Shown here: positions 1 through 64,000 of the stretch, in pieces
Numbering within the stretch: position 1 is the first letter of the stretch
Layout of the letters: each line of letters begins with the position of its first letter
Assembly: GCA_010093995.1 (NCBI GenBank)
Contig: ML992502.1
Coordinates: 2,021,925 to 2,085,924, forward strand
Source of the DNA: Elsinoe ampelina
Lineage: Eukaryota
Direction: 5' to 3'
Length of the DNA stretch: 64,000 nt
Translations under genes and position numbers: made by a program
Notes under the pieces: generated by a model
What the model was told of the DNA's origin: nothing
Seen by the model: the letters and a program-made list of their open reading frames with translations, nothing else
The model's database searches: none

Positions 1-419
1 TATCTTAGTTATATAGACACTATTAGTAGATACACTAGCTAATAGATTTACTAAATTATTGCTACCTAGGAGATATAAGGCCTTCTTATAATAGCTATCT
101 CTTAAGTTAGTAGTCTACTAACTAGCTATTATAGAGTTATAGCTATTTAGTAAAGGGGTGTGTTAACCGAGGTATAAGCTAGAGCGCTAAGAAGACCCTA
201 AGTTAGTTTATCCTAAGGTTAAACTAAATACTATCTTACTATTTTACTAATCTATAATTAAATTAGATAATTATTGTCTTAATCTGCTACTATTAAGGAG
301 TTCTTTTAATTTAGCTATCTTTTAGTACACCAGGTTAAGTATTTATGTAGTTATAATCTACCTTATTTTGGTGGTGTAGGCAGTAATCAATCCTTTTTCC
401 TCCCCCACACAAGTCAACA
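1..419 (+). mobile_element. 3' end of a RIP-degraded LTR retrotransposon (internal remnant, PPT and 3' LTR), truncated by the window start
   Basis: Very AT/TpA-rich sequence; purine tract AAAGGGG at ~152-158, then TGTTAAC at 161 and GTCAACA at 413-419 (inverted termini TGTTGAC/GTCAACA with one RIP-type G>A change). Confidence 0.65.
161..419 (+). repeat. Putative 259-bp 3' LTR, different family from the 142-bp LTRs downstream
   Basis: TG...CA ends with a 7-bp near-perfect inverted repeat, preceded by a PPT-like tract; the partner LTR is outside the window. Confidence 0.6.
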
Positions 420-761
420 CTTGATCCCAGTCACGTGGTAGCTGCGCCACAATTCCGTCCCTCGGAGTATTTCCGCGCCAGTGCATGGGATGCGGGGGGC
501 GGCAAACGTGGAGAAGCAATTGCCAGCACCAAAGGGACCATCTATCCTCTACAGTCCGAGCCAAGTGCGGAATCGAGGGAGGCTTTTCCAATGTAACCTT
601 TCCACTGAGAGATTCTTGTATATGTGAATCTTTCTTCGTCGAACAGGTAGCTCGCAAGCAGGGATAGGACATACTTCGTGGGTCGACACAGGCTGCATCT
701 CAGACTTGCAAAAAGATACCCTCGATAGACTTATGCACAACTGGAGGAGAAGGTCGATACC

Positions 762-2403
762 ATGATCGGATCTACAATCACTCTAATCACCACGCAGCTG
801 CTAGAGCATCCGCTCCGCTCAGCTTTCATATCCCTACTCCTCATTCCCCTGGGTTACATCCTTGCAAATGAGGTCGCTCGATCAAAAGCACGCATCCCCT
901 TCTTCAAGGGACCTCCTGGCATGCCCCTGGTAGGCAACATTCCGGACATCAAGTACAATGCAGCAGAGACCTACCGCCTATGGTCGAAAACGTACGGGCC
1001 TGTCTACCAGATTCAGCTCGGCAATATCCCAGTAATTGTCGTCAACTCTGCAAAATCAGCAAAGGACATCTTTGGCGGCTTCTCTCAAGCTTTGTCCTCA
1101 CGACCTGTCTTTTATACGTTCCACAAAGTCCTCAGTAATACTGCTGGTACCACGATTGGTACATCGCCATTCTCGGACAGCTTAAAGCGGCGAAGGAAGG
1201 GTGCCGCTTCGGCTCTGAACAAGCCGAGCGTGCAGTCTTATCTCGACCACCTTGACATCGAGTCTCTCTCTTTCGTCAAGGAAGGGCTTGAATATGGCGA
1301 GGGTGGCAAGAAGGGCGTTGATCCAATGCCCATGATCCAGCGTCTCTCCCTCTCGCTGGCGTTAACCCTGAATTGGGGTACCAGAATGGGAAGCAGAGAT
1401 GACCATCTCTTTCATGAAATCACCGAAGTTGAAGAAGAGATCAGCAAGTTCCGTTCCACTACTGGCAACCTTCAAGATTATATTCCCCTGCTTCGTCTCA
1501 ACCCTTTCTCCGTCGGCAGCAAGCGTGCAAAGGAAATGCGAGACCGTCGTGATATCTATCTCACGAAACTCAACAGCGACCTCGACGAGAGAATGAAGAA
1601 TGGCACCGACAAGCCTTGCATCCAGGCCAACATCATCAGGGATGAGGAGGCAAAGTTGAACAAAGAAGAACTTACAAGTATCAGTTTGACCATGCTGAGT
1701 GGCGGTCTCGATACTATCACCACTCTCGTCGCATGGAGTGTCGCCCTGCTCGCCCAGAGAAAGGACGTGCAGGACAAGGCTATTTCCGAGATCCGCAAGA
1801 TGTATCCCGAGACTCAGCCTCTATGTGATGTCGAGGATGACATGAAGTGCGAGTATGTCATGGCTCTGGTCAAGGAATGTCTCCGGTAAGTGATCCTACG
1901 ATCGACCAAGCTGATCAGGAACTGACTCTGCCAGCTTCTACACCGTCCTCCGCCTCGCACTCCCGCGTGCCACAGTCAAGGACATTACCTACGAAGGCAA
2001 GCTCATCCCAGCCGGCACCACCATCTACCTCAACGCATGGGCATGCAACATGGATCCGGATGTCTGGTCGAATCCCAAGTCTCCCCCAGAGATCTTCAAG
2101 CCAGAGCGATGGCTCGAGCAGCCTGACGCCCCCCTATTTACTTATGGTCTGGGCTACAGAATGTGCGCCGGATCATTGCTTGCAAACAGGGAATTGTACC
2201 TGGTATTCATCCGCATGTTGGCCTGCTTTGAGATTGAGAAGGCGACCGAAGTTGAGGTGGACCCCGTCAAGGGTAGTGCAGATCCGACCAGCTTGGTGAC
2301 TATCCCTGAGCGGTATGAAGTGAAATTCAAGCCGAGGAATGAGAAGATCCTTAAACAGGAATTGGCGAAGAGGGAGAAAGATCTCGTGGCAGCAGATAGC
2401 TAG
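762..2403 (+). CDS. phacB: Cytochrome P450, CYP504 family (3-hydroxyphenylacetate 6-hydroxylase/PhacB-like); 2 exons
   Basis: N-terminal TM anchor; SRPVFYTFHKVLSNTAGTTIGTSPFSDSLKRRRKGAASALN segment typical of CYP504B; I-helix GGLDT, ECLR, PERW and heme motif FTYGLGYRMCAG; intron 1886-1934 (GTAAGT...CTGAC...CAG). Confidence 0.88.
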
Positions 2404-2601
2404 ATATCCATCCGAACGGTAGTCGATTGCCAGACAACCTTCATGGTCAGGCCAATGTGCTTCCCCCTCACCAAATGGTTATCTTCTCTCATCAATCAAG
2501 ATGATGCTCTTCCCATCGACTACGAATGTAGATACCAGACAGTAAAAACTAAGGTATCACTATTGCGGCGACCTCAAAATTTCCTTCCCCCCGCACCTCA
2601 C

Positions 2602-2743
2602 TGTTGTAATGGAAGGCTGGTACAGCTTCTCTGGTACTGAAGAACTGGTACTGATAAGTCAGCGCACGCACAGTAGATAAATCGGTTATTGTAACTCTCT
2701 GAATAAAACACACGTCTCTCGATCCGATTTGCTAGTTATAACA
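2602..2743 (+). repeat. 5' LTR (142 bp)
   Basis: TGTTGTAA...TTATAACA; differs from the 3' LTR at 6 positions. Confidence 0.97.
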
Positions 2744-2766
2744 GGTTATAAGCCCGGCGCTTCTAC
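2744..2766 (+). promoter_or_regulatory. Primer-binding site complementary to the 5' half (anticodon arm) of tRNA-iMet
   Basis: GGTTATAAGCCC directly after the LTR is RIP-mutated GGTTATGAGCCC, followed by GGCGCTTCTAC (about CGCTTCCAC). Confidence 0.85.
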
Positions 2767-2967
2767 AAAAGCACTTAAAGCTATAGCAAATTAAGCGTGT
2801 CATTATTAAAAGGATTACTAAGCCGCCTACACTAAATTCTAGACTAGCTATATTAAGATAAACACTTATAGTAGCCCGCATTAACCCTTTAATTAAACGG
2901 TTTAAACGGCTTAAACAAGCTAATTACATTAATTAAATTAATAGGCCTTTAGCTAATTACTATTATT

Positions 2968-5900
2968 ATGTCTAGATTAGCAAAAATGCTCGAGACTTAG
3001 ATTCTTAAGAGAGGAAGTAACTACAATACTTAGAGATTAACCCTTAAGGTAGCCCTCCTTAAAAAGGATATACTTAGATATACAATTTATAACATCAACT
3101 AGATACTAGCAGTTATAAAGCCTAAAGAACTAGCCCTAGATACTAGTAAAGGCACTAAGGCAATCTATAAGGTTAGGAATAAGACCTAGTACAAGAATAA
3201 TAGAATTACTTATAGTATTATTATAATAAGGATTTATAAATCTATTAGACCTTACTATAGTATAACTTAGAAGACTTTAAAGGAACTTCTAGACACTATT
3301 AAAGCTACATTTAAACCTATTATTTCATATAAGCTGTATATAGCTATCTATAACCTTAATAAGGTAATTATAACAAGTTATAACACCTAAAGGTACTATA
3401 AAGATTTTATAAAGTACTATTATTAATACACTATTACTATAGAGCAAAAAGTAAGCACTATTAGTGCTAAACTAGATAAGTTTAGGCTCCCTCTATACTA
3501 TATTAAGACTATGTTTATTATAGGAATAAAGACTACTAAATAGTTAAGGAGCTAGAGATCTAGCCTTAACTACAAGAAGAGTCTTAAAGAGATAATAGGC
3601 TCTCTTAGAATATAGAAGCCCCTATATAATAGAAGAACTAATCTAAACCCTATTTATAGAGTAGCTAGTTATGTTAAGGATTAATATACTTAGTACACTT
3701 ATTATGTCTACTCTAATGTAGATTGCTTTAAGTAGTACCCTAAGAAAGCACTAAAGAGTTAGAGCAAAAGGAATAATAAAGACAAGTTAAATAACAAAGG
3801 CATAAAGGCTAAAGGCAAAGGTAATAAGTTAAAGACTAAGAAAGTTAGAGGTTAAGTAGCTATTAAAGAATCTAGAGAACCTACTAAGGTAGGTAAATTA
3901 GATAAACGCTCTAATACTAATATTAATATTATTATACTAGTCTATAGGGTAGTAGTAGTGTCTATATTATTATTCTTAACCTATAGCAAGAATAGAGTAA
4001 TCTATAACTCTAGTGTATTAAGGCACTTTATTAAAGACAGGTTATAGTTCTTAACAATTAAGGTATATAAAGGTATTCTTAAATTTAAATAAGCTATTAG
4101 CATAAAGAAGCTACTTAATATAGAAGTTGGCATAGTTAGGCTTACCCTAACTAATAGCAAAGGTAAGAAGTCAATTATTAAGCTTTATAATTGTATATAC
4201 TTACTATTATTACTAAACACTCTTATATCTAATCTTTAGAATAAAGAGGAACTTAGTATCTCTATAGTTAGTAAATCCTTAATAAAGGATAGAAAGGAAA
4301 TTAGCCTTATTAAACACTTTAAAAGAGTTAAATAGCTTAAGAACTTTAAAGTATATAAGCCTTAGGACTATAAGGAATTACCTACAAGGCTAAAACTATA
4401 GAAGCTATAGGCTATAAGAGCAAATCTAGCTATTACAACTACTTAAAAGCTAACATTAGAAAGATAGCACTAGAGGTTAGGCTATGTTAGTAACACTATT
4501 CTCTCCCTTACTAAAAGTTAAGCTATTAGATTAGAAGAACTTTAAACATTAGATCTTAGCTACTATAAACTATATACTATATTAAAGGCATAGAGAGTAG
4601 TATTAAGGGAACTAAGAGATATACTAAAATACTTACTAGATAAGCTCTATCTAGACCTTGTTAGTCCTATTAAACTATAGTTAAGTAAGGGCTATAAATA
4701 TCTTCTCCTTGTAACATGTAGTAAAAGTAAGTATAAGTTTATTACTATTCTCTTCCTTAAGAGTAATATACTAGCAGTAATTAAACTTATCTATATAAGG
4801 AACAAAATAGCCTATAATAAGCTTTTATTTATCTTTATCTCTAATAGAGGAAGTAAATTTAGGAACTATAAACTAGNNNNNNNNNNNNNNNNNNNNNNNN
4901 NNNNNNNNNNNNNNNNNNNNNNNNNNNNNNNNNNNNNNNNNNNNNNNNNNNNNNNNNNNNNNNNNNNNNNNNNNNNNNNNNNNNNNNNNNNNNNNNNNNN
5001 NNNNNNNNNNNNNNNNNNNNNNNNNNNNNNNNNNNNNNNNNNNNNNNNNNNNNNNNNNNNNNNNNNNNNNNNNNNNNNNNNNNNNNNNNNNNNNNNNNNN
5101 NNNNNNNNNNNNNNNNNNNNNNNNNNNNNNNNNNNNNNNNNNNNNNNNNNNNNNNNNNNNNNNNNNNNNNNNNNNNNNNNNNNNNNNNNNNNNNNNNNNN
5201 NNNNNNNNNNNNNNNNNNNNNNNNNNNNNNNNNNNNNNNNNNNNNNNNNNNNNNNNNNNNNNNNNNNNNNNNNNNNNNNNNNNNNNNNNNNNNNNNNNNN
5301 NNNNNNNNNNNNNNNNNNNNNNNNNNNNNNNNNNNNNNNNNNNNNNNNNNNNNNNNNNNNNNNNNNNNNNNNNNNNNNNNNNNNNNNNNNNNNNNNNNNN
5401 NNNNNNNNNNNNNNNNNNNNNNNNNNNNNNNNNNNNNNNNNNNNNNNNNNNNNNNNNNNNNNNNNNNNNNNNNNNNNNNNNNNNNNNNNNNNNNNNNNNN
5501 NNNNNNNNNNNNNNNNNNNNNNNNNNNNNNNNNNNNNNNNNNNNNNNNNNNNNNNNNNNNNNNNNNNNNNNNNNNNNNNNNNNNNNNNNNTAACTAACTA
5601 CCCTTTAGTTATAAGAATCTATAAACTACTTAGGCTAAACAACCTTAAGTTAAACAACTAACATCTAACTACCCTTCTATCCCTAAATATAAATAACAAT
5701 TATCTACCTCTATTAAAGAATAGAAGAAGTAATACTAACATCCTAAACTAGATCCTTAACCTGTTAATAAATAGTAGAAGTAACTTAATATTACTAATTA
5801 TAAAGGTAAAGACCTTATAATACTACTACCTAAAGTTATTAGTGAACTATATTTAACCTTTAATTCTATAGTTAATGTTAATTAACTACTAATATATATA

Positions 5901-7601
5901 TAGAATAAGGATGTTAACTTCCTTATTACACTATTTAATATATAACCTCTAACTAGTAAAAGGAAGAGATCTCTCTTACTATAAGAAACTATTAGAAGGT
6001 CCCTTAGAACATATTACTAGATTAATTATAAGAAACTTAACAATGGCAAGATTATTAGATCTATAGCTATTAATTTTAAGCTAGACCTATAAATAGTAAG
6101 AGATACACTATTCTCTCCTAAAGGTTATTACTAGTAAGCTATAATAGAGGCAGAGTAGAAGGCTCTAATTAACTCTAAAACCTTTTTAATTATTAAGAAA
6201 TCTTAGGCACTAAGAGGTGTTAGGCTAATAATAGGCAAATAGGTCTTTAAGACTAAGAGGCTTACTAATAGCAAAGTTAAAAGATATAAGGCTCGTTAGA
6301 CTATAAGAGGCTTTACTTAAAGAGTAGGTATTAACTTTGTTAGAACCTTTATACTAATACTAAGAGCTAAAACTAGGAGAGTAATCCTTATATATGCTCT
6401 TTATTATAACTAGGTTATTATAATAGTAGATATAGTTACTACATTCCTTAGACTAGATATTAATATTAAGAACTATATCTCCTACCTAGAAGGCGTACTA
6501 ATTCCTAGTAAATAGGACAAGCTTATTGTTCTTATAAAGGGCTTATATAGGCTTAAGTAAGCTACTACCCTCTAGTATAACGCTATAGTTAAGGCACTTC
6601 TATTACTTAGTTTTATTAGATCCTATAGTAATGCCTATCTCTTTATTAATAAGTATTATATAGTTCTTATATATGTTAATAACTTTAGGATTATTGCTAC
6701 TAGGTAGAAGCATATAGATAAGCTAGTTAAAGATCTTTATCTTAAGTTTCTAATAAAGATTATAAACTTAAACCTCTTCCTTAGTGTTTAACTTTATAGA
6801 ACTAAGAACTTAATTAAAATTAAGCAATTACACTACTTAAAGGAGAAGCTTAAAGGTTATAATCTTTACTAAGTAAGAACTATAAAGCATTCTATTAATT
6901 AACTCTATAAACTAACTAATAGCTAAGTTAATACTTAGTACTATAAGACATTTAATAGAATTATTAGTAAATTGCAATATCTAGCTAATAACATAAGGCC
7001 TAATATTAGCTATACTACTAATTACCTAGCTAGGTTCCTTTAGAATCTAACTATAGCTTATATAGTTATAGCTAAGCAGATCTAGAGGTATATTAATAGG
7101 ACTATTATAAAGGGCCTTATCTTTAAGAAGACTAATAGACTATTAGTTAACATAATTAAGGCCTACTCTAACTTAGACTTTGCTAGAGATAGATTAACTA
7201 TAAGATCTATATCTAGTACTATCATTTACATACTTAGTACACTAGTTATTTAGAAGTTAAGGCTATAGAAGATTATTATATTATTAAGCACTAAGGCTAA
7301 ATACCTTACCCTTACTAAGACCTATAGAGAGATTAATTAGTTAAGAAATCTCATTATTAAACTTAGGCTACTTACTAATATTTACCTTAGCCTAACTATA
7401 GTCTTTATTAATAATAAGTTAGCTATTAAACTTGCAAGAGATTATACTAATTTAAGGAGATCTAAGTATATTAATTTAAAGAATTATTACTATAAAGAGC
7501 AGTATAAACTTAGAGTAATTAAGCTTAAGTATATTAATATAACTTAGTAATTAGCTAATACACTTATAAAGCCTAAGTCTCCTAATAAGATCCTTAATTA
7601 A
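2968..7601 (+). pseudogene. Copia gag-pol pseudogene (RIP-riddled)
   Basis: Motifs after mentally reversing RIP: CX2CX4HX4C knuckle ~3685-3726; protease (D)SG(A)SRH ~4005; WHQRLGH ~4465-4485; integrase LHLDLVGP ~4646; RT KWVFKTK/YKARW ~6237-6300, GLYGLKQ ~6540, YVDD ~6672-6683; RNase H YSDSDFAGD ~7164, SSTEAEY ~7285, ADALTKP ~7554. Start is approximate. Confidence 0.93.
4877..5590. other. Assembly gap (714 N) inside the integrase region
   Basis: Run of N. Confidence 1.
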
Positions 7602-7868
7602 TTAGCAAAGGCTAATTACTTAGTATATATCTATACTATATACTTATTTAGATTTTATATATATTGTTATTTTAAGTATATTATTTATACTACTACTACT
7701 TATTAAGCTATCTTATTTGTCTAAAGCTTAAAGTAAATTATTTTATTATTAAGAAGAGAGAAAGAAAAAGCTATTATAACCCTATTACTAGCTACTTATA
7801 CCTAAGCTATATCTACTACTTAGTACTATTATTACCTTTAATAACCCCTACCTATCCCCTACCTCTAA

Positions 7869-9022
7869 TTACTTCTTTATAGAAGGAGAACCCCTTCCCT
7901 TATTACTACTAGTAGACCTTATAGAAGTGTTAGATCTAGACCTACTATGCCTTATTAGTACTAGGCCTAGTATAAAGACATAAATAAGAGAAAGCTAACT
8001 AAAGTAGCTAGTAGCTATAATCCTTATAAGCTCTACTATATAGTTTATTACTATAGTAGCTAAGTTATAAACCTTAGTAGTAGTTAAGTTAGTAAGATCT
8101 ACAAAGTTTATAGGGACTACTATAAAGTAGCAAGAGTTAGTATAAGTTATTAAGGTGTTAACTATACCTAATAATGCCCCTAGTATATAGGCCCTTAGTA
8201 AGAACCTCTAAGGCAAAGTACTACTAAAAGAGATAGACCTTAGGAGCTCTATTAGTAGGTATATTAGGCTATATAGAATAGGTTAGGTAATGACCCTTAA
8301 GCTACTCGAGGTCCTTATAGGTTTAGGAGAGCTAATAGGCCTTAGAGTTAGAGTATAGTTAGCTAAGGAACATCTAGTATATTAGTTGCTATAAGTATAG
8401 CAAGTGTAGGCCTTATTAAGCTAACTAGGCAAAGTAATATACTTACTAAACTTACTACCCTTACCCTTGCTCTAATTATTACTAGGGTTAGATCCCTAAC
8501 ACTTAGTGTAGCAATTAGTACTATAGTAGACTACTCTGCTAGTAGCACTAGAAGCTATTAAAGCAGTAGAGTAGTTAGTAGATCTAGTAAGGTTAACTTG
8601 CTTAGTTAGATCCTTAACTAGAATAGAATTAGTAACTACTAGGTGTATACTATAGGTACTAAAGGCCTAGACTGCTATAGACCTCTAGATAGGATATAAG
8701 TTAGCATAGTTATAATAACTAATTATTCTAAGCCTAAGGAGAGCATTCTAGATTATGTCGGCTAACTATTAAGTCAAAGTCTAAGTTAATTAGGCTATTA
8801 ATGTTAGCTTATGCTATTAATGCTTTATAGCTACTTACTAAGAGTATTAAGACAAGTAATTAGTCTTATAGTAGTATTATAATTAACATTAGAAGTACTA
8901 GGTAACCTTAATAGAGAATTTCTCTTCTTACTACTACCTCCGCTACCTAGTAGACTACTTAGAGCACTAGTACTAGTAGCAATGCTACTAATACCTAGCT
9001 ATTGCTACACTATAGCACTTAT
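7869..9022 (-). pseudogene. Antisense accessory gene inside the copia element: RIP-mutated, ~358 codons, six-Cys DUF3716-like motif, putative intron 8762-8838
   Basis: One minus-strand frame interrupted only by TAG/TAA codons explicable by RIP. Segment 8513-8367 reads C-Y-T-K-C-*-G...G-K-G-S-K-F-S-K-Y-I-T-L-P-S-*-L-N-K-A-Y-T-C-Y-T-Y-S-N-*-Y-T-R-C-S, which gives C-x2-C-x19-C-x10-C-x2-C-x8-C after TAY>TGY. GTAAGT donor at 8838. Confidence 0.7.
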
Positions 9023-9372
9023 ATTATAAGTGTTATTAATATAGTATAGTAAGAAAGTAAAAGTGTTATGTAAAAGAAAAGGCTACTACTATAAGTATAA
9101 TAAAGAAAAGAGAAATTATAAAGAGGCTAGTTAGATACTTATATCTCTTTAATTAAGACTTATAAGCTAGTCTATTTACATGAACAATAGCTGCCTAGCT
9201 ATTGTTAATAGTTACTATTGTTGCTAGCAATTATAAGCTAAACTAATAGTAAATTCTCACTAATGATTAGCTAACACTAACAATTATAAGTAATTATAAA
9301 GAGATAAAGTGATAAGCTAATTACTTTACTTACATGTGACAGGACAGTTCTCTAGCTTTAGTAATCTATACT

Positions 9373-9382
9373 AGAGGGGGAG
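9373..9382 (+). promoter_or_regulatory. Polypurine tract (plus-strand priming site)
   Basis: AGAGGGGGAG immediately before the 3' LTR. Confidence 0.9.
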
Positions 9383-9524
9383 TGTTGTAATAGAAGGCTG
9401 GTACAGCTTCTCTGGTACTAAAGAACTGGTACTGATGAGTCAGCGCACGCATAGTAGATAAATCGGTTATTGTAACTCTCTGAATGAAACACACGTCTCT
9501 CGATCCGATTTGCTAGTTACAACA
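9383..9524 (+). repeat. 3' LTR (142 bp)
   Basis: TGTTGTAA...TTACAACA perfect 8-bp inverted termini, followed by TSD CTCAC. Confidence 0.97.
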
Positions 9525-9643
9525 CTCACCACAGCTCCATCTCTTCACACATCCACCTCACACCTCACCAACACAACCAACAATGCGCCTCCCACCCGCC
9601 ATCATCTCCCACCACGCAATACACCCCCATCAATAACCCCACA

Positions 9644-10303
9644 ATGGTCCGCATTAAACACCGCTACCTCCTGCTCCAGCTCCTCTACCCTTCTGCGCCC
9701 TCCTCCTCCTCCTCCTCCTCCTCTCCCCCCTCCTCCGACCCCCACCAATTCACACTCCACCTCTACGCCCCAACCCCGGACACGCTCACCCCCGCCCTCC
9801 TCGCCCGCCTCATCCGCGACCAAGTCTCCCTCCTCTTCGGGGACCACGGCGCCGGCCTCGTCGCTTCGGGCTTGAAAGTCATGTACCTCTCTGCGCCGAC
9901 GAGTACGGCGATTGTGCGTGTGGGACGGGCGCAGTTTAGGTTGGTGTGGGCTGCTTTGACGATGGTGAGGAGATTGCCCGGGACAGGGGTTGGAGGGGAG
10001 GGGGCTAGGGGAGGGAGGGGGAGGGGGTATGCTGGGCAGAAGGGAGAAGGGGGGCGGGAGGATGGGAGGGAGGTGGTGGTCAGGGTTGTGAGGGTTAGTG
10101 GGACGGTGAGGAAGTGTGAGGAGGAGGTTATCAGGAGGGGGACGGAGGTTGTGAGGAGGGCGAAGAGGGAGGGGAAGGAAGGGGGGTTGGGAGGGTGGGG
10201 GGAGGAGAGGGTGGAAGGCGAAGGGAGGGGGAGGGGGGGAATTGTGGACGATGAGGAGGATGGGGATGAGGATGAGGATGAGGATATGGGGCTGGATTAT
10301 TGA
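9644..10303 (+). CDS. POP5: RNase P/MRP subunit Pop5 (Rpp14/Pop5 family)
   Basis: MVRIKHRYLL N-terminus; LFGDHGAG, VMYLSAPTSTAIVR, VWAALT and VVRVSGTVRKCEEE motifs. Confidence 0.92.
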   Translation: MVRIKHRYLLLQLLYPSAPSSSSSSSSPPSSDPHQFTLHLYAPTPDTLTPALLARLIRDQVSLLFGDHGAGLVASGLKVMYLSAPTSTAIVRVGRAQFRLVWAALTMVRRLPGTGVGGEGARGGRGRGYAGQKGEGGREDGREVVVRVVRVSGTVRKCEEEVIRRGTEVVRRAKREGKEGGLGGWGEERVEGEGRGRGGIVDDEEDGDEDEDEDMGLDY

Positions 10304-10550
10304 GGTTCGAAGGCAGAAAAGGGTGACAGTACGAGAGAAAACAAGGCATAAGGGACGATCAGGATGAGGTTGTAGAGGTGCATTACAGAGGACTTGGAAA
10401 AGCCTGCATGGTCGGCGTATGGGATTTGTATTCGAGATACCCAGTCTGCGATGAGCAGATACGCGCAAGAAATGCGCGAAGCATGAATTCCTTCCTCCAA
10501 CTCCTCGCTGAAAATTACACCAAGCGCGGCCATGATTGACCATCCATATC

Positions 10551-11630
10551 TCATGCTTTCCCTTTAGACTTGAGATCCGAGTCTGACACTGCTCTGATAT
10601 ACACCTTGACCAGCTTGGAATCGATCTCTTCCGTGCCATCTTCGAAACCTGGACTCGTTCCTATCGCCGCCACAGTCCCATCTCCAGCCCATGCCATCGC
10701 CTGCACACCACTCTCCAATCCAGGGAATGCCCTAATACGTCTCTTGTTCGCGCCGTCCCAGAGTATGACCGTTCCGTCGCCTCCAGCACTGGCGAAGACA
10801 TTGGTCTTGATCGGGTGAAATGCCAACGCGTTGACAGGGTATACGACATCTTCTTCTTCTGTACTAGTACGGTGACACTTGAAAGCGTATTTCTTCATCT
10901 GCGCCTCTTCTGAGGGGTCAAACATCTCGACTCCCACACGACCTTCGATAGACGAAATGGCGAAGCCTTCGTCGTTGGGCATACATGCTACGGCTCGAAT
11001 CATGTACTTGAGTGCTGGTTCACGCTGCTGCCATGGCTCGATCACCAAAGGGATAGTCGAGTTGTCTGAAGTCGGCGCACTTTGCAATGTAAGCTGTTGG
11101 AGTGTCGCAAGGTCATAGATGTAAACTTGTCGAGAAGCCATGGCGACCACCAGCTTCGTCGGCGAGACGGAGATTGCATGAGGTACCGAAGGTATCGAAA
11201 CTGACGAAGGAGCATGAGTGAGGGCGCCGTTCTCCAACTCGACAATGTGGATGTGGAGAGTATTATCCCAGCCTGATGAAATCAAGATGTTGTGTTCTGG
11301 AGAGTATACCACATGGCGGGCAGGCTTTTCGTGTGTTGACAATACCGTCTTGCGTCCCGTGTCGAGGTTGATATGAGATACATCATGGTCGAGTCCAGCA
11401 GAGAAAGCCGTGTTTCCGTCAGCTCCAAAGCAAATGTCTAGAACCGGTGCGCGATGCTCTATGCGCATTTCCAAGAAGCTGTCGGAAGACTCGAGCGGTG
11501 AAGGCGTCTCGTAGAGGTAGATGTGGCGGTCCCATGACGAGACGAGGAGACGCGTCGAAGAGCCCGGTGCAAACTTGAGGGCAGAGATCACGTCCGACGG
11601 CGGTTCGGAGAGCTCGTACTGTGATGACAT
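10551..11630 (-). CDS. BUB3: Spindle-checkpoint WD40 protein Bub3
   Basis: MSSQYELSEPPSDVISALKF; SSIEGRVGVE, KYAFKCHR and VYPVNALAFHP motifs; a small upstream exon cannot be excluded. Confidence 0.88.
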   Translation of the reverse strand: MSSQYELSEPPSDVISALKFAPGSSTRLLVSSWDRHIYLYETPSPLESSDSFLEMRIEHRAPVLDICFGADGNTAFSAGLDHDVSHINLDTGRKTVLSTHEKPARHVVYSPEHNILISSGWDNTLHIHIVELENGALTHAPSSVSIPSVPHAISVSPTKLVVAMASRQVYIYDLATLQQLTLQSAPTSDNSTIPLVIEPWQQREPALKYMIRAVACMPNDEGFAISSIEGRVGVEMFDPSEEAQMKKYAFKCHRTSTEEEDVVYPVNALAFHPIKTNVFASAGGDGTVILWDGANKRRIRAFPGLESGVQAMAWAGDGTVAAIGTSPGFEDGTEEIDSKLVKVYIRAVSDSDLKSKGKA

Positions 11631-12044
11631 GGTCAGTATCGACGGTTCGAAGTGATGCAATGTGCGGCCGTAGCGAGCAGAGAGCAGTCGTGATTCGAGC
11701 AAGTTGTCGACGTCAGAGAAAGGAGACGACCATGTAAACAGCTTCTGACAATTCTGCCACCAAATCTCACCGCCTTTCTATACCATTGCATGTCATGGTG
11801 GGGCACATGGATGACTACATGACATCTGATACCAGATACATCTGAATGTCTTCGACTTTGGGATCACTTTATCTTCAGTCCCTAGCCACTATATAGCTCG
11901 CCCATCGCTTCAGTCAGCTCGTAATCAGCGTCGAGACATCCTCACTCCAGCACTTTCCTACTGAAGGCCACCACCGAGCAGTTGGAAGTGGGCGCTTACT
12001 CGTTCCAAATCTCTGGGTAGGGATAGACTGTGCCAGTACATGCT

Positions 12045-13385
12045 ATGCCCTTCGCACAGCTCGTTATAGGGCCGCCTGGATCTGGAAAGTCAACATACTG
12101 CGATGGAGTACAGCAATTCTTCAATGCCATCGAGCGGAAATGCTCGGTAGTGAATCTGGATCCGGCTAATGACCGGACGAGTTATCCTTGTGCGTTGGAT
12201 ATACGAGACTTAGTACCACTGGAAGATGTCATGGAGCAAGAACATCTTGGTCCGAACGGTGGCGTTCTGTATGCACTCGAAGAACTGGAGCACAACTTCG
12301 AGTGGATGGAAGAAGCGCTAGACACCATGAAAGGTGAGGCACTACTGTTGCTGACTGAAACATCGTCTAACAAACAGAAGAAGACTACCTCATCATCGAC
12401 TGTCCCGGCCAAGTCGAGCTTTTCACCCACCACAGCTCCCTGCCCACCATCTTCCACAAGCTCGAAAAGCTCGGCTACCGCGTACGCTGCTTCATCTCCC
12501 CTGCTCTCCTCTCCCTCTCACTAACCCCCTCAGCTCATCATAATCCAACTCCTCGACTCCCACACCCTCACCCGCCCCACGCTCTACATCTCCTCCCTCC
12601 TCCTCTCCCTCCGCTCCATGCTCAACCTCCCCTACCCCTGCATCAACATCCTCTCCAAAATCGATAACCTCTCCACCCTCTCCCCCCTCCCCTTCAACCT
12701 CGACTTCTACACCGAAGTGCAAGACCTGCACTACCTCCTCCCCCACCTCGAAGCCGAACAAGCCGGCATCTCCCTCCCCACCCTCTCCTCCGACCCCACC
12801 GTCGACCCCGCCTCCGTCCTCGAAACCATCCGCGCCCGCGACGGAGGTGACAACAAGTGGACGCGCCTCAACGAGGCCCTGATCCAACTCATCGAAGACT
12901 TCGGCCTCGTCTCCTTCCAGCCTCTCGCGGTGGAGGACAAAAAGTCCATGGCGGCAGTGGTGAGGGCGATCGACCGCGCGTCTGGCTTCGTGTTCGGCGC
13001 GGACGGTAAAGGGGGTCTGTCGAATGAGGAGAGCGTCTTCGCGACGGCGATGAAGGAAGGGTGGGGACAGATGGAGATTCGTGATGTGCAGGAGCGGTGG
13101 ATCGAGAGGAGGGAGGAGCTGGATGAGGTGGAGAGGAAGGAGTGGGAGGAAGAGGCGAGGGAGGCGGGGCAGATGGCGGAGGTGGGGACTGGGGTGGTGA
13201 CGGTGGAGGGGAAGGGGGAGGGGGAGGTGCCGAGTGTGGCGGAGGTGGAGGCGGAGCTGGCGAAGAGGGGAAAGAAGCAAGGGGGATTAGGAAGCGGGGA
13301 TGAGGACGAGGATTTGGAGAAGGCGCAGGAGGAGTTCTTTCGGCACGGTCAAGGTGTGGGAGGGACGAGGGTAATGAGGCGGTAG
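12045..13385 (+). CDS. GPN2: GPN-loop GTPase 2; 3 exons
   Basis: GPPGSGKST, VNLDPAN, LGPNGG, DCPGQVELFTHH and FNLDFYTEVQDL; introns 12334-12377 and 12482-12533. Confidence 0.93.
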
Positions 13386-13448
13386 GGGGAAAGGGGGGTG
13401 ATGATTTGATGAAGTCTATAGACATGATACCCAAATTGCTAAACTATG

Positions 13449-14642
13449 CTAGACGAAACGCAGCACCTGGTGTGGCCCTTCAACCTGCCAGCTCCCTCTT
13501 GTCCTCCTTGTGCTATCCGTATGCGTGGTCATCATGGAATTCCTCGAGCTAGTTACTTGCTCCGGCTCCTTCTGCCTGAGATCATATGGGTCAAAGTCGT
13601 CCAACGCTTCTCCGTCCTCATCATCGCGCATAGCCCTGTTGTGGAAAGCGTTGATACTCCAGACACTGTTCAGCCCGGCATCAATACCGTATTGGCGCGG
13701 CTCTGGTCGTGGATAATACGCTCCATTGGATTTGTCCGGGACGAAGAACGATTGATCGACGCGGGAGATGAGCCACATGTAGACTACAAAGAGCTCGGTG
13801 ACAAAGTTGAAGCAGTAGAAGCTTGCTGTGCTGAGATACCATGGTGGTTCTTGGGCAATTGGACCGTCTGGTCCTGGTGGACCTGGGAGGTAGACAGATG
13901 TGGGTGGTAACCAGCCGGTGCCGGCTCTGAAGGCAGCTCCCAGGGTGAGGATGCATGCAGCGATGATGCATATCCAGATCTTTGTTCTCATCCGTCCTTC
14001 TCCGAACTTGTCTGTCGGGTTGGTGAGGCGTTTCCTTTGAATGCTTGGGAGGAGTCCGATAATGGTGCTGAGTAGCACGACAGGAGCTGGGAGGAAGGCC
14101 ATGACGGCAAAGCAGGTTGAGCCATACAGTTGGATGCTTCGATCGATACGATGGATGTTCGGGTCCAGGGTGAAGAAAGATTGGAGTACAGCTACGACGA
14201 CAGCTATCAGAGTCAGGACGACTATGGCAAAGAGCAGTGCGAAGGCAATCTTGAAGCCTTTGGCCCAGCCGAAAGTAGGATGTTGTGCTCGTATGATTCT
14301 TTGAGCGAAGATAAAGTTGATGCCGAATAGTATAATTGTACCAGCATAGACGAAGACGGTGCTCGCAAGTCCAAGGTTGACCGAGCGAGGGAAGCAGGCC
14401 CACGCTATACGTAACGAGAATGTCCCAATCCGTATCTTGCCAAAGCCGAATAAAGCACCATTGATGACAAATTTGTGCCCGCTCTTCTTGTTCCGTATGA
14501 AGATGGCGAAGCTGGTGACTCCGGCGACTAGGAAGAGGGCCAACAAAGAAGCTGAAACAGGTGCGTCTGGCAAGACGCTAGGTGTTCCACCCAGGAGTTG
14601 AGTATCTGGTGCGTACGGACCTGCACGTCTGGAAAGACCCAT
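13449..14642 (-). CDS. Fungal multi-pass membrane protein (DUF3112-like)
   Basis: GPYAP...LGGTP N-terminus, about 7 hydrophobic helices, FAQRIIRAQHP and FYCFNF motifs; family call from memory. Confidence 0.75.
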   Translation of the reverse strand: MGLSRRAGPYAPDTQLLGGTPSVLPDAPVSASLLALFLVAGVTSFAIFIRNKKSGHKFVINGALFGFGKIRIGTFSLRIAWACFPRSVNLGLASTVFVYAGTIILFGINFIFAQRIIRAQHPTFGWAKGFKIAFALLFAIVVLTLIAVVVAVLQSFFTLDPNIHRIDRSIQLYGSTCFAVMAFLPAPVVLLSTIIGLLPSIQRKRLTNPTDKFGEGRMRTKIWICIIAACILTLGAAFRAGTGWLPPTSVYLPGPPGPDGPIAQEPPWYLSTASFYCFNFVTELFVVYMWLISRVDQSFFVPDKSNGAYYPRPEPRQYGIDAGLNSVWSINAFHNRAMRDDEDGEALDDFDPYDLRQKEPEQVTSSRNSMMTTHTDSTRRTRGSWQVEGPHQVLRFV

Positions 14643-15605
14643 ATCGAGTTTTGTACGTGACCTTTGGCAGAGTGAGGCTACTTCGTCTGGCAATTCTTGT
14701 GTTGAAGATCGACCAGGTAGTCTCTCGTACGTTGCTCTTCGTCAGCAGGATCTGTACGACGTGCAGTTGCAGGGAATCTGGCTGCTCGCCAATGATATCA
14801 GAGGAGGTCGGCACAACAATGCCGCCGACGGCCTTGATAGTTCGCACGTGAGATGTGCCAGATCTGGTGAAAGAGCTACGGTAGTGAGCACCGATGCGGA
14901 TCAAGGATATTGCTCATCCATTCATAGAAGTCGAGTGGCGTCTTTTCCGTGACCCGCTGACGTCTTCTGCAGGAAGAGAGGTATCATCATTACCTCTTTC
15001 TGCAAGCTGCCGCTGGCATGCGATACGCTTCCAAATGCGCTTACGATTTTGGCTTACATATGTGAAGCTGCACGCGGCTTCGTCTCAAGATGCATTACAT
15101 GCAGTGCAGTCCACGTCCGTTGCGAGAGAGAACAAAGACCTCGGAGCTTTTGCAATGATCATCATCGCGCCATTGCCCTTGTGATTCTGCTGATACCTGA
15201 AAGCTGGACGTGCTGCTCCTTGTCGTGAGCTACGGAGAAGTTGGGGCCGCCGTGCGACGTCCGGAGGTCAAGGATGTTTCCATCAGTAGACCAAAAAGAG
15301 CCGCTACCATTCATCCCGTTCCAGATCGTTCCGTCCGACGATGATCCATCGATCCATGAGAGCGCCGCCTACAGTAGCTGAGCAAGATAGATGAAATTTG
15401 TAAGGACACGAGGAAAAGCACCTGCAGAGGAGAAGGCGAGGCATCAGTGAAGGGAGTAAAGTCGGGTGGGGATTTTCAAGGCCTGTCACGTGGCATGTTG
15501 CTAGCTCCACGTTTGATGATCCGCCCATCATTTGTCGGCGCTGCTCGGAAGATGTGTGGGAAGGATGTGTGGATTGCAAATCTCCGTTCCATTCCTAATT
15601 CATTA

Positions 15606-16751
15606 CTACGAAGCCGGTCCCAAAATGATATTATCGATTAGCCGGACGGCAATCTTCCCGTCACCCAGCCCGCAGTTCTCTCCTGGATTCGTCTCATCAA
15701 GGGGCATCATCTTGATGGCCCCACTAAGTATAGCACCCCTTGCAGGATCTACAAGCTCTACCTCTTCCAAAGTCTCTGGGTCTGCGAGTGATAGGTAGTC
15801 GACATCAAAAAGTGCCCGCTCGGTTGGTGCCAGCTCTTCTTGCTCTGCTCGGACCCGCATGGCAAGCTCATTTGCCATCCACATGATATCAGCCCGACTC
15901 GTCTTGCCTTTGTCGAATTGGCTCTCTGCTGCCTTCAGCGCTTGTGACAAAACCAGTCCAACTTTGCGCCTGCGATCGCCAAGATAGACATTCCTACTAC
16001 TCATAGCCAAGCCATCCGCTTCCCTGGCCGTTGGACCAATCTTGACCTCCATGTCGAGGTGGAAATCTTTGACCATGCGTTTGATTACGATAGTCTGCTG
16101 GACATCCTTCTGACCAAAATAGACCCTATCCGGTGCGACCAGGTTGAAGAGCTTCATACAGACTGTCGCCACGCCTCGAAAAAATACTGGTCGTGAAGCA
16201 CCTTCCAAGACTTGACCTATCGGGCTTATGATCACAAAGGAGCCAACACCAGGAATCGAAGAGTCTGGTGGCAAAGTAGGATACATGACCTTAGTGGTTG
16301 GTGCAAACACAGCTGTGATACGACCCGACCTCGGATCAGATGCAAGCTCTGCATCCAGTTGCTTGAGCATTGTCATGTCCGCGTCCCACGTTTTCGGGTA
16401 GCTGTCCAGGTCCTCGTTGACTCCGAACTGTGTGGGATTGACGTAAATGCTGACAAAGACTTCGGCGTTTTCAGCTGCGGCTTGTCTCACAAGTGAGAGG
16501 TGTCCTTCATGGAGAGCTCCCATAGTTGGTACCAGGCCGACCGACTTGTTTCTGAGGCGAAGATCTTTGCGGTAGGCGCGAAGAGGAGGAACATCTCGGA
16601 AGACATGGAGGCTTCTATAATCTATCCCGGAGCTAGACTGGAATCTCGCATTTGCAGGCTGCTGAAGGCAAGATCGTATCTGTAGCTTGTTCTGTGATGG
16701 ACCGTACCGGCGACTAGTGATCCGGGGGCATGGAAGCAATTTGCGGAGCAT
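15606..16751 (-). CDS. PAN6: Pantoate-beta-alanine ligase (pantothenate synthetase)
   Basis: VPTMGALHEGH, SIYVNPTQF, LEGASRP, YFGQKD, GLAMSSRN and RLIDN motifs. Confidence 0.95.
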   Translation of the reverse strand: MLRKLLPCPRITSRRYGPSQNKLQIRSCLQQPANARFQSSSGIDYRSLHVFRDVPPLRAYRKDLRLRNKSVGLVPTMGALHEGHLSLVRQAAAENAEVFVSIYVNPTQFGVNEDLDSYPKTWDADMTMLKQLDAELASDPRSGRITAVFAPTTKVMYPTLPPDSSIPGVGSFVIISPIGQVLEGASRPVFFRGVATVCMKLFNLVAPDRVYFGQKDVQQTIVIKRMVKDFHLDMEVKIGPTAREADGLAMSSRNVYLGDRRRKVGLVLSQALKAAESQFDKGKTSRADIMWMANELAMRVRAEQEELAPTERALFDVDYLSLADPETLEEVELVDPARGAILSGAIKMMPLDETNPGENCGLGDGKIAVRLIDNIILGPAS

Positions 16752-17095
16752 GGCGAGCAAATGTTTCAGAAGAGAATGATGCGAGGTGCACCACTCCCAA
16801 TCGTCTTCTGTCACTCCATGTTTAAAAAAGAAATTGCTCGCTCAGGGCCTGAGCAGCTTGGGGTTGGTGGTGTGAAGCAATGTTAAATATTTTAAGAAGC
16901 TGAGTGAGCTTCGGAAGTTTGACCCATAAAAGATCCATGTTCCGGGGGGTCTCACCCGCAGAGCCGCACTATAAAAAATGGATGCGGGGCAAAGTCGGCC
17001 ATAGTTTTCTGAGCGCCGACGTGGTGGACTTCTCATCTTCACCGCATGACAAGCGCTGTCGCAAGGAGACGATAGCCGTTGACTGCAGAAACATC

Positions 17096-19462
17096 ATGGC
17101 CGACGATGGTATGCTTCTCAACCTTGCACCGGACCTCAAGTGGGAAGCGAAACCGGTCTTCAAGGGTGGACGGTGGAAGGACCGCTTGACGGCGAAAAAG
17201 TCGGCAGAATATGGAGCGCAAAAGAGGAGAGAGAGAGCTTCTGGGCAGACTGAGCCATCGGGAGAGGGTGATCAAGCGACCTCCCAGGATGACAGGCCTG
17301 CGAAGAGACAGCGTACCGAGTTTGTCAGTACCAACGGGCAGACACCTCGCTTTACCCCGAGCAATGATAGAAAGACGTCTGGTATACAGCAAAGGACACC
17401 GGCACATTTGATGGGCAAGCCCGGGCATAAAGAAGTCATTTCCTCGCTGTTCACATACAATCCAGAGTCGAAGGCCACCAAGGACGAAGAGCCAGTGGGA
17501 ATTGAGGAAGAGGCGGTCGAGGCCTCCAATGCGCCACTCTCGCCAGAGATGGAGACCTTTACAAATTTAGGACTGTCGAGAAGCGTGGCAGCTCATCTTT
17601 TGAACAAGATGGCCATAAAGGCACCGACTTCTATCCAGCGAAAGGCTGTTGCACAATTACTCAAGGAAGACTCTGACGCTTTCGTGCAAGCCGAGACTGG
17701 ATCTGGAAAGACTCTGGCATATCTTTTGCCTTTAGTGCAACGACTGTTGGACCTTTCGCAGAAGCTGAAAGACTCGAATGGGCAGCGTATGAGCAGGCAT
17801 TCTGGGCTTTTTGCGATCATTCTTGCGCCAACGAGAGAATTGAGCAAGCAGATCTCGACCGTACTCGAATCGCTACTAGGATGCGCACACTGGATCGTTG
17901 CTGGAACTGTCACTGGTGGTGAGAAGAAGAAGTCGGAAAAGGCACGGTTACGGAAAGGCATCAATGTGCTTGTGGCAACACCGGGTCGTCTGGCGGATCA
18001 TCTGAATAATACTGAAGTATTGGACGTCAGCAAGGTGCGGTGGTTAGTCATGGATGAGGGGGACAGACTGATGGAGCTTGGTTTCGAGCAAGATATACAA
18101 AAGATCGTGGCCACATTGAATCTGAGGATGAGGGCTGCGCAACAGGATGACATTAGTCCGCTACTACCGACCAAACGAATGACGGTATTATGCTCGGCTA
18201 CTTTGAAAATGGACGTCCAGAAACTCGGGGAAATAAGCTTGAAGGACGCTGCACATATCGCAGCAGACCAGAAAGAGGAGAATGGCGCCGACAAGGACAC
18301 TGAAGATACATCATTCCAAGCCCCCAGCCAACTGAAGCAATCCTACGCCATAGTCCCCGCCAAACAACGCCTGGTTACCCTTGTCGCCGTCCTCCGCCGC
18401 GCCTTCGCCCGCAAAGGCTCCACGATAAAAGCCATCGTCTTCTTCTCCTGCGCCGACTCAGTCGACTACCACTTCTCCCTCCTCACCCGACCAGATCCCA
18501 CCTCCGACTCCACCTCCGAAACCGCCCCGGCGCCCCCCTCCACCGTCCCCAACCCTCCCACCCCAGCTCCCCTCTCCACCAAACCCTCCATCCCCCAAGG
18601 CCTCCTCCTCCCCCAAACCCTCACCTCCGCCCCGACCCCCACCCTCTCCCCGCCTTCCTCCTCCCCCCTCACCCTCCACCGCCTCCACGGCTCCCTCCCC
18701 CAATCCCTCCGCACCTCCACCCTCTCCAGCTTCTCCAAATCCCCCACCCCCTCCATCCTCTTCTGCACCGACGTCGCCTCCCGCGGCCTCGACCTCCCCC
18801 ACATCGACCTCGTCCTCGAATACGACCCGCCCTTCAGCCGCGACGAACACCTCCACCGCGTAGGCCGCACAGCGCGCGCAGGCCGCGACGGACGGGCGAT
18901 GATTTTCCTCCTCCCCGGTTGCGAGGAGGGGTACGTGCCCATCCTGCGGGAGAGCCGGCGCGAGGGGCTACGGGTGACGGCGCACAGCGCGGAGGAGTTG
19001 TTGCGGCGGGGGTTCGGGCCGACGTCGGGGGTGGTGGATGGGAAGGGAGGGGGGTGGGAGGGCAAGGCGACAGAGTGGCAGTTGGACGTGGAGAGGTGGG
19101 TGCTCGAAGATAATGGGCGGCTGGAGATGGCGAGGCGGGCGTATCAGAGCCATGTGCGGGCGTACGCGACGCATGTGGCGAAGGAGAGGGGGGTTTTTGA
19201 TATTAAGCAGTTGCATTTGGGACATTTGGCCAAGGGGTTTGGACTTAGGGAGAGGCCTGGGGGGATGAAGGTTCCGGGGATGAGGAAGGGGGTGGGGGAG
19301 GTGAAGGGGGAGAGGAAGAGGGCGGGGGCTGGGAAGGGGGTTGGGGACGGGGTGGAGAGGGAGGAGGAGACGAGGGAGGAGATGGATGCGAGGGAGGCGA
19401 GGAAGAGGATGAGGGTTAAGATGAAGAGTTTGGAGGGGGCTGGCGAGTTCAATCTTGGGTAG
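17096..19462 (+). CDS. DBP7: DEAD-box RNA helicase Dbp7
   Basis: MADDGMLLN start; AETGSGKT, PTREL, GGEKKKSEKARLRKG, DEGD, SAT, HRVGRTAR and SHVRAYATH motifs. Confidence 0.95.
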   Translation: MADDGMLLNLAPDLKWEAKPVFKGGRWKDRLTAKKSAEYGAQKRRERASGQTEPSGEGDQATSQDDRPAKRQRTEFVSTNGQTPRFTPSNDRKTSGIQQRTPAHLMGKPGHKEVISSLFTYNPESKATKDEEPVGIEEEAVEASNAPLSPEMETFTNLGLSRSVAAHLLNKMAIKAPTSIQRKAVAQLLKEDSDAFVQAETGSGKTLAYLLPLVQRLLDLSQKLKDSNGQRMSRHSGLFAIILAPTRELSKQISTVLESLLGCAHWIVAGTVTGGEKKKSEKARLRKGINVLVATPGRLADHLNNTEVLDVSKVRWLVMDEGDRLMELGFEQDIQKIVATLNLRMRAAQQDDISPLLPTKRMTVLCSATLKMDVQKLGEISLKDAAHIAADQKEENGADKDTEDTSFQAPSQLKQSYAIVPAKQRLVTLVAVLRRAFARKGSTIKAIVFFSCADSVDYHFSLLTRPDPTSDSTSETAPAPPSTVPNPPTPAPLSTKPSIPQGLLLPQTLTSAPTPTLSPPSSSPLTLHRLHGSLPQSLRTSTLSSFSKSPTPSILFCTDVASRGLDLPHIDLVLEYDPPFSRDEHLHRVGRTARAGRDGRAMIFLLPGCEEGYVPILRESRREGLRVTAHSAEELLRRGFGPTSGVVDGKGGGWEGKATEWQLDVERWVLEDNGRLEMARRAYQSHVRAYATHVAKERGVFDIKQLHLGHLAKGFGLRERPGGMKVPGMRKGVGEVKGERKRAGAGKGVGDGVEREEETREEMDAREARKRMRVKMKSLEGAGEFNLG

Positions 19463-20637
19463 CTAGAATACGTCCCATAGTGAGATGCGGCCGTCTTTGG
19501 AGCCGAGGGCTATCCAGTGTGTTCTTTGGACTTTTCTGGCACGTTGTTGTGCTGCTGTTGGACGCCGGGTGACGTTTGTGGTTGATGTCGCGTCGCTCGC
19601 GGTCTCTTCTGTCTCTGAAGGCAGGATTTTGGCAAAGTCCAGAGCGTAGCAGCCTTCGGTGTGGTACTTGAGCACTGCCAACTCCTTGATATCGTTCATG
19701 TTGCTGGCGCTGTAGACACGTCCCCTCCCATCCCATCCTGCTGTGGCAAAAATCGTTCCATCCGATCTGATGCGCAATGACTGTTGTCCTGAATGACCAG
19801 TCGGGAATCTAGTTGCAGCCCTCTGGTCAAGACTCTCAGCATTGATAGCCTGATCAGCGCCAGAGTAGAAAATTATCGAAGGATTCGACAGCCATACGTC
19901 CACGGAAAGGACTGGTTGTTTCGGGTCTGGCATGCCAGCTGCATCGCATCTGCGGATCCTCCGCCACGTTCGATCTTCTTGCTCGCTGTACACAGCGACC
20001 CATCCAGCCTCGTGTCCGGCTATAATTGTAAGACGATCCTGGTGGTACAGGAGCGACAGTGCCATGATCATGCCGGTCTTGTCCTCAGGTACGGGTGGGA
20101 CGGTGCCGAGAAGAGTCTCAAAGGGTAGCGACCAGAGGATGATAGCTCCATCGCTGACGCTGGGAACGGCGATGAGGAGATTGTCAGACCCTCGTGCAGG
20201 CACAGATGCGAAAGAGCAGAAGTTGAGTGTGTGGACATCCAGACTGTGCAGGAGGCGTGGTTTCGGATGGTTGGCTTTTTCTTGGACGGAGTATGCTTGT
20301 GAGAGAGTGTGCTCGTCTTGTTCGCGGACAAGCCACACGTGCAACTTACTGTCTCTCCCATGCCTGCGTCACAAATCAGTACCTACCCTTTGCCTCATCA
20401 GGTATGTACACACGTGATGATTTTGTCGTCTCCCCACGAGCCCAGACCGAGGATCACAGCAGCGTGGGGTCTCCATGCGGCCGCGGGTCTCCTGGTGATC
20501 ATGTCCCAGAGAATGGTCCATCCCTCGGCATCTCCAGTGATCAGGCGGGAATTATCTCGGAGGAAGTGCACCGCATGTATTGGCGCCGAGTGACCTCGAA
20601 AGACATAGCTTGGTTGTAGCGGAGCTGTTGATGACAT
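19463..20637 (-). CDS. ASA1: ASTRA-complex WD40 protein Asa1; 2 exons
   Basis: PSYVFRGH start; HGRDSKLHVW after intron 20364-20413; GHSGQQSLRIRSDG, TAGWD and GSKDGRISLWDVF. Confidence 0.88.
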
Positions 20638-21908
20638 TGTGCATGGCGGTAGCGAGGTGCTAGCAGTACTAGGAAGAGACTCTCAGACCCGAATGGCAGG
20701 ATGACAGAAATGACTCGCTCGAGGCGGACTGAAAAGCGCTAGTACCGTAATATCGGGACCGACTACGGCCAGTGATTCGCGTGGTGGGACGAGGCTAAAT
20801 AGATGAATTGCCATGTGTGATGATTGCGTGGCTGCAGCTGGGCTTTTGGAACACGAGCTGTCCTGTCACGGGATTGGGAGGAGGAGAAGCGAGAGGTGAG
20901 CGCCAACAGACATGATGACATGAGTGAAGCATCAGAGCCCTAAGTGCAGTAAATAATTACCTGACACCTGGACAAGCTCTACCTTAAGAGACCCAAAAGG
21001 CTGGAAGTACTGTAAACTGTGCCGATCGCTCGTTTCTGGTTGCTGTCATGCATATTCCCAAAAAAGGTGCAAGCTCGGTACAGGTTGCTTAACGGCCAAT
21101 AACAGCATCACCAGTGCCTACTCCTGTCCATATCTTGCTCGCGTAGACCATTTGTCGCGGGTCTAGCACCGTGTAGCTTTCTCTACGCTCTCGACATTGC
21201 AGTAATCCGTTGCGAGAGCGGTGCACAAACGAGAAACAAATTGTGGACAAAGGGCATCCTCTTCGGACTCCAAATCACCATTTCTCGCCTCTGACTGCCC
21301 TTGCTCCTAAACCTGCCCTCCTTCTTCTCACGTCCCACGAGTTCCCTCCCGGTTCGAAACACTGTAGAGTGTAGACAAACTTTCGTGTCGAAGCAGAGTT
21401 CTTGGACCTCACAAGCTCATCCTCGAAACTCCTCCCTGGCCTCGCCCTCCCCGTACAGTCGGATCCCACGTTCCCTTTCCGTCATAGCGGGCTACACTGG
21501 CGGCTTGTCCCACAGGTCGATCATTCATTCTCGTCTCAGTGGCTGCCACTTCTCGGCCTGCTCCTGACGCGTACGGCCCCCGGCATCTGCGGCTCGCACA
21601 TCATCCGATTCAAGATTGCTGAGCTTTATTCGCAGGGACATGGTCATTTGGAATTGACCTCGTCCGAATCAGCTTCCCTGCCATTGATCACCAGGATTGT
21701 CTCCGTTCTTGGTTGCAGAAGCTTCATCTCGAACACCATCTGTCCGGCGTGCATCATCTCTGTCCGTAGACAAAAACTATTCGACCTTTACGCGAGACGC
21801 CCCGTCAGCAGGACTTTTCAAAGAGCTTGGTAATAACAGGGTGACACACCGAGAGCTTTTCGACCTCCCTTCCAGACACTCCAGGCGCGCGCGCCTGGAG
21901 CTATTCTG

Positions 21909-24333
21909 ATGACGGGACCCGACGCCAGCATAGAGCCCTCGCTGCAAGAAGCTCCAGCCCCGGTCAGCAAACCAAAGAGAGTCAGAACAGGATGTCTGAC
22001 ATGTCGCGAGCGCCATTTGAAGTGCGATGAGGGACTTCCAAATTGTCAGAATTGCAAAAAATCCAACAGAATATGCAAGCGAGGTCTCCGACTGAATTTC
22101 ATTGACACACAGACACACCAGCCGCCTCGCGTCGCCTTCAGCAACGAATACAACATCTCCTTTCTCGACGAGTCACGAGAGATCGCATCCGAGTATCAAG
22201 GCGGCGTCGAGCGATATGGAAAACGCGGTCGTCAAAGCATTGGTGGGCTACAGCAACCACCGCAGCATCTCCAACACCAGCAGCCGCAGCATCATCATCA
22301 TCACCATTCGCAGTCTCACCAGCAACATTCTCATATCATGAGCCAGCACCACAATGGCATGCACCAGTCACACATGCATGATCAGCAGCGCCAACCTCAG
22401 ATCGATCCAAGCTTGACTGCTTACGATCAACAAGCCGCTGCTCCTCCAGCGCCCTCCATGTCATACCAAGAATTGCCTCCTATACAAGGTATCTTACCCG
22501 ACTCAGGCTACTCGGAAGATCCGAATGCGATGACCAACCAGATCAAGTTCGACGCTCCTAAGTACGACCAAGGGTCCGACTACGGCAACAACTTTACTCG
22601 ACAGCAATCCACCACCCAATCTCCCTTTTCGAACCAGCACCTTACACACCCACCGTCCTCGAGTCATGGTCAACAAGAAGCCGAAAGCGACACCACAAAC
22701 GAAAAGCGCGACTACCTTGAGAATCCCGAAGAGGTTCTGTTTCTGCAGGTGTTTGTGGAAGAAGTAGGGTTATGGATGGACTCGATGGATGCACACAAAC
22801 ATGTAACATTGCGACGTCCTCTTCATACGGCGATACTGACAACAGCAGTTCTCAAGACTTCTTCCCTTTCACTCTCTCCAAGAGCCAATGCTGCTCAATG
22901 CCTTCCTCGCCTGCGGTGCACGACATCTCACTCTCATTAATCCGATCTATACCGAAGAAAAAGCACTGTACTATTATGATACTGCAACTCGACATTTACT
23001 CAAAGCTCTCCAAAATCCGAACCGCGATACCGTCATCTGTGCCACCACGGCTGTAATTCTTAATGTCTACGAAATCATGAGCGAACGAGCGCTACAGAGG
23101 ATGAACCATATTGCAGGAGCTCGGGCGTTGATCAAGGAATGTGGCTGGAATGCGAGAGCTACAGGCATTGGCTCCGCTTGTTTCTGGCTCAATGTTGGCC
23201 TCGAAGTCCTGAGCTGTCTTCACTTCAACTGGCAGGTCGCTTGGGACCCGGACGACTGGGGCGTCGACATGGACTTTACGAGGGAGATCCACAACGGACG
23301 AGAAGAGAATTGGACACACCGGATGTTGTACATTGTCGCAAAAGTATGCAATTTCAGGGCCACGATACCGCGATTTCAAGAGGCGGATCCCAGGGATGAG
23401 GAGATGCGTCGTCAGAACCGCTACAGCGAGTGGCAACGTCTGAAAGGTTGGGCGGATGCATGGAACGACAACATACCAAGGACGATGCACCCGATGGCGT
23501 ATGTTCACTCTCATCAGACGACATCAAAGTCGGCGTTCCCCGAGGTCTGGCTCATTAAGCGATCGACCATTGTAGCACGCTTGTTCTACCACACAGTCAT
23601 GCTTCTCCTGGCTCAAATCCACCCGTACATGCCTGCGGACAATCCAGACATGTGGAGCATGCAAAAGCAGCATTCTCAAATGATTTGCGGAATTGCTGCA
23701 CATGTCAAGGATCGGTAGGTCCTTCGACTCTGTACTCCATGCCCTCGCTAACAGATTTACAGTGGTGTCGCTTCAGTCGCCCTCCGATCCCTCGCTCACG
23801 CAGCAGAGTGCCTTACCGACCGCAGGGAGCAAGAAGAAGTCCTGCAGATCTTCACGAAGATCAACAAGGAGACCGGCTGGAGGATCGCCTTTGTCTTCAA
23901 GGAACTCAAGGAGCGATGGGGCTGGAAGGACGAGCAGATGCCGAACGTACACATTACCTCCAACTCGGATCCCAAGGTTCGCAGTGTCGGTCACAACCAA
24001 GGCAGTGCTTCTTTCGCCAATTCCAGTCCTCAGACATATCCGCAGACTAGTATGCAACCTTCACCTAACCAGAACTTTGGGTCGTCAAGTGGTCAAGGGA
24101 AGTCGGCAGCGCCTCCATCCGGCTCGACGACAAATGTGGCAGCTCCTACTCCACGACGACCACCATCTGGTATCGTCAACCCCATGTTTGCCACCGCGGA
24201 CTTCAACATGCCACAACATCCGTACCAGAACGTGTACGTGGCACCGAACCATGCAGGGCAGCATCAGACGCAGTGGGGATTTGCGAGTGGAGGACACGGT
24301 GTCGGGGTCGGAAACAACAATACGTACTACTAG
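21909..24333 (+). CDS. Zn(II)2Cys6 transcription factor with a C-terminal fungal TF domain; 3 exons
   Basis: RTGCLTCRERHLKCDEGLPNCQNCKKSNRIC; His/Gln-rich linker; introns 22803-22848 and 23715-23762. Confidence 0.9.
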
Positions 24334-24701
24334 TGGAGTGATGGCTCCCTTTTTGCTTGTAATTCTCGATGTTGCTATTTGGCATGGCGTCCAGGGGGAG
24401 CACAAAAGACGGACAAAAGGCCATGTCCGTGAGGGAAAAGTGCAATGTCACGGCCGCTTAGGGCAAAGGGGGGGGAGATGTGCGATGTAATAATGAGGAC
24501 ACGACATGATCTGAGGGGCCACGTTGCGATGTAGCATTTTAAGCAGAGAATCGAAGAGTAGCGAATGAATTCGAGCCGAGCAGCATCCGGCTTTGCATGA
24601 CCATCTTCTCCCCACCTCTCCCCTCAAGCTCCACCTCTTCTCCCCTCCCTTCTCCCTCCACCTCTTCTCCCTTCCCCTCTTCCCTCCCCCCGGCCTCTGA
24701 C

Positions 24702-26911
24702 TCAAACCTCCACCAACCCCCCCATCATCAACCCCTCCACCACCTCCCCCTCCCCCACCTCCTCCCTCAACGGCATCCTCAACAACGCATTCGCCCCCTT
24801 GAAGCTTCCAATCCTACTACTCCTCTGGCCCCCCGTCGTCCTCCCCACCACCACCCCGTCCCTCCCCACCCCGACAATCGCCCTAACGTACTCCTCCCTC
24901 TTCGCATCCGCCCTGACCATCTCCCCCAACCTGACCTTGACCCTGGGCAAACCCCTGGGTTCCCGCCCCATCATGCCATGCAGCGCGGGCAGGACGAAAA
25001 GATGGTACGTCACGACCGCGCTGGCGGGGTTGCCGGGCAAAGCGAAGACGACTTTTGTCTTTGTCTCGCCCGAGTTGGTCTTGACGGGGACGGTGGCGAA
25101 GGTGGTGGGTTTCCCGGGCTTCATGCTCACGCGCCCGAAGTGGATCGTGCCGCCCAGTGGGCCGAGGAGGGTGGCTTTGAGGAGGTCTTTTTCGCCCATG
25201 GAGACGCCGCCGGTGGTGATCACCACGTCGGACTGGCGGAGTGCGTTGCGCAGGGAGGTCTCCAGGCCGGTGGGGGTGTCTGGGGCGATGCCGGCGTCGG
25301 AGCAGGAGAAGCCGGTGGAGGCGATGGCGGCGAGTAGGGAGGGCCGGTTGGTGTCCCGTACTTGACCGAGGAGTAAGGGCCCAGGGGAGGTGTGCGGGAT
25401 GAGTTCGTCGCCTGTGGAGAGGACGGAGATGGTCGGCCGGTGGTAGATGGATAGGGAAGTGAGGCCTGTGCTGGCGAGGAGGGCGAATTCGCCGCCGAGG
25501 GCCGAGATGCCTTCGCCTTTTTTGAGGAGGAGGGATCCGGAGGGGACGTCGGAGCCGATTTCGCGGACGTTTTCGCCGGGAGTCACGTCAGAGGTGAGGA
25601 TTTCGATGGTGGCTTCTTCGGTGCCGTCCGGGGTGGTGGAGACGAGGCGGGTGTCTTCTACCATAACGACGGAAGTGGCGCCGGGAGGCAGAGGGGCGCC
25701 GGTGGTGATGCGGGCGACTTCGTTAAGGCTTAGGGTCTTGGGCTTGGTGGAAGATAGCTGGGCGTGGCTGATTTGGGTGACGGGGTAGATGCCGGCTGTG
25801 TTGGTCTTCGCGTCCGAAGGGATGGAGACGGCATATCCATCGACGATGGAGGCTCGGAAGGCTGGGACCGCAGACGGAGCATATGCGTCTTCGGCAAGTA
25901 CTGATGGTAAGATGGAGTTGTCCAGAGAGACCGTCTCTGCAACTGGTCGAGGGACGTGTTCAGCTATCAGTGACAAGGCCTCGTCTACCGATATCATCGG
26001 GTAAGGAGATGAGCGGGCGCGCTGTGTCGGATTTGCCGATGGGTCGGGGGTAGGTCGATCAGCAGGGTTCGTGTGTGGCTTTGGTCCATGATGACCATGA
26101 CCATGACCGTGGCTGTGTCCATGATGGTGATGAGTATGCGAGTGCGATGCAGCGCCAGACGTGACTCCTGCGTCTTGTTCAAGCTTCTTGACACCACCCG
26201 CATGCAAAGTGCGAGAGTCAGCTCCGGCAGCTTGTTGGCATGCGTGAGCGAGCAGCTTGATGACAGCTTCAAGGTTCTCCTTCGCCCCTTTCGGTGACCC
26301 GGGTAAGGTCATTATGAGTGATTTGTTCCGAACGCCAGCTACTGGTCTGGCCATGACAGCGACTGAAAGAATCAGACATGCTCTTCATGAGTGTTCTCAT
26401 GACTTACAGGGTGTGACTGCCAGCGAAGATGCGAGCATGCCATGACTATCAAACAATGAGTCGTTGTCGTCGCTCCTAGCCTAGTGGCAACTCACACCAG
26501 TCCTGGAGCGTGCTTGTGCAGCAATGGGGATACAGCCTGTCCGAGATATCAGCATACTTTTTAAGATGCCAAGAGGAGTAGATGAGACTGCTAGAGCGCG
26601 AATCGAAATGGGCTAGGAGTGGTGCAATGGCGACCTACCTCGGGTGTGACATCCTTGCCTGTGAAGCCTGTACCACCGCTGGTGACAATGAGATTGACAT
26701 AGTCCTCGCTGTCAGTCCATCTTGTTACAGATCGTTGAATGGCAAGTATATCGTCCGGCACGATAGACACGTCGGCCACGTCCCATGCAATTGTCTCTGA
26801 TGAAGATTTGTTGAATACCTCTCGTAGGGCAGGTTCACACTTGTCGGTCGAGGGATCTCGAGATGCTGTTTCTGAGACAATGAGCACAGCTGCTCTCAAT
26901 TTCCCGCTCAT
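24702..26911 (-). CDS. cnxE: Molybdenum-cofactor biosynthesis protein, MogA+MoeA fusion (gephyrin-like CnxE); 4 exons
   Basis: G domain TSGGTGF..KDVTPEA and TLPGSPKG; His-rich linker; E domain RASIVDGYA, STGDEL, TTGGVSMG, KPGKP and LPGNP; introns 26537-26638, 26446-26495, 26363-26407. Confidence 0.93.
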
Positions 26912-27271
26912 GCTAGTGTTGGCAAGCGGAACTGTTGAGGTCGTGTTGGGACCGGAATGTAGGACGCACGAGCGAGCATGAAAGTTCGGTATAGACATCT
27001 TGTAGAATGGATTGTCTGGACCAAGGCAGGAAGTGGTTCTGTACATTGATCACTTTTACACCTGAAACCCGCGGGCTATGCTACATTATTTCTAAAATTC
27101 AGAGACCTCTCCTCCTGCTGATATCCCATCAAAGTACGACCAGGCCTACAGAGGATGATGGTCTGCGCCTGTGGATCGTTGCAAATATCGTGGTGTGACT
27201 GCACTACCGTCCTACCAGGCAGATAGAGGACCTTCCGACCCCTCAACCATCCTCTGCCCATAGAGAATCCG

Positions 27272-28077
27272 TTACTTAAAGTCTGGCGCGCTCGATGAAG
27301 CAAGCAGTCCGATGATAAGCCCAAACAGACCAAGGACCGAGCTGAAGATCTCAATGACCAGGATCTTGACGAATCTAGGAATAGACGTTAGCCCGCATCT
27401 CCATTTTGTGTTACGGAAGAAGCATACAAGCTGGGATCAGCAGCATCAGCGAGGGCCGCACTGCTTCCATTGATGCCGACCGAGATACCGCAGATCATAT
27501 TGCATGCGCCGACCAAAAGGCCAGCCCAGAAAAGCGCAAAGCCCGTGAAGTAGTTCGAGGCTGTGTGTTGTGCGTCTCCTGATACGAATCCCAGCTTCGA
27601 GGAGAAGACAATCGACATGATGACACCGTAGATAGCCACGACTTCGCAGAAGATGATGGAGATCAGGTTCTTAGTTCGTATCCGCGGCGCTTTCACACCT
27701 CCTCCGAGAATTGACGACCCTGTGATGAAGATGCCCCTAGGTTGTCTTAGCACAGCTCTTGCTCACATCTTGCATCTGACTGACCATGCTGCTCCTACTA
27801 CTGATAGACCCATGCAGAGTCCGATACCAGTGCTCGCCCAAGCGGATGGTGATACGCTCTCGAGGAAATGTCCGACCTGCGGCAATCTCAGTATTTGCTG
27901 CCCGTGCTTTCACTTCATGGTCTGCGTACATTGAATGCTTCACCTTCGCCATTGAAGAGCATGTCTGCGACGGAAGTTAGCCCGTCCTCCTGTTCCTCGC
28001 GTGGGCGACCACGTACACAGCCCGATGACCGTGAGTGCTGTACTGGCACCGTAGGTGCCATATGTGAGTCCACCCAT
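27272..28077 (-). CDS. VMA16: V-ATPase proteolipid subunit c''; 5 exons
   Basis: [35 protein letters not shown] and [10 protein letters not shown]; introns 27965-28016, 27877-27929, 27737-27784, 27375-27427. Confidence 0.95.
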
Positions 28078-28374
28078 GACTGCAGGTATATCTAGGAGCT
28101 GGGAAGGTCGTTGTTGTCGCAAAGTCGATGCGAAGGCGAGGCTTCATCATTAGAGCTAGATCGCCAGATGCCAAGATATGCGGCTGACTCGTCCCGAATG
28201 CGGCTCTGCTGCTGACTCAACTTCCGACTGTTTCAATATCTAAGGCATACTCTACATTTACAATTCCATCCTCCTGTCCTCTCTACTGCAAACTCCTCTC
28301 TACTGCAAACGAAGAGGAACAGCGTCTGCCCTCACCACTCGCTATAGAGCTCGGAACTACCCGCTCATAACATC

Positions 28375-28807
28375 ATGGCTGAGCCACAAAAGTTCTACGA
28401 ACTGTACAGGGGCACAACGTAAGTGGCGATGCGACAAAGCATCACTTTGAAGCTCACTTTGTCACAGTCTAGGAGTGACACTGGCGGACACACTCGATGA
28501 TTTGATTAGTAGTCGAAGGATCGAACCACAACTCGCCATGAAAATTATGGCAAACTTCGACCAGGCTATAGCCCAAGTCCTGTCAGAGAAGGTCAAGGCA
28601 AGGATGAGTTTCAAGGTGAACAAATCTGGGATGATGGCACATTACCCAAGCTCATTCATCAATCAGGGTCATCTGGATACGTATCGCTTCTGCGACGAAG
28701 TCTGGACCTTCATCATCAAGGACATAAAATTCAAACTCGACAACTCACAACAGATCGACGTCGAGAAGGTCAAGATCGTCAGCTGCGCTTTCAAAGACAA
28801 GGCCTAG
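28375..28807 (+). CDS. TOA2: TFIIA gamma (small) subunit; 3 exons
   Basis: [22 protein letters not shown] and [15 protein letters not shown]; introns 28419-28467 and 28616-28666. Confidence 0.95.
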
Positions 28808-29308
28808 AAGTGCTCTATGGGCCCAACTCAATCGAAGAAACCTTGTGGCACTCTCTTTTCGAATGTCCACAACCACAAAAGTCGCTACTTATGTCCCCTC
28901 GAGGACAAAGCTAAAAAGGCTCCCAATCACAAGCAAACGAAGCTGAGATGGCAAGTCGTGAAGCCGGAGCATTTCCGGCATCCCAAGTCAGACAAGTCTG
29001 AACATGTTTCGAGATAGCGGTGCTTAGGATGCGAGAGACAGTCAAGTGTTGCAGATATCGATGTTCGTTTGGCAGGAATACAGCACTGCGGACGGCGTTC
29101 ATGGGCTTTTTGATACCCGCATAGCATGGGGAGCACTCTTTGAGAACGAATGAAACTACTTTGACCACACCCGCTTGCTGCACGTGCAGACCTGCGGCTT
29201 TGTCTCTGACATGTGAACGTGCGGCTCCGCATCGCGAAGCAAGCTCCAGCTCCGCAATCCTGTCATGCGACACTCCATCTACTCTTCCACACAACACACG
29301 CCAATTCC

Positions 29309-30053
29309 ATGGCATCCACTCGCTACAAATGGCTCACCTTCGCCATAGCCTCGGGCGCCTGCGCCGCCATCAACGGCACCTTTGCTAAGCTGTATGTCCC
29401 ATCCTCAACACACCCCTCCTCCGCTCTCCTTCTCTCTCCTTCTCTCTCCTGCCCTCCCGTCCTCTTTCTACCCTCTCCTTATCCCTCCATGACCTCTCTC
29501 TCGCCCCCAGTCACTGATGACACGCAGAACCACCGGCCCCTTCACCTCCTCCCTCTCGCACTCCCTCGCCCTCACCCTCCACGTCCCCGAATCCCACAGC
29601 CAAATCTTCGAGTACATCCTCCGCGCCCTCTTCTTCGCCCTCAACCTCTCCTTCGACGCCCTGATGTGGGGACTCTTTACACGTGCGCTCACGCTTGCTT
29701 CGTCGACGGTGCATGTCTCGGTGCTGAACACCGGGACGAATTTCCTCGTCGCGGCGACGGCGGGATGGGCGGTGTTTGGGGAGAAGTTGCCGGGGTTGTG
29801 GTGGGTGGGAGCGGGGATGTTGGTGGGTGGGTGTTTGTTGATTGGGAGTCGGGAGGGGAGGGAGGGGGAGAAGAAGGGGGGGTATGTGAGGGTGGAGGGT
29901 GGGGATGGGGAGGGGGACGGGTTGGTGTTGGGGGATGTGAGGGGGGAGGACGAGGCGGATGATCCTTTGCCTGGTGTGTCGCTAGGTCAGGGGACGGGAC
30001 TGAGGGCGAGGAGTAAAAGTCCTTATCGGGATGATAGTGAAGGGGAACGGTAG
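29309..30053 (+). CDS. TMEM42-like small multi-pass membrane protein; 2 exons
   Basis: AIASGACAAINGTFAKL|TT, LMWGLFTRAL, VSVLNTGTNF and VFGEKLPGLWW; intron 29392-29527. Confidence 0.8.
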
Positions 30054-30280
30054 GAGGAGTCAAGCGCTTGCGTGTTGAGGAAGGCTGTATGATACGCTCG
30101 GCACAGGGACACGAGGCATGAACGCGATGGAGGATAAGTGGAATGATGTAAGATTAATTCAGAGTTGCACATCAAGCATAGCGAGGCATAATTCGTCCTT
30201 TTTACCAAATCCGGCGCCTGTTTCTATTCTACAATATCCATATACTAATTGCACTGATGTGCTCATCGTTCATCCCAGAA

Positions 30281-30787
30281 TCAATCGTGTCTCTGCACCT
30301 TGTTGTCACCCTGAATGCTCTCCTGGTAGGTAGGCGGCGCCTGCTCAGGCTGAGTGCTGCTCCCGGGAAGCGGCGCATGCTGAGGACTTGCGTACTGGCC
30401 CTGCGGGTTCTGTGCAGGCTGTCCTCCTTGGTTCACTGTGCCGTAGCCTCTTTGTGCCGCCTGTCCTTGTTGGATGTAATAGTACGTCACTCGTCCTCGT
30501 TCGTTCTCCGCCTCTAGCTCCTCGTAGGTTGGATCCGGGTATGAAGCGATGATGTACCAGCTGTGGATGAGGCCGGGTAGGAAACCGAGCAGGCAGAGCG
30601 CAAAGTTGATAAGGGAGTCGGCAGAGCAGATACCGCGCTTGACCCAGACTGAGCGGTGTTAGCATGTGTCGACAGTGTGGAAATCGGCGGCGTCTAATTC
30701 TGGCGCCTGGAAGAGCAGCGGGGACTCACCTGGCAGTGGAGGGAAGATGATGGCGAGGATGCCGAGGAAAATGTCGGAGCCGCACAT
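30281..30787 (-). CDS. Pmp3/Sna-family proteolipid membrane protein with Gln/Pro-rich tail and PPTY motif; 2 exons
   Basis: MCGSDIFLGILAIIFPPLP|VWVKRGICSADSLINFALCLLGFLPGLIHSWYII; intron 30649-30729. Confidence 0.88.
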
Positions 30788-31210
30788 GATGTTTGTGGAT
30801 GTATAGAGAAGTGTCTTTGCAGTGTGAAGAGGTAATTATGTAGAAGGAGAGTGTTGCCTGAGAAGCAGCTGGAATTAAAGACAAAGCAATGACGCTATGC
30901 TGTCTCTGGTGATCACAAGCGCCGCGCCGCTGTGGCGGTGCAGCATGAACCGCTGTTTGCCGCCGAAGCTCACTTTTTTGCCCAAGCCATCGATATACAA
31001 GTATTTCATGCAAAGTTATGTCTCCATATTTTGTAGATGACATTGTTCTCGCACATTCGACGAACACGATATAATAATGCAGCCTGATCCATCTGCCACA
31101 GACGACAGAACGAACCATAAACAATCCTGATGCCTGAGTCTGACATGTTTCCCGTCCACCCAAACCACCACGGCAAGTACTCCTACCAAGTATCATGCCT
31201 CTCATTCTCA

Positions 31211-31280
31211 TCCTCCCTTCCATCCCTCCATCCCTTCCATCCCTTCATCCCTCCATCCCTCCATCCCTTCATCCCTCCCC
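31211..31280 (+). repeat. Degenerate (CATCCCTY)n minisatellite upstream of the GNAT gene
   Basis: About 7-8 tandem CATCCCTC/CATCCCTT units. Confidence 0.8.
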
Positions 31281-31310
31281 ATACCACCTCCCCTCTCTAT
31301 ACCTACCACA

Positions 31311-32018
31311 ATGCCCCCACCCCTTCCCCCCGCCCACTCCCTCCTCCCCACGCACCCCCTCGACACCCCTCTCCTCGGCCAATTCCTCTCAGCCTCCAAG
31401 CTCCAACTCACCATCAACCGCTTCATCTTCAAATCCTGGCCCAACTCGGAGAAACAACTCGCGCATTACACAGCCCAAATCGAGTCTGCGCACGGAGACT
31501 CCCAGATCTCGTCGTTCAAGGTGGTGCATGATAAGTCGGGGGAGGTGGTGGGGCATTTGGTGCTGACGAGGGAGGGGGCGAGGGCGGGCGGAGGGGGGGA
31601 TGATGACGAGGGGAAGCGGGAGGAGGGAGAGGGGAAGGAAGGGAAGGAGGGCGATGAGAAGCAGGGGAGGCCGGAGGTGCCGGAGTATCTCGTGCCTGAG
31701 GCTTTCTTTGCGGTTCTGGACGCCGCGCAGGAGATTGAGAAGGAGGTGCAAGGGAGGGAGAGGCTGACGTTGACGTGGATGTACGTGAGGTCCGAGAGTA
31801 GGAGGCAGGGGATTGGTTCGGGGCTGGTGGCGTTTGCGTTGGAGACGGCGAGGAAGGACGGGCTGCCACTCGTGACGGCAGCGGAACCGCAGGCTTATGA
31901 GTTTATGAAGAAGCAGGGTTTCAAGGATACCAAGCATGTTGACTTTGATCTGGCAAAGTGGGCGCTTCCGAATTGTGGGTACGGGGCGTTTCGACTTTCA
32001 GGGTTGATCGCTGAGTGA
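31311..32018 (+). CDS. GNAT-family N-acetyltransferase
   Basis: Acetyl-CoA motif A MYVRSESRRQGIGSGL; AYEFMKKQGF. Confidence 0.8.
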   Translation: MPPPLPPAHSLLPTHPLDTPLLGQFLSASKLQLTINRFIFKSWPNSEKQLAHYTAQIESAHGDSQISSFKVVHDKSGEVVGHLVLTREGARAGGGGDDDEGKREEGEGKEGKEGDEKQGRPEVPEYLVPEAFFAVLDAAQEIEKEVQGRERLTLTWMYVRSESRRQGIGSGLVAFALETARKDGLPLVTAAEPQAYEFMKKQGFKDTKHVDFDLAKWALPNCGYGAFRLSGLIAE

Positions 32019-32084
32019 TGCTATGTGTCCTGTATTCCTGTATGGCTACCGAGTCTAGATACGCTTGATGCAATGATGATAGAT

Positions 32085-33349
32085 CTAGTTCTTCCCCTCT
32101 AGCCATTTGTACACTACTGAAAAGTCTTTGCCTTTCAGCTGTGGGTTTGCTTCTACTGAGCTGTAGATCTCCTGAGCGATCGGCCCGAGTCGTGGCTCTA
32201 CGCCGTGCTCTTGGGCAGCTTGCATGGCCAATCTCAAGTCCTTGTTCATGAGCGCGGTGCCAAAGCCGCCGACGTATTCTCGTGAAGCTGGAGCGGTCTC
32301 GACCACGCCTGGGACAGGATTGTTGATCTCGCTCGGCCAGCACTTTCCGGTACTGATGTTAATCATATCTGCGAGTGCCTTTGCATCCAGACCCCATGAG
32401 ATACCCATATTCATCGCTTCTGCAGTTGCAATGTTGTTGATCGCGAGCAAGTAGTTATTTGCCAGCTTGCCCTTCAATCCTGATGTTTGTGGTCCAAGAT
32501 GAAGGACTCGCTGGCCCATCATGGAGAGCACTTCTCTAGCGCGATCGACTATTGAGTCGGAGGCACCGATCATGAATGTGAGCTTTGCATTTTGAGCACC
32601 TACAACACCACCGGACATGGGGGCATCCACGAACTTGCCCTGGCCCGAGGAGTGTGTGGCATTCGCGACCTCGGCTGACGACATTGGATCAATCGTCGAG
32701 CAGTCGATGAATAGCCGTGGCTTCGCGGCTCCTTCTGAGAGCAATGTAGGGGGCTTCAACATGGACATGTATACATTCTTAACGTGTGATGGCTCGGGCA
32801 GCACTGTGATGATTGTTTCCTGGTTATACGTCAGTCTTGTGTCCACCCAACTCGAATTGCTTAATATGTGTATGGTCCAGGTATGTTTCAGAGGATTGGC
32901 TTTGATATGTAAGAATCAGAGAAAGAGCTGCCGAAGCAGCCCCCAACTTAGATCATAGATAGAACAATTTGGTTCATCTTGTAGTAGGGAATGTGAAGCA
33001 ATGTGCAAGGATAAAACGTACCGACTGGACTGCTATGTCCCGTACTGACGGGGCCACCTCTACGCCTTTATGCTCGCTCTTGAATTTGGAAGTCGCGTCA
33101 CTGTTGACATCGTAGACGATCAATGTGTCTGTCGAGGGGAGCTTCGCGCGGAGGTTGCCAGCCATGGGATATCCTGCAAATGTGTCAGTAGCTATCCCGC
33201 ACAAGAGCAAAGCAAGACCTACCCATCCGGCCCAATCCTATGAAGCCATACACCGCTTGTGCAGACCTCGTACTCGAAAAGTGTCGGACAGAACCCGGAC
33301 CAGCCAGGAAGGAAGAGGCATGCTGCCTAACAGCTCTCAAAGCAGCCAT
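32085..33349 (-). CDS. Mitochondrial 3-hydroxyisobutyrate dehydrogenase; 3 exons
   Basis: Arg/Ser/Ala presequence; GFIGLGRMG, IDCSTID, DAPMSGG, KLANN and LMNKDL; introns 33174-33222 and 32820-33021. Confidence 0.93.
32883..32985 (-). ncRNA. Intronic box C/D snoRNA with two guides matching LSU (25S) rRNA
   Basis: In the 202-nt intron: C box AAGATGA; guide ATTGTTCTATC before D' ATGA; GGGGCTGC-TTCG-GCAGCTCT hairpin; C'-like CTGATT; guide AGCCAATCCT before D box CTGA. Confidence 0.75.
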
Positions 33350-33751
33350 CGTCACCGTTCAGAAAGGTACATAGTCCAATGCCTCGTATGCCAGCAAGAC
33401 GGAAGAAGTGCAAGAAGAGCCTCACACGACCAAACGAAACGCATAGTGGTCCGCCACGCCTAATCGCATAGGATCGGCATTGATTGGAGATGAATTGGTG
33501 CCGAGGGAAGAGGTCCACGGTCCGCTGTCATCACAACCCGCGTTGGCCCGATGTGAGAGCGGGGGAATTTGATTGCCTTCTCCACTTGTGCTCGGTGAGC
33601 CGGAGATCAAAGCGAGCAGAGCCGCATATGCTCGCCCACTGGGGGAATGCTGTGTCAAAAGTAATGATTTGTCCTTGAAAGCAGTCTATATTGGTATCAT
33701 ATTCGTAGCCGACGCCTGTCATCATGCTTGTTTCCCGGAACGCCATTGATA

Positions 33752-34817
33752 TCATTCCGCAGGGAGCTCATCCACCGGATCTGTAATGTCGTTGCCAACC
33801 GCGATTGCCTCTCGTTGCTTCTTGGTGAGAGGCTTCTTCTTTCGCCGACCGCCAGGATCATTCCTCGGAGCACTTATCGCGTCCAGGTACTCCTCATTAC
33901 TCATGTTGGAGTGCAGCTTTTCGACAGAGTCTGTGTCCTTGACAAACATCTTGGTGTTGTATGCCTCGTACGATTCGCCATCCTGTCTTTATCAGCAATC
34001 AGCAGTGCATCAATACTGTTGTACCCACATCTTCGTCGAAGAAGTTCATTCGTGTCCATTTTTCCTCTTGCGCGACTTGCATCAAGCTCTTCGACTTGGA
34101 TGATGCATCATCCTTGGCTGACTTATATGTCTGAGTGAAGCCGCGGGCTTGAGCAGGCCTTGACTCGTCCGTCTCACGTGCGGCACTGGCTTTCTTGACG
34201 TGCTCTTCAGCATCCACATGATGAAACTGTGGCCGCATCTGTGCCATGCCATCGACTTTGGTGAGGTGGAGCTCCTTGCCCCTGAAAGTGCCGAGCATGT
34301 ACTGAGGCTTGCCCTCTTCTGCAGACGAGATCTGACCACCCAGAGTCTGTTTCCGAAAGACTTTGCCGTTGTTCATCATGGTAGGGAAGTAGTTCACCTC
34401 AGAGCTGTACTCGTCGTAGCGACTGCCCCGATGCCCCGAGGACTTGATCGCCCCGGGTCCAAATCCAGCAGAGGCTCCAAAAGTGGTCAGACCTGATACT
34501 TTGGCTTGTTGCATGGCTTTGCCCCATTCGATACCCCTAGCTTTGTTGAAATTGATCTCTGGCTCCATTTCGATGTCCACCTCGATAAAGCCAGATTCCT
34601 TCTTCATTCGCATTTCTGTCGGAGCACCTCCATTCCGACGATTGTACGGTCTGCCAGCGTTCCGTAGAGGGTACTGCAACATGAAGATCTCCTCGGCCAC
34701 TGCTGGCGTGATGAAGATATCATACTCCGACACGACCGGATCCTTGTCCGGATCATTGCGGGCTGTCTACAGTAAGGACAAGCATTTGCAACGGAAATCA
34801 CAGCACCTACGAGCCAT
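33752..34817 (-). CDS. RPC37: RNA polymerase III subunit Rpc5/Rpc37 (Sin-like); 3 exons
   Basis: DPVVSEYDIFI, LQYP, KQTLGG and YMLGTFRGKELHLTKVDGMAQMRPQFHH; short first exon MAP inferred; second intron after FFDED. Confidence 0.85.
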
Positions 34818-35796
34818 GAAGAAGAACAGGTCTGTCCGGGAATGCGAATGTGTGAATCATGAGCAGTAGACAAGTTTGAAGTGAAGATTTAATGCACGGT
34901 GATTGTGGGTCCGTCCGGTAGGCTTGGCGAAAGTTGTGAAGCTCATGCAGGTGTGAACTTGGAGTCAACCTAACACAAGCCTTCAACTTTTGCGCACCAC
35001 ACCATCACAACTTTCTTGGATCAGAGGTGAGTCCAATCACATTACAGCTGAGCTGATAGCGTTCATGATCTAATTTTGAAACTACCAGAACGGCGGGATC
35101 GAGGACTGCATACCAGCAGTGCCTTGATGAGGCTGAGGCCAACACAAAAGCGCCACCCTGCAAGCTGCAGCCGTCGAGCTGCATTACTTTGCCTAAAATT
35201 CGCAAATTTCCCCCCTCTACAACGACCATTTCATTGCCTTGAGGTCCCGCAATGCAGCTTGGTTCCACTACACTTCCGATCACTCGTGTTTCAGATTGCG
35301 AAGGCTGGATCCTCCTCGGTGCTGCTATCTGCACACATGCCTTGGCCTTCAGTTTTGCAGACGAGGATGCGTCGAATCAGCTACTCTGTTGATCACTGGA
35401 CTGCAGTTCAAGCGATCATGTCCCGTACCCACACGTACGAAAGCTCGTCTACAATTGCTGTTTCCTGATCAGCCGTGATCTGGAGAACCGATACCCGAAT
35501 AGAGCAGTCACAGCTGTGGCTATAGTCATGCACGCACTACATTGCCGTCGCTGACAATGCCTTCTCGTAGGCAGTATGTCCTAAATCTGATCAGCTCCGT
35601 CCTTCACCGAGCGTGACCCAATGTCAAGCGATGCTGCACTATACTGCACTGCGCCTTCGTTGCATTGGTCTTCAGCTGTATGTTCTCAGGTAAGAAGCTG
35701 ACTTGCGTAATGTGTCTTTCGTAATATAAGTACGGCTTCCTCCTACTCGAGCTCTTCACACAGAGCACAATCCACAGATACTCGGTAACCGCAGAC

Positions 35797-37707
35797 ATGC
35801 ACTTCTTGACATTGGCGACTTTGTTCTCGATCACTCTGGCCTCTCGAGGCATAGATTATGATCGTCTTCCTTCACTTACAGCAGCCGTGAAGAGGTCGGA
35901 CCTGGATAAGCGGACTACCACCATCGAAACCAAGACCTCGGCAACGTTCAGATACGTCGATGGTATGGATAGGGAATCTCGAAGCGGGACGTCCAATTGA
36001 CTTGTCCCAGATCAGCGCGCGGACGGCACAACATTCTACTCAGATGTCCGAGTAGACTCGCCAGTACCTATGCTCATCCTTGAAGAGTACGACCACCTTT
36101 TTCACCACATGGAATGCTCGACTTCGACCATGGTTCTACATTTCTCAAGCGGAGAGGCCTTCGGACTTACGAAGATGCTGGCAAATAAACTTGTCGGCGG
36201 ACTCGTGGTGACATCACACGCTGAATGCGCCGATTATCATGCTCGATCGCTCTTTCGCATTGACGGCGCTGAGGTGCACGAGGATGTCTCAAAAATGACT
36301 TTTCAGGGTCGGCCTGTGGAATGGGAGGATGCCTTTTCCTCCATGCAAGTCCAGCATGGCCAGACGCAAGATGAGCACCGAATTAGGCTCCGTGCACGCC
36401 AGAATGCGGTCTCATCACCGAGCAAAGTACCAAACCTTCAAAACAACTACACTGGACTGGCACCAATTGAGAAGCTTCCCAACAGAACTTACCAATACCT
36501 CGAACTCACGCAACCCTCTGCGATCGATACAAGCTTTCCAATGCTTTCTGACATATTGAGTCTACCAATTGCTGCGGGATGCAAGAACTGCTCAGTCACT
36601 GGCAGCCTGAATCTGACAACGAGCAACTTCACCTTGGCCAAGCCTTCCAGTGTACTAAAGGGTGCCTCGTCTGCCATAAAGAATCTTCTGAATCCAAAAG
36701 GTGAGAAAGCCTTACGAGCCCAGAATGACACCTTGGTCCTTGGCACCGGCATAGTCTCTCTCAAGATGAACAGCTTCTCCACCAAAGTCGAGCTATGGAT
36801 CGAGCCTGCGAGCAACGGAGAAATCGTCCACACACTTGCGCAGTACCCTATGATGGGATATGCACTTCCCAAGATTGGCAGGGTAGGCGTAAACTTCGTA
36901 CCGGAGCTGAGGTTGAATTGGGCCATCAGAGGAGGGCTTCGAATGTCCTACGGATTCGAGATTCAAGTGCCAGATAGCACAATAGTGGTCGACCTGGCGA
37001 ACAATTCGAGATCTAGCATATCAGGTTTCGAAGGTGCCACCATCACACCTCTACCATTCCAAGCGAACATCACCGACCTCTTCGTCGAGCTTTTCTTCAC
37101 CGTCCGACCTCGAATCTCCGCCGGCATCCTGATTGGAGATGGCGAGACCTTTAAAGCAGAAGCGGGCATCTTCCTCGACGCACCGGCCCTGAACGTCACA
37201 ATTTCCCAGATATCCTCCAGCGAGCACGACAGCAATTGCGAACCGCGTGCTGCAGACGCAGCACTCCCGGAAGCAGATCAAGTGGTACTGTCAGAGTTCC
37301 CAGACTTGACGCACATCGTTGGCATCGCGCAGACCGGCGCCGGCGCAGACATCGGTTTCGAAATCGACCTGCCGGGATCCGTCGCTGATCGCTCGTTCAA
37401 CCCCGAAATCAGCCTTGCAAGCGTGGAAGCCCAGGTCGCCACCGCCTGCTTGGTGTGGAGAGATGCACCATCTGCGGCACCTCAGGTCTTCGGCTCATCC
37501 ACAGCGCCGGCACCAACAGCGACGTATGCAGCGGCGTCTGAAGTAGTGGCTGAGACTAGCTCTGCTATCGCTGCGTCGGTCGCCGCTGCCAGCGCGAGTG
37601 TTAGAGCTACCGGTGCTGGTTCTCAGTCTGTAGGGTTGCCGAGATGGGCTGGTAGTTCTGCTGTCGCTGCCGTGGCTGCAGTCGCAGCTGCTATGGTGAT
37701 GCTGTAA
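35797..37707 (+). CDS. Secreted, probably GPI-anchored cell-surface protein; 2 exons
   Basis: Signal peptide MHFLTLATLFSITLA; KR sites; intron 35963-36010 joins the 36070 ORF in frame; CKNC motif; Ala/Ser/Thr stalk and hydrophobic C-terminal tail. Confidence 0.8.
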
Positions 37708-38117
37708 ACAGGTATATGCAGCAGCTATTGGACTGGTAGGAATGTGATGGAACGGCAGACATTGCGGTCATTGAAATTGCGGTTTGACGGAGCATAGGAT
37801 ATTTCATGGTCTTGTACGGTGATTGCGTAGCCACATGTCTTTATTCGGTCGTCTATTGCAAATCAAACGTCTTCATTTTGCAAGCGGTCCAGTACAACCT
37901 TCAGTAATGCCTGACCTGGCCAACTGGATCTTGTTACTTACCTGTCACCCTTGAAGATTATTGTGGACGTGAATGAAGGAGATGAAGTGGCGCGTCATTG
38001 ATTGCGGAGCTTCGGGATGAAGAGCTTCACGCATTGGTTCAACATCGCATCCTCCCCACCATCACTTCTCATCGAAATTTTTGGTTTTAGGTCTTTCCCT
38101 GTCTCAAGCATGCGAAT

Positions 38118-41100
38118 ATGGCGTATATAGCGTCTATCCATCGCCCAAGCAGTGTTCGGCATGCCATCAAGATCAATTTCTTGGACGCCGAAGAGGATAC
38201 TCTTGTGGTGGCGTAAGCTTATACGCCACTTCTGCGACAATCGACACTGACAACTCACAGCAAATCAAACCGGCTTGAGTTTTATGCTCAGACGGAAGAT
38301 GGATTGGTGCTGAGGCACTCAAAGGCCATCTATGGCAAAGTCATACTGCTCAACAAACTCCGGCCGGCGAGTTCAACAACAGACCACTTATTTGTCGGTA
38401 CAGATCGATTCATGTATTTCGTGTTATCATGGGATCCTACCACGAAACAATTGAAGACCGAGAAGACCTATCAGGATCTGGCAGACAATTCATCCCGCGA
38501 TTCACAGACTGGCGATCGATGTCTGATTGACCCCACTGGACGATTCATGGCATTGGAGATCTACGAAGGCATTGTCACCGTCATTCCGATTGCAACGGAA
38601 GGCAAGAAGAAATCAAAGGACGAGCCTGGCACACTTCGCGACCCCATTCCCACCAGAATACCAGAATTGTTTGTGCGGTCTTCGGCCTTTGTTCACCGGC
38701 GGAAAGAAAAGGATAAGCCGCAGCTTGCGCTTCTTTACGAGGACTCCACAGGCAGTGTCAACCTTCGGATACGAGAGCTCGACTACTCACCTGGTCTCAA
38801 GGATGAGGGAAGTGCTGAATTCGAGAGTCCCATCGAAGTGGAGGGCGATGTCGGTCTCGGCGCCAGCCATATCATCCCATTGGGTGCTCCTGCCTATGGA
38901 CTTTTGATCATCGGCGAGACATCGATCTCATACTGCGACGAGTTTGAGCACAGTCTAGACACGAAGGCATTAGAGGAACCAACCATATTTGTCGCCTGGG
39001 CACAAATCGACTCTCAGCGATTTGTGCTCGCAGACGAATATGGGAAGCTATACCTTCTGATGGTAGTGCTTGACGGGCGGAATGACTATGAGCGCTGGCA
39101 ACTGGATGTCCTGGGAGAGACTTCGAGAGCTTCAACGTTGGTCTATCTAGACGGAGGGCGCTTGTTCGTGGGGTCACATCAAGGCGACTCGCAGGTCATC
39201 CAAATCAAGGAGCAGTCGTTGGAGGTACTTCAGACATTCTCAAACGTGGCACCCATCTTGGACTTTTCTGTCATGGACATGGGCAATCGAACGAGTGACG
39301 CACAAGTCAACGAATATTCATCCGGACAAGCTCGAATCGTCACTGGCTCAGGCGCCTTTAAAGATGGCAGTCTGAGGAGCGTACGGAGTGGTGTTGGGCT
39401 GGAAGAGATCGGCATGATAGGAGAGATGGAGCACATTACTGATGTATTCAGTCTGCGGACGAGACCTGGCTCGCAGTTCTCGGACGCCCTCGTTGTCTCC
39501 TTCCTCACCCACACAAGAGTCTTTGTCTTCTCACCAGAAGGAGAGGCCGAAGAAGTCGAGAGCTTGAACGGCATCGACATGTCGCGGCAAACCATACTGG
39601 CGGAGAATCTTCAAGGCGGAGAGATCCTGCAGGTCACCTCTTCGACAGTAGCGGTGGCAGACCCGGAAAGTGGCATGACTTCAGCTTCTTGGTCAACAGA
39701 GTCCAATGGCGAGATCACAGCAGCGTCCTCGGCGAGAGACCAAGTCCTCATTTCCGTCAGCGGCACGGGTCTGGTCCTGCTGAAGTCAAGTCCGCAAGGC
39801 TTACAGGTCGTTGGGCAGCGCAAATCGGACGAGGGCTCTCAAATCGCCTGTCTGTCACTATCCTCGTTGTTCCCGAACGTTGCTTTTGTCGGATACTGGA
39901 AAGCCTCAAGCATCACTCTTCTCGATCTGCAGAATCTCCAACCACTTCACTCCGAGACTGTGTACGAGGAAAGTATTGTAGTACCGCGCTCAATCGTGGT
40001 GTCTCAGGTCCTGGCTAACTCTTCGCCGACGCTGTTCATTGGCATGGCTGACGGGAATGTTGTCACGTACTCGGTCGATCCCTCCAGCCTCCAGCTCGGG
40101 GCGAAGAAGAGCATTATCCTCGGAACTCAGCAGGCTAATTTCAAGGTGCTCCCGCGAGCCGATGGTCTCAACAATGTATTTGCCATCTGCGAACACCCCA
40201 GCTTGATCTATGGGTCCGACGGAAGGGTGGTCTATTCCGCAGTCACAGCTGAGGATGCCCGATGTGTGTGCTCGTTTGACTCGGAAGCATACCCTGGAGC
40301 CATCGCGATCGCTACCGACGAAGGATTGAAGTTGGCACTGGTTGATGAAGAGCGAACGACCCATGTTCAGACTTTGCCTGTCCACGAGACAGTACGAAGG
40401 ATAGCATACTCGGCTGATCTCAAAGCCTTCGGTCTCGGAACGATCAAGCGGACACTTGACGATAACGTGGAGAATATCAAGAGTCATTTCAAGCTTGTGG
40501 ACCAAATTGCCTTCCAAGAGCTCGATACATATGCACTAAACCCAGACGAGCTGATCGAATGTTGCATCAGGGCGAAGCTTGATGATGGTGCAGGCCAGGG
40601 TCAGCTTGCGGAAAGATTCCTCGTTGGCACTTCGTATATGGACGACGTCAATGATCAGAACGTCAAAGGCAGGATTCTCATATTCGAGATCACCGAGGAG
40701 CGAAGTATCAAGCTGATTGCAGAGACGGCACTTAGAGGTGCATGCAGATGTCTGGCTATGTGCGAAGGGAGGGTGGTGGCTGCACTGATCAAGACGGTGA
40801 GATACGTGGCCCATTGATGTTGGCAAGCATACTGATGAACCTAGGTCGTCACATTTACATTTGAGTACGAGTCGGGCAGTCTGCCCATGCTGCTGAAATC
40901 AGCCACTTACCGCACTTCAACTGCACCTATGGACATTGCTGTTTCTGGCAATGTAATTGCTATTGCAGACCTAATGAAGAGTACCTCCGTTGTCAAATTC
41001 ACCAAAGCACAAGACGGCGCCAACGACAAGCTGGAAGAAATCGCACGCCATTACGAAACTTCGTGGAGTACTGCAGTCGCTGAAGTTGCGGAACACACGT

Positions 41101-41591
41101 ACCTCGCTTCTGATGCGGAAGGCAATCTGGCTGTGCTCAGTCACGATGTGGGAGGCGTCTCTGCTGAAGATCGACGTCGTCTACGGGTCACTAGCGAGAT
41201 GCTCCTGGGTGAGATGGTCAACAGGATTCGGAGAATCGATGTACAGCCAACAACTGGTGCAGTCGTCATCCCTAGAGCTTTTATGGCGACAGTGGAGGGT
41301 TCCATCTACTTGTTTGCTTTGATCGCAAAGGACAAGCAAGATTTCTTGATGAGGCTGCAGGAGAGAATGGCAGAGTTGGTACAGAGCCCAGGCAATGTGC
41401 CCTTCAACAAGTACAGAGCATTCAAGACGTCTGTCAGAGAAGCAGAGGAGCCGATGAGATTCGTGGATGGCGAATTAGTGGAGCGGTTCCTGGACTGTGA
41501 TACAAGTGTGCAGGAAAGGATCGTCGAGGGCTTGGGCGTCGATGTGGAGGACGTGAGAGGCATGGTTGAGAATCTCAAGAGGCTGCATTGA
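38118..41591 (+). CDS. DDB1: DNA damage-binding protein 1 (CUL4 adaptor); 3 exons
   Basis: MAYIASIHRPSSVRHA, FVGSHQGDSQ, VTGSGAFKDGSLRSVRSGVG and FVDGELVERFLD; introns 38213-38260 and 40797-40844. Confidence 0.95.
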
Positions 41592-41841
41592 AATGGATAA
41601 GCAAGGTATTATCGAAATACGATGGCGATCTTATCATGTAGATCCTGCACGATGGAATAATGGAAAGGACAAACAAGCTCTCACATGCTCTTCACATGCT
41701 CTTCACATGCTGCTCCCCTCTATGCAGATCAATCATTTTGCCGTTTTGGGACGTGTCAGTTCCGCGTTTGGCGGACGACTTCACGTCATAACTTCACCTT
41801 CCTTTGACTCGCACCTTCCGTCGCATACAGCACATGATGCA

Positions 41842-43269
41842 ATGGACACCGCTCACGAGGTCACGGACTCTTCAGACTGGCTCAACACGACACTTCCGAC
41901 TTTTTCTCAGCTAGAAAACTCACTTCGATGTCAAGTCTGTAAGGACTTCTTCAACAACCCAGTCATAACTTCTTGTTCACACACTTTTTGCTCACTGTGC
42001 ATACGGCGATGCATCTCTTCGGACGGGAAATGTCCCACGTGTCGTTCAAGCGATCAGGCTAGCAAGTTGCGTCAAAATTGGGCAATAGATGATGTTGTTG
42101 CGACATTCAAAGCAGCAAGACCAGATGCCTTTAAGCTTGCCACAGAACGAAAGCAAGAAGAGGATGAGATTGCGGCCCGACCGGCCAAAAGAAGGCGAAT
42201 TCAGGAAGAAGGAACACATACACCCCCTTCATCACAGCGACAGACAAGAAGTCGGACAAAGACGCAGCCTCATGCGACAGCTGAGGTGCTGGTGGTGGAC
42301 GATGACGAGGGGGACGGTGACTACGAGGAAGAGAAGGAGCCCGAGGATGGACTGGTTGCTTGTCCGATCTGCGGCGGAAGAATGAAAGAAGAGACAGTGT
42401 TTGCTCACACAGATATATGCGACGGCACACCACCGGACAGGAAGAAGAGTCAGACTGCAGTAAATCCATTGCAGCAACGGCCACCCGCCAGGCCACCTTC
42501 GCAACCTCAAGAGAGAATAGCGGAACTCAATTACTCCATGATGACGGACGCACAGATGCGGAGGAAGCTCAAAGATATTGGCATCTCAAACACAGGAAAC
42601 AAACAGCTCATGACGAGGAGGCATACCGAATGGGCTAATCTTTGGAACTCAAACTGCGATGCATCAAGACCGAAATCAAAGACACAGCTCTTGAGCGAGC
42701 TGGCCATGTGGGAGAAATCTCAAGGTGGGCAAGCGAGACCTTCTCATGGCAGTGTGAATGGAATCATGAACAAGGACTTTGATGCAAAAGCCTATTCGAC
42801 CAGCAATAGTGACGACTTTGCGAGACTCATACAAGAAGCCAAATCGAAGGCGAAGGCAAAGACTGCAGTTGCAGAATCGGAAGGACAGGCCGAGGCGAGC
42901 AGTACTTCAGCACCTACAACGACTGGCGCTGATCGAATTGCTGTGGCGAACAAAGATGCTACGTCACCGGGTCAGACCGCGTCAATTCAGACACCCACGA
43001 CGACAAATGGCAGTGGACACGCAGAACAACGGCCAAGCACAGCAAGCAGCAGCCAACCTCATTCAAGCGCTGTCTCACCCGCCTCGGCAACACAGAACGA
43101 AGCACTCATGTCCAAAGCGCGCTTCGGACCAGATACGTACCCACAACATAGACGAGGCTCAGACAGCATCGGAGCGCGCTTCGCCACTCAACCGACAAGA
43201 AAAGTTCCCATGTTCTCTGTTTCATCACAACCCGTCGCAGATGTAGATATGAGCATGGATAAGCACTGA
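41842..43269 (+). CDS. RAD18: Post-replication repair E3 ligase Rad18 (RING, UBZ4, SAP)
   Basis: LRCQVCKDFF...CSHTFCSLCIRRC..CPTC; UBZ CPIC...HTDIC; SAP-like region; RRHTEWANLWNSNCD. Confidence 0.95.
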   Translation: MDTAHEVTDSSDWLNTTLPTFSQLENSLRCQVCKDFFNNPVITSCSHTFCSLCIRRCISSDGKCPTCRSSDQASKLRQNWAIDDVVATFKAARPDAFKLATERKQEEDEIAARPAKRRRIQEEGTHTPPSSQRQTRSRTKTQPHATAEVLVVDDDEGDGDYEEEKEPEDGLVACPICGGRMKEETVFAHTDICDGTPPDRKKSQTAVNPLQQRPPARPPSQPQERIAELNYSMMTDAQMRRKLKDIGISNTGNKQLMTRRHTEWANLWNSNCDASRPKSKTQLLSELAMWEKSQGGQARPSHGSVNGIMNKDFDAKAYSTSNSDDFARLIQEAKSKAKAKTAVAESEGQAEASSTSAPTTTGADRIAVANKDATSPGQTASIQTPTTTNGSGHAEQRPSTASSSQPHSSAVSPASATQNEALMSKARFGPDTYPQHRRGSDSIGARFATQPTRKVPMFSVSSQPVADVDMSMDKH

Positions 43270-43453
43270 TGTGACATGCATTCGCACGATTCGAAGAGAA
43301 TCTGTACAAAGAGCTAGGGGAAGGGAAGAACAGCACCGCATCCATTGAGCAGGGTATATATAAACTCCATCATGTGTATCGATGTCCCAGCCATCTTCCG
43401 TCAATCATGTCCGTCGGCCATCTATGTGAGCGTGCTCTGTGTCTGCATGTATC

Positions 43454-44884
43454 TCACTGCGCCATCTCGTTCGCCTCCTCAAAGTGGTCTTCTTCGTCTT
43501 CCTTCGCGCCGTGCGGCTCGCTCATGGGTACATCGATGCCCTCGAGACGCTTTCTGAGAGCTTCTTGCTCGGCTTGGTCTGTCGCTTCTTTTTGAGCACG
43601 TTGTTCCACCTCGATCGCCTCCCTCTGTGCTCGCTCCCTTGCCTCTTTCTTCTCGCGCTCTTCCCGCTCGAGCGCTTCCAGTTCGTCGTCAACTTCGCCT
43701 TCGTCAATGTTGGACGCAGCGCCCTCGTTGATGACACTCGTGACATCTTCCGTGACATCCATTTGTTCTCGTAGTCCCTGCATGACGTCCTCGACAGCTT
43801 CTGTGCCTCCGACTTTGTCGTTCAGACTTCTGAGGATGTCCCGGCCTTCTTTCATGGCCTGTACGATAGCCACATTGTCGCTCGCAACCTCGATGCTTCG
43901 CCATGTCGTCTCCAGTGTCTCCAACATCTTGCTGCGCTCCTCGAGCATGCTTTCTGCCGCCTTCTTCCCTCTAAGCGCCCTCTTCGCCTTGACATTCTGC
44001 CCCTCCTTGACCGCTTCTCTCGCCTGCACGTTCAACTTCTCCACCCGCTCCGTGAGCTCCTCCACCTGCGTCCCTAGATCCTCAATCAAGCCTTTCATAT
44101 TCGCAATCCCCTCGTCCTCCCTCGTCACCTCCTCCCTCCCCTTCGGCCCATTAACCTTCACACACCCCTCCGAAAACGTCAACACCCCCTTATCCCTCTC
44201 CAAATACCTCAGCAAAACCGCCATATCCCTTGCGCTCATCTCCGCCCCCTCCCCCTTCTCTTTCAGCACCCCCTTGAACCTCGACTCAAACTCCACCCGC
44301 GGCATCACCCTCTCCGTCACACCCCCCTGCTTCAATCCCAGCAACACCCCCTCAACCGCCCCCGCGACCCTCTCCACCGTGTCCTTGACCACAAACTCCC
44401 CCGCAACCAACACATCCCCTTCCCCTCCACCCACCAACCCCAACTGCCTCAGTCCCCACCGCACAACCTGCATGGCGGATGGCACCTGCACCTGCACCCC
44501 CCACCCGTCGCGGGAGTAAATACTCCTCTCCCTCCCCTCCCACTCTTCCAGGGGAATCAGCTCCCCCTTCTGCACCGCATCCGTGATCACCGCCTGGAGG
44601 GAGAGGGGAGGGCCAAACTGCGGCGTGGCGAGGGCGGAGGCGAGAGCTGGGCCGGAGGAGAGGAGGAGGGAGGAGGGGCCGGACGGGGAGGAAGGGAGGA
44701 GGTCGTGTCGGCTGAGGAGCGTGAGGGCCGAGAGCCAGGTTGTGGTGTTGGCGGTGTAGCCGTCTGGGTTGAGGGTGCGGAGGGGGGTGAAGGAGGAGTA
44801 CAGGCTTGAGAGGCGGGGTGGGGAGCGGAAGGCGGGGAGGTGGGTTTGGAGGAAGAGGAGGAGGGGTGGGGTGGGGTTTGTCAT
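43454..44884 (-). CDS. ESCRT-II/III hybrid CHMP7/Chm7-like Snf7-family protein
   Basis: N-terminal RLSSLYSSF..LRTLNPDGY.AN...W region plus a C-terminal Snf7 coiled coil with DEGEVDDELEALE. Confidence 0.85.
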   Translation of the reverse strand: MTNPTPPLLLFLQTHLPAFRSPPRLSSLYSSFTPLRTLNPDGYTANTTTWLSALTLLSRHDLLPSSPSGPSSLLLSSGPALASALATPQFGPPLSLQAVITDAVQKGELIPLEEWEGRERSIYSRDGWGVQVQVPSAMQVVRWGLRQLGLVGGGEGDVLVAGEFVVKDTVERVAGAVEGVLLGLKQGGVTERVMPRVEFESRFKGVLKEKGEGAEMSARDMAVLLRYLERDKGVLTFSEGCVKVNGPKGREEVTREDEGIANMKGLIEDLGTQVEELTERVEKLNVQAREAVKEGQNVKAKRALRGKKAAESMLEERSKMLETLETTWRSIEVASDNVAIVQAMKEGRDILRSLNDKVGGTEAVEDVMQGLREQMDVTEDVTSVINEGAASNIDEGEVDDELEALEREEREKKEARERAQREAIEVEQRAQKEATDQAEQEALRKRLEGIDVPMSEPHGAKEDEEDHFEEANEMAQ

Positions 44885-45112
44885 TGTTGCATGGTTGTCC
44901 GGGTGTGGTTTGTGGGTTGGAGGTTGTGATGGTGGAGGGGTGGGAGTGTTGTGGGTGAAGCGCGTGGTGGGGGGAGTGGTTTTCACACGTGAAGGATGGC
45001 AAACAAAACACGGGGGAACTTTTAAAACTATGACTTGCAGGAGGTGATTGGTGAACGTTGGGTATATTTTATGAGGATCACTCGTCTGCTAGACTTACAC
45101 GACCACGCGCGT

Positions 45113-46523
45113 TTATATCGACCAGCCGCTCTGCTTCTTGCTCGTTTGCACCCGTGGAGTGGATGATGACTTCTCTTCCGAGAAGCCCAGAGGCTCGAAA
45201 GCGAATTGTGCCTGCTGGCCTGGCCTCCAAGTCGTAGCCGCTTCATCCTCTTGGAGTTCAATTTCGCCGTCAGCCGGTGCTTCATCCGGCACAGCATCGT
45301 CCTCCACTTCCTCTTGGTCTTCCTCCTGGCCTTCCTCTTGATCTTCTTCGCCTTCCTCGCTTTCCTCGCCCTCGTTCTGGTTGCCACTCTCCTCTTCTGT
45401 GCCGTCCCCACGGCCGACAGTCTCAATATACCGATCGAGATCCTTTGCCATCTTCTTGTTGAAGCCAGTAGCCTCCACTTCCACATCCAATCTCGTCGTC
45501 TTGTCAGATTCCTTGATCGCATCTGCAAAGAACGGACCAGGCTCTGACGTCTCGAACTTGAATCGCCGGAGAAAGAAGCGTTTGATGCACGCCACATCTC
45601 TGTCAAAGTAGAACTTTGCATTTTGATGCGTGATGGACAGCATTTGCGGAAAGTCGATGAGGATAGGTACAAGTTTGACCTCTCCATTTGCTGATGGGAC
45701 CTCCTTGATCAGTAGGTTGAATTCGTTGTAGTCTCCGTGGATCAGGCCTACCCTCGCAAGCTTGACAATTATCTCCATGAGCTCAGCGTATAACGATGCG
45801 GGATCTGGAACACTGTCGATTTGCCGTAAAGGAAATGCATCAATAAATTCCATGACGATTGTGTGGCGACTCTGTCCAAGCGGTTCCGGCACCGGGAATC
45901 CTTCACGCCTCAGGGCTTGCATGAACGCGTATTCCTTCATGGCTGCTAATCGACTGAGGTACATCCAGGATCCCGTTGAGCGATTCCGGAGGTAATCTCT
46001 GTTGGCCTTGACCGTCCTGAAAGATATTCTGCCTAGCCTATGCACTTTGAGCACACATTGTCGGCCTGATTCGGCTGCCACAACATAGATGTCAGACTCC
46101 TTGCCGACGCCAATTTGATTGCCCAGACTGTAGACGGTGGAACTTTTCCGATGCGAGTTGAGTGCTAGATAGTCCAGTCCGCCATAAGTGAGTCTGTAGC
46201 CATCATCTGCCCAACTGATCAGCAAAGTGCTTCCATAAAATACCCTTGAGCAACGGACATTTGGCATTCTTGACTTTTGCAATCAGATTGACTTTGGCAA
46301 GAGCTGAAATACTCTTATGCACACCACTTCCGCCTCGGAGCCCAGCGAGCTGGGTGATCAATGTAGTTGGGACGACCTCATGGTTCCTACTTCCTGTCTC
46401 AACCTATCGACATCTTATCAGCGTCAGTCGAGATCTTGACGAAGAATTCATTTTACTTACAGCTGTGAGCACTCTCCAGTCTTCAGAGGTAAGGTACCGA
46501 ATCGCTTTTGGATTCAGCTTCAT
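45113..46523 (-). CDS. RIO2: Atypical protein kinase Rio2; 3 exons
   Basis: MKLNPKAIRYL, GSRNHEVVP, DGYRLTYGGLDYLAL, GVGKESD, IHGDYNEFN and IDFPQM; introns 46404-46460 and 46207-46258. Confidence 0.96.
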
Positions 46524-46945
46524 GATGAGTACTCGAGTAGTGGAATGAAAATATTCACAATGTCTTCAAAGAATCATTTGGGAAATAGTCTGACAATTCA
46601 ATCTTGGTGGCGAGCACTTTTGCAGAGACTGACAAAAAATGCTGCCATGAAGTCGTGACCATGATGGTTATGCTCCGAAAGCGGTGAGCGGCGGCAGAAA
46701 GTGATGCTGCTCGGAGCTCTTACGTGAACGAACGACATCGCGCGCTTTCGATGGAAGGACAAATCATCATCCTCCATCGCCTCGCCCTGCACCCAACCAT
46801 CTCTCGTCGCACCTCCAACAGCTTGCATCATTCACTCTAAATCAGACACCTACATATAGCCAGCAGTTCCTAGCGACCTCGTCAACTTCTAACAGTCTGT
46901 CCGGCGACACAAGCAGCTCCGAAACTTTGCTTGAGGCGGTACAGC

Positions 46946-49851
46946 ATGGCGAAGGAGGACAAGGCCGCGGAGTCGAGCAAGAGCAAAGGAAAGGAGCCAG
47001 TGAAGGATGATGTAGATGGAGCGAACGGAGTTGAAAAGGGCACAGATGGAAAGGACAAGAAGGACGATCTCCAGCTCGCACCAGGTCGGTCATGCGACTA
47101 CAATCCTGTGCATCGAAATGCTGATTGGCAACAGAGGAGCTCAATGAAGAGGACCAAAAACTCAAAGATGAGCTTGACATGTTAGTGGAGAGGATACTGG
47201 CATGCATTTCCACCACCCCATGGGCGCTTTCAGCTAACATCTGACAGGAGTCCGACTCCACCTTGTACCAAGCCGCTCTCGAAGCCATCAAAGATTCAAT
47301 CAAGACTTCGACGTCATCCATGACCGCAGTACCGAAGCCGCTAAAGTTCCTGCGACCACACTATGAGAAGCTTGAGCAGGCATACCAGTCGTGGCCGGAG
47401 GGTGCGAACAAGGTTGGTCACAAGTAGGACAAAGGCGCCGAATATCACTGACCGGTTTAGACATCGCTTGCCGACACTCTCTCTGTCCTGGGAATGACCT
47501 ACTCGGACGAGGACCGCCTTGACACACTCAAATACCGCCTATTGGCGCCATCAAAAGATCTGGGTTCTTGGGGTCACGAATACATGCGGCATTTGGCGCT
47601 TGAGATCGGCTATGACTATCAGAAGAGGCTGAATGAGGACAAGGATGCTGATGAGCTGACACAGCTTGCTTTGACTCTCGTCCCCTTCTTCTTGAAGCAC
47701 AACGCCGAAGCCGACGCAGTGGACATTCTGAGCGAGCTGGAGATGATAGAGCAGGTCGGAGAACATGTCGACAAGGACACATATGCCCGAGTTTGCCTAT
47801 ACATGGTCTCCATGGTACCTCTTCTCACATATCCGGACAACGATCGCTTCCTGCGAACGGCACACGACATCTACAAGAAGTACGATCAATTAACGCAAGC
47901 TTTGACACTTGCCATACGACTCAACGACATGGACCTCATCAAGGCAGATTTCGCGTCGACCAAGGACAAGTCTCTAAGGAGGCAGCTCGCATTCATCATC
48001 TCACGGCAAAGGCTAAATATCGAATTGGAGGACTCTGAGAAGGAGGAAGATCCAGAACTGGAGGATTGCCTGAACAATGTCAAGCTGCCTGAGCATTTCC
48101 ACGCTCTTGCAAAAGAGCTCAACATCCTCGAGCCCAAGGTACCTGAAGACATCTACAAATCACATCTCGAATCCAGCCGGACAGCAGGTCTGACAAACAC
48201 CGACTCTGCTAGACACAACCTTGCAAGTGCATTTGTGAATGCATTTGTCAACGCAGGATTCGGTGACGACAAATTGATGTTGCAACAAGAAGGTGGAAGT
48301 AAGCAGAGCTGGATCTGGAAGACAAAGGACGAGGGCATGCTTTCGACCACCGCTTCACTAGGTACACTCATGCTGTGGGACGTTGAGACGGCTTTGGACA
48401 AGATCGACCCTTACACTGGCGTCAATGAAGACCAGATCAAGGCTGGTGCTTTCCTCGCCTACGGTATTGTCAATTCGGGAGTCAAGCTAGAGGCAGATCC
48501 AGTGATCGCACTTCTCGGTGAAGAGCTGGACCCGAGCAAGCCCAAAGCTGTCAAGGTGTCTGCTTTGATGGGTCTTGGTATGGCATATGCCGGCTCGGCG
48601 AGAGAAGAATTCTTAGAGCTCCTCATCCCCATGATCGGCGATACTAGTCTGGAGATGCAGCTTTCGGCTGTTGCTGCGCTGTCTTTGGGCTTGATATTTG
48701 TCGGTACTGGCAACTCGGACGTCAGCGAGGCTATTATCCAGACTTTCCTAGACGAGGATCGCAACAAGCAGCTCAAGGACAAGTGGACGCGCTTTATGGC
48801 ACTTGCCCTGGCCCTACTATTCTTCGGCCAGCAGGAAGAGGTTGATGTCATTCTGGAAACTCTCAAGGCTATTGAGCACCCCATGTCTGCTCCCACCTCG
48901 GTCCTGGCCGATGTGTGCGCGTGGGCTGGTACTGGTGCAGTGCTGAAGTTACAGTCGCTGCTTCACATCTGCAACGAGCCTATCGAGGAAGCCGACGAAG
49001 ACAAGAAGGGCGACGAGCTGCTGCAGACTTACGCTGTGCTCGGTCTTTCCCTTGTCGCCATGGGCGAGGAGGTCGGCCAAGAGATGGTTCTCCGCCAGTT
49101 TGGTCACCTCATGCACTACGGTGGCCCGAACATCCGGAAAGCTGTACCACTCGCAATGGGTCTAATCTCGCCCTCGAATCCACAGATGAAGGTCTACGAC
49201 ACGCTGAGCAGATACTCCCACGATAACGACAATGACGTCGCTATCAACTCCATCTTCGCTATGGGTATGCTTGGAGCAGGCACAAACAATGCTCGTATCG
49301 CACAATTACTCCGCCAACTTGCTTCGTACTACCACAGGGACCCGAATGCCCTTTTCATGGTACGGATAGCACAAGGTCTCTTACACATGGGTAAGGGAAC
49401 TTTGTCCCTCTCTCCATTCCACACCGACCGCAGCGTCCTCTCCAAGGTTGCCACTGCTGGTCTTCTCACAACAATGATGGCATTGACTGACGTCAAGTCG
49501 TTCATCTGCGCCGACTCGCATTACCTCCTCTACTACCTCGTCACCGCCATGCACCCACGATTCCTGGTCACTTTGGACGAAGACCTCAAGCCGTTGACCG
49601 TCAACGTGCGCGTAGGTCAGGCAGTCGATGTAGTCGGACAGGCCGGTCGACCAAAGACAATCACAGGGTGGCAGACACAGAGCACGCCAGTACTACTAAG
49701 TTATGGAGAGAGGGCGGAGCTAGAGGATGAGGAGTATATCAGCTTGACCAACACACTGGAGGGTCTGGTCATCCTGAAGAAGGTAAGTTCCCCTTCTACT
49801 ACCGGTCTAGTCCTTGCTAACATTATCCAGAACCCGGAATGGGAATCATAA
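46946..49851 (+). CDS. RPN1: 26S proteasome regulatory subunit Rpn1; 5 exons
   Basis: [29 protein letters not shown] and [21 protein letters not shown]; introns 47084-47133, 47200-47247 (GC-AG), 47413-47460, 49783-49830. Confidence 0.96.
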
Positions 49852-49953
49852 TGCATCAAGGAAAGGCACACATCCATGTAGAATAGCATGAGGAATAGAA
49901 GCATGTCTATGAAGTCTACCGCTACGTTACTGTCGTGATATCTACACGGGCAC

Positions 49954-50967
49954 TCAGCCCTCCAAGACAAATTGCAGAAACGCCTTCGAAGCCACAATGC
50001 CATCATGCTTATTGCCGACCCGGGACATGGCATCGTTGTAGATGTCATCCTTGAGCACCCCGAGATCATGCCGTACGTCCAAGATCGCAGATGTGATGAA
50101 GTTGTTGAACTCGGGATGTCCCTGCACCGTGATCGCTTTGCCCTTCATGTACCATCCCTGCGTCGAGCATTTGGGTGAATGCGCCAATGGCTCGACCCCC
50201 TCAGGGTACTCGTACACGATGTCCTGGTGCATCTGGTGGATGTACTGTATAATGTCAGCCTTCTGCCTTGTCCATCCGCGCGCATCTCTCTCTTCCCAGC
50301 CAACCCATCCCGACTCAGCCCTTCTTCTGTGCCCTTCCCTCCTCTTCAATCCCCTCGACTGACCAGAAACGACGGTATAGTAGGAAAGGGACTCACCATC
50401 TCCCCCCTCCCCAGCCCAAAAACCTCCTCCCCTTTCTTCGTAAGCTGCATAGGCGTCACACTAACCTCCCACCCCTTATCGCTCCTCGCCACCTTCGCCC
50501 CCATCGCGCGACCTATAATCTGATGCCCAAAACATATCCCGATCAACTTAACGCGGGACTGCTCATACAGAATCTTCATAGTGAAGTCCACAAGGCGCAA
50601 GATCCACGGATCAGAGTCGAACGAATTATGCTCTGCCACAGTCAACACCTATCACCCACCACCAAGCCCCCAAACCCAACACCAAGTGTTACTGCCGGTG
50701 CGGCTGTGTGGGAAAGAAAAAAAAAGACTCACTACTCCCCGTCAACAGCACAGCGTCCACGGACTCGAGATCCGGGTATTCCTCTTTGCCCACGACGTCC
50801 CATTTCGTGATCTCCAAGTGTACTTCTTTGCCCGTCTCTTGCTTGAGGAGGTCCGCGCCCGAGGTGAGCATGGTTTCGAAGATGGCGCCGTAGGGGCCGA
50901 GTCGGGCTGCGACGGCGGGGACGGGGGTGTCGCATTCTAGGACGGCGATGCGGAGGGGGGTGGCCAT
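49954..50967 (-). CDS. Class I glutamine amidotransferase-like protein; 3 exons
   Basis: LRIAVLECDTP, LLTGSK, GICFGHQ (catalytic Cys), HQD and QGHPEF (His-Glu); introns 50633-50732 and 50245-50396. Confidence 0.9.
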
Positions 50968-51257
50968 TTTCGGGGTGGGGGAAGAGGGTGAGGATGGGTG
51001 GTGAGGAGGTGGAGTGTAGATGTGGGAGTGGTGGTGGAGGGGCAGAGGTGGGTGGTGGGGTGTGGGGATATCTCGGGGATATGTCGATGTGGTGAACCCT
51101 GGAAGATTAGTTGAGGAGGACGATGTTGCATTGATATTCGAGTGGTTCATCATGTTTTCATTCAAAGCCTGTAAAAGACTCGGGTATCTTGGTCTAAATG
51201 TACATCTCCCTTGATGGTTGCTGACCCACAACCGACCTGAGCCTGGCCATGCCCTGT

Positions 51258-52319
51258 TTATAAGAAGTAGTCCCTGATCGGATCATTGCCCGCATGCTGT
51301 TGTTGCTGCTGGGCTTCCAATCGATGCTCATCGTTCTCCGGCGCTGCGTCAAAGACATTCCATAATCGTTCTCCACCAGGACCGACTTCTAACACGCTCG
51401 CTTTGTTGCCACATCTGTAGCAGTAGTTTGGTGCGCTCCACACTGTACTCAGCCGGTCTTCGAACATGACCATGTACCCTTCATTGCAGAGCTGATGAGC
51501 GCGGAGGATGTGGTTCATGCTGTTGACCTCTAGAAACTTTTTGACCACCTGGGCGCCGAATGTGTATCCTGCTCCTCTGGGCGAGAGCGAGAACTCGTCG
51601 CGGTCTGCATCTGGATCGCTCCACACCAGATCCGCCATGGGTCCTTCATGGGGTATCTCTCTGAAGCGATCGATGATCTTGATCTGGTCTATGCTGTGGA
51701 TGCTGGGACTGAGACCGCCGTGCACGCAGAAGATCTTGTCGTCAATGACACAGGACAGCGATAGATAGTCGAACATGTCCGTGAAGTAATGCCATACTGC
51801 TGCATTGCCGTATTTGCGACTGCACTCGGTGTAGAAGCCGTATGACTGTGTGACGCCTCGAGATTCATGATTGCCCCTGATCAGATGGACCCGTTGAGGA
51901 TATCGTAGTTTCAGGCAGACCAGCAGTGAGATTGTCTCGACAGAGAAGAGGCCCCGGTCGACGTAATCACCTGTGGCGAGTTAAATCTCCATCTGTATAG
52001 AGGTCGTATATGCAAGCTTACCGAGAAAGAGGTAGTTGGTATCTGGACAGAAACCTCCTATCTTGAATATCTCAATCATATCAAAGAATTGGCCGTGTAT
52101 GTCCCCAACCACAGTGACAGGCGCCTGGACGTGTACCACATTGCTCTCCTTCATGAGAAGCTCCTTCGTCTTTGCGCATATTGCCTCTATGACCGAGTCT
52201 GCCAGCAGCTCTTTCTTGTAAAGTCGGGCGATGCATTCATCGAGATCGATGCTGCCTGCACTTGTGTCAGTCTGAGGCCTCTACTCAATCCTGTAGCGCG
52301 TACTCGGCAGTCCAGGCAT
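51258..52319 (-). CDS. PPG1: PP2A-like Ser/Thr phosphatase catalytic subunit (Ppg1 type); 3 exons
   Basis: MPGLP micro-exon; IDLDECIARLYKKELLA, GDIHGQF, GDYVDRG, RGNHE and SAPNYCY; C-terminal DYFL. Confidence 0.9.
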
Positions 52320-52962
52320 ACTCGGCTATATGCAGGCCTCAGAGCCTTCTCCTTGGAGTTGGAAAGAGGTGTTCGTCAAACAAAGGTGAAGTTCGGGATA
52401 GCTGTGCGACATTCATGCTTGCCCTGAGACTCCATAGAGCTCCTATTCACGCCATGCCAAATGCAGTGTGATGAGCGTCCTTGAAAGTGACGAAATGTCG
52501 TCCGAGGCCTGGCGTCTCCAAGCTGCCCGCTGGTATGCGGCGTGCTGGTCTCTGATTGGCTCGGAACCAGTCCGAGCGCCACCAATTACTTTTCAACACC
52601 AAAGTCGCACACGAAAGACGTGCCAGAATTCTCCTTCAACATTTCATCTCCCTACATGGCATTAGGAAACGACAGGCATCAAGGTGTTGTAGGCAAATTG
52701 CCAACACATCGGTAGCTGCTCTCCTTTACATTCTCGACCTTCCCTTTGCTACCTCATTGCCTTTAATCCTTCTTACGCCTAACAGGCAACGTTACACAGT
52801 CACTCCAAAAGAAATCATCACGAACCTATCAGGACTCTCGACACTGCTGCTCTGCTACTAATTGGCTGGCTGCTGCTCGCTATCGCTTTTTCTGTCTTTC
52901 TTTCTTCAATGTGCTCAAACCTTTGAGGTCCTCTTCTTACGGAAATATTAGACAGGTCCATC

Positions 52963-54893
52963 ATGCTCCCCTTCAACGGCCATGCTGCGCAGGGTCAGCA
53001 ATACGCCCAACAACCTCCTCTTAAGAAGCACAAGACAGGCGGTGGAGCTGTCGTCACCCACTATCCACCACCGCCGGGATATGTTCCGCCACCCAACGCC
53101 CAAATTCATCCCACGGCATGGCAGACGGCACAGCAAATGTACACCCCAGCCCAACAAGCGTGGATGCAACAGTACTATCAGCAGTATGCACAGGCTTACC
53201 AGGCATATCCGCAAGCAAATGCCTGGCCTCAGCAGTACGGTTATGTCCAGCCTCAGTTTCAAGCACAACCATTCCCGCAGCAGCAATATCATGTTCCGGC
53301 CCTTCAAGGCTATCAGGGACAACCTACTCCTGATCAGCAGTGGCATAGTCAAAGTCCCCACAATGGACCTGCTGCAGCTTCTCCTCAAAATTCTTTGCAG
53401 AATATGAGTCAAGGCTTCGCAAAGCCGGGTCCACCCGCTTCAGCAACGCAAAGTCAGCCTGGACAGCTGTCCCGTGCCATGTCGGCCACATCATCCACTG
53501 CAGACAACACCGACGTCAACCCTGAGTATAAGCTGGCACATCCATTCGATGAAGAAGATTATTGCAGAGAATCATCATTTGCCAAAGATGGCGAGTCCGT
53601 TGATTCAAGATTTAGCTTGGGAAGCATTCGTAAATGGCATGCTTGTTGCTCGTTATACCTCTGCTAATTCTTCTCAGTCCATGTATCGGCTCATGCCGTG
53701 CAAACTGTCTTACCTGCAACTTTTCAAGAAGCCGAGCTCGAACTCCTTGCACCCAAAACTCGTGACCACGAGGATGAGTCCATATCTCAGTACTTTGTGA
53801 ATCACAAGCTTTCAGAAGTGGAGTTGAGCGTTCGCCAGATCGAGGAGGAGTGGGGCATTGTCAAAGATGACATGATTTTTCGCGAATTTCCACACAGCAA
53901 TATCGCGAAGTACGTCACCGTATCAGAAGTCAAGGCGAATCGCGACCGACCGGATCCGCACCCAGAAATACGGTATCCACCTCCAGATGAGCCTGAACCA
54001 GCAAGGCCCCCTACGCCGGAGGTGAAGGAGGAGGTCATTCAAGAAGTCCAGCAAGCCCCGGAGGATGAAGAGAGCAGCGGCGAGGAGGATGCAGCCATGG
54101 ATCTCAGCTCTGACAATGAAGACGAGCCTGGGGTACAGCCTGAAGTGAAGCTTGAGGTGGAGGCTGAGCCTGAGGAAAAGACGAACGTTCAGCAGGCCCA
54201 AACTTCACCAACAGCTGATGAGCAGAGAGTCTTGGCATCCATCAAACAAGAACTCCAGCAGCATGACAGGCAACACGGTTACGGACAAGACCAGGAGGGC
54301 AGTCGAAGGACATCTTTTGGTGCATCTGGAAGCCCCATGTCGAATCCACATTCGCATAATGGCACACCACCAATGCACCAGGAGCAGTTTCAGAGATCAA
54401 GTCCTCGCCGCAACGGGCCAGGGAATTATCGTGGACAGAATCATCAGGGACAGCCCCATCGCAGATTCGATGACCGCCGAAGGTCGACTGGCCCTTCGAT
54501 GCAGTATGGACCTCATAACGTTCCCCCTCCTCCCGAGGCCGTCGACTACGAAAACCCATGGAGAGGCCCAGACATGATGTTTGAACGTAGGGGCTCCACC
54601 GGATCCGACACAAGCCAGCGTACTATCCCAGGTGGAGATTTTGAGAATGGTGATCGCGACAGGACACCGCAGCACAGACCACAGAGCAGACCGCAGCAAG
54701 ACCAGAACGGCAGTGGCAAGAAGCGTGGCTTCGATGAAATGGACCGCTCGAATCGCAACAGAGGCAGTCGCCAGCAAGATCAGCACGAGCCGCGTCGTCA
54801 CCGATACAGGCCCAAGGTATCGGAAGCTTACAGGTACTGTCATCACTTCCTTGAGACTCGAGCAAAACTAATACTTTCAGCCGCCGCTGGTGA
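52963..54893 (+). CDS. Uncharacterised, largely disordered Gln/Pro/Tyr- and Arg-rich protein; 3 exons
   Basis: Introns 53630-53677 and 54834-54880 join two long ORFs in frame and give the C-terminus PKVSEAYSRRW*. Confidence 0.75.
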
Positions 54894-57125
54894 TGTTCCT
54901 GTAAAGCTTCCAAAGTCACGAAGCCGTGGGTGGCCTTTTCTGTCTCCTCTGCGAACACTTGAGTTCAGCACTACACTTCTCCTATTGTACAACGAATTTC
55001 CTTTGTTCCATTGATCAATCATTGATCATCACGCTGCGAGCCTGGCAGGTCAAGCTGGGAGCAAAAAAAGTGGCAATGCATAGCGAGGAAGGAAGGACAT
55101 GTCCGGATGGGCATTTAAGGGAGTCATGGTCTGACCCTTTCCTTCATCTGCTTCTCTACCTTTTCGGTCCCACAGTTTAACAAGACATTATCGTGATATT
55201 CGTGCCTGCCTTTCTCTTACTTATTACCATGTTATCTCTACCTGTCGTGATTGATGGTTCGTAAGCCACAATCGCGATACAAGTTGTCCATGACTGATCT
55301 TCTTTGTGCCATGTATTACACCCACACCACAGCGGCTCCAGGCGTTCCTCTGATCTTCCAAGCACGTGCGGCTCTTGTGATTCGTCCTACGCCCTACTCT
55401 GCGCGACAAGCTTGTGGGGCCAAGGCGTCTTGCAACTCCTGCCACAAGACAACCACATTCGCCTGAAAGCTCGATCTTGCCTACTTAAGCACGTGCACGA
55501 ATGCGGACTTTTGCGGACCTTACATGTCTGAAAATGTCTTGCTTGGTTCAATTGACAGACACATGACAGCTGAGACGACCTGAAGACATACACTTTTTTT
55601 TAGTATGCCCTGGAATAGAGCTACTGACGCAACGCTGCATGAACAGCAGCTGCCGACTCGATGAACCAACGATCTTGTTTGAATGAACTCGAAGTTTAGC
55701 TTCTTCGCGGGAGGTAGGTATGCGGACCTTGACCATGTCCGGAGTGTCATCTGCGAACATGGGTAGCTCTTAGCATCATGAGCGAGCAGTTTGATGTAAT
55801 GACGATGATCAAGCTAAATCGGCGCATCGACATTGTGATGCGATGGTCATTCAGCACATTTCAATAACGATGACTTGTGATGTGCATATACATTGGGAAA
55901 GGTACTGGCAAACGCCGCAATGGATATCCACAAGATGGTGTTCTCAATATGAGAGATGGACACAGTCGCAAATGCAGCATGACGGAGTCCTTCCCCTCTC
56001 GTTTCCAGTGAAGTTGCAGCCAGCAAATCCTGGCCAAGTCTGGGCTAGCTGGTAGTTCGGTAGCGGGATCGTCAGCCAATGTATTCGATTGCCCAGCATG
56101 GCAGATGAAGCATGTGGTGTGGTCCGCGGTTGCTAATCGGACATTTTCTCACGAATCGATCTGCCATGCACTTTGCGTAGGAACCAAGCAAGTAGAAGTC
56201 GCTGCACTTTTTTGTCACGCACCTCAGTTCACGAACCCTGCGCCAGATGCGACTGGATGCCGGCCAGACTGCTGGCTGGCATCAAGGGATCGTCGATAAG
56301 GGACTGGTTTGATGGTGGCTTGTAAATCGGAGGAGCGAAGACGTGGTTTGTGTTGTTCAAAGGCACTACTCCATTGGTTCGCCGGCTTGCAGAACACTAC
56401 TGCACTCTTCGCAGGATACAATCTCCTCTTCCATGCCTCGCAGGTGTCGAATAAACAGAAGAATCACCGCGTCTGGCACTCCGGACAGGTTCCCCTCGCG
56501 AGGACCTTCCGTGCACACCCTGTCGATCGGGGGGGGGGGAGCAAAGCAGCCGCACTAGGGCGCTCTTCTGGTTCACACGCTTGAACGCCTGGGGTTAGTC
56601 TCAATCCTTAGTGTTTGGCTACGCGGGGAAGATCTGCAGTAGCGCTGCATTAGCCCTGGTTTAGCAGCTTGTCAGTCGCAGCCGTTATCCGTGCTCCGCT
56701 GTGCTTTGCGGTGCTTTCCAATTGCACCTCCAATCCACGCCATGATAGCCCGTCTTTGTTGAGAGGACGTCTTCTTGTCCTCCTCACTGTTTCTCACACG
56801 ACCACTCGACCTGTTGTGTGACCTGGATACTCTCCAATTCTTCGAGTCGATCGTTCTCACACGCTTTTCGTATCTGCTTCTCGCGTCCTGCCCTTCCATA
56901 ACCGCCGCCACGATTATAGCATGGCTGGTCAGTAACGTCTGGCTGTTTGAACATTTCCCTACCCGCATCGCGTGCCACGACCTGACGACGGCATACGATA
57001 CCTGGACGAGATACGAATACAGAGATCAATCCATTGCTCACGACAGTCTGTTTCCCCAAACTCAATTGCTGGTGCTCAACTCGAATTCATCGAGTCTCGA
57101 CTCCGCCAGCGCTTAACGATCAACC

Positions 57126-59600
57126 ATGAGCACCATCATGGCTACGGTCGTGACCCGGCCAGCTGCTCTCACAAAGTCGACCTCATCACCCTCAACTTCA
57201 CTATCACTCAATACCTCAATCCGCGGCACTCCGGCTGCTGTTCCCAACAAACATCTCCCCACTTGCTCACCCGGACCCCGCCCCGCTGGTCACCGGCTGT
57301 CCTCTCCAGCGACACCCACTTCACCAGCACCCGTTCTCGAAACATCTTCGCTTCTGTATCCGCCAGAGAAATACTCTAAGCTTTCTTCACGACCTATTGT
57401 ATATTCACTCGATTCCGCCCAGCTCCACCATGCTCTCGACCATGCAGCCTCGCAACCCCTCCCAGATCCCAAGCTCGTCTTTCCATGGCTACACGGTCTC
57501 CACCCCGATAACTCCCTCCAACTCGCCTTCTTCATCGCCCGCAAAAAAGCCCTCCGTCGTATCCCCCGCTGCATCCGCTCAGTCACAATCGTCAAAGCTG
57601 GCGGCGACCTGAGCTGCTCAAAGATAAGAGGGGCAATCACTCCGGAAGAGCTACTGCTATCGGGAAGAATGAGCGAGGAAACCCCACAATTCATAGATGC
57701 GGATCCGAGAGATGGCTTCAGCGTTAGGAACTTCCAGATCCAGGCTGCGAAGTTGGCTACTGTCAGTGATATCGTGGTGTACGGGGATGATAATACGAGC
57801 AAAGAAGAGGTGAGGAGGTTGGCGGAGAGGATAAGCCGGGCACAGAAGGCTTGGAGGGAGAAGGATAGAGAGCAGGGAGTGGAGAGGCCGGTGTTCAGCA
57901 CATTTGTCATGACAGGTGGGTATCTTCAAAATGGACAGGAGGGACGTAGGCTGACTTGACCAGATTCATTCGCAAAGCTGGAGCAAGATCATAATGAGAT
58001 TGTGGCCATTGGGAGCAATAATTGCTTGACGGGCAATGTCATTGATTTCTGTAAGTTTGACTGGACATCAGCTCAAGATTCATGCTGATCACACTCCAGT
58101 CCACCAAGAAAGAATTGAGATGTCGACCATGTCAGCGGCATCAGAGATCGCACACAATGTCTGGTTGGGCCCAACGCCAGATACAGAACTGAACGAAACA
58201 GCGACTTCGGCAGCCGAGGATGACACTGCACTTCCTTACGACATTATGATTGAATGCAATGAGATTGCTCAGGTACCCAACCGAAACGCTTTCAAAGTGC
58301 TTGAAAGCCTTCTGGCTTGCCCTGATCAGACAAGATCAGCCATCCCTCAGCTAGAGTTCCCAGGCTCTGGATCTATCATGCCGCCTACTTGGTCCCAACT
58401 AGAAGCCGATGGACTCATGTCGACCATCAGCTGGATCTACTCGCAAGCGAACACACCTTGTGCCGATACCGTTTCCGGTGCCGAAAGAGATTCTGAGATG
58501 CGCAAGCGAAAAGACTCCAAGGTTTCCTTCACGCCACCTCTTGACTCGGATGGCGACAGCATCATGCTCGCCCCAGAAACGTCATCAGGCCGGAAATTTC
58601 TGCTTCACTGCTCAGATGGCTACACCGAAACCACACTCCTGGCCGTCGCATACTACATGTACTCTCACTGCGTCCCTCTCCACCAAGCTTACATCGAGCT
58701 CCACAAGATCTACAAGCGTAACTTCTTCGCCTACCCGACCGACATTGCTCTCTTGACCGCTATTCAGCCACGCATCCTCTCTTCCTCACCGCTTGCGAAG
58801 AACGGTCTGTGCCTCGAACGTCTCGCCCCACAAACACCAAAATGGATGGACAAAGTCGACGGATCTCTTCCTAGCAGAGTGACCGACTACATGTACCTAG
58901 GCAACCTTAATCACGCCAACAACCCCGGTCTACTCCGCGAGCTCGGTATCGGACAAGTACTGAGCGTAGGTGAATCCCTTGACTGGAACGAGAGAGATAC
59001 CCAGGCGTTCTGCAACGGTGAGGAGTTCGAATGGGATAGAGAAAGCAAGGCCGGCCGGTGGATGTTTGTCGGTGGGGTGCAAGACAATGGCGTCGATCCT
59101 TTGACTGAGGAGTTTGCGAAGTGTCTCGAGTTCATTCGTACGTCCCCCCCTTTCTTGATCTGAAGGGACAATACTGACCATATCCAGGCAAAGGCCGAGA
59201 CCGAGGCGTTGCTACCCTTGTCCACTGCCGCGTCGGTGTCAGCAGGTCAGCGACCATCTGCATCGCTGAAGTGATGAACGAATACGGATTGTCGTTTCCG
59301 CGAGCATAGTACGTCACTCTCCCTATCTCCCTTTCCCCATCCCCCCCCCCTCCCCTACTCTTCCATTTCCCTCCTCCCAATCCCCTCAATGTGATTGATC
59401 TGCTAACACCCCAAAGCTGCTTCGTCCGCGCCCGCCGCCTCAACGTAATCATCCAGCCCCATCTCCGCTTCAGCTACGAGCTGCTCAAGTACGAAGAGCA
59501 CCAGGCTGTCAAGCGGGGCAGGACGTTCAGGAGGGAACTTGAATGGGCTACTATCGCGAGGGAGATTGCGGCTATGAATAGGCCTTATTCGAGGCAGTAG
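57126..59600 (+). CDS. PPS1: Dual-specificity protein phosphatase Pps1; 5 exons
   Basis: VFPWLHGLHP, FSVRNFQIQ, HCSDGYTET, GSLPSR and catalytic VHCRVGVSRSA; introns 57916-57963, 58051-58099, 59138-59187, 59309-59416. Confidence 0.92.
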
Positions 59601-60765
59601 GGATGTCTTGGGAGAAAGGGAGGTGAGGTGAGGGCCAAGAAAGAGGGGGAGCGGAATGGAAGTGGTGGACGGGAGGGAGAAGGAGGAACATACGAAAGAC
59701 AAAAGGAGCAATCTGGATCTCACCCAGGTGGACTCGTGGAGGGCGAGGCAACTGCAGTGCACCGTCAGCATCCGGCATTGGATCTGCGATTCTCACTCCT
59801 GGCCGCACTCACTCTCCTGGCAACGACCCTCTTGACAGTCAGCTGTATCTCTGAACACCCCCGCCTACTCCCGCTGGCAACGCCAGACTCCAACACCACC
59901 TCCCTGTTAGATGTACTGCACGGAAACGAACAACGAAAACGCAACCAAAAACGAAACGAAACGACGACAAACGCCTTCGGACTCGCAGTCCGGACCACGA
60001 TGGAATCGCACACTTGATGACGGAATGAAATGAGAGCATGGATATGCATGGCGTGTACTTGATTCGGAACGTTTCTTTGGTTCGACATGGATATGGAAAT
60101 CGGGGCATGACTTTCTGGGATCTGATACGGTAGGATAGCCGGGATGATAACCCAGCGAAGGAGAGGGTTAGGAATAGGGTAGTGGTATTCATCTATCTAC
60201 CGTGTCGTCTCGCTGCTCTATCTGCTCCCCCTGTGGTGGGATCCCTCTCGTCGGGGCAACGTGTGCGGTCTGTTCTCTTCCTCCATGGTGTCCTCCGAGT
60301 GAAGTTTGATGCACCGGGTCTGGCGACGCGCGGGAGTGGTCAACTGTGTCGAAACATTTGGGAAGGGAAAGGCCGACAATCCAGGTACGTTCTACGGGGC
60401 ATCTCCTATGTTTCACCGGATACAAGGGCAGGGACGTGAGCAGGAGAAGAGTCCTTTTGATTGTCTTTGATCAATACAGACGGAGAAGTGAAAAGGAGCA
60501 ACTCATCCTTCGCTACCGGGCGTCTCGAAACTCGATGTAGCATTCCCCCAAATCTGCTCAATATCTATGCTTCATCGGCCCGAGCGCCTTCAAGCCAGCG
60601 CGGCGAATGTAGATCTGCTGTATATCTATGCTTCATATTCCATGCTTCGTAAATCTTCTTAGTCGAGCCATCCGCCACGATGCCTCCCATCCAAAACCTT
60701 CTGGTAGTCAGCAGCGAGTGAGCATCGGTTCTCGGTGATGACTAGATCCTTGTCACCAAAGCGCA

Positions 60766-62586
60766 TCACCTGCCGATGGCACCTAGACCGTCCATGTCAT
60801 CCACCACTCCGCCGGAAAGCGTTGACGCACTATCATCCTCTATCTCCGGTTGCTGCTGTGGGTCTGGCGTCTTCGGGACATGCATACCGGAACGTCTGCC
60901 ACGGTGGTCGGTGCCCGGAGCCGGGCGCTGAGATGCGTTCGACGATGTACGCTGTGACGATGCTGCGCTGCCTGGCATTCTTTCACCTTCTGGAGCGTCG
61001 TTCGTTGTTCGGGAGAGGTCTGGTCGAAGCCCTAGTTGAGACGGTCTGCCTGTTGGCTTCTTTTGGGAGCCTCTACCGAGCTGACTTGACGATCTAGGTA
61101 TACCTTTAGCAGAGCGGCCAGGATTGCCCTGTTCTCCTTGATGTGGGGTAGGAGCGGTCTGACTAGCAGACGATTGTTGACTACCGACAGGAGGAGCACT
61201 TGACGAGAGAGCTGTAAAGGCACTCTGCGCGGATGACTGTGGCGTTTCATGGTAGTTGCGACGGGATCCTGGCCCTACAGCGAAGCTGTCGGAGCTTGAT
61301 GGTGTTGGTTGGGTGACTGCTAACTTGAGGAAATCCATGAGCTGCTCCTGGGTGATTCCGGTGCTGGCGATAAGTTGAAGACCCTTGATGATATCTGCAT
61401 GACCTGGCGTAGGAAAGCTTTCCGTGACAGCACTCGGCTTTGCGACTGTCGGGAAGTTCTCTCCTTTCATGTCCATTTCGGGGGCTAACGTGTCGTCCTG
61501 GAAGGACAGTCTAGCACCGTGGGGTCGTGAGATTTGCTCCTGCTCTGTCAAGCCTTGACGTGCACGGTTGTCAATACTCTTCTCTCTTTGAGGAGCAGAG
61601 GTCCGAGCCGCTGCATTCACGTCGGCGAGATCCAGTGGAACATTCGTCTGATCAGCTGCGACCTCTACTGTATCGACGCCGTCGATCATATCTTCAAGCG
61701 CGTTGAGGTCGTCTGTAGGAGTAGTATCATCATCCTCGTCATCGAGGGCGGCCTCGTGCTCGTTCATTGGTTCTTGAAAGTCATTGGCTTCATGCTCTCG
61801 ATCGGTTGCTAAGATTCCGTCCTTATTCTGACTGACTTTGGCCCGGCCAGCGGTGTCGTCCTCTTCCTGCTCATCTTCGGGGTCATCTTCTGTCTGCGAC
61901 CTAACGGGAGAGCTTGTTATTGTCACGGCCGCGGTAGCCCCAGCTCTCCTGCTGTCTTGTGCGTTGCCAATCCTGTCTTGTGACAGCTGCGAGCCACGCT
62001 TAGCCCGTTTACGAAGAGGCTCCTGCTCCGGGATGGTTTGGTCGCTTGTTTCGAGATCGTCTTCCACTGGAACTTTCGACAATCTCGAAGGAGTGCTGTG
62101 CCTCGTCTCGTGCGTGTCTTTCCGTTTTTTCCTGCCCGGCAGGTATTTGTCTTGTGGATGATGCTTCCTACTATAGTTATGGTACTTCTGCGCAGCCGCC
62201 CGTGAAGAACGCCTTGTGGCATTTGCATCTGGCGAGCGTGAGGTCGGCATTTCCTCATCCGAGTGTTGATCCGTTGGAGGCGTATCACTGACAGAATCGC
62301 CATCGTCGCTTACGTCGGAATGGTTCGAAGAGGAGGAACGACTGGAGACATCGCTCGCTGCGCTGGAAGAACGCCATGACTTGGGCGATGGACGAGGCAG
62401 ATCCATCAACTTTGCGTACTGTGTTGGCTTCATCGCCTTGTCGTAAGACGGATGCAATCGCCTGTCGTAGTTGATATGCTTGCCCTCGTTGCGGGCCGAG
62501 CGACGAGGACCGCTTTCGCATGAAGATGTATCGTCAGGACCTGGTGTAGACATATCTGCCTGGTTCGAGGATCGCGAAGGAGGCAT
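60766..62586 (-). CDS. Hypothetical low-complexity (Ser/Asp/Arg-rich) protein, ~606 aa
   Basis: Long uninterrupted ORF with a twice-repeated RRS.R...NY...HP..D motif and a basic NLS-like stretch; no recognisable domain. Confidence 0.65.
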   Translation of the reverse strand: MPPSRSSNQADMSTPGPDDTSSCESGPRRSARNEGKHINYDRRLHPSYDKAMKPTQYAKLMDLPRPSPKSWRSSSAASDVSSRSSSSNHSDVSDDGDSVSDTPPTDQHSDEEMPTSRSPDANATRRSSRAAAQKYHNYSRKHHPQDKYLPGRKKRKDTHETRHSTPSRLSKVPVEDDLETSDQTIPEQEPLRKRAKRGSQLSQDRIGNAQDSRRAGATAAVTITSSPVRSQTEDDPEDEQEEDDTAGRAKVSQNKDGILATDREHEANDFQEPMNEHEAALDDEDDDTTPTDDLNALEDMIDGVDTVEVAADQTNVPLDLADVNAAARTSAPQREKSIDNRARQGLTEQEQISRPHGARLSFQDDTLAPEMDMKGENFPTVAKPSAVTESFPTPGHADIIKGLQLIASTGITQEQLMDFLKLAVTQPTPSSSDSFAVGPGSRRNYHETPQSSAQSAFTALSSSAPPVGSQQSSASQTAPTPHQGEQGNPGRSAKGIPRSSSQLGRGSQKKPTGRPSQLGLRPDLSRTTNDAPEGERMPGSAASSQRTSSNASQRPAPGTDHRGRRSGMHVPKTPDPQQQPEIEDDSASTLSGGVVDDMDGLGAIGR

Positions 62587-63013
62587 GCTGGTGGTTGTGG
62601 AGTCATGCAAATCTCCTACCAGGATGTGTGAAAGATAGAAGTGCTGTGTTTACCAAAAGTGAGGTGCTTTGCGAATCGGCCATGTCGCGACGCGACTGAA
62701 TCAGGCATCAATTGCGTCCATGTCACGCCGATCACGTGCATGAAGCGCGAGAGCCGGGGTCGGCGGTAACGACAGCCGCGCTGGAAAGACGTCGTGTTGC
62801 AAGGGCGACTTCGAGGTTCTCACCGAATACGGCTTAGTCCAGTCGTGAACTGCTTCCGTGTTTTCTAGCAAATTAGTTGTGCCTCATTGCTGGCTGTGAT
62901 ATGTTCAGTTGAGTGAGAGCTAGGGAAACCAAACATCATTGAGACTTTCTTGCTGTAGCGTAGCATGAGTGAGATGGGCTTGATTGCTTTTGATTGTTGT
63001 AGAATGTAAAGCG

Positions 63014-63896
63014 CTATGGCCAAAGCTCGTCCTCAGACCATGCGCCAGTCTTTGAGTCGTAAGTGAATTTCTGCCTCCGTGACTTTTCAGGATCACTGAG
63101 ATCAAGTTGCTCGACCTCCTCTGGTCTGATGACAACGACGCGAAAGTGCTTTCTCGCCACAGGATCTTCAAGGTCCTCAACTTTGGTACCGAGCTTCAGG
63201 TTCTTGTCATCGTACGGCTCAGATGTCGGCTGGCCCGGCGGTGGCGCCTTGAAGCTGCCTGTAAAGTGTCAGGTATGGGCCAATTGGGACCATGAATGTC
63301 GCGAACAAACCTCTGAGACCTGGAGAATTATTGCCAAAGTGTGCTGTCAGCTCTTTTGACCAGCTCCAACCATCCTTTCCGTCCTCCTTTACGACTCTCA
63401 TCCTTTGTCCCAGCTCACTCTTGACTGTCCTTACGCCACTGCTCTCTGTGGCATCATCGATATCTGGACCCACGATGAAAGCCTCGCCCTTCATCCTCCA
63501 CTGCGTCATAGTATCCTTCACCCACCATACCGCCTCAACTGGGCCTCCTCCTCCACTACCCTTTGTCTGCTCTGGCTTCTCGGCGTGGCCGTGACTGCTC
63601 ACAAAGATCTCCGGGACCTTCATCATGCGGACGTCGGACGTAAATGTTGGCAGCTCGCTCTCATATACCCGCTCATTCTGGGGTGCATCATTGTGCTTGT
63701 TCTCTGGTAATTCCGCCCAGAAGCCCCTGAAGATGCAGTATCTTGCTCTCGGGACATAAGGTGTGGGAGCTCCCGCAGGAGCAGTGTGCAGGGACGAGAA
63801 GACGAACTCTGGCGAGTCCATCTTGCCCAGATGGTCAAGGAAGGCTGACTTCCATGGAGCCGGCTTGGGTTTGTCTGAGGTCGAGACTGAAGCCAT
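63014..63896 (-). CDS. Pyridoxamine 5'-phosphate oxidase-like FMN-binding protein; 2 exons
   Basis: APWK, PRARYCIFRGF, TSDVRMMK and EAVWW...QWRMKG; after intron 63259-63310: GSFKAPPPG, ARKHFRVVVI and ELWP*. Confidence 0.85.
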
Positions 63897-64000
63897 GGTG
63901 CGGGATCCAAGGGCACGATTGACCAAGGATAGTCGTCGACTGATTGTTTGAGAAGCTATGTTGGGCGAAGTAGCGACTGCTTGGAGGAGAAATGCTTGGT

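Follow-up and report, generated by a model that had tools for sequence, protein, structure and literature searches.

Degraded antisense coding sequence downstream of pol in a RIP-mutated ascomycete Ty1/Copia retrotransposon suggests an additional gene

Why does a Copia retrotransposon leave a long stretch of DNA between the end of pol and its 3′ LTR, and did this stretch once hold a gene on the opposite strand? An earlier note had proposed that it carries an extra antisense gene with a DUF3716-like six-cysteine motif. We addressed this question in a window of 64,000 nucleotides, the whole stretch of DNA that was analyzed. The AT-rich island at 2602-9524 is a structurally complete Ty1/Copia LTR retrotransposon and a complete insertion, with an LTR pair, a target-site duplication, a polypurine tract and an RVT_2 match, all of which bear out the earlier identification of the element as Copia. 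Its landmarks, in window coordinates, are as follows.

2597..2601, no strand: left copy of the target-site duplication, CTCAC (5 bp), read directly; the pentamer recurs after the 3′ LTR
2602..2743, plus strand: 5′ LTR, 142 bp, TG...CA, with 96% identity to 9383-9524
2744..7604, plus strand: gag-pol, RIP-degraded, with RVT_2 and Copia polyprotein matches and a break of 714 N at 4877-5590
9373..9382, plus strand: polypurine tract AGAGGGGGAG, abutting the 3′ LTR, read directly
9383..9524, plus strand: 3′ LTR, forming the LTR pair with 2602-2743
9525..9529, no strand: right copy of the target-site duplication, CTCAC, read directly

The RVT_2 profile matched gag-pol at E 6e-21, Copia polyproteins aligned with the RT-RNaseH query at E 4.7e-39 with 94-97% of the query covered, and a profile of 14 Copia polyproteins reached E 2e-70 against RT-RNaseH. 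In the frame of 5592, which encodes pol, the Copia alignment reaches 7604, where position 1326 of the 1334 in Copia polyprotein profile A1 is aligned, with the first stop of that frame at 7599-7601. The spacer from pol to the 3′ LTR at 9383 measures 1778 nt, in agreement with the earlier placement of the pol end at ~7601, about 1.78 kb from the LTR. Such a length is unusual: out of 79 metagenome Copia loci, 43 reach the pol C-terminus with at least 800 nt downstream, and the 17 of these with LTR pairs have pol-to-3′ LTR spacers of 24 to 1651 nt (median 83). That these 1.78 kb are not pol sequence is supported: the frames of the module described below gave a best E of 0.65 against the Copia profile, and the module had no similarity to the element's own gag-pol.

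The whole element has been heavily mutated by RIP. The TpA/ApT ratio inside it was 1.8-2.65, compared with about 0.5 in the flanks, (CpA+TpG)/(ApC+GpT) was 0.15-0.41 versus 1.1-1.8, and TpA stood at 0.207 versus 0.03 in the host. All differences between the two LTRs (6/6) are transitions between CpA/TpG and TpA, and those seen in contigs of run X1, from the likely source species, comprised 49 transitions and 1 transversion. The element is a nearly saturated RIP product, in which almost every CpA/TpG has been converted. On conserved pol residues, the effects of RIP were Trp or Gln to stop, His or Cys to Tyr, and Asp to Asn.

Against this background, we analyzed the spacer for remnants of coding sequence, using stop counts and a purine/pyrimidine (R/Y) dicodon score, which is RIP-invariant and replaced a codon model derived from RIPed gag-pol. 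The features recognized between pol and the polypurine tract are the following.

7605..7831, no strand: post-pol spacer, shared with contigs of a second organism, B (runs X3 and X4 cover 7600-7843 at depth 33-234, then end)
7832..9084, minus strand: module of ~1.25 kb with the proposed antisense gene remnant, its edges suggested by variant contigs (X1 and X4 joints, X3 and X4 loose ends)
7869..7871, minus strand: terminal TAA of the minus-strand frame, read from the sequence
7872..8684, minus strand: main coding remnant, 271 codons with 8 TAG/TAA stops, based on stop count, shuffles and R/Y score
8367..8513, minus strand: Cys/Tyr-rich stretch, read earlier as a six-Cys motif, with 4 Cys, 6 Tyr and 4 stops in 49 codons
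8685..8833, minus strand: link joining the two coding pieces, possibly partly intron; no frame stands out
8834..9022, minus strand: upstream piece of coding sequence, in a minus frame different from that of the main remnant, 2 stops over 63 codons, ATA at 9022-9020 as the start and a basic patch GSSKKRNS, based on R/Y score and stop count
9085..9372, no strand: region from the module to the polypurine tract, upstream of the antisense gene, with contig cover in organisms A and B

The minus frame at 8684-7872 has 8 stops in 271 codons, compared with 24-59 in the other five frames. In dinucleotide shuffles, the lowest stop count in any 271-codon window averaged 21.5 and never fell below 11, and none of the 500 matched the value of 8 in the actual sequence. 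This low-stop frame is beyond chance. Its stop density of 3-4 per 100 codons is the same as that of the RIPed pol frame, and the minus frame that closes with the TAA at 7871-7869 contains 36 stops, every one TAA or TAG and none TGA. The R/Y score of 7872-8684 was 0.172, the top of the six frames and above all out-of-frame host ORF values (maximum 0.134); 8834-8998 scored 0.439, likewise the top of six, as did the gag-pol control frames (0.176 and 0.187). These analyses show that 9022-8834 and 8684-7872 keep statistical marks of former coding sequence.

The same figures weigh against the reading that there was no gene here, and that the segment is an extended 3′ stretch without coding function or what is left of a foreign repeat nested in the element, with one frame poor in TAA and TAG by chance. 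Neither the shuffles nor the other frames reproduced the stop poverty, the R/Y score equals that of the true gag-pol frames while exceeding every out-of-frame host value, and the segment resembles neither the Copia profile nor the element's own gag-pol. Such a reading would account for the lack of any homologue or domain in our searches (see below) and for the codon model from RIPed gag-pol, which gave the antisense frame no positive score, although the cross-validation of that model was weak (0.16-0.20 bits per codon). It would also fit the sense-aligned +0 and -1 frames in 8547-8323, which beat the proposed frame with fewer stops and higher R/Y scores, and the existence of long non-coding pol-to-LTR regions elsewhere, such as the 1651-nt spacer of the relative L045, which has no ORF of more than 87 codons. 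Taken together, we regard the absence of a gene as highly improbable.

What stands of the proposed extra antisense gene is a degraded coding remnant on the opposite strand, but not one continuous frame. The span 9022-7869 measures 1154 nt, which is not divisible by 3. Instead of 'about a dozen' stops, the minus frames starting at 9022, 9021 and 9020 hold 54, 63 and 32, each over 383 codons. In the frame ending at 7869, stops are sparse only over 8684-7872. The stops are indeed all TAG or TAA, but a count of about 10 is obtained only when both pieces, lying in separate frames, are summed. Likewise, the KKR patch noted earlier is present, but in the minus frame of 9022-8834, which differs from the frame ending at 7869. 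Within the sub-stretch 7872-8290, the +1 frame had an R/Y score of 0.189 versus 0.177 for the proposed frame. With at least 10 stops in frame and RIP near saturation, the antisense gene is dead.

An intron could join the two pieces. The upstream piece contains 55 codons free of stops (8998-8834), and candidate splice signals are GTAAGT at 8838-8833 and GCTAAC at 8705-8700, with acceptors that keep the phase at 8675 and 8672. Splicing at GTAAGT and 8675 or 8672 gives 328-329 codons with 10 stops, and many other in-phase pairs are available too. The two stretches would then be exons of one gene of ~330-360 codons, and an intron in this orientation would persist through retrotransposition, since splicing does not act there on the sense genomic RNA.

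The earlier assignment to DUF3716 came from the Cys/Tyr-rich stretch. Translation of 8513-8367 gives, in this order and with one stop between each segment and the next, CYTKC, GSNPSNN, SKGKGSKFSKYITLPS, LNKAYTCYTYSN and YTRCS. The spacing C-x2-C-x19-C-x10-C-x2-C-x8-C can be obtained, but only with four Tyr codons, chosen by eye, read as Cys; as read, the six motif positions are 2 Cys and 4 Tyr, and two true Cys (stretch positions 1 and 38) fall outside the motif. Two of the flanks also need correction, since 'G-K-F' is actually G-S-K-F and 'R-S-x-N-x2-A-L' is actually R-S-T-N-Y-S-T-A-L. The cysteine signature of DUF3716 is GPF..C / GAC.NC / RCS; compared with it, R-C-S is present, S-K-F stands for 'GPF', and K-A-Y-T-C-Y stands for 'GAC.NC'. 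This stretch is the least secure part of the antisense frame, and two competing frames here, -1 over 55 codons and +0 over 64, contain no stop and have higher R/Y scores.

If the gene did encode a DUF3716 (PF12511) six-cysteine protein, it would be an element-borne, nucleic-acid-binding accessory factor. The reading of TAY as former TGY that underlies this proposal is sound in the element: the integrase motif WHxRLGH...CxxC, located upstream of RT in the gag-IN frame by a weak alignment (5.7 bits), reads XHXRLGY...YxxY in the window copy, and both Cys of the zinc finger now read Tyr. Changing Tyr to Cys at four places yields the six-Cys spacing with the flanks F-x2-C, A-C-x2-C and R-C-S, and this flanked pattern occurred in 0/5000 permutations of the 271 residues, though the flanks were picked after viewing the sequence. 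In Zymoseptoria, the transposon REP9 likewise carries DUF3716 genes, according to the available text of PMC8232023.

Several observations stand against this reading. At conserved pol columns, a Tyr in the window was ancestrally Tyr nine times, His five times and Cys only twice. Cys clustering was matched in 363/5000 scan permutations and clustering of Cys plus Tyr in 691/5000, and it is not significant; of 17 other frame-regions in the element, 8 also contain the spacing pattern with [CY] and without flanks, at 13 sites in total. The PF12511 profile check that the earlier note had suggested, run on RIP-degraded read-through frames, returned no match at E<=10 in 36 queries (7 whole-frame and 29 tile), with a sensitivity lowered by RIP. 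In gag-pol itself, only RVT_2 was detected at E<=0.01, while relatives also carry PF14223, PF22936, PF13976, PF00665 and PF25597; RIP thus masks even known domains here, and the negative domain search is therefore weak. Overall, we consider a DUF3716 identity clearly unlikely, and a trans-activator or anti-silencing role is conjecture. The fungal Zn(2)-Cys(6) cluster (PF00172) has the spacing C-x2-C-x6-C-x5-12-C-x2-C-x6-8-C and was rejected on the spacing x2, x19, x10, x2, x8 found here even after Tyr-to-Cys restoration; the Zn_clus profile had no match in the frame queries, and the same profile does detect the host gene at 21837-22937.

Searches for relatives of the product were negative. Pfam returned no family at E<=10 for the six read-through frames and the 271-aa piece. 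Among 28 tiles of 60 or 90 aa and the 55-aa piece, the only family matched was Pex24p, at E 0.11-0.13 in two tiles that overlap, which we took as hydrophobic noise. No relative emerged when the 271 aa were compared by phmmer with 1.84 billion representatives; the lone match (P0002) was a repetitive 1446-aa protein, aligned over five short stretches and judged compositional. A word-index search with residues 170-270 at E<=10 yielded 26 candidates, zero of which scored; PDB sequences gave nothing at E<=1 for the antisense product, and viral contigs gave 52 pattern matches and 0 relatives. Against 79 metagenome loci, blastn detected no nucleotide match, and tblastn gave protein matches only at E>=1.5.

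We then considered the segment as a unit and its occurrence in other copies. A joint from 7831 to 9085 is present in 1 contig of X1, a joint in X4 begins at 7829, the loose ends in X3 and X4 lie at 9090, and cover returns at ~9064-9090. The module edges showed no target-site duplication and no terminal inverted repeat, and a nested DNA transposon was rejected for this reason. The module has a GC content of 0.326, compared with 0.27 in gag-pol, at an equal TpA load; its estimated GC before RIP is about 0.50, with 0.54 for the host and roughly 0.44 for pol.

Run X1 yielded 3325 contig pieces that covered 30/30 bins, their summed depth not being a copy number. Alternative letters occur in many X1 contigs (for example, at 8283 in 31 and at 8461 in 28), and records differing by 12-17 letters bridge the edges at 7832 (7760-7875, 7802-7919) and 9085 (8994-9115). 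The earlier expectation that other copies hold the segment thus agrees with the variant contigs of the likely source species, which occur throughout it and bridge both edges; judging from these contigs, the segment appears to be part of the family and not a one-off. Single X1 contigs skip 7832-9084 or 7876-9327, and in organism B the middle of the module is covered only in patches, so the module may be dispensable cargo.

This brings up the reading of the segment as passenger cargo: a single founder element would have picked up all or part of a host gene by transduction and carried it along as the family amplified, with no role for the element and perhaps no expression from it at any time. A host-like R/Y dicodon score and pre-RIP GC estimate, the discrete module bare of target-site duplication and inverted repeats, the rare organism A variants that skip it and the patchy cover in organism B all fit this reading. 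So does the survey of Copia relatives, in which an antisense gene of comparable kind is absent from all 17 with LTR pairs. However, transduced ORFs are typically present in one or a few copies, according to the available text of PMC7264820, whereas many variants carry the segment here. Moreover, the stop density does not exceed that of pol, which is consistent with a frame that remained open until the onset of RIP, though saturation blurs this comparison. A mere passenger is, in our judgment, unlikely, though it merits some weight.

We somewhat favor the explanation that the segment is an additional antisense gene ('aORF-3R'), killed by RIP, in a ~1.25-kb module between pol and the polypurine tract of a multi-copy ascomycete Ty1/Copia family. 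It may have been acquired through capture of a host-like gene, as suggested by a pre-RIP GC of about 0.50, near the 0.54 of the host and unlike the roughly 0.44 of pol. It would have been transcribed from the 3′ LTR or from its own promoter in 9085-9372, a region with no coding signal in any frame and a possible candidate for an antisense promoter. The product would combine the basic N-terminal patch with a Cys/His-rich, possibly zinc-binding stretch, and would most likely have been nuclear, acting on the nucleic acid or the expression of the element.

Antisense extra ORFs are a kind already known from plant elements and from Boty of Botrytis. The term aORF-3R denotes an antisense ORF between pol and the 3′ LTR, as in gene23 of maize Grande, rice RIRE2, Silene Retand and Phaseolus PvRetro13 (PMC7264820, in its available text); Retand is a Ty3/Gypsy element according to the available part of PMC11963269. 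The remnant in the window occupies the corresponding position, on the minus strand between the pol end at ~7604 and the polypurine tract and 3′ LTR. Like the plant aORF-3Rs, as far as the available text of PMC7264820 describes them, it is antisense, lacks database similarity and probably occurs in many copies; a nuclear or regulatory role was suggested for them and may apply here too. Unlike them, it belongs to an ascomycete Ty1/Copia element and is known here only as a RIP-mutated wreck.

Among fungi, brtn is an antisense gene of the Boty-like retrotransposons of Botrytis cinerea and Sclerotinia (Zhao et al. 2011, as cited in the available text of PMC8365987 and PMC7264820). It shares with our case a fungal LTR retrotransposon and an extra antisense gene downstream of pol, but Boty (BcGypsy1) is Gypsy, and the likeness drawn here is one of position and orientation. 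Retroviral-type gene transduction by LTR retrotransposons, exemplified by maize Bs1 (PMC7264820, available text), resembles the present case in placing host-like sequence without its own target duplication in the internal region, but its usual copies are one or few, in contrast to the many variants here. In Zymoseptoria tritici, the class II transposon REP9 (IS3EU) bears two DUF3716 genes, REP9-1 and REP9-2 (PMC8232023, available text). They are, like the antisense gene, function-unassigned accessory genes on a fungal transposon, with the same domain if the DUF3716 reading is true, but REP9 is a DNA transposon and its DUF3716 was annotated by database match, whereas the frame analyzed here gave no PF12511 match at E<=10.

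The practical weight of the finding is modest, as the gene is dead and its protein matched no family. Two tools may be reused on RIP-wrecked DNA: the R/Y dicodon score, which recovers true frames (the gag-pol controls were the top of six), and the internal calibration of RIP effects on conserved residues. In the most far-reaching version, an antisense gene with an intron, encoding a Cys-rich protein of the DUF3716 type, was taken up by a fungal Copia lineage, retained and multiplied along with it, which together with REP9 would make a recurrent transposon-borne domain; we hold this to be quite improbable. Were the DUF3716 reading true, DUF3716 would be a recurrent accessory domain on unrelated fungal mobile elements, maybe a regulator or counter-silencing factor, and would gain its first functional context. 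Antisense extra genes in LTR retrotransposons are known mostly from plants and from Boty, and an ascomycete Copia case would widen this picture; the family could offer a fungal system if a non-RIPed relative exists.

The window is an ascomycete chromosome segment, rich in genes and with ~53% GC, whose host genes include a P450, a Zn2Cys6 factor and the housekeeping genes for RPN1, an RSE1/DDB1-type protein, RIO1 and pantoate ligase. The long host ORFs at 9605-10660 (-), 13452-14741 (-), 53668-55011 (+) and 60769-62649 (-) had no Pfam family at E ≤ 1e-5. GC falls to 20-33% in an AT-rich island at 2602-9524, which is a complete Ty1/Copia insertion.

Structural features of the Copia element
2602-2743 and 9383-9524: LTRs, direct repeats of 142 bp, 96% identical, with TG...CA ends
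Both outer sides of the LTRs: target-site duplication, CTCAC
4877-5590: run of 714 N that breaks the element
Directly 5' of the 3' LTR: polypurine tract, AGAGGGGGAG

The plus strand matches RVT_2 (E 6e-21), and its RT-RNaseH part matches Copia polyproteins (E 4.7e-39, query cover 94-97%). A profile built from 14 such polyproteins aligns as far as window 7604, which is its position 1326 out of 1334, and the first in-frame pol stop is at 7599-7601. Thus, as the earlier note had stated, ~1.78 kb lie between the end of pol, where the profile alignment stops at 7604, and the 3' LTR, which starts at 9383; this stretch, 7605-9382, is not pol. The N run falls roughly where the integrase core is expected, and across 5591-6190 the coordinate phase of the pol frame shifts: +1 before, +0 after.

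The island carries the dinucleotide signature of RIP, with TpA/ApT of 1.8-2.65 inside versus ~0.5 in the flanks and (CpA+TpG)/(ApC+GpT) of 0.15-0.41 versus 1.1-1.8. CpA and TpG together make up 0.03 of dinucleotides in the element versus 0.145 in the host, and TpA makes up 0.207 versus 0.03; this loss and gain indicate that RIP is near saturation. All six differences between the LTRs are CpA/TpG<->TpA transitions. Where 11 or more of the 14 relatives agree on a pol residue, five of six ancestral Trp and three of six Gln now read as stops, and the Tyr residues at conserved pol columns correspond to ancestral Tyr (9), His (5), Cys (2) and Gln (1). Few mutations have reached the LTRs (GC 0.415, TpA 0.092, three changes of RIP type in each), whereas the interior is saturated. 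Outside the element GC recovers to the host level in ~100 nt, so RIP did not extend to the neighbouring P450 gene (729-2400). The first 395 nt of the window are likewise AT-rich and RIP-like (GC 0.36 and TpA/ApT 1.76 over the first 500 nt). Neither a blastn comparison with the Copia element nor the Copia profile gave a match there, and this stretch is probably where another degraded repeat ends.

An antisense gene had been proposed between pol and the 3' LTR, read as one continuous minus-strand frame over 9022-7869. This span of 1154 nt contains no such frame: the minus frames starting at 9022, 9021 and 9020 have 54, 63 and 32 stops, respectively, in 383 codons. The frame ending with TAA at 7871-7869 has 36 stops in 409 codons counted from 9098, every one of them TAA or TAG. 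Only eight of these fall in its last 271 codons (8684-7872), versus 24, 24, 59, 49 and 42 stops in the other five frames of the same region. When 7610-9372 was shuffled 500 times with dinucleotides preserved, the lowest stop count of any 271-codon window in any frame averaged 21.5 and was never below 11. The RIPed gag and pol frames have the same stop density as the candidate, 3-4 per 100 codons, which is the expected yield of RIP on Gln and Trp codons. The basic KKR patch assigned to the N-terminus is present but lies in another minus frame, which at 9022-8834 has 63 codons with two stops, including a 55-codon open stretch. The "about a dozen" stops counted earlier fit the sum of the two pieces, not a single frame.

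Between these pieces (8833-8685), no frame stands out in coding signal. The upstream open stretch ends at a canonical GTAAGT (8838-8833), and GCTAAC is found at 8705-8700; splicing to an in-phase acceptor at 8675 or 8672 would leave 328-329 codons, 10 of them stops. Since many other in-phase GT..AG pairs exist (9-11 stops), the intron is a model only. From established retroelement biology, an intron in an antisense gene would outlast retrotransposition, because the sense genomic RNA would not be spliced there.

Because RIP makes transitions only, we scored coding potential on dicodons in purine/pyrimidine (R/Y) letters, trained on host ORFs with Pfam hits. Upon leave-one-out, 14 of 16 host ORFs were positive in frame, the two failures being Zn-cluster factor ORFs, and the maximum out of frame was 0.134. 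In the control regions the true frame ranked top of six each time (gag, 0.176; pol, 0.187). The candidate frame at 7872-8684 (0.172) and the upstream piece at 8834-8998 (0.439) also ranked top of six. Against the candidate, the +1 frame scored higher over 7872-8290 (0.189 versus 0.177), and a codon model from the RIPed gag-pol, itself weak, gave the candidate frame no positive score. The frame is at its weakest, and least secure, at 8547-8323, which surrounds the proposed cysteine motif: 64 codons are stop-free in the codon-aligned +0 frame and 55 in the -1 frame, both outscore the proposed frame on R/Y, and the latter has four stops in 49 codons there. We retained the proposed frame through this stretch because the evidence favours it to either side and RIP does not insert or delete bases. 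We take the additional segment to be genuine, and the former antisense gene in it appears to be so too.

Other copies were sought in two DNA runs of the likely source species (~33 M letters of contigs), which are possibly from the source sample and hence not independent. The fractions of 7600-9400 words present were 0.62 and 0.47 in these runs, and 0.05-0.06 in two runs of a second organism. In one run of the likely source species, 3325 contig pieces at ≥80% likeness covered 30 of 30 bins; summed contig depth is not a copy number. Differences at the listed places comprised 49 transitions and one transversion, and alternative letters recurred in many contigs (for example, T>C at 8283 in 31 and at 8461 in 28). 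Records 12-17 letters off the window span both segment edges (7760-7875, 7802-7919 and 8994-9115). These variant contigs and edge-spanning records indicate several sequence variants of the whole segment with the same flanks, so that the segment is also carried by other copies. Codon 8285-8283 is TAG in most other copies versus TAA in the window; those copies are therefore mutated there too. The extra segment and the former antisense gene thus probably belong to the family rather than to one copy.

Two contigs of the same run join 7831 to 9085 and 7875 to 9328, respectively. In the second organism, 7600-7843 and ~9064-9400 are covered at depth 33-234 and the middle patchily at 0-13; loose ends at 9090 run into unlike sequence, and one contig links 7829 to 8198-8348. 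The joints and this cover together point to ~7832-9084 as a module that is absent or replaced in related elements. In the ~540 M letters of the second organism, contigs are 87-95% alike to the post-pol and pre-polypurine-tract flanks, with different or patchy sequence between, suggesting that this site holds other cargo in related Copia elements. Neither the Copia profile nor the element's own gag-pol shows similarity to the module. A nested DNA transposon is disfavoured as its origin, since neither a target duplication nor inverted ends were found at the edges. Module GC is 0.326 versus 0.27 in gag-pol at equal TpA load; by a rough estimate, GC before RIP was ~0.50 in the module, near the 0.54 of the host, and ~0.44 in pol, a composition that would fit capture of a host-like gene.

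For comparison, we collected 79 Copia loci from metagenome contigs. In 43 of them the sequence includes the pol C-terminus and ≥800 nt beyond it, and self-BLAST criteria identified an LTR pair in 17 of the 43; these relatives are distant (29-41% identity). The distance from pol match to 3' LTR was 24-1651 nt (median 83) in the 17 relatives, shorter in all than the 1778 nt of the window. ORFs were sought in the five loci with spacers >400 nt, and none had a convincing antisense ORF. The longest spacer (L045:9841-11490, 1651 nt, 24% GC, LTRs 86% alike, no ORF >87 codons) is a long non-coding or degraded tail. In another locus (L078:4153-4986, 66-75% GC), both strands have open frames of 150-215 codons that overlap one another over the end of pol and the spacer; these are probably a high-GC artefact.

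The earlier note had likened the product to DUF3716 (PF12511). In the as-read translations (six frames, the 271-aa piece, 28 tiles and the 55-aa piece), Pfam at E ≤ 10 gave no family, DUF3716 included, except Pex24p (E 0.11-0.13 in two overlapping tiles). This negative is weak, because gag-pol itself shows only RVT_2 at E ≤ 0.01, where Copia relatives have further families (gag, protease-like, pre-integrase, integrase and RNase H). No relatives of the predicted protein were found by word-index search or in PDB, viral contigs or the 79 metagenome loci. The sole phmmer match of the 271 aa among 1.84 billion representatives, a repetitive protein, was rejected as spurious. The six-Cys motif at 8513-8367 requires four Tyr to be read as Cys and skips two real Cys. 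Such a reading is nevertheless legitimate in this element, because both integrase-finger Cys, upstream in the gag-integrase frame, are now Tyr (WHxRLGH...CxxC to XHXRLGY...YxxY), but among the Tyr at conserved pol columns, counted above, only two go back to Cys. Four of the five Cys of the 271 codons lie within a 49-codon stretch, a clustering reached by 363 of 5000 scan permutations (691 of 5000 for Cys plus Tyr). Of 17 other frame-regions of the element, 8 contain the bare [CY] spacing, at 13 sites in all, and 86 of 5000 permutations reproduce it; once the F, A, R and S beside it, which were picked post hoc, are also required, 0 of 5000 do. The DUF3716 signature behind this reading is a presumed one. 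The label is thus unproven, and we consider it improbable that the gene encodes DUF3716; a Cys/His-rich, possibly zinc-binding stretch in the predicted product is plausible.

Two reports (PMC7264820, PMC8365987) describe extra ORFs in antisense orientation in the stretch from pol to the 3' LTR, in maize Grande, rice RIRE2, Silene Retand and Phaseolus PvRetro13, and, in fungi, as brtn in Boty of Botrytis and Sclerotinia. As given there, such ORFs lack database similarity, some products are nuclear and a regulatory role is proposed; transduced genes are usually single or few in copy (PMC7264820). The class II transposon REP9 of Zymoseptoria carries DUF3716 genes (PMC8232023). In the open-access literature we found no fungal Copia element with an antisense or otherwise additional ORF. 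The former antisense gene in the window, now inactivated by RIP, would be a variant on the already described antisense extra ORFs of LTR retrotransposons.

Follow-up and report, generated by a model that had tools for sequence, protein, structure and literature searches.

Ten gene-anchored C-then-G skew islands in Elsinoe ampelina: probably an extreme, block-like form of fungal transcription-unit skew

Why should a fungal chromosome switch repeatedly, and always in the same order, from a C-rich to a G-rich strand? The question is raised by the window analysed here, a stretch of 64,000 nucleotides from Elsinoe ampelina (GenBank assembly GCA_010093995.1, contig ML992502.1, positions 2,021,925 to 2,085,924 of the forward strand), in which a first-pass annotation had noticed about ten islands with a C-rich arm followed by a G-rich one, and had proposed a strand-asymmetric process centred on the switch between them. 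An objective block scan (200-bp windows, |GC skew| > 0.4, merged blocks of at least 300 bp) finds 20 long blocks between positions 9401 and 64000, 10 C-rich and 10 G-rich, which form 10 adjacent C-to-G pairs and no G-to-C pair; when the sequence is shuffled in chunks of 1, 50, 200 or 500 bp, at least 10 pairs of the former kind with none of the latter are reached in 0/200 shuffles for every chunk size. With the switch point defined as the maximum of cumulative C-G (Table 1), all ten positions of the first-pass annotation lie within 90 bp of the computed ones, and the fixed polarity that it described holds within islands. G-to-C junctions do exist between islands and genes; examples are the step from a G block at 30645-30921 to the C block that begins at 31022, and that from 45125 to 45257.

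Table 1. Skew islands and the genes that carry them (window coordinates; strand is that of the gene)
Feature	Position	Strand	Switch	Description
Island 1	9402..10481	+	about 9897	spans whole Pop5/Rpp14-family gene and both flanks
Island 1 gene	CDS 9644-10303	+		Pfam PF01900, E 1.9e-27
Island 2	12330..13488	+	about 12926	3' two thirds of GPN-loop GTPase-type gene (ATP_bind_1)
Island 2 gene	exons about 12046-12333, 12378-12482, 12535-13385	+		
Island 3	18285..19593	+	about 18916	final 1.15 kb of Dbp7-type DEAD-box helicase gene
Island 3 gene	CDS 17096-19462	+		Dbp7-type, intronless; conserved helicase motifs inside island
Island 4	24498..25921	-	about 24977	3' part of MoeA/gephyrin-type gene, C then G in sense
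Island 4 gene	stop at 24702	-		island runs about 120 bp past stop
Island 5	29217..30196	+	about 29661	whole small membrane-protein gene
Island 5 gene	about 29300-30053	+		intron in C arm; EamA match weak, under Pfam cut-off
Island 6	31022..31964	+	about 31510	whole GNAT acetyltransferase gene and about 290 bp upstream
Island 6 gene	CDS about 31311-32018	+		GNAT acetyltransferase
Island 7	43845..45125	-	about 44594	5' end of Snf7-domain gene
Island 7 gene	CDS 44887-43454	-		Snf7-domain; sense C arm takes in about 200 bp before ATG
Island 8	50227..51228	-	about 50838	5' end of unnamed gene, ATG about 50967
Island 9 (weaker)	57072..58024	+	about 57590	first exon of long dual-specificity-phosphatase-like gene
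Gene of islands 9 and 10	57126 to about 59600	+		dual-specificity-phosphatase-like
Island 10 (small, weak)	59210..59796	+	about 59477	last exon and 3' flank of phosphatase-like gene
Island 10 exon	about 59310-59600	+		last exon of phosphatase-like gene

The islands measure 0.59-1.42 kb and are built alike: arms of fairly constant length, about 450-500 bp, reach a composition of up to C 0.52 or G 0.50 at a GC content of 0.6-0.7, with a skew that forms a plateau at about +/-0.6 overall, and at about +/-0.8 at silent sites, and stops at sharp outer edges. Towards the centre the skew is weaker: it averages 0.34-0.46 in the +/-100 bp around the switch and about 0.6 farther out. The centre is also where the GC content peaks, and the islands, with a peak of 0.65, are the GC-richest parts of the window. 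Islands 9 and 10 are weaker than the others, with C at about 0.40 and G at about 0.36.

The skew does not vanish at synonymous sites; fourfold-degenerate positions are more skewed than the arms as a whole, with C at 0.71 and G at 0.10 in the C arms (770 sites) and G at 0.69 and C at 0.10 in the G arms (578 sites; eight islands for both arms together), against A.26, C.28, G.24 and T.22 in the background genes (2206 sites). Island 3, for example, goes from -0.85 to +0.75 at these sites, and fourfold GC in islands is about 0.8. At two-fold sites the C arms favour C where the alternative is T (0.89) and A where it is G (0.71), with the mirror image in the G arms; the bias is thus strand-asymmetric and not a plain preference for GC. 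Codon positions 1 and 2 are also skewed within the arms, and amino-acid usage is shifted, towards P/S/T/L/H in C arms and G/R/E/K/V in G arms. A context model trained on the background genes to predict fourfold skew from amino-acid context gives only -0.23 to +0.03, where +/-0.56-0.86 is observed, and across 104 background windows the skew at positions 1 and 2 is no predictor of that at third positions (r = 0.05).

The same bias is found outside coding sequence. In nine non-coding stretches in or beside the arms, only one of them an intron, the skew ranges from -0.61 to -0.84 where the arm is C-rich and from +0.24 to +0.70 where it is G-rich. The flanks of the island 1 gene show -0.84 upstream (9530-9643) and +0.36 downstream (10304-10480); the stretch upstream of the gene in island 6 (31022-31310) shows -0.61 and that at 59601-59796 in island 10 +0.39; beyond the stop codon in island 4 (24580-24701), C makes up 0.55 of the + strand; and intron 2 of the island 2 gene (12483-12534), inside the C arm, has C 0.52 and G 0.08. 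The first-pass statement that the skew continues through introns and UTRs therefore stands for UTRs and flanks, and for introns on a single intron. Its judgement that codon demand alone is insufficient is borne out by the fourfold sites, which are the most skewed, by the UTRs and the one intron, and by the failure of the context model. What the islands record is a regional, strand-asymmetric, GC-enriching substitution bias that is at work in UTRs and in one intron as well as at silent sites.

The position of this bias follows the genes, as judged from predicted models that combine ORFs and Pfam matches and were built for this analysis. Coding sequence contains all ten switches, which lie at distances of 120-550 bp from a CDS end; in all ten islands the sense strand is C-rich and then G-rich, seven times on + genes and three times on - genes. 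The C arm starts 40-290 bp upstream of the ATG in six of the ten, and in seven the G arm ends close to the stop codon, from 30 bp short of it to 180 bp past it. Placement at 5' ends, at 3' ends or over whole genes, as already described in the first-pass annotation, recurs among the ten gene-anchored islands. The tendency extends to the window at large: in 23 of 25 gene models the last 300 bp have a higher sense skew than the first 300 bp (Wilcoxon p = 1.5e-6), with mean values of -0.17 for the 150 bp that precede the gene, -0.14 for its first 300 bp and +0.21 for its last 300 bp. Extreme skew is confined to about 9 of the 25 genes, and the 5' arms of islands reach a sense skew of -0.6 to -0.9. 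The skew is anchored to gene ends, and the islands are probably an extreme, block-like form of the known fungal transcription-unit GC skew, in which the sense strand is C-rich at the 5' end and G-rich at the 3' end. Because C-then-G reads identically on both strands, a rule set by gene orientation yields a fixed polarity genome-wide.

A simple gradient is not what these genes show, however, since in seven of the ten islands one arm lies in the gene interior, away from the presumed transcript ends. The C arm of the Dbp7-type gene lies 550-1150 bp from the stop codon, and the 1.2 kb at its 5' end is mildly G-biased at silent sites, an arrangement that a simple 5'-C/3'-G gradient does not predict. 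Several of the other genes have details of their own. The Snf7-domain gene of island 7 is putatively Chm7-like, and that of island 8 looks like a putative glutamine amidotransferase, judged by eye only; island 8 lies directly downstream of a PP2A-type phosphatase gene ending at 51258. In the phosphatase-like gene the G arm of island 9 stops at the first intron, and among the top matches of the ORF six proteins of 544-786 aa (e.g. 662, 695, 625, 644 and 786) align N-terminally, with interspersed matches of about 260-295 aa aligning over their full length.

The process named first in the first-pass annotation, an origin of replication fixed at each switch from which G-rich leading strands diverge, would produce the same upward jump. 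Origins carry a C-rich left and a G-rich right side, as all ten islands do, and the gene-orientation rule expects likewise. Origins are, however, spaced tens of kb apart and mostly intergenic, whereas ten in 50 kb are far too many and every switch lies in coding sequence. The skew moreover ends abruptly at about +/-500 bp, short of replicon scale, the switch positions follow gene ends, and no origin-like motif common to the ten switch centres was found beyond a GC/CpG-rich composition. With spacing, arm length and location all misfitting, we regard fixed origins as highly improbable.

Asymmetry linked to recombination, also raised at the outset, is unlikely as well, but has more in its favour. 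In one version a hotspot sits at the switch, and mismatch-biased repair of heteroduplex would let C accumulate on the 3'-tail strand on both sides, the premise being that C-containing mismatches on the invading strand, C/C above all, are poorly repaired. The other version would place the hotspots at the edges of the islands, in intergenic DNA free of nucleosomes, where damage to the resected strand and translesion synthesis would leave a G-rich tail. Islands recur about once every 5 kb, a density of the same order as that of hotspots in yeast, and the enrichment of GC at fourfold sites is compatible with biased gene conversion. Fungal hotspots are usually reported from intergenic nucleosome-free regions, however, and for the first version all ten centres lie in coding sequence, with no shared motif found beyond their GC/CpG-rich composition. 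The arm length, the weak central +/-100 bp and the central GC peak do resemble the anatomy of human hotspots, as described by Hinch et al. (2023); the polarity expected from the human mutational asymmetry in that study is the reverse, since the left flank should lose C and the left arm is C-rich. A break hotspot centred on the switch is not supported by these observations. The second version has the human polarity, and suits all arms next to intergenic DNA as well as the three islands that span a whole gene. It leaves the interior arms of seven of the ten islands unaccounted for, and across these intergenic regions, on the side away from the island, most of the sequence has no skew (to the right of island 3, for instance, it is -0.06). 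For a break-centred process of either kind, arm edges at gene ends are unexpected.

The arms could alternatively be maintained for a function, as R-loop or G4 elements, as a means of tuning Pol II speed through CTP limitation, or as the two sides of a C:G fold-back in the mRNA. All 29 canonical G4 motifs of the window fall within arms (16 in right arms, on the + strand, and 13 in left arms, on the - strand), G arms finish near stop codons in seven of ten islands, and several island genes have a convergent neighbour; the G arm would in the R-loop/G4 version pause or terminate sense transcription, and the C arm antisense read-through. Three islands, however, occupy the 5' ends of their genes, and a terminator placed there would do harm. 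The fold-back, an alternative of the first-pass annotation, is not supported: the predicted mRNA hairpin of island 1, at -388 kcal/mol, is no stabler than in shuffles of the same composition (-377 +/- 10 kcal/mol, z = -1.1), and inverted repeats between arms amount to low-complexity matches of 71-88%. Holding about 70% of silent sites at one base while altering conserved proteins would require very strong selection per site, and the skewed columns have no lowered substitution rate in related fungi (0.036 and 0.024 against 0.022 per site, from small counts). Even with the CTP hypothesis having been proposed as adaptive by McLean & Tirosh (2011), we consider a selected function improbable.

Under the preferred reading, as a form of transcription-unit skew, the bias would arise where mutation or repair differs between the DNA strands by phase or direction of transcription. 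A candidate route is the bypass of abasic sites, which in yeast inserts C opposite the lesion and would on an exposed strand turn any base to G. The bias may further be self-reinforcing, since G-runs favour R-loops and G4 structures. In a stronger form of this idea, to which we give a small share of our belief, the islands would be discrete domains of 'runaway skew', each about 1 kb long: the 5'-C/3'-G bias universal in fungi would be the seed, amplified in the Elsinoe lineage by a feedback in which G-runs promote R-loops, G4s or an open hotspot, one strand is exposed, and more bases on that strand turn to G. Such a feedback would couple C and G arms of equal length, and would overwrite about 70% of silent sites and some protein sequence. 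If true, such domains would parallel runaway GC-biased gene conversion, but in a strand-asymmetric form. The proposed strand difference in mutation or repair tied to transcription corresponds to the 'mutational pressure' hypothesis of McLean & Tirosh (2011).

Other fungi share the pattern. In 80 metagenome fungal loci (907 kb) there are 44 C-to-G against 20 G-to-C pairs, several of the latter being junctions between tandem islands. In 50 of these loci the mean fourfold skew of Dbp7 is -0.40 over residues 511-606 and +0.25 over residues 701-788, the last bin being higher in 84%, and pooling 231 other ORFs gives a fourfold skew that moves from -0.25 over the first 50 codons to +0.09 over the last 50. 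The skew that the amino acids of Dbp7 themselves force is -0.34 in the C arm and +0.47 in the G arm in this window; the corresponding values are -0.20 to -0.27 and +0.35 for three further species of Elsinoe or Sphaceloma, against -0.16 to +0.07 and +0.18 to +0.33 for four outgroups; 26 derived replacements in the C arm sum to a net -24.7, the G arm to +11.7 and the upstream body to -3.3. By these sequence comparisons, the amino-acid footprint is derived and strongest in the window's own lineage. In sequence this fungal window comes nearest to Elsinoe batatas. Parsimony on three related metagenome sequences gives too few substitutions in skewed columns (28 and 19) to build on, and in this small set the C-rich columns show 12 losses of C against 6 gains.

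A lineage so close to saturation, in which silent sites go from 71% C to 69% G inside one exon, with sharp edges, would allow the process behind the skew to be sought with far greater sensitivity than yeasts offer. Blocks of this kind also bias analyses based on codon usage, dN/dS or composition, give rise to spurious long ORFs on both strands, and force low-complexity P/S/T or G/R/E segments into conserved proteins.

In mammals, GC-skewed CpG-island promoters and gene 3' ends reportedly form R-loops, and in plants and some fungi the C-over-G skew of transcription start sites is described within about +/-100 bp of the start. With the mammalian regions (Ginno et al. 2012 and 2013), the islands share a GC/CpG-rich centre, C then G skew, G-rich 3' ends and a density of G-runs and G4 motifs; the mammalian coding strand is G-rich just past the start site, however, where it is C-rich here, and the centres here lie within coding sequence instead of promoters. 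The C>G skew around start sites of plants and some fungi (Fujimori et al., BMC Genomics 2005) resembles the C-rich sense 5' ends of the islands, six of which have C arms beginning upstream of the ATG, but the arms here, about 500 bp long, reach far into the coding sequence and give way to a G-rich arm. At human meiotic break hotspots (Hinch et al., Science 2023), which are PRDM9-defined and bear no relation to gene ends, the resected 3' tails lose C and A, and the flanks measure about 2 kb; common to both systems are a two-sided footprint, a weak asymmetry in the central +/-100 bp and strong flanks, and the polarity is opposite if the break is placed at the switch.

A search of the literature on GC skew in Elsinoe, and in Dothideomycetes among the matches listed, found no nuclear-gene study. 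The closest known system is that of McLean & Tirosh (BMC Genomics 2011), who report that fungal genes are C-biased at the 5' and G-biased at the 3' end of the coding strand, at fourfold sites and into promoters and 3' UTRs, with shifts in amino-acid usage and a strength that varies between species and between genes; all of these features, the varying strength included, are found again here. Compared with that description, a modest gradient is replaced by separate, sharp-edged arms, about 500 bp long, whose skew is about +/-0.8 at silent sites; a negative correlation of skew with GC content becomes GC enrichment; fourfold sites and positions 1 and 2, there alike in magnitude, differ, the former being far more skewed; many arms lie in gene interiors; and the host is a filamentous Dothideomycete. 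Fungal gene-end skew was thus already known, and what differs here is its magnitude, the sharp arms of about 500 bp, the GC enrichment and the interior arms; the departure from the published gradient and GC correlation we take to be a matter of degree and form, and not a separate kind of skew.

Ten sites in the window, located by a composition profile and two scripted scans, carry a strongly C-rich stretch (the C arm) followed directly by a strongly G-rich one (the G arm). These islands have a GC content of 0.6-0.7, against ~0.52 in the surrounding sequence, and their switch points (see table) each lie within 90 bp of the values in the first-pass annotation. When blocks are built from 200-bp windows with |skew| > 0.4, merged to at least 300 bp and paired with a partner at most 200 bp away, the window yields ten long C-rich and ten long G-rich blocks, all of which pair as C→G and none as G→C; the fixed polarity claimed from the sequence thus holds within islands. 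None of 200 shuffles per chunk size (1, 50, 200 or 500 bp; positions 9401-64000) reaches at least 10 C→G pairs with 0 G→C pairs. In the mean profile of the ten islands, the skew stays level near -0.6 between 400 and 150 bp before the switch and near +0.6 between 100 and 300 bp after it, is lower (0.34-0.46) within ±100 bp, and is back at zero by ~±500 bp, with a GC maximum of 0.65 at the centre; the outer edges of individual islands are sharp. A search for motifs at the switch points, as named in the first-pass annotation, finds nothing common to the 10 centres beyond composition-driven GC/CpG-rich words such as CGCCCG (8/10).

Positions of the skew islands and associated features (window coordinates unless a locus is named)
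Feature	Position	Strand	Remark
Island 1	9897		switch point
Island 2	12926		switch point
Island 3	18916		switch point; Dbp7
Island 4	24977		switch point
Island 5	29661		switch point
Island 6	31510		switch point
Island 7	44594		switch point
Island 8	50838		switch point
Island 9	57590		switch point
Island 10	59477		switch point
Dbp7	17096-19462	+	DEAD-box helicase
Dbp7 stop codon	19460-19462	+	
WD40 ORF stop codon	19463-19465	-	convergent gene
Phosphatase-like ORF	57126-57956		
G→C junction	30645-30921 then 31022		
G→C junction	45125 then 45257		
Weaker sense-G blocks	41406-41673; 10539-10738; 45257-45529		lone blocks at gene 3' ends
AT-rich block	2800-9400		GC ~0.28
Assembly gap	4877-5590		N run, 714 bases
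Pop5 tail	9960-10300		G/E/R/K-rich
Small membrane protein tail	29850-30050		G/E/R/K-rich
GNAT segment	31600-31720		G/E/R/K-rich, internal
G4 motifs (examples)	9980-10239; 18547-18651; 31215-31349		in island arms
Tandem islands in Dbp7	10150-11167; 11327-12433		metagenome locus L047
Additional island	~18178-18760		L046-L050 group

The skew does not vanish at silent sites, and the earlier claim that codon demand alone is insufficient is borne out there, in non-coding stretches and in one intron. In the eight islands with a usable reading frame, fourfold sites of the C arms hold C at 0.71 and G at 0.10 (770 sites) and those of the G arms hold G at 0.69 and C at 0.10 (578 sites), against a background of A.26, C.28, G.24 and T.22 (2206 sites in ten coding stretches of the window). 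At two-fold sites the bias is one of strand rather than a plain GC preference: C arms favour C over T (0.89) but A over G (0.71), whereas G arms favour G over A (0.90) and T over C (0.61). Nine non-coding stretches in or beside the arms share the skew direction of their arm, the intron among them with C 0.52 and G 0.08. Amino-acid or neighbour context was considered as a cause and ruled out: when third-position choice is modelled from the neighbouring bases, with background genes as the training set, the fourfold skew expected in the arms is -0.23 to +0.03, where ±0.56-0.86 is observed, and in the background the skew of codon positions 1 and 2 does not predict that of the third (r = 0.05, 104 windows). 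The process operates regionally, on the DNA itself.

The genes that Pfam identifies in the window are ordinary fungal ones, including a Zn2Cys6 transcription factor; the protein of the DEAD-box helicase gene Dbp7 is 94% identical to that of Elsinoe batatas and 73-79% identical to those of E. fawcettii, E. australis and Sphaceloma murrayae. In our approximate gene models, predicted from ORFs, Pfam hits and visible introns, all ten switches fall within predicted coding sequence, with a CDS end 120-550 bp away. Three islands span whole genes (a Pop5-family gene, a small membrane protein, a GNAT acetyltransferase), four lie at 3' ends (a GPN-type GTPase, Dbp7, MoeA, the last exon of a phosphatase-like gene) and three at 5' ends (a Snf7-domain gene, one unnamed gene, the first exon of the phosphatase-like gene), in agreement with the first-pass placement; given the three at 5' ends, anchoring at 3' ends only was dropped. 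For the phosphatase-like ORF, six top hits of 544-786 aa align by their N-terminus, and hits of ~260-295 aa, interspersed among them, align full-length, so that its reading as the N-terminus of a longer protein has partial support from these alignments.

Seven islands lie on genes of the + strand and three on genes of the - strand, and on the coding strand C precedes G in 10/10. The G arm ends from 30 bp before to 180 bp after the stop codon in seven of the ten, the C arm starts 40-290 bp upstream of the ATG in six, and in 23 of the 25 gene models of the window the final 300 bp have a higher sense skew than the opening 300 bp (p = 1.5e-6). Since reverse complementation leaves a C-then-G order unchanged, a rule of gene orientation by itself yields the fixed polarity; it also predicts G→C junctions at intergenic spacers, and such junctions are present. 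Weaker lone sense-G blocks occur at the 3' ends of other genes (an RSE1/SF3b-type gene, a WD40 gene and a RIO2 kinase gene), and a continuum of genes from weak to extreme skew is suggested. The stop codons of Dbp7 and a convergent WD40 gene ORF adjoin, so that each 3' UTR must overlap the coding sequence of the other gene. Island 1 begins directly at the border of an AT-rich block, which contains an assembly gap and has RIP-like dinucleotide indices (TpA/ApT 1.9-2.0 against 0.53 in the rest of the window; (CpA+TpG)/(ApC+GpT) 0.29-0.35 against 1.32).

We consider it fairly probable that the islands are an extreme, block-like form of a known skew anchored to transcription units; at the molecular level, transcription would be coupled to a bias of mutation or repair that is strand-asymmetric and enriches GC. 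This leaves unexplained the interior arms of seven of the ten islands, the sharp edges and fairly constant arm length of ~500 bp, the GC enrichment, and why extreme skew is confined to ~9 of 25 genes. Breaks at the island edges fit in part: they match the polarity reported at human break hotspots, where the 3' tail loses C and A, and they match the whole-gene islands, but they do not account for the interior arms. Breaks at the switch, as first proposed, would by the same reported asymmetry leave the opposite polarity, and could produce the observed one only through a conversion bias dependent on mismatch type, of the kind that mismatch-repair hierarchies would underlie. Replication origins at the switches, also proposed from the sequence, are made unlikely by the density of the islands, the genic position of the switches and the ±500 bp extent of the skew.

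Runs of at least four G or C follow the arms closely, with 105 C-runs and 3 G-runs in left arms (in + strand order) and 104 G-runs and 1 C-run in right arms. The window has 29 canonical G4 motifs, every one of them within an island arm: right arms carry 16, on the + strand, and left arms 13, on the - strand. A putative feedback or function of R-loops or G4s thus stays under consideration, though this concentration may simply follow from composition. Specific fold-back of C and G arms in the mRNA, another alternative of the first-pass annotation, is not supported and was rejected together with a true inverted repeat: z is -1.1 against 20 shuffles, and inverted repeats between arms are low-complexity ones only.

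Codon positions 1 and 2 are skewed in the arms as well. In an alignment of Dbp7 with eight orthologues, scored by the codon G-minus-C content that each amino acid imposes, the forced skew of C and G arm is -0.34 and +0.47 in the window, -0.32 and +0.47 in E. batatas, -0.20 to -0.27 and ~+0.35 in three other Elsinoe/Sphaceloma species, and -0.16 to +0.07 and +0.18 to +0.33 in four outgroups; in the upstream body it is near zero in every sequence aligned. At sites of agreement among at least three of the four outgroups, derived replacements of the window lineage shift the score by a net -24.7 in the C arm (26 replacements), +11.7 in the G arm (29) and -3.3 in the body (28). The Dbp7 footprint is thus derived and has grown in the window lineage, in the same place as in its relatives. 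G arms encode low-complexity G/E/R/K-rich segments, as in the Pop5, small membrane and GNAT proteins, and C arms P/S/T-rich ones; the bias may also, putatively, promote slippage insertions.

Among 80 fungal loci (907 kb of metagenome contigs, found with the Dbp7 alignment; Dbp7 47-59% identical to that of the window), the same block rule gives 44 C→G pairs against 20 G→C pairs, several of the latter being junctions of two tandem C→G islands. This is the case within Dbp7 of loci L046-L050, where each gene half carries one island; an additional island occurs in this group. Because amino-acid composition confounds third-position skew, the all-codon measure of Dbp7 orthologues and ORFs, the latter also confounded by the Dbp7 ORFs themselves, was set aside, and the analysis was redone at fourfold sites only, with Dbp7 removed from the other-ORF set. 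Dbp7 then has a mean fourfold skew of -0.40 over residues 511-606 and +0.25 over residues 701-788, the latter being higher in 84% (50 loci, some near-identical pairs included); pooling 231 other ORFs, each at least 200 aa long, gives -0.25 for the first 50 codons and +0.09 for the last 50. In 79 of the 80 loci Dbp7 lacks introns yet has an interior boundary, which is therefore not set by introns; introns were accordingly rejected as island boundaries. Polarised substitutions at skewed columns of L046, L047 and L048 (~97.5% identical) are small counts, of 28 and 19 events.

Literature on GC skew retrieved with Elsinoe or with the title of McLean & Tirosh (2011) does not describe the extreme form, nor do the Dothideomycetes GC-skew matches listed, all mitogenome or genome reports. 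McLean & Tirosh (2011) report, for almost all fungi examined, a coding strand biased to C at 5' ends and to G at 3' ends, a bias that affects fourfold sites, reaches promoters and 3' UTRs and shifts amino-acid usage, and whose cause they leave undecided between mutational regimes linked to Pol II phases and an adaptive CTP-limitation idea. The islands differ from that pattern in their GC content: they are GC-enriched, whereas the published skew has the opposite correlation.
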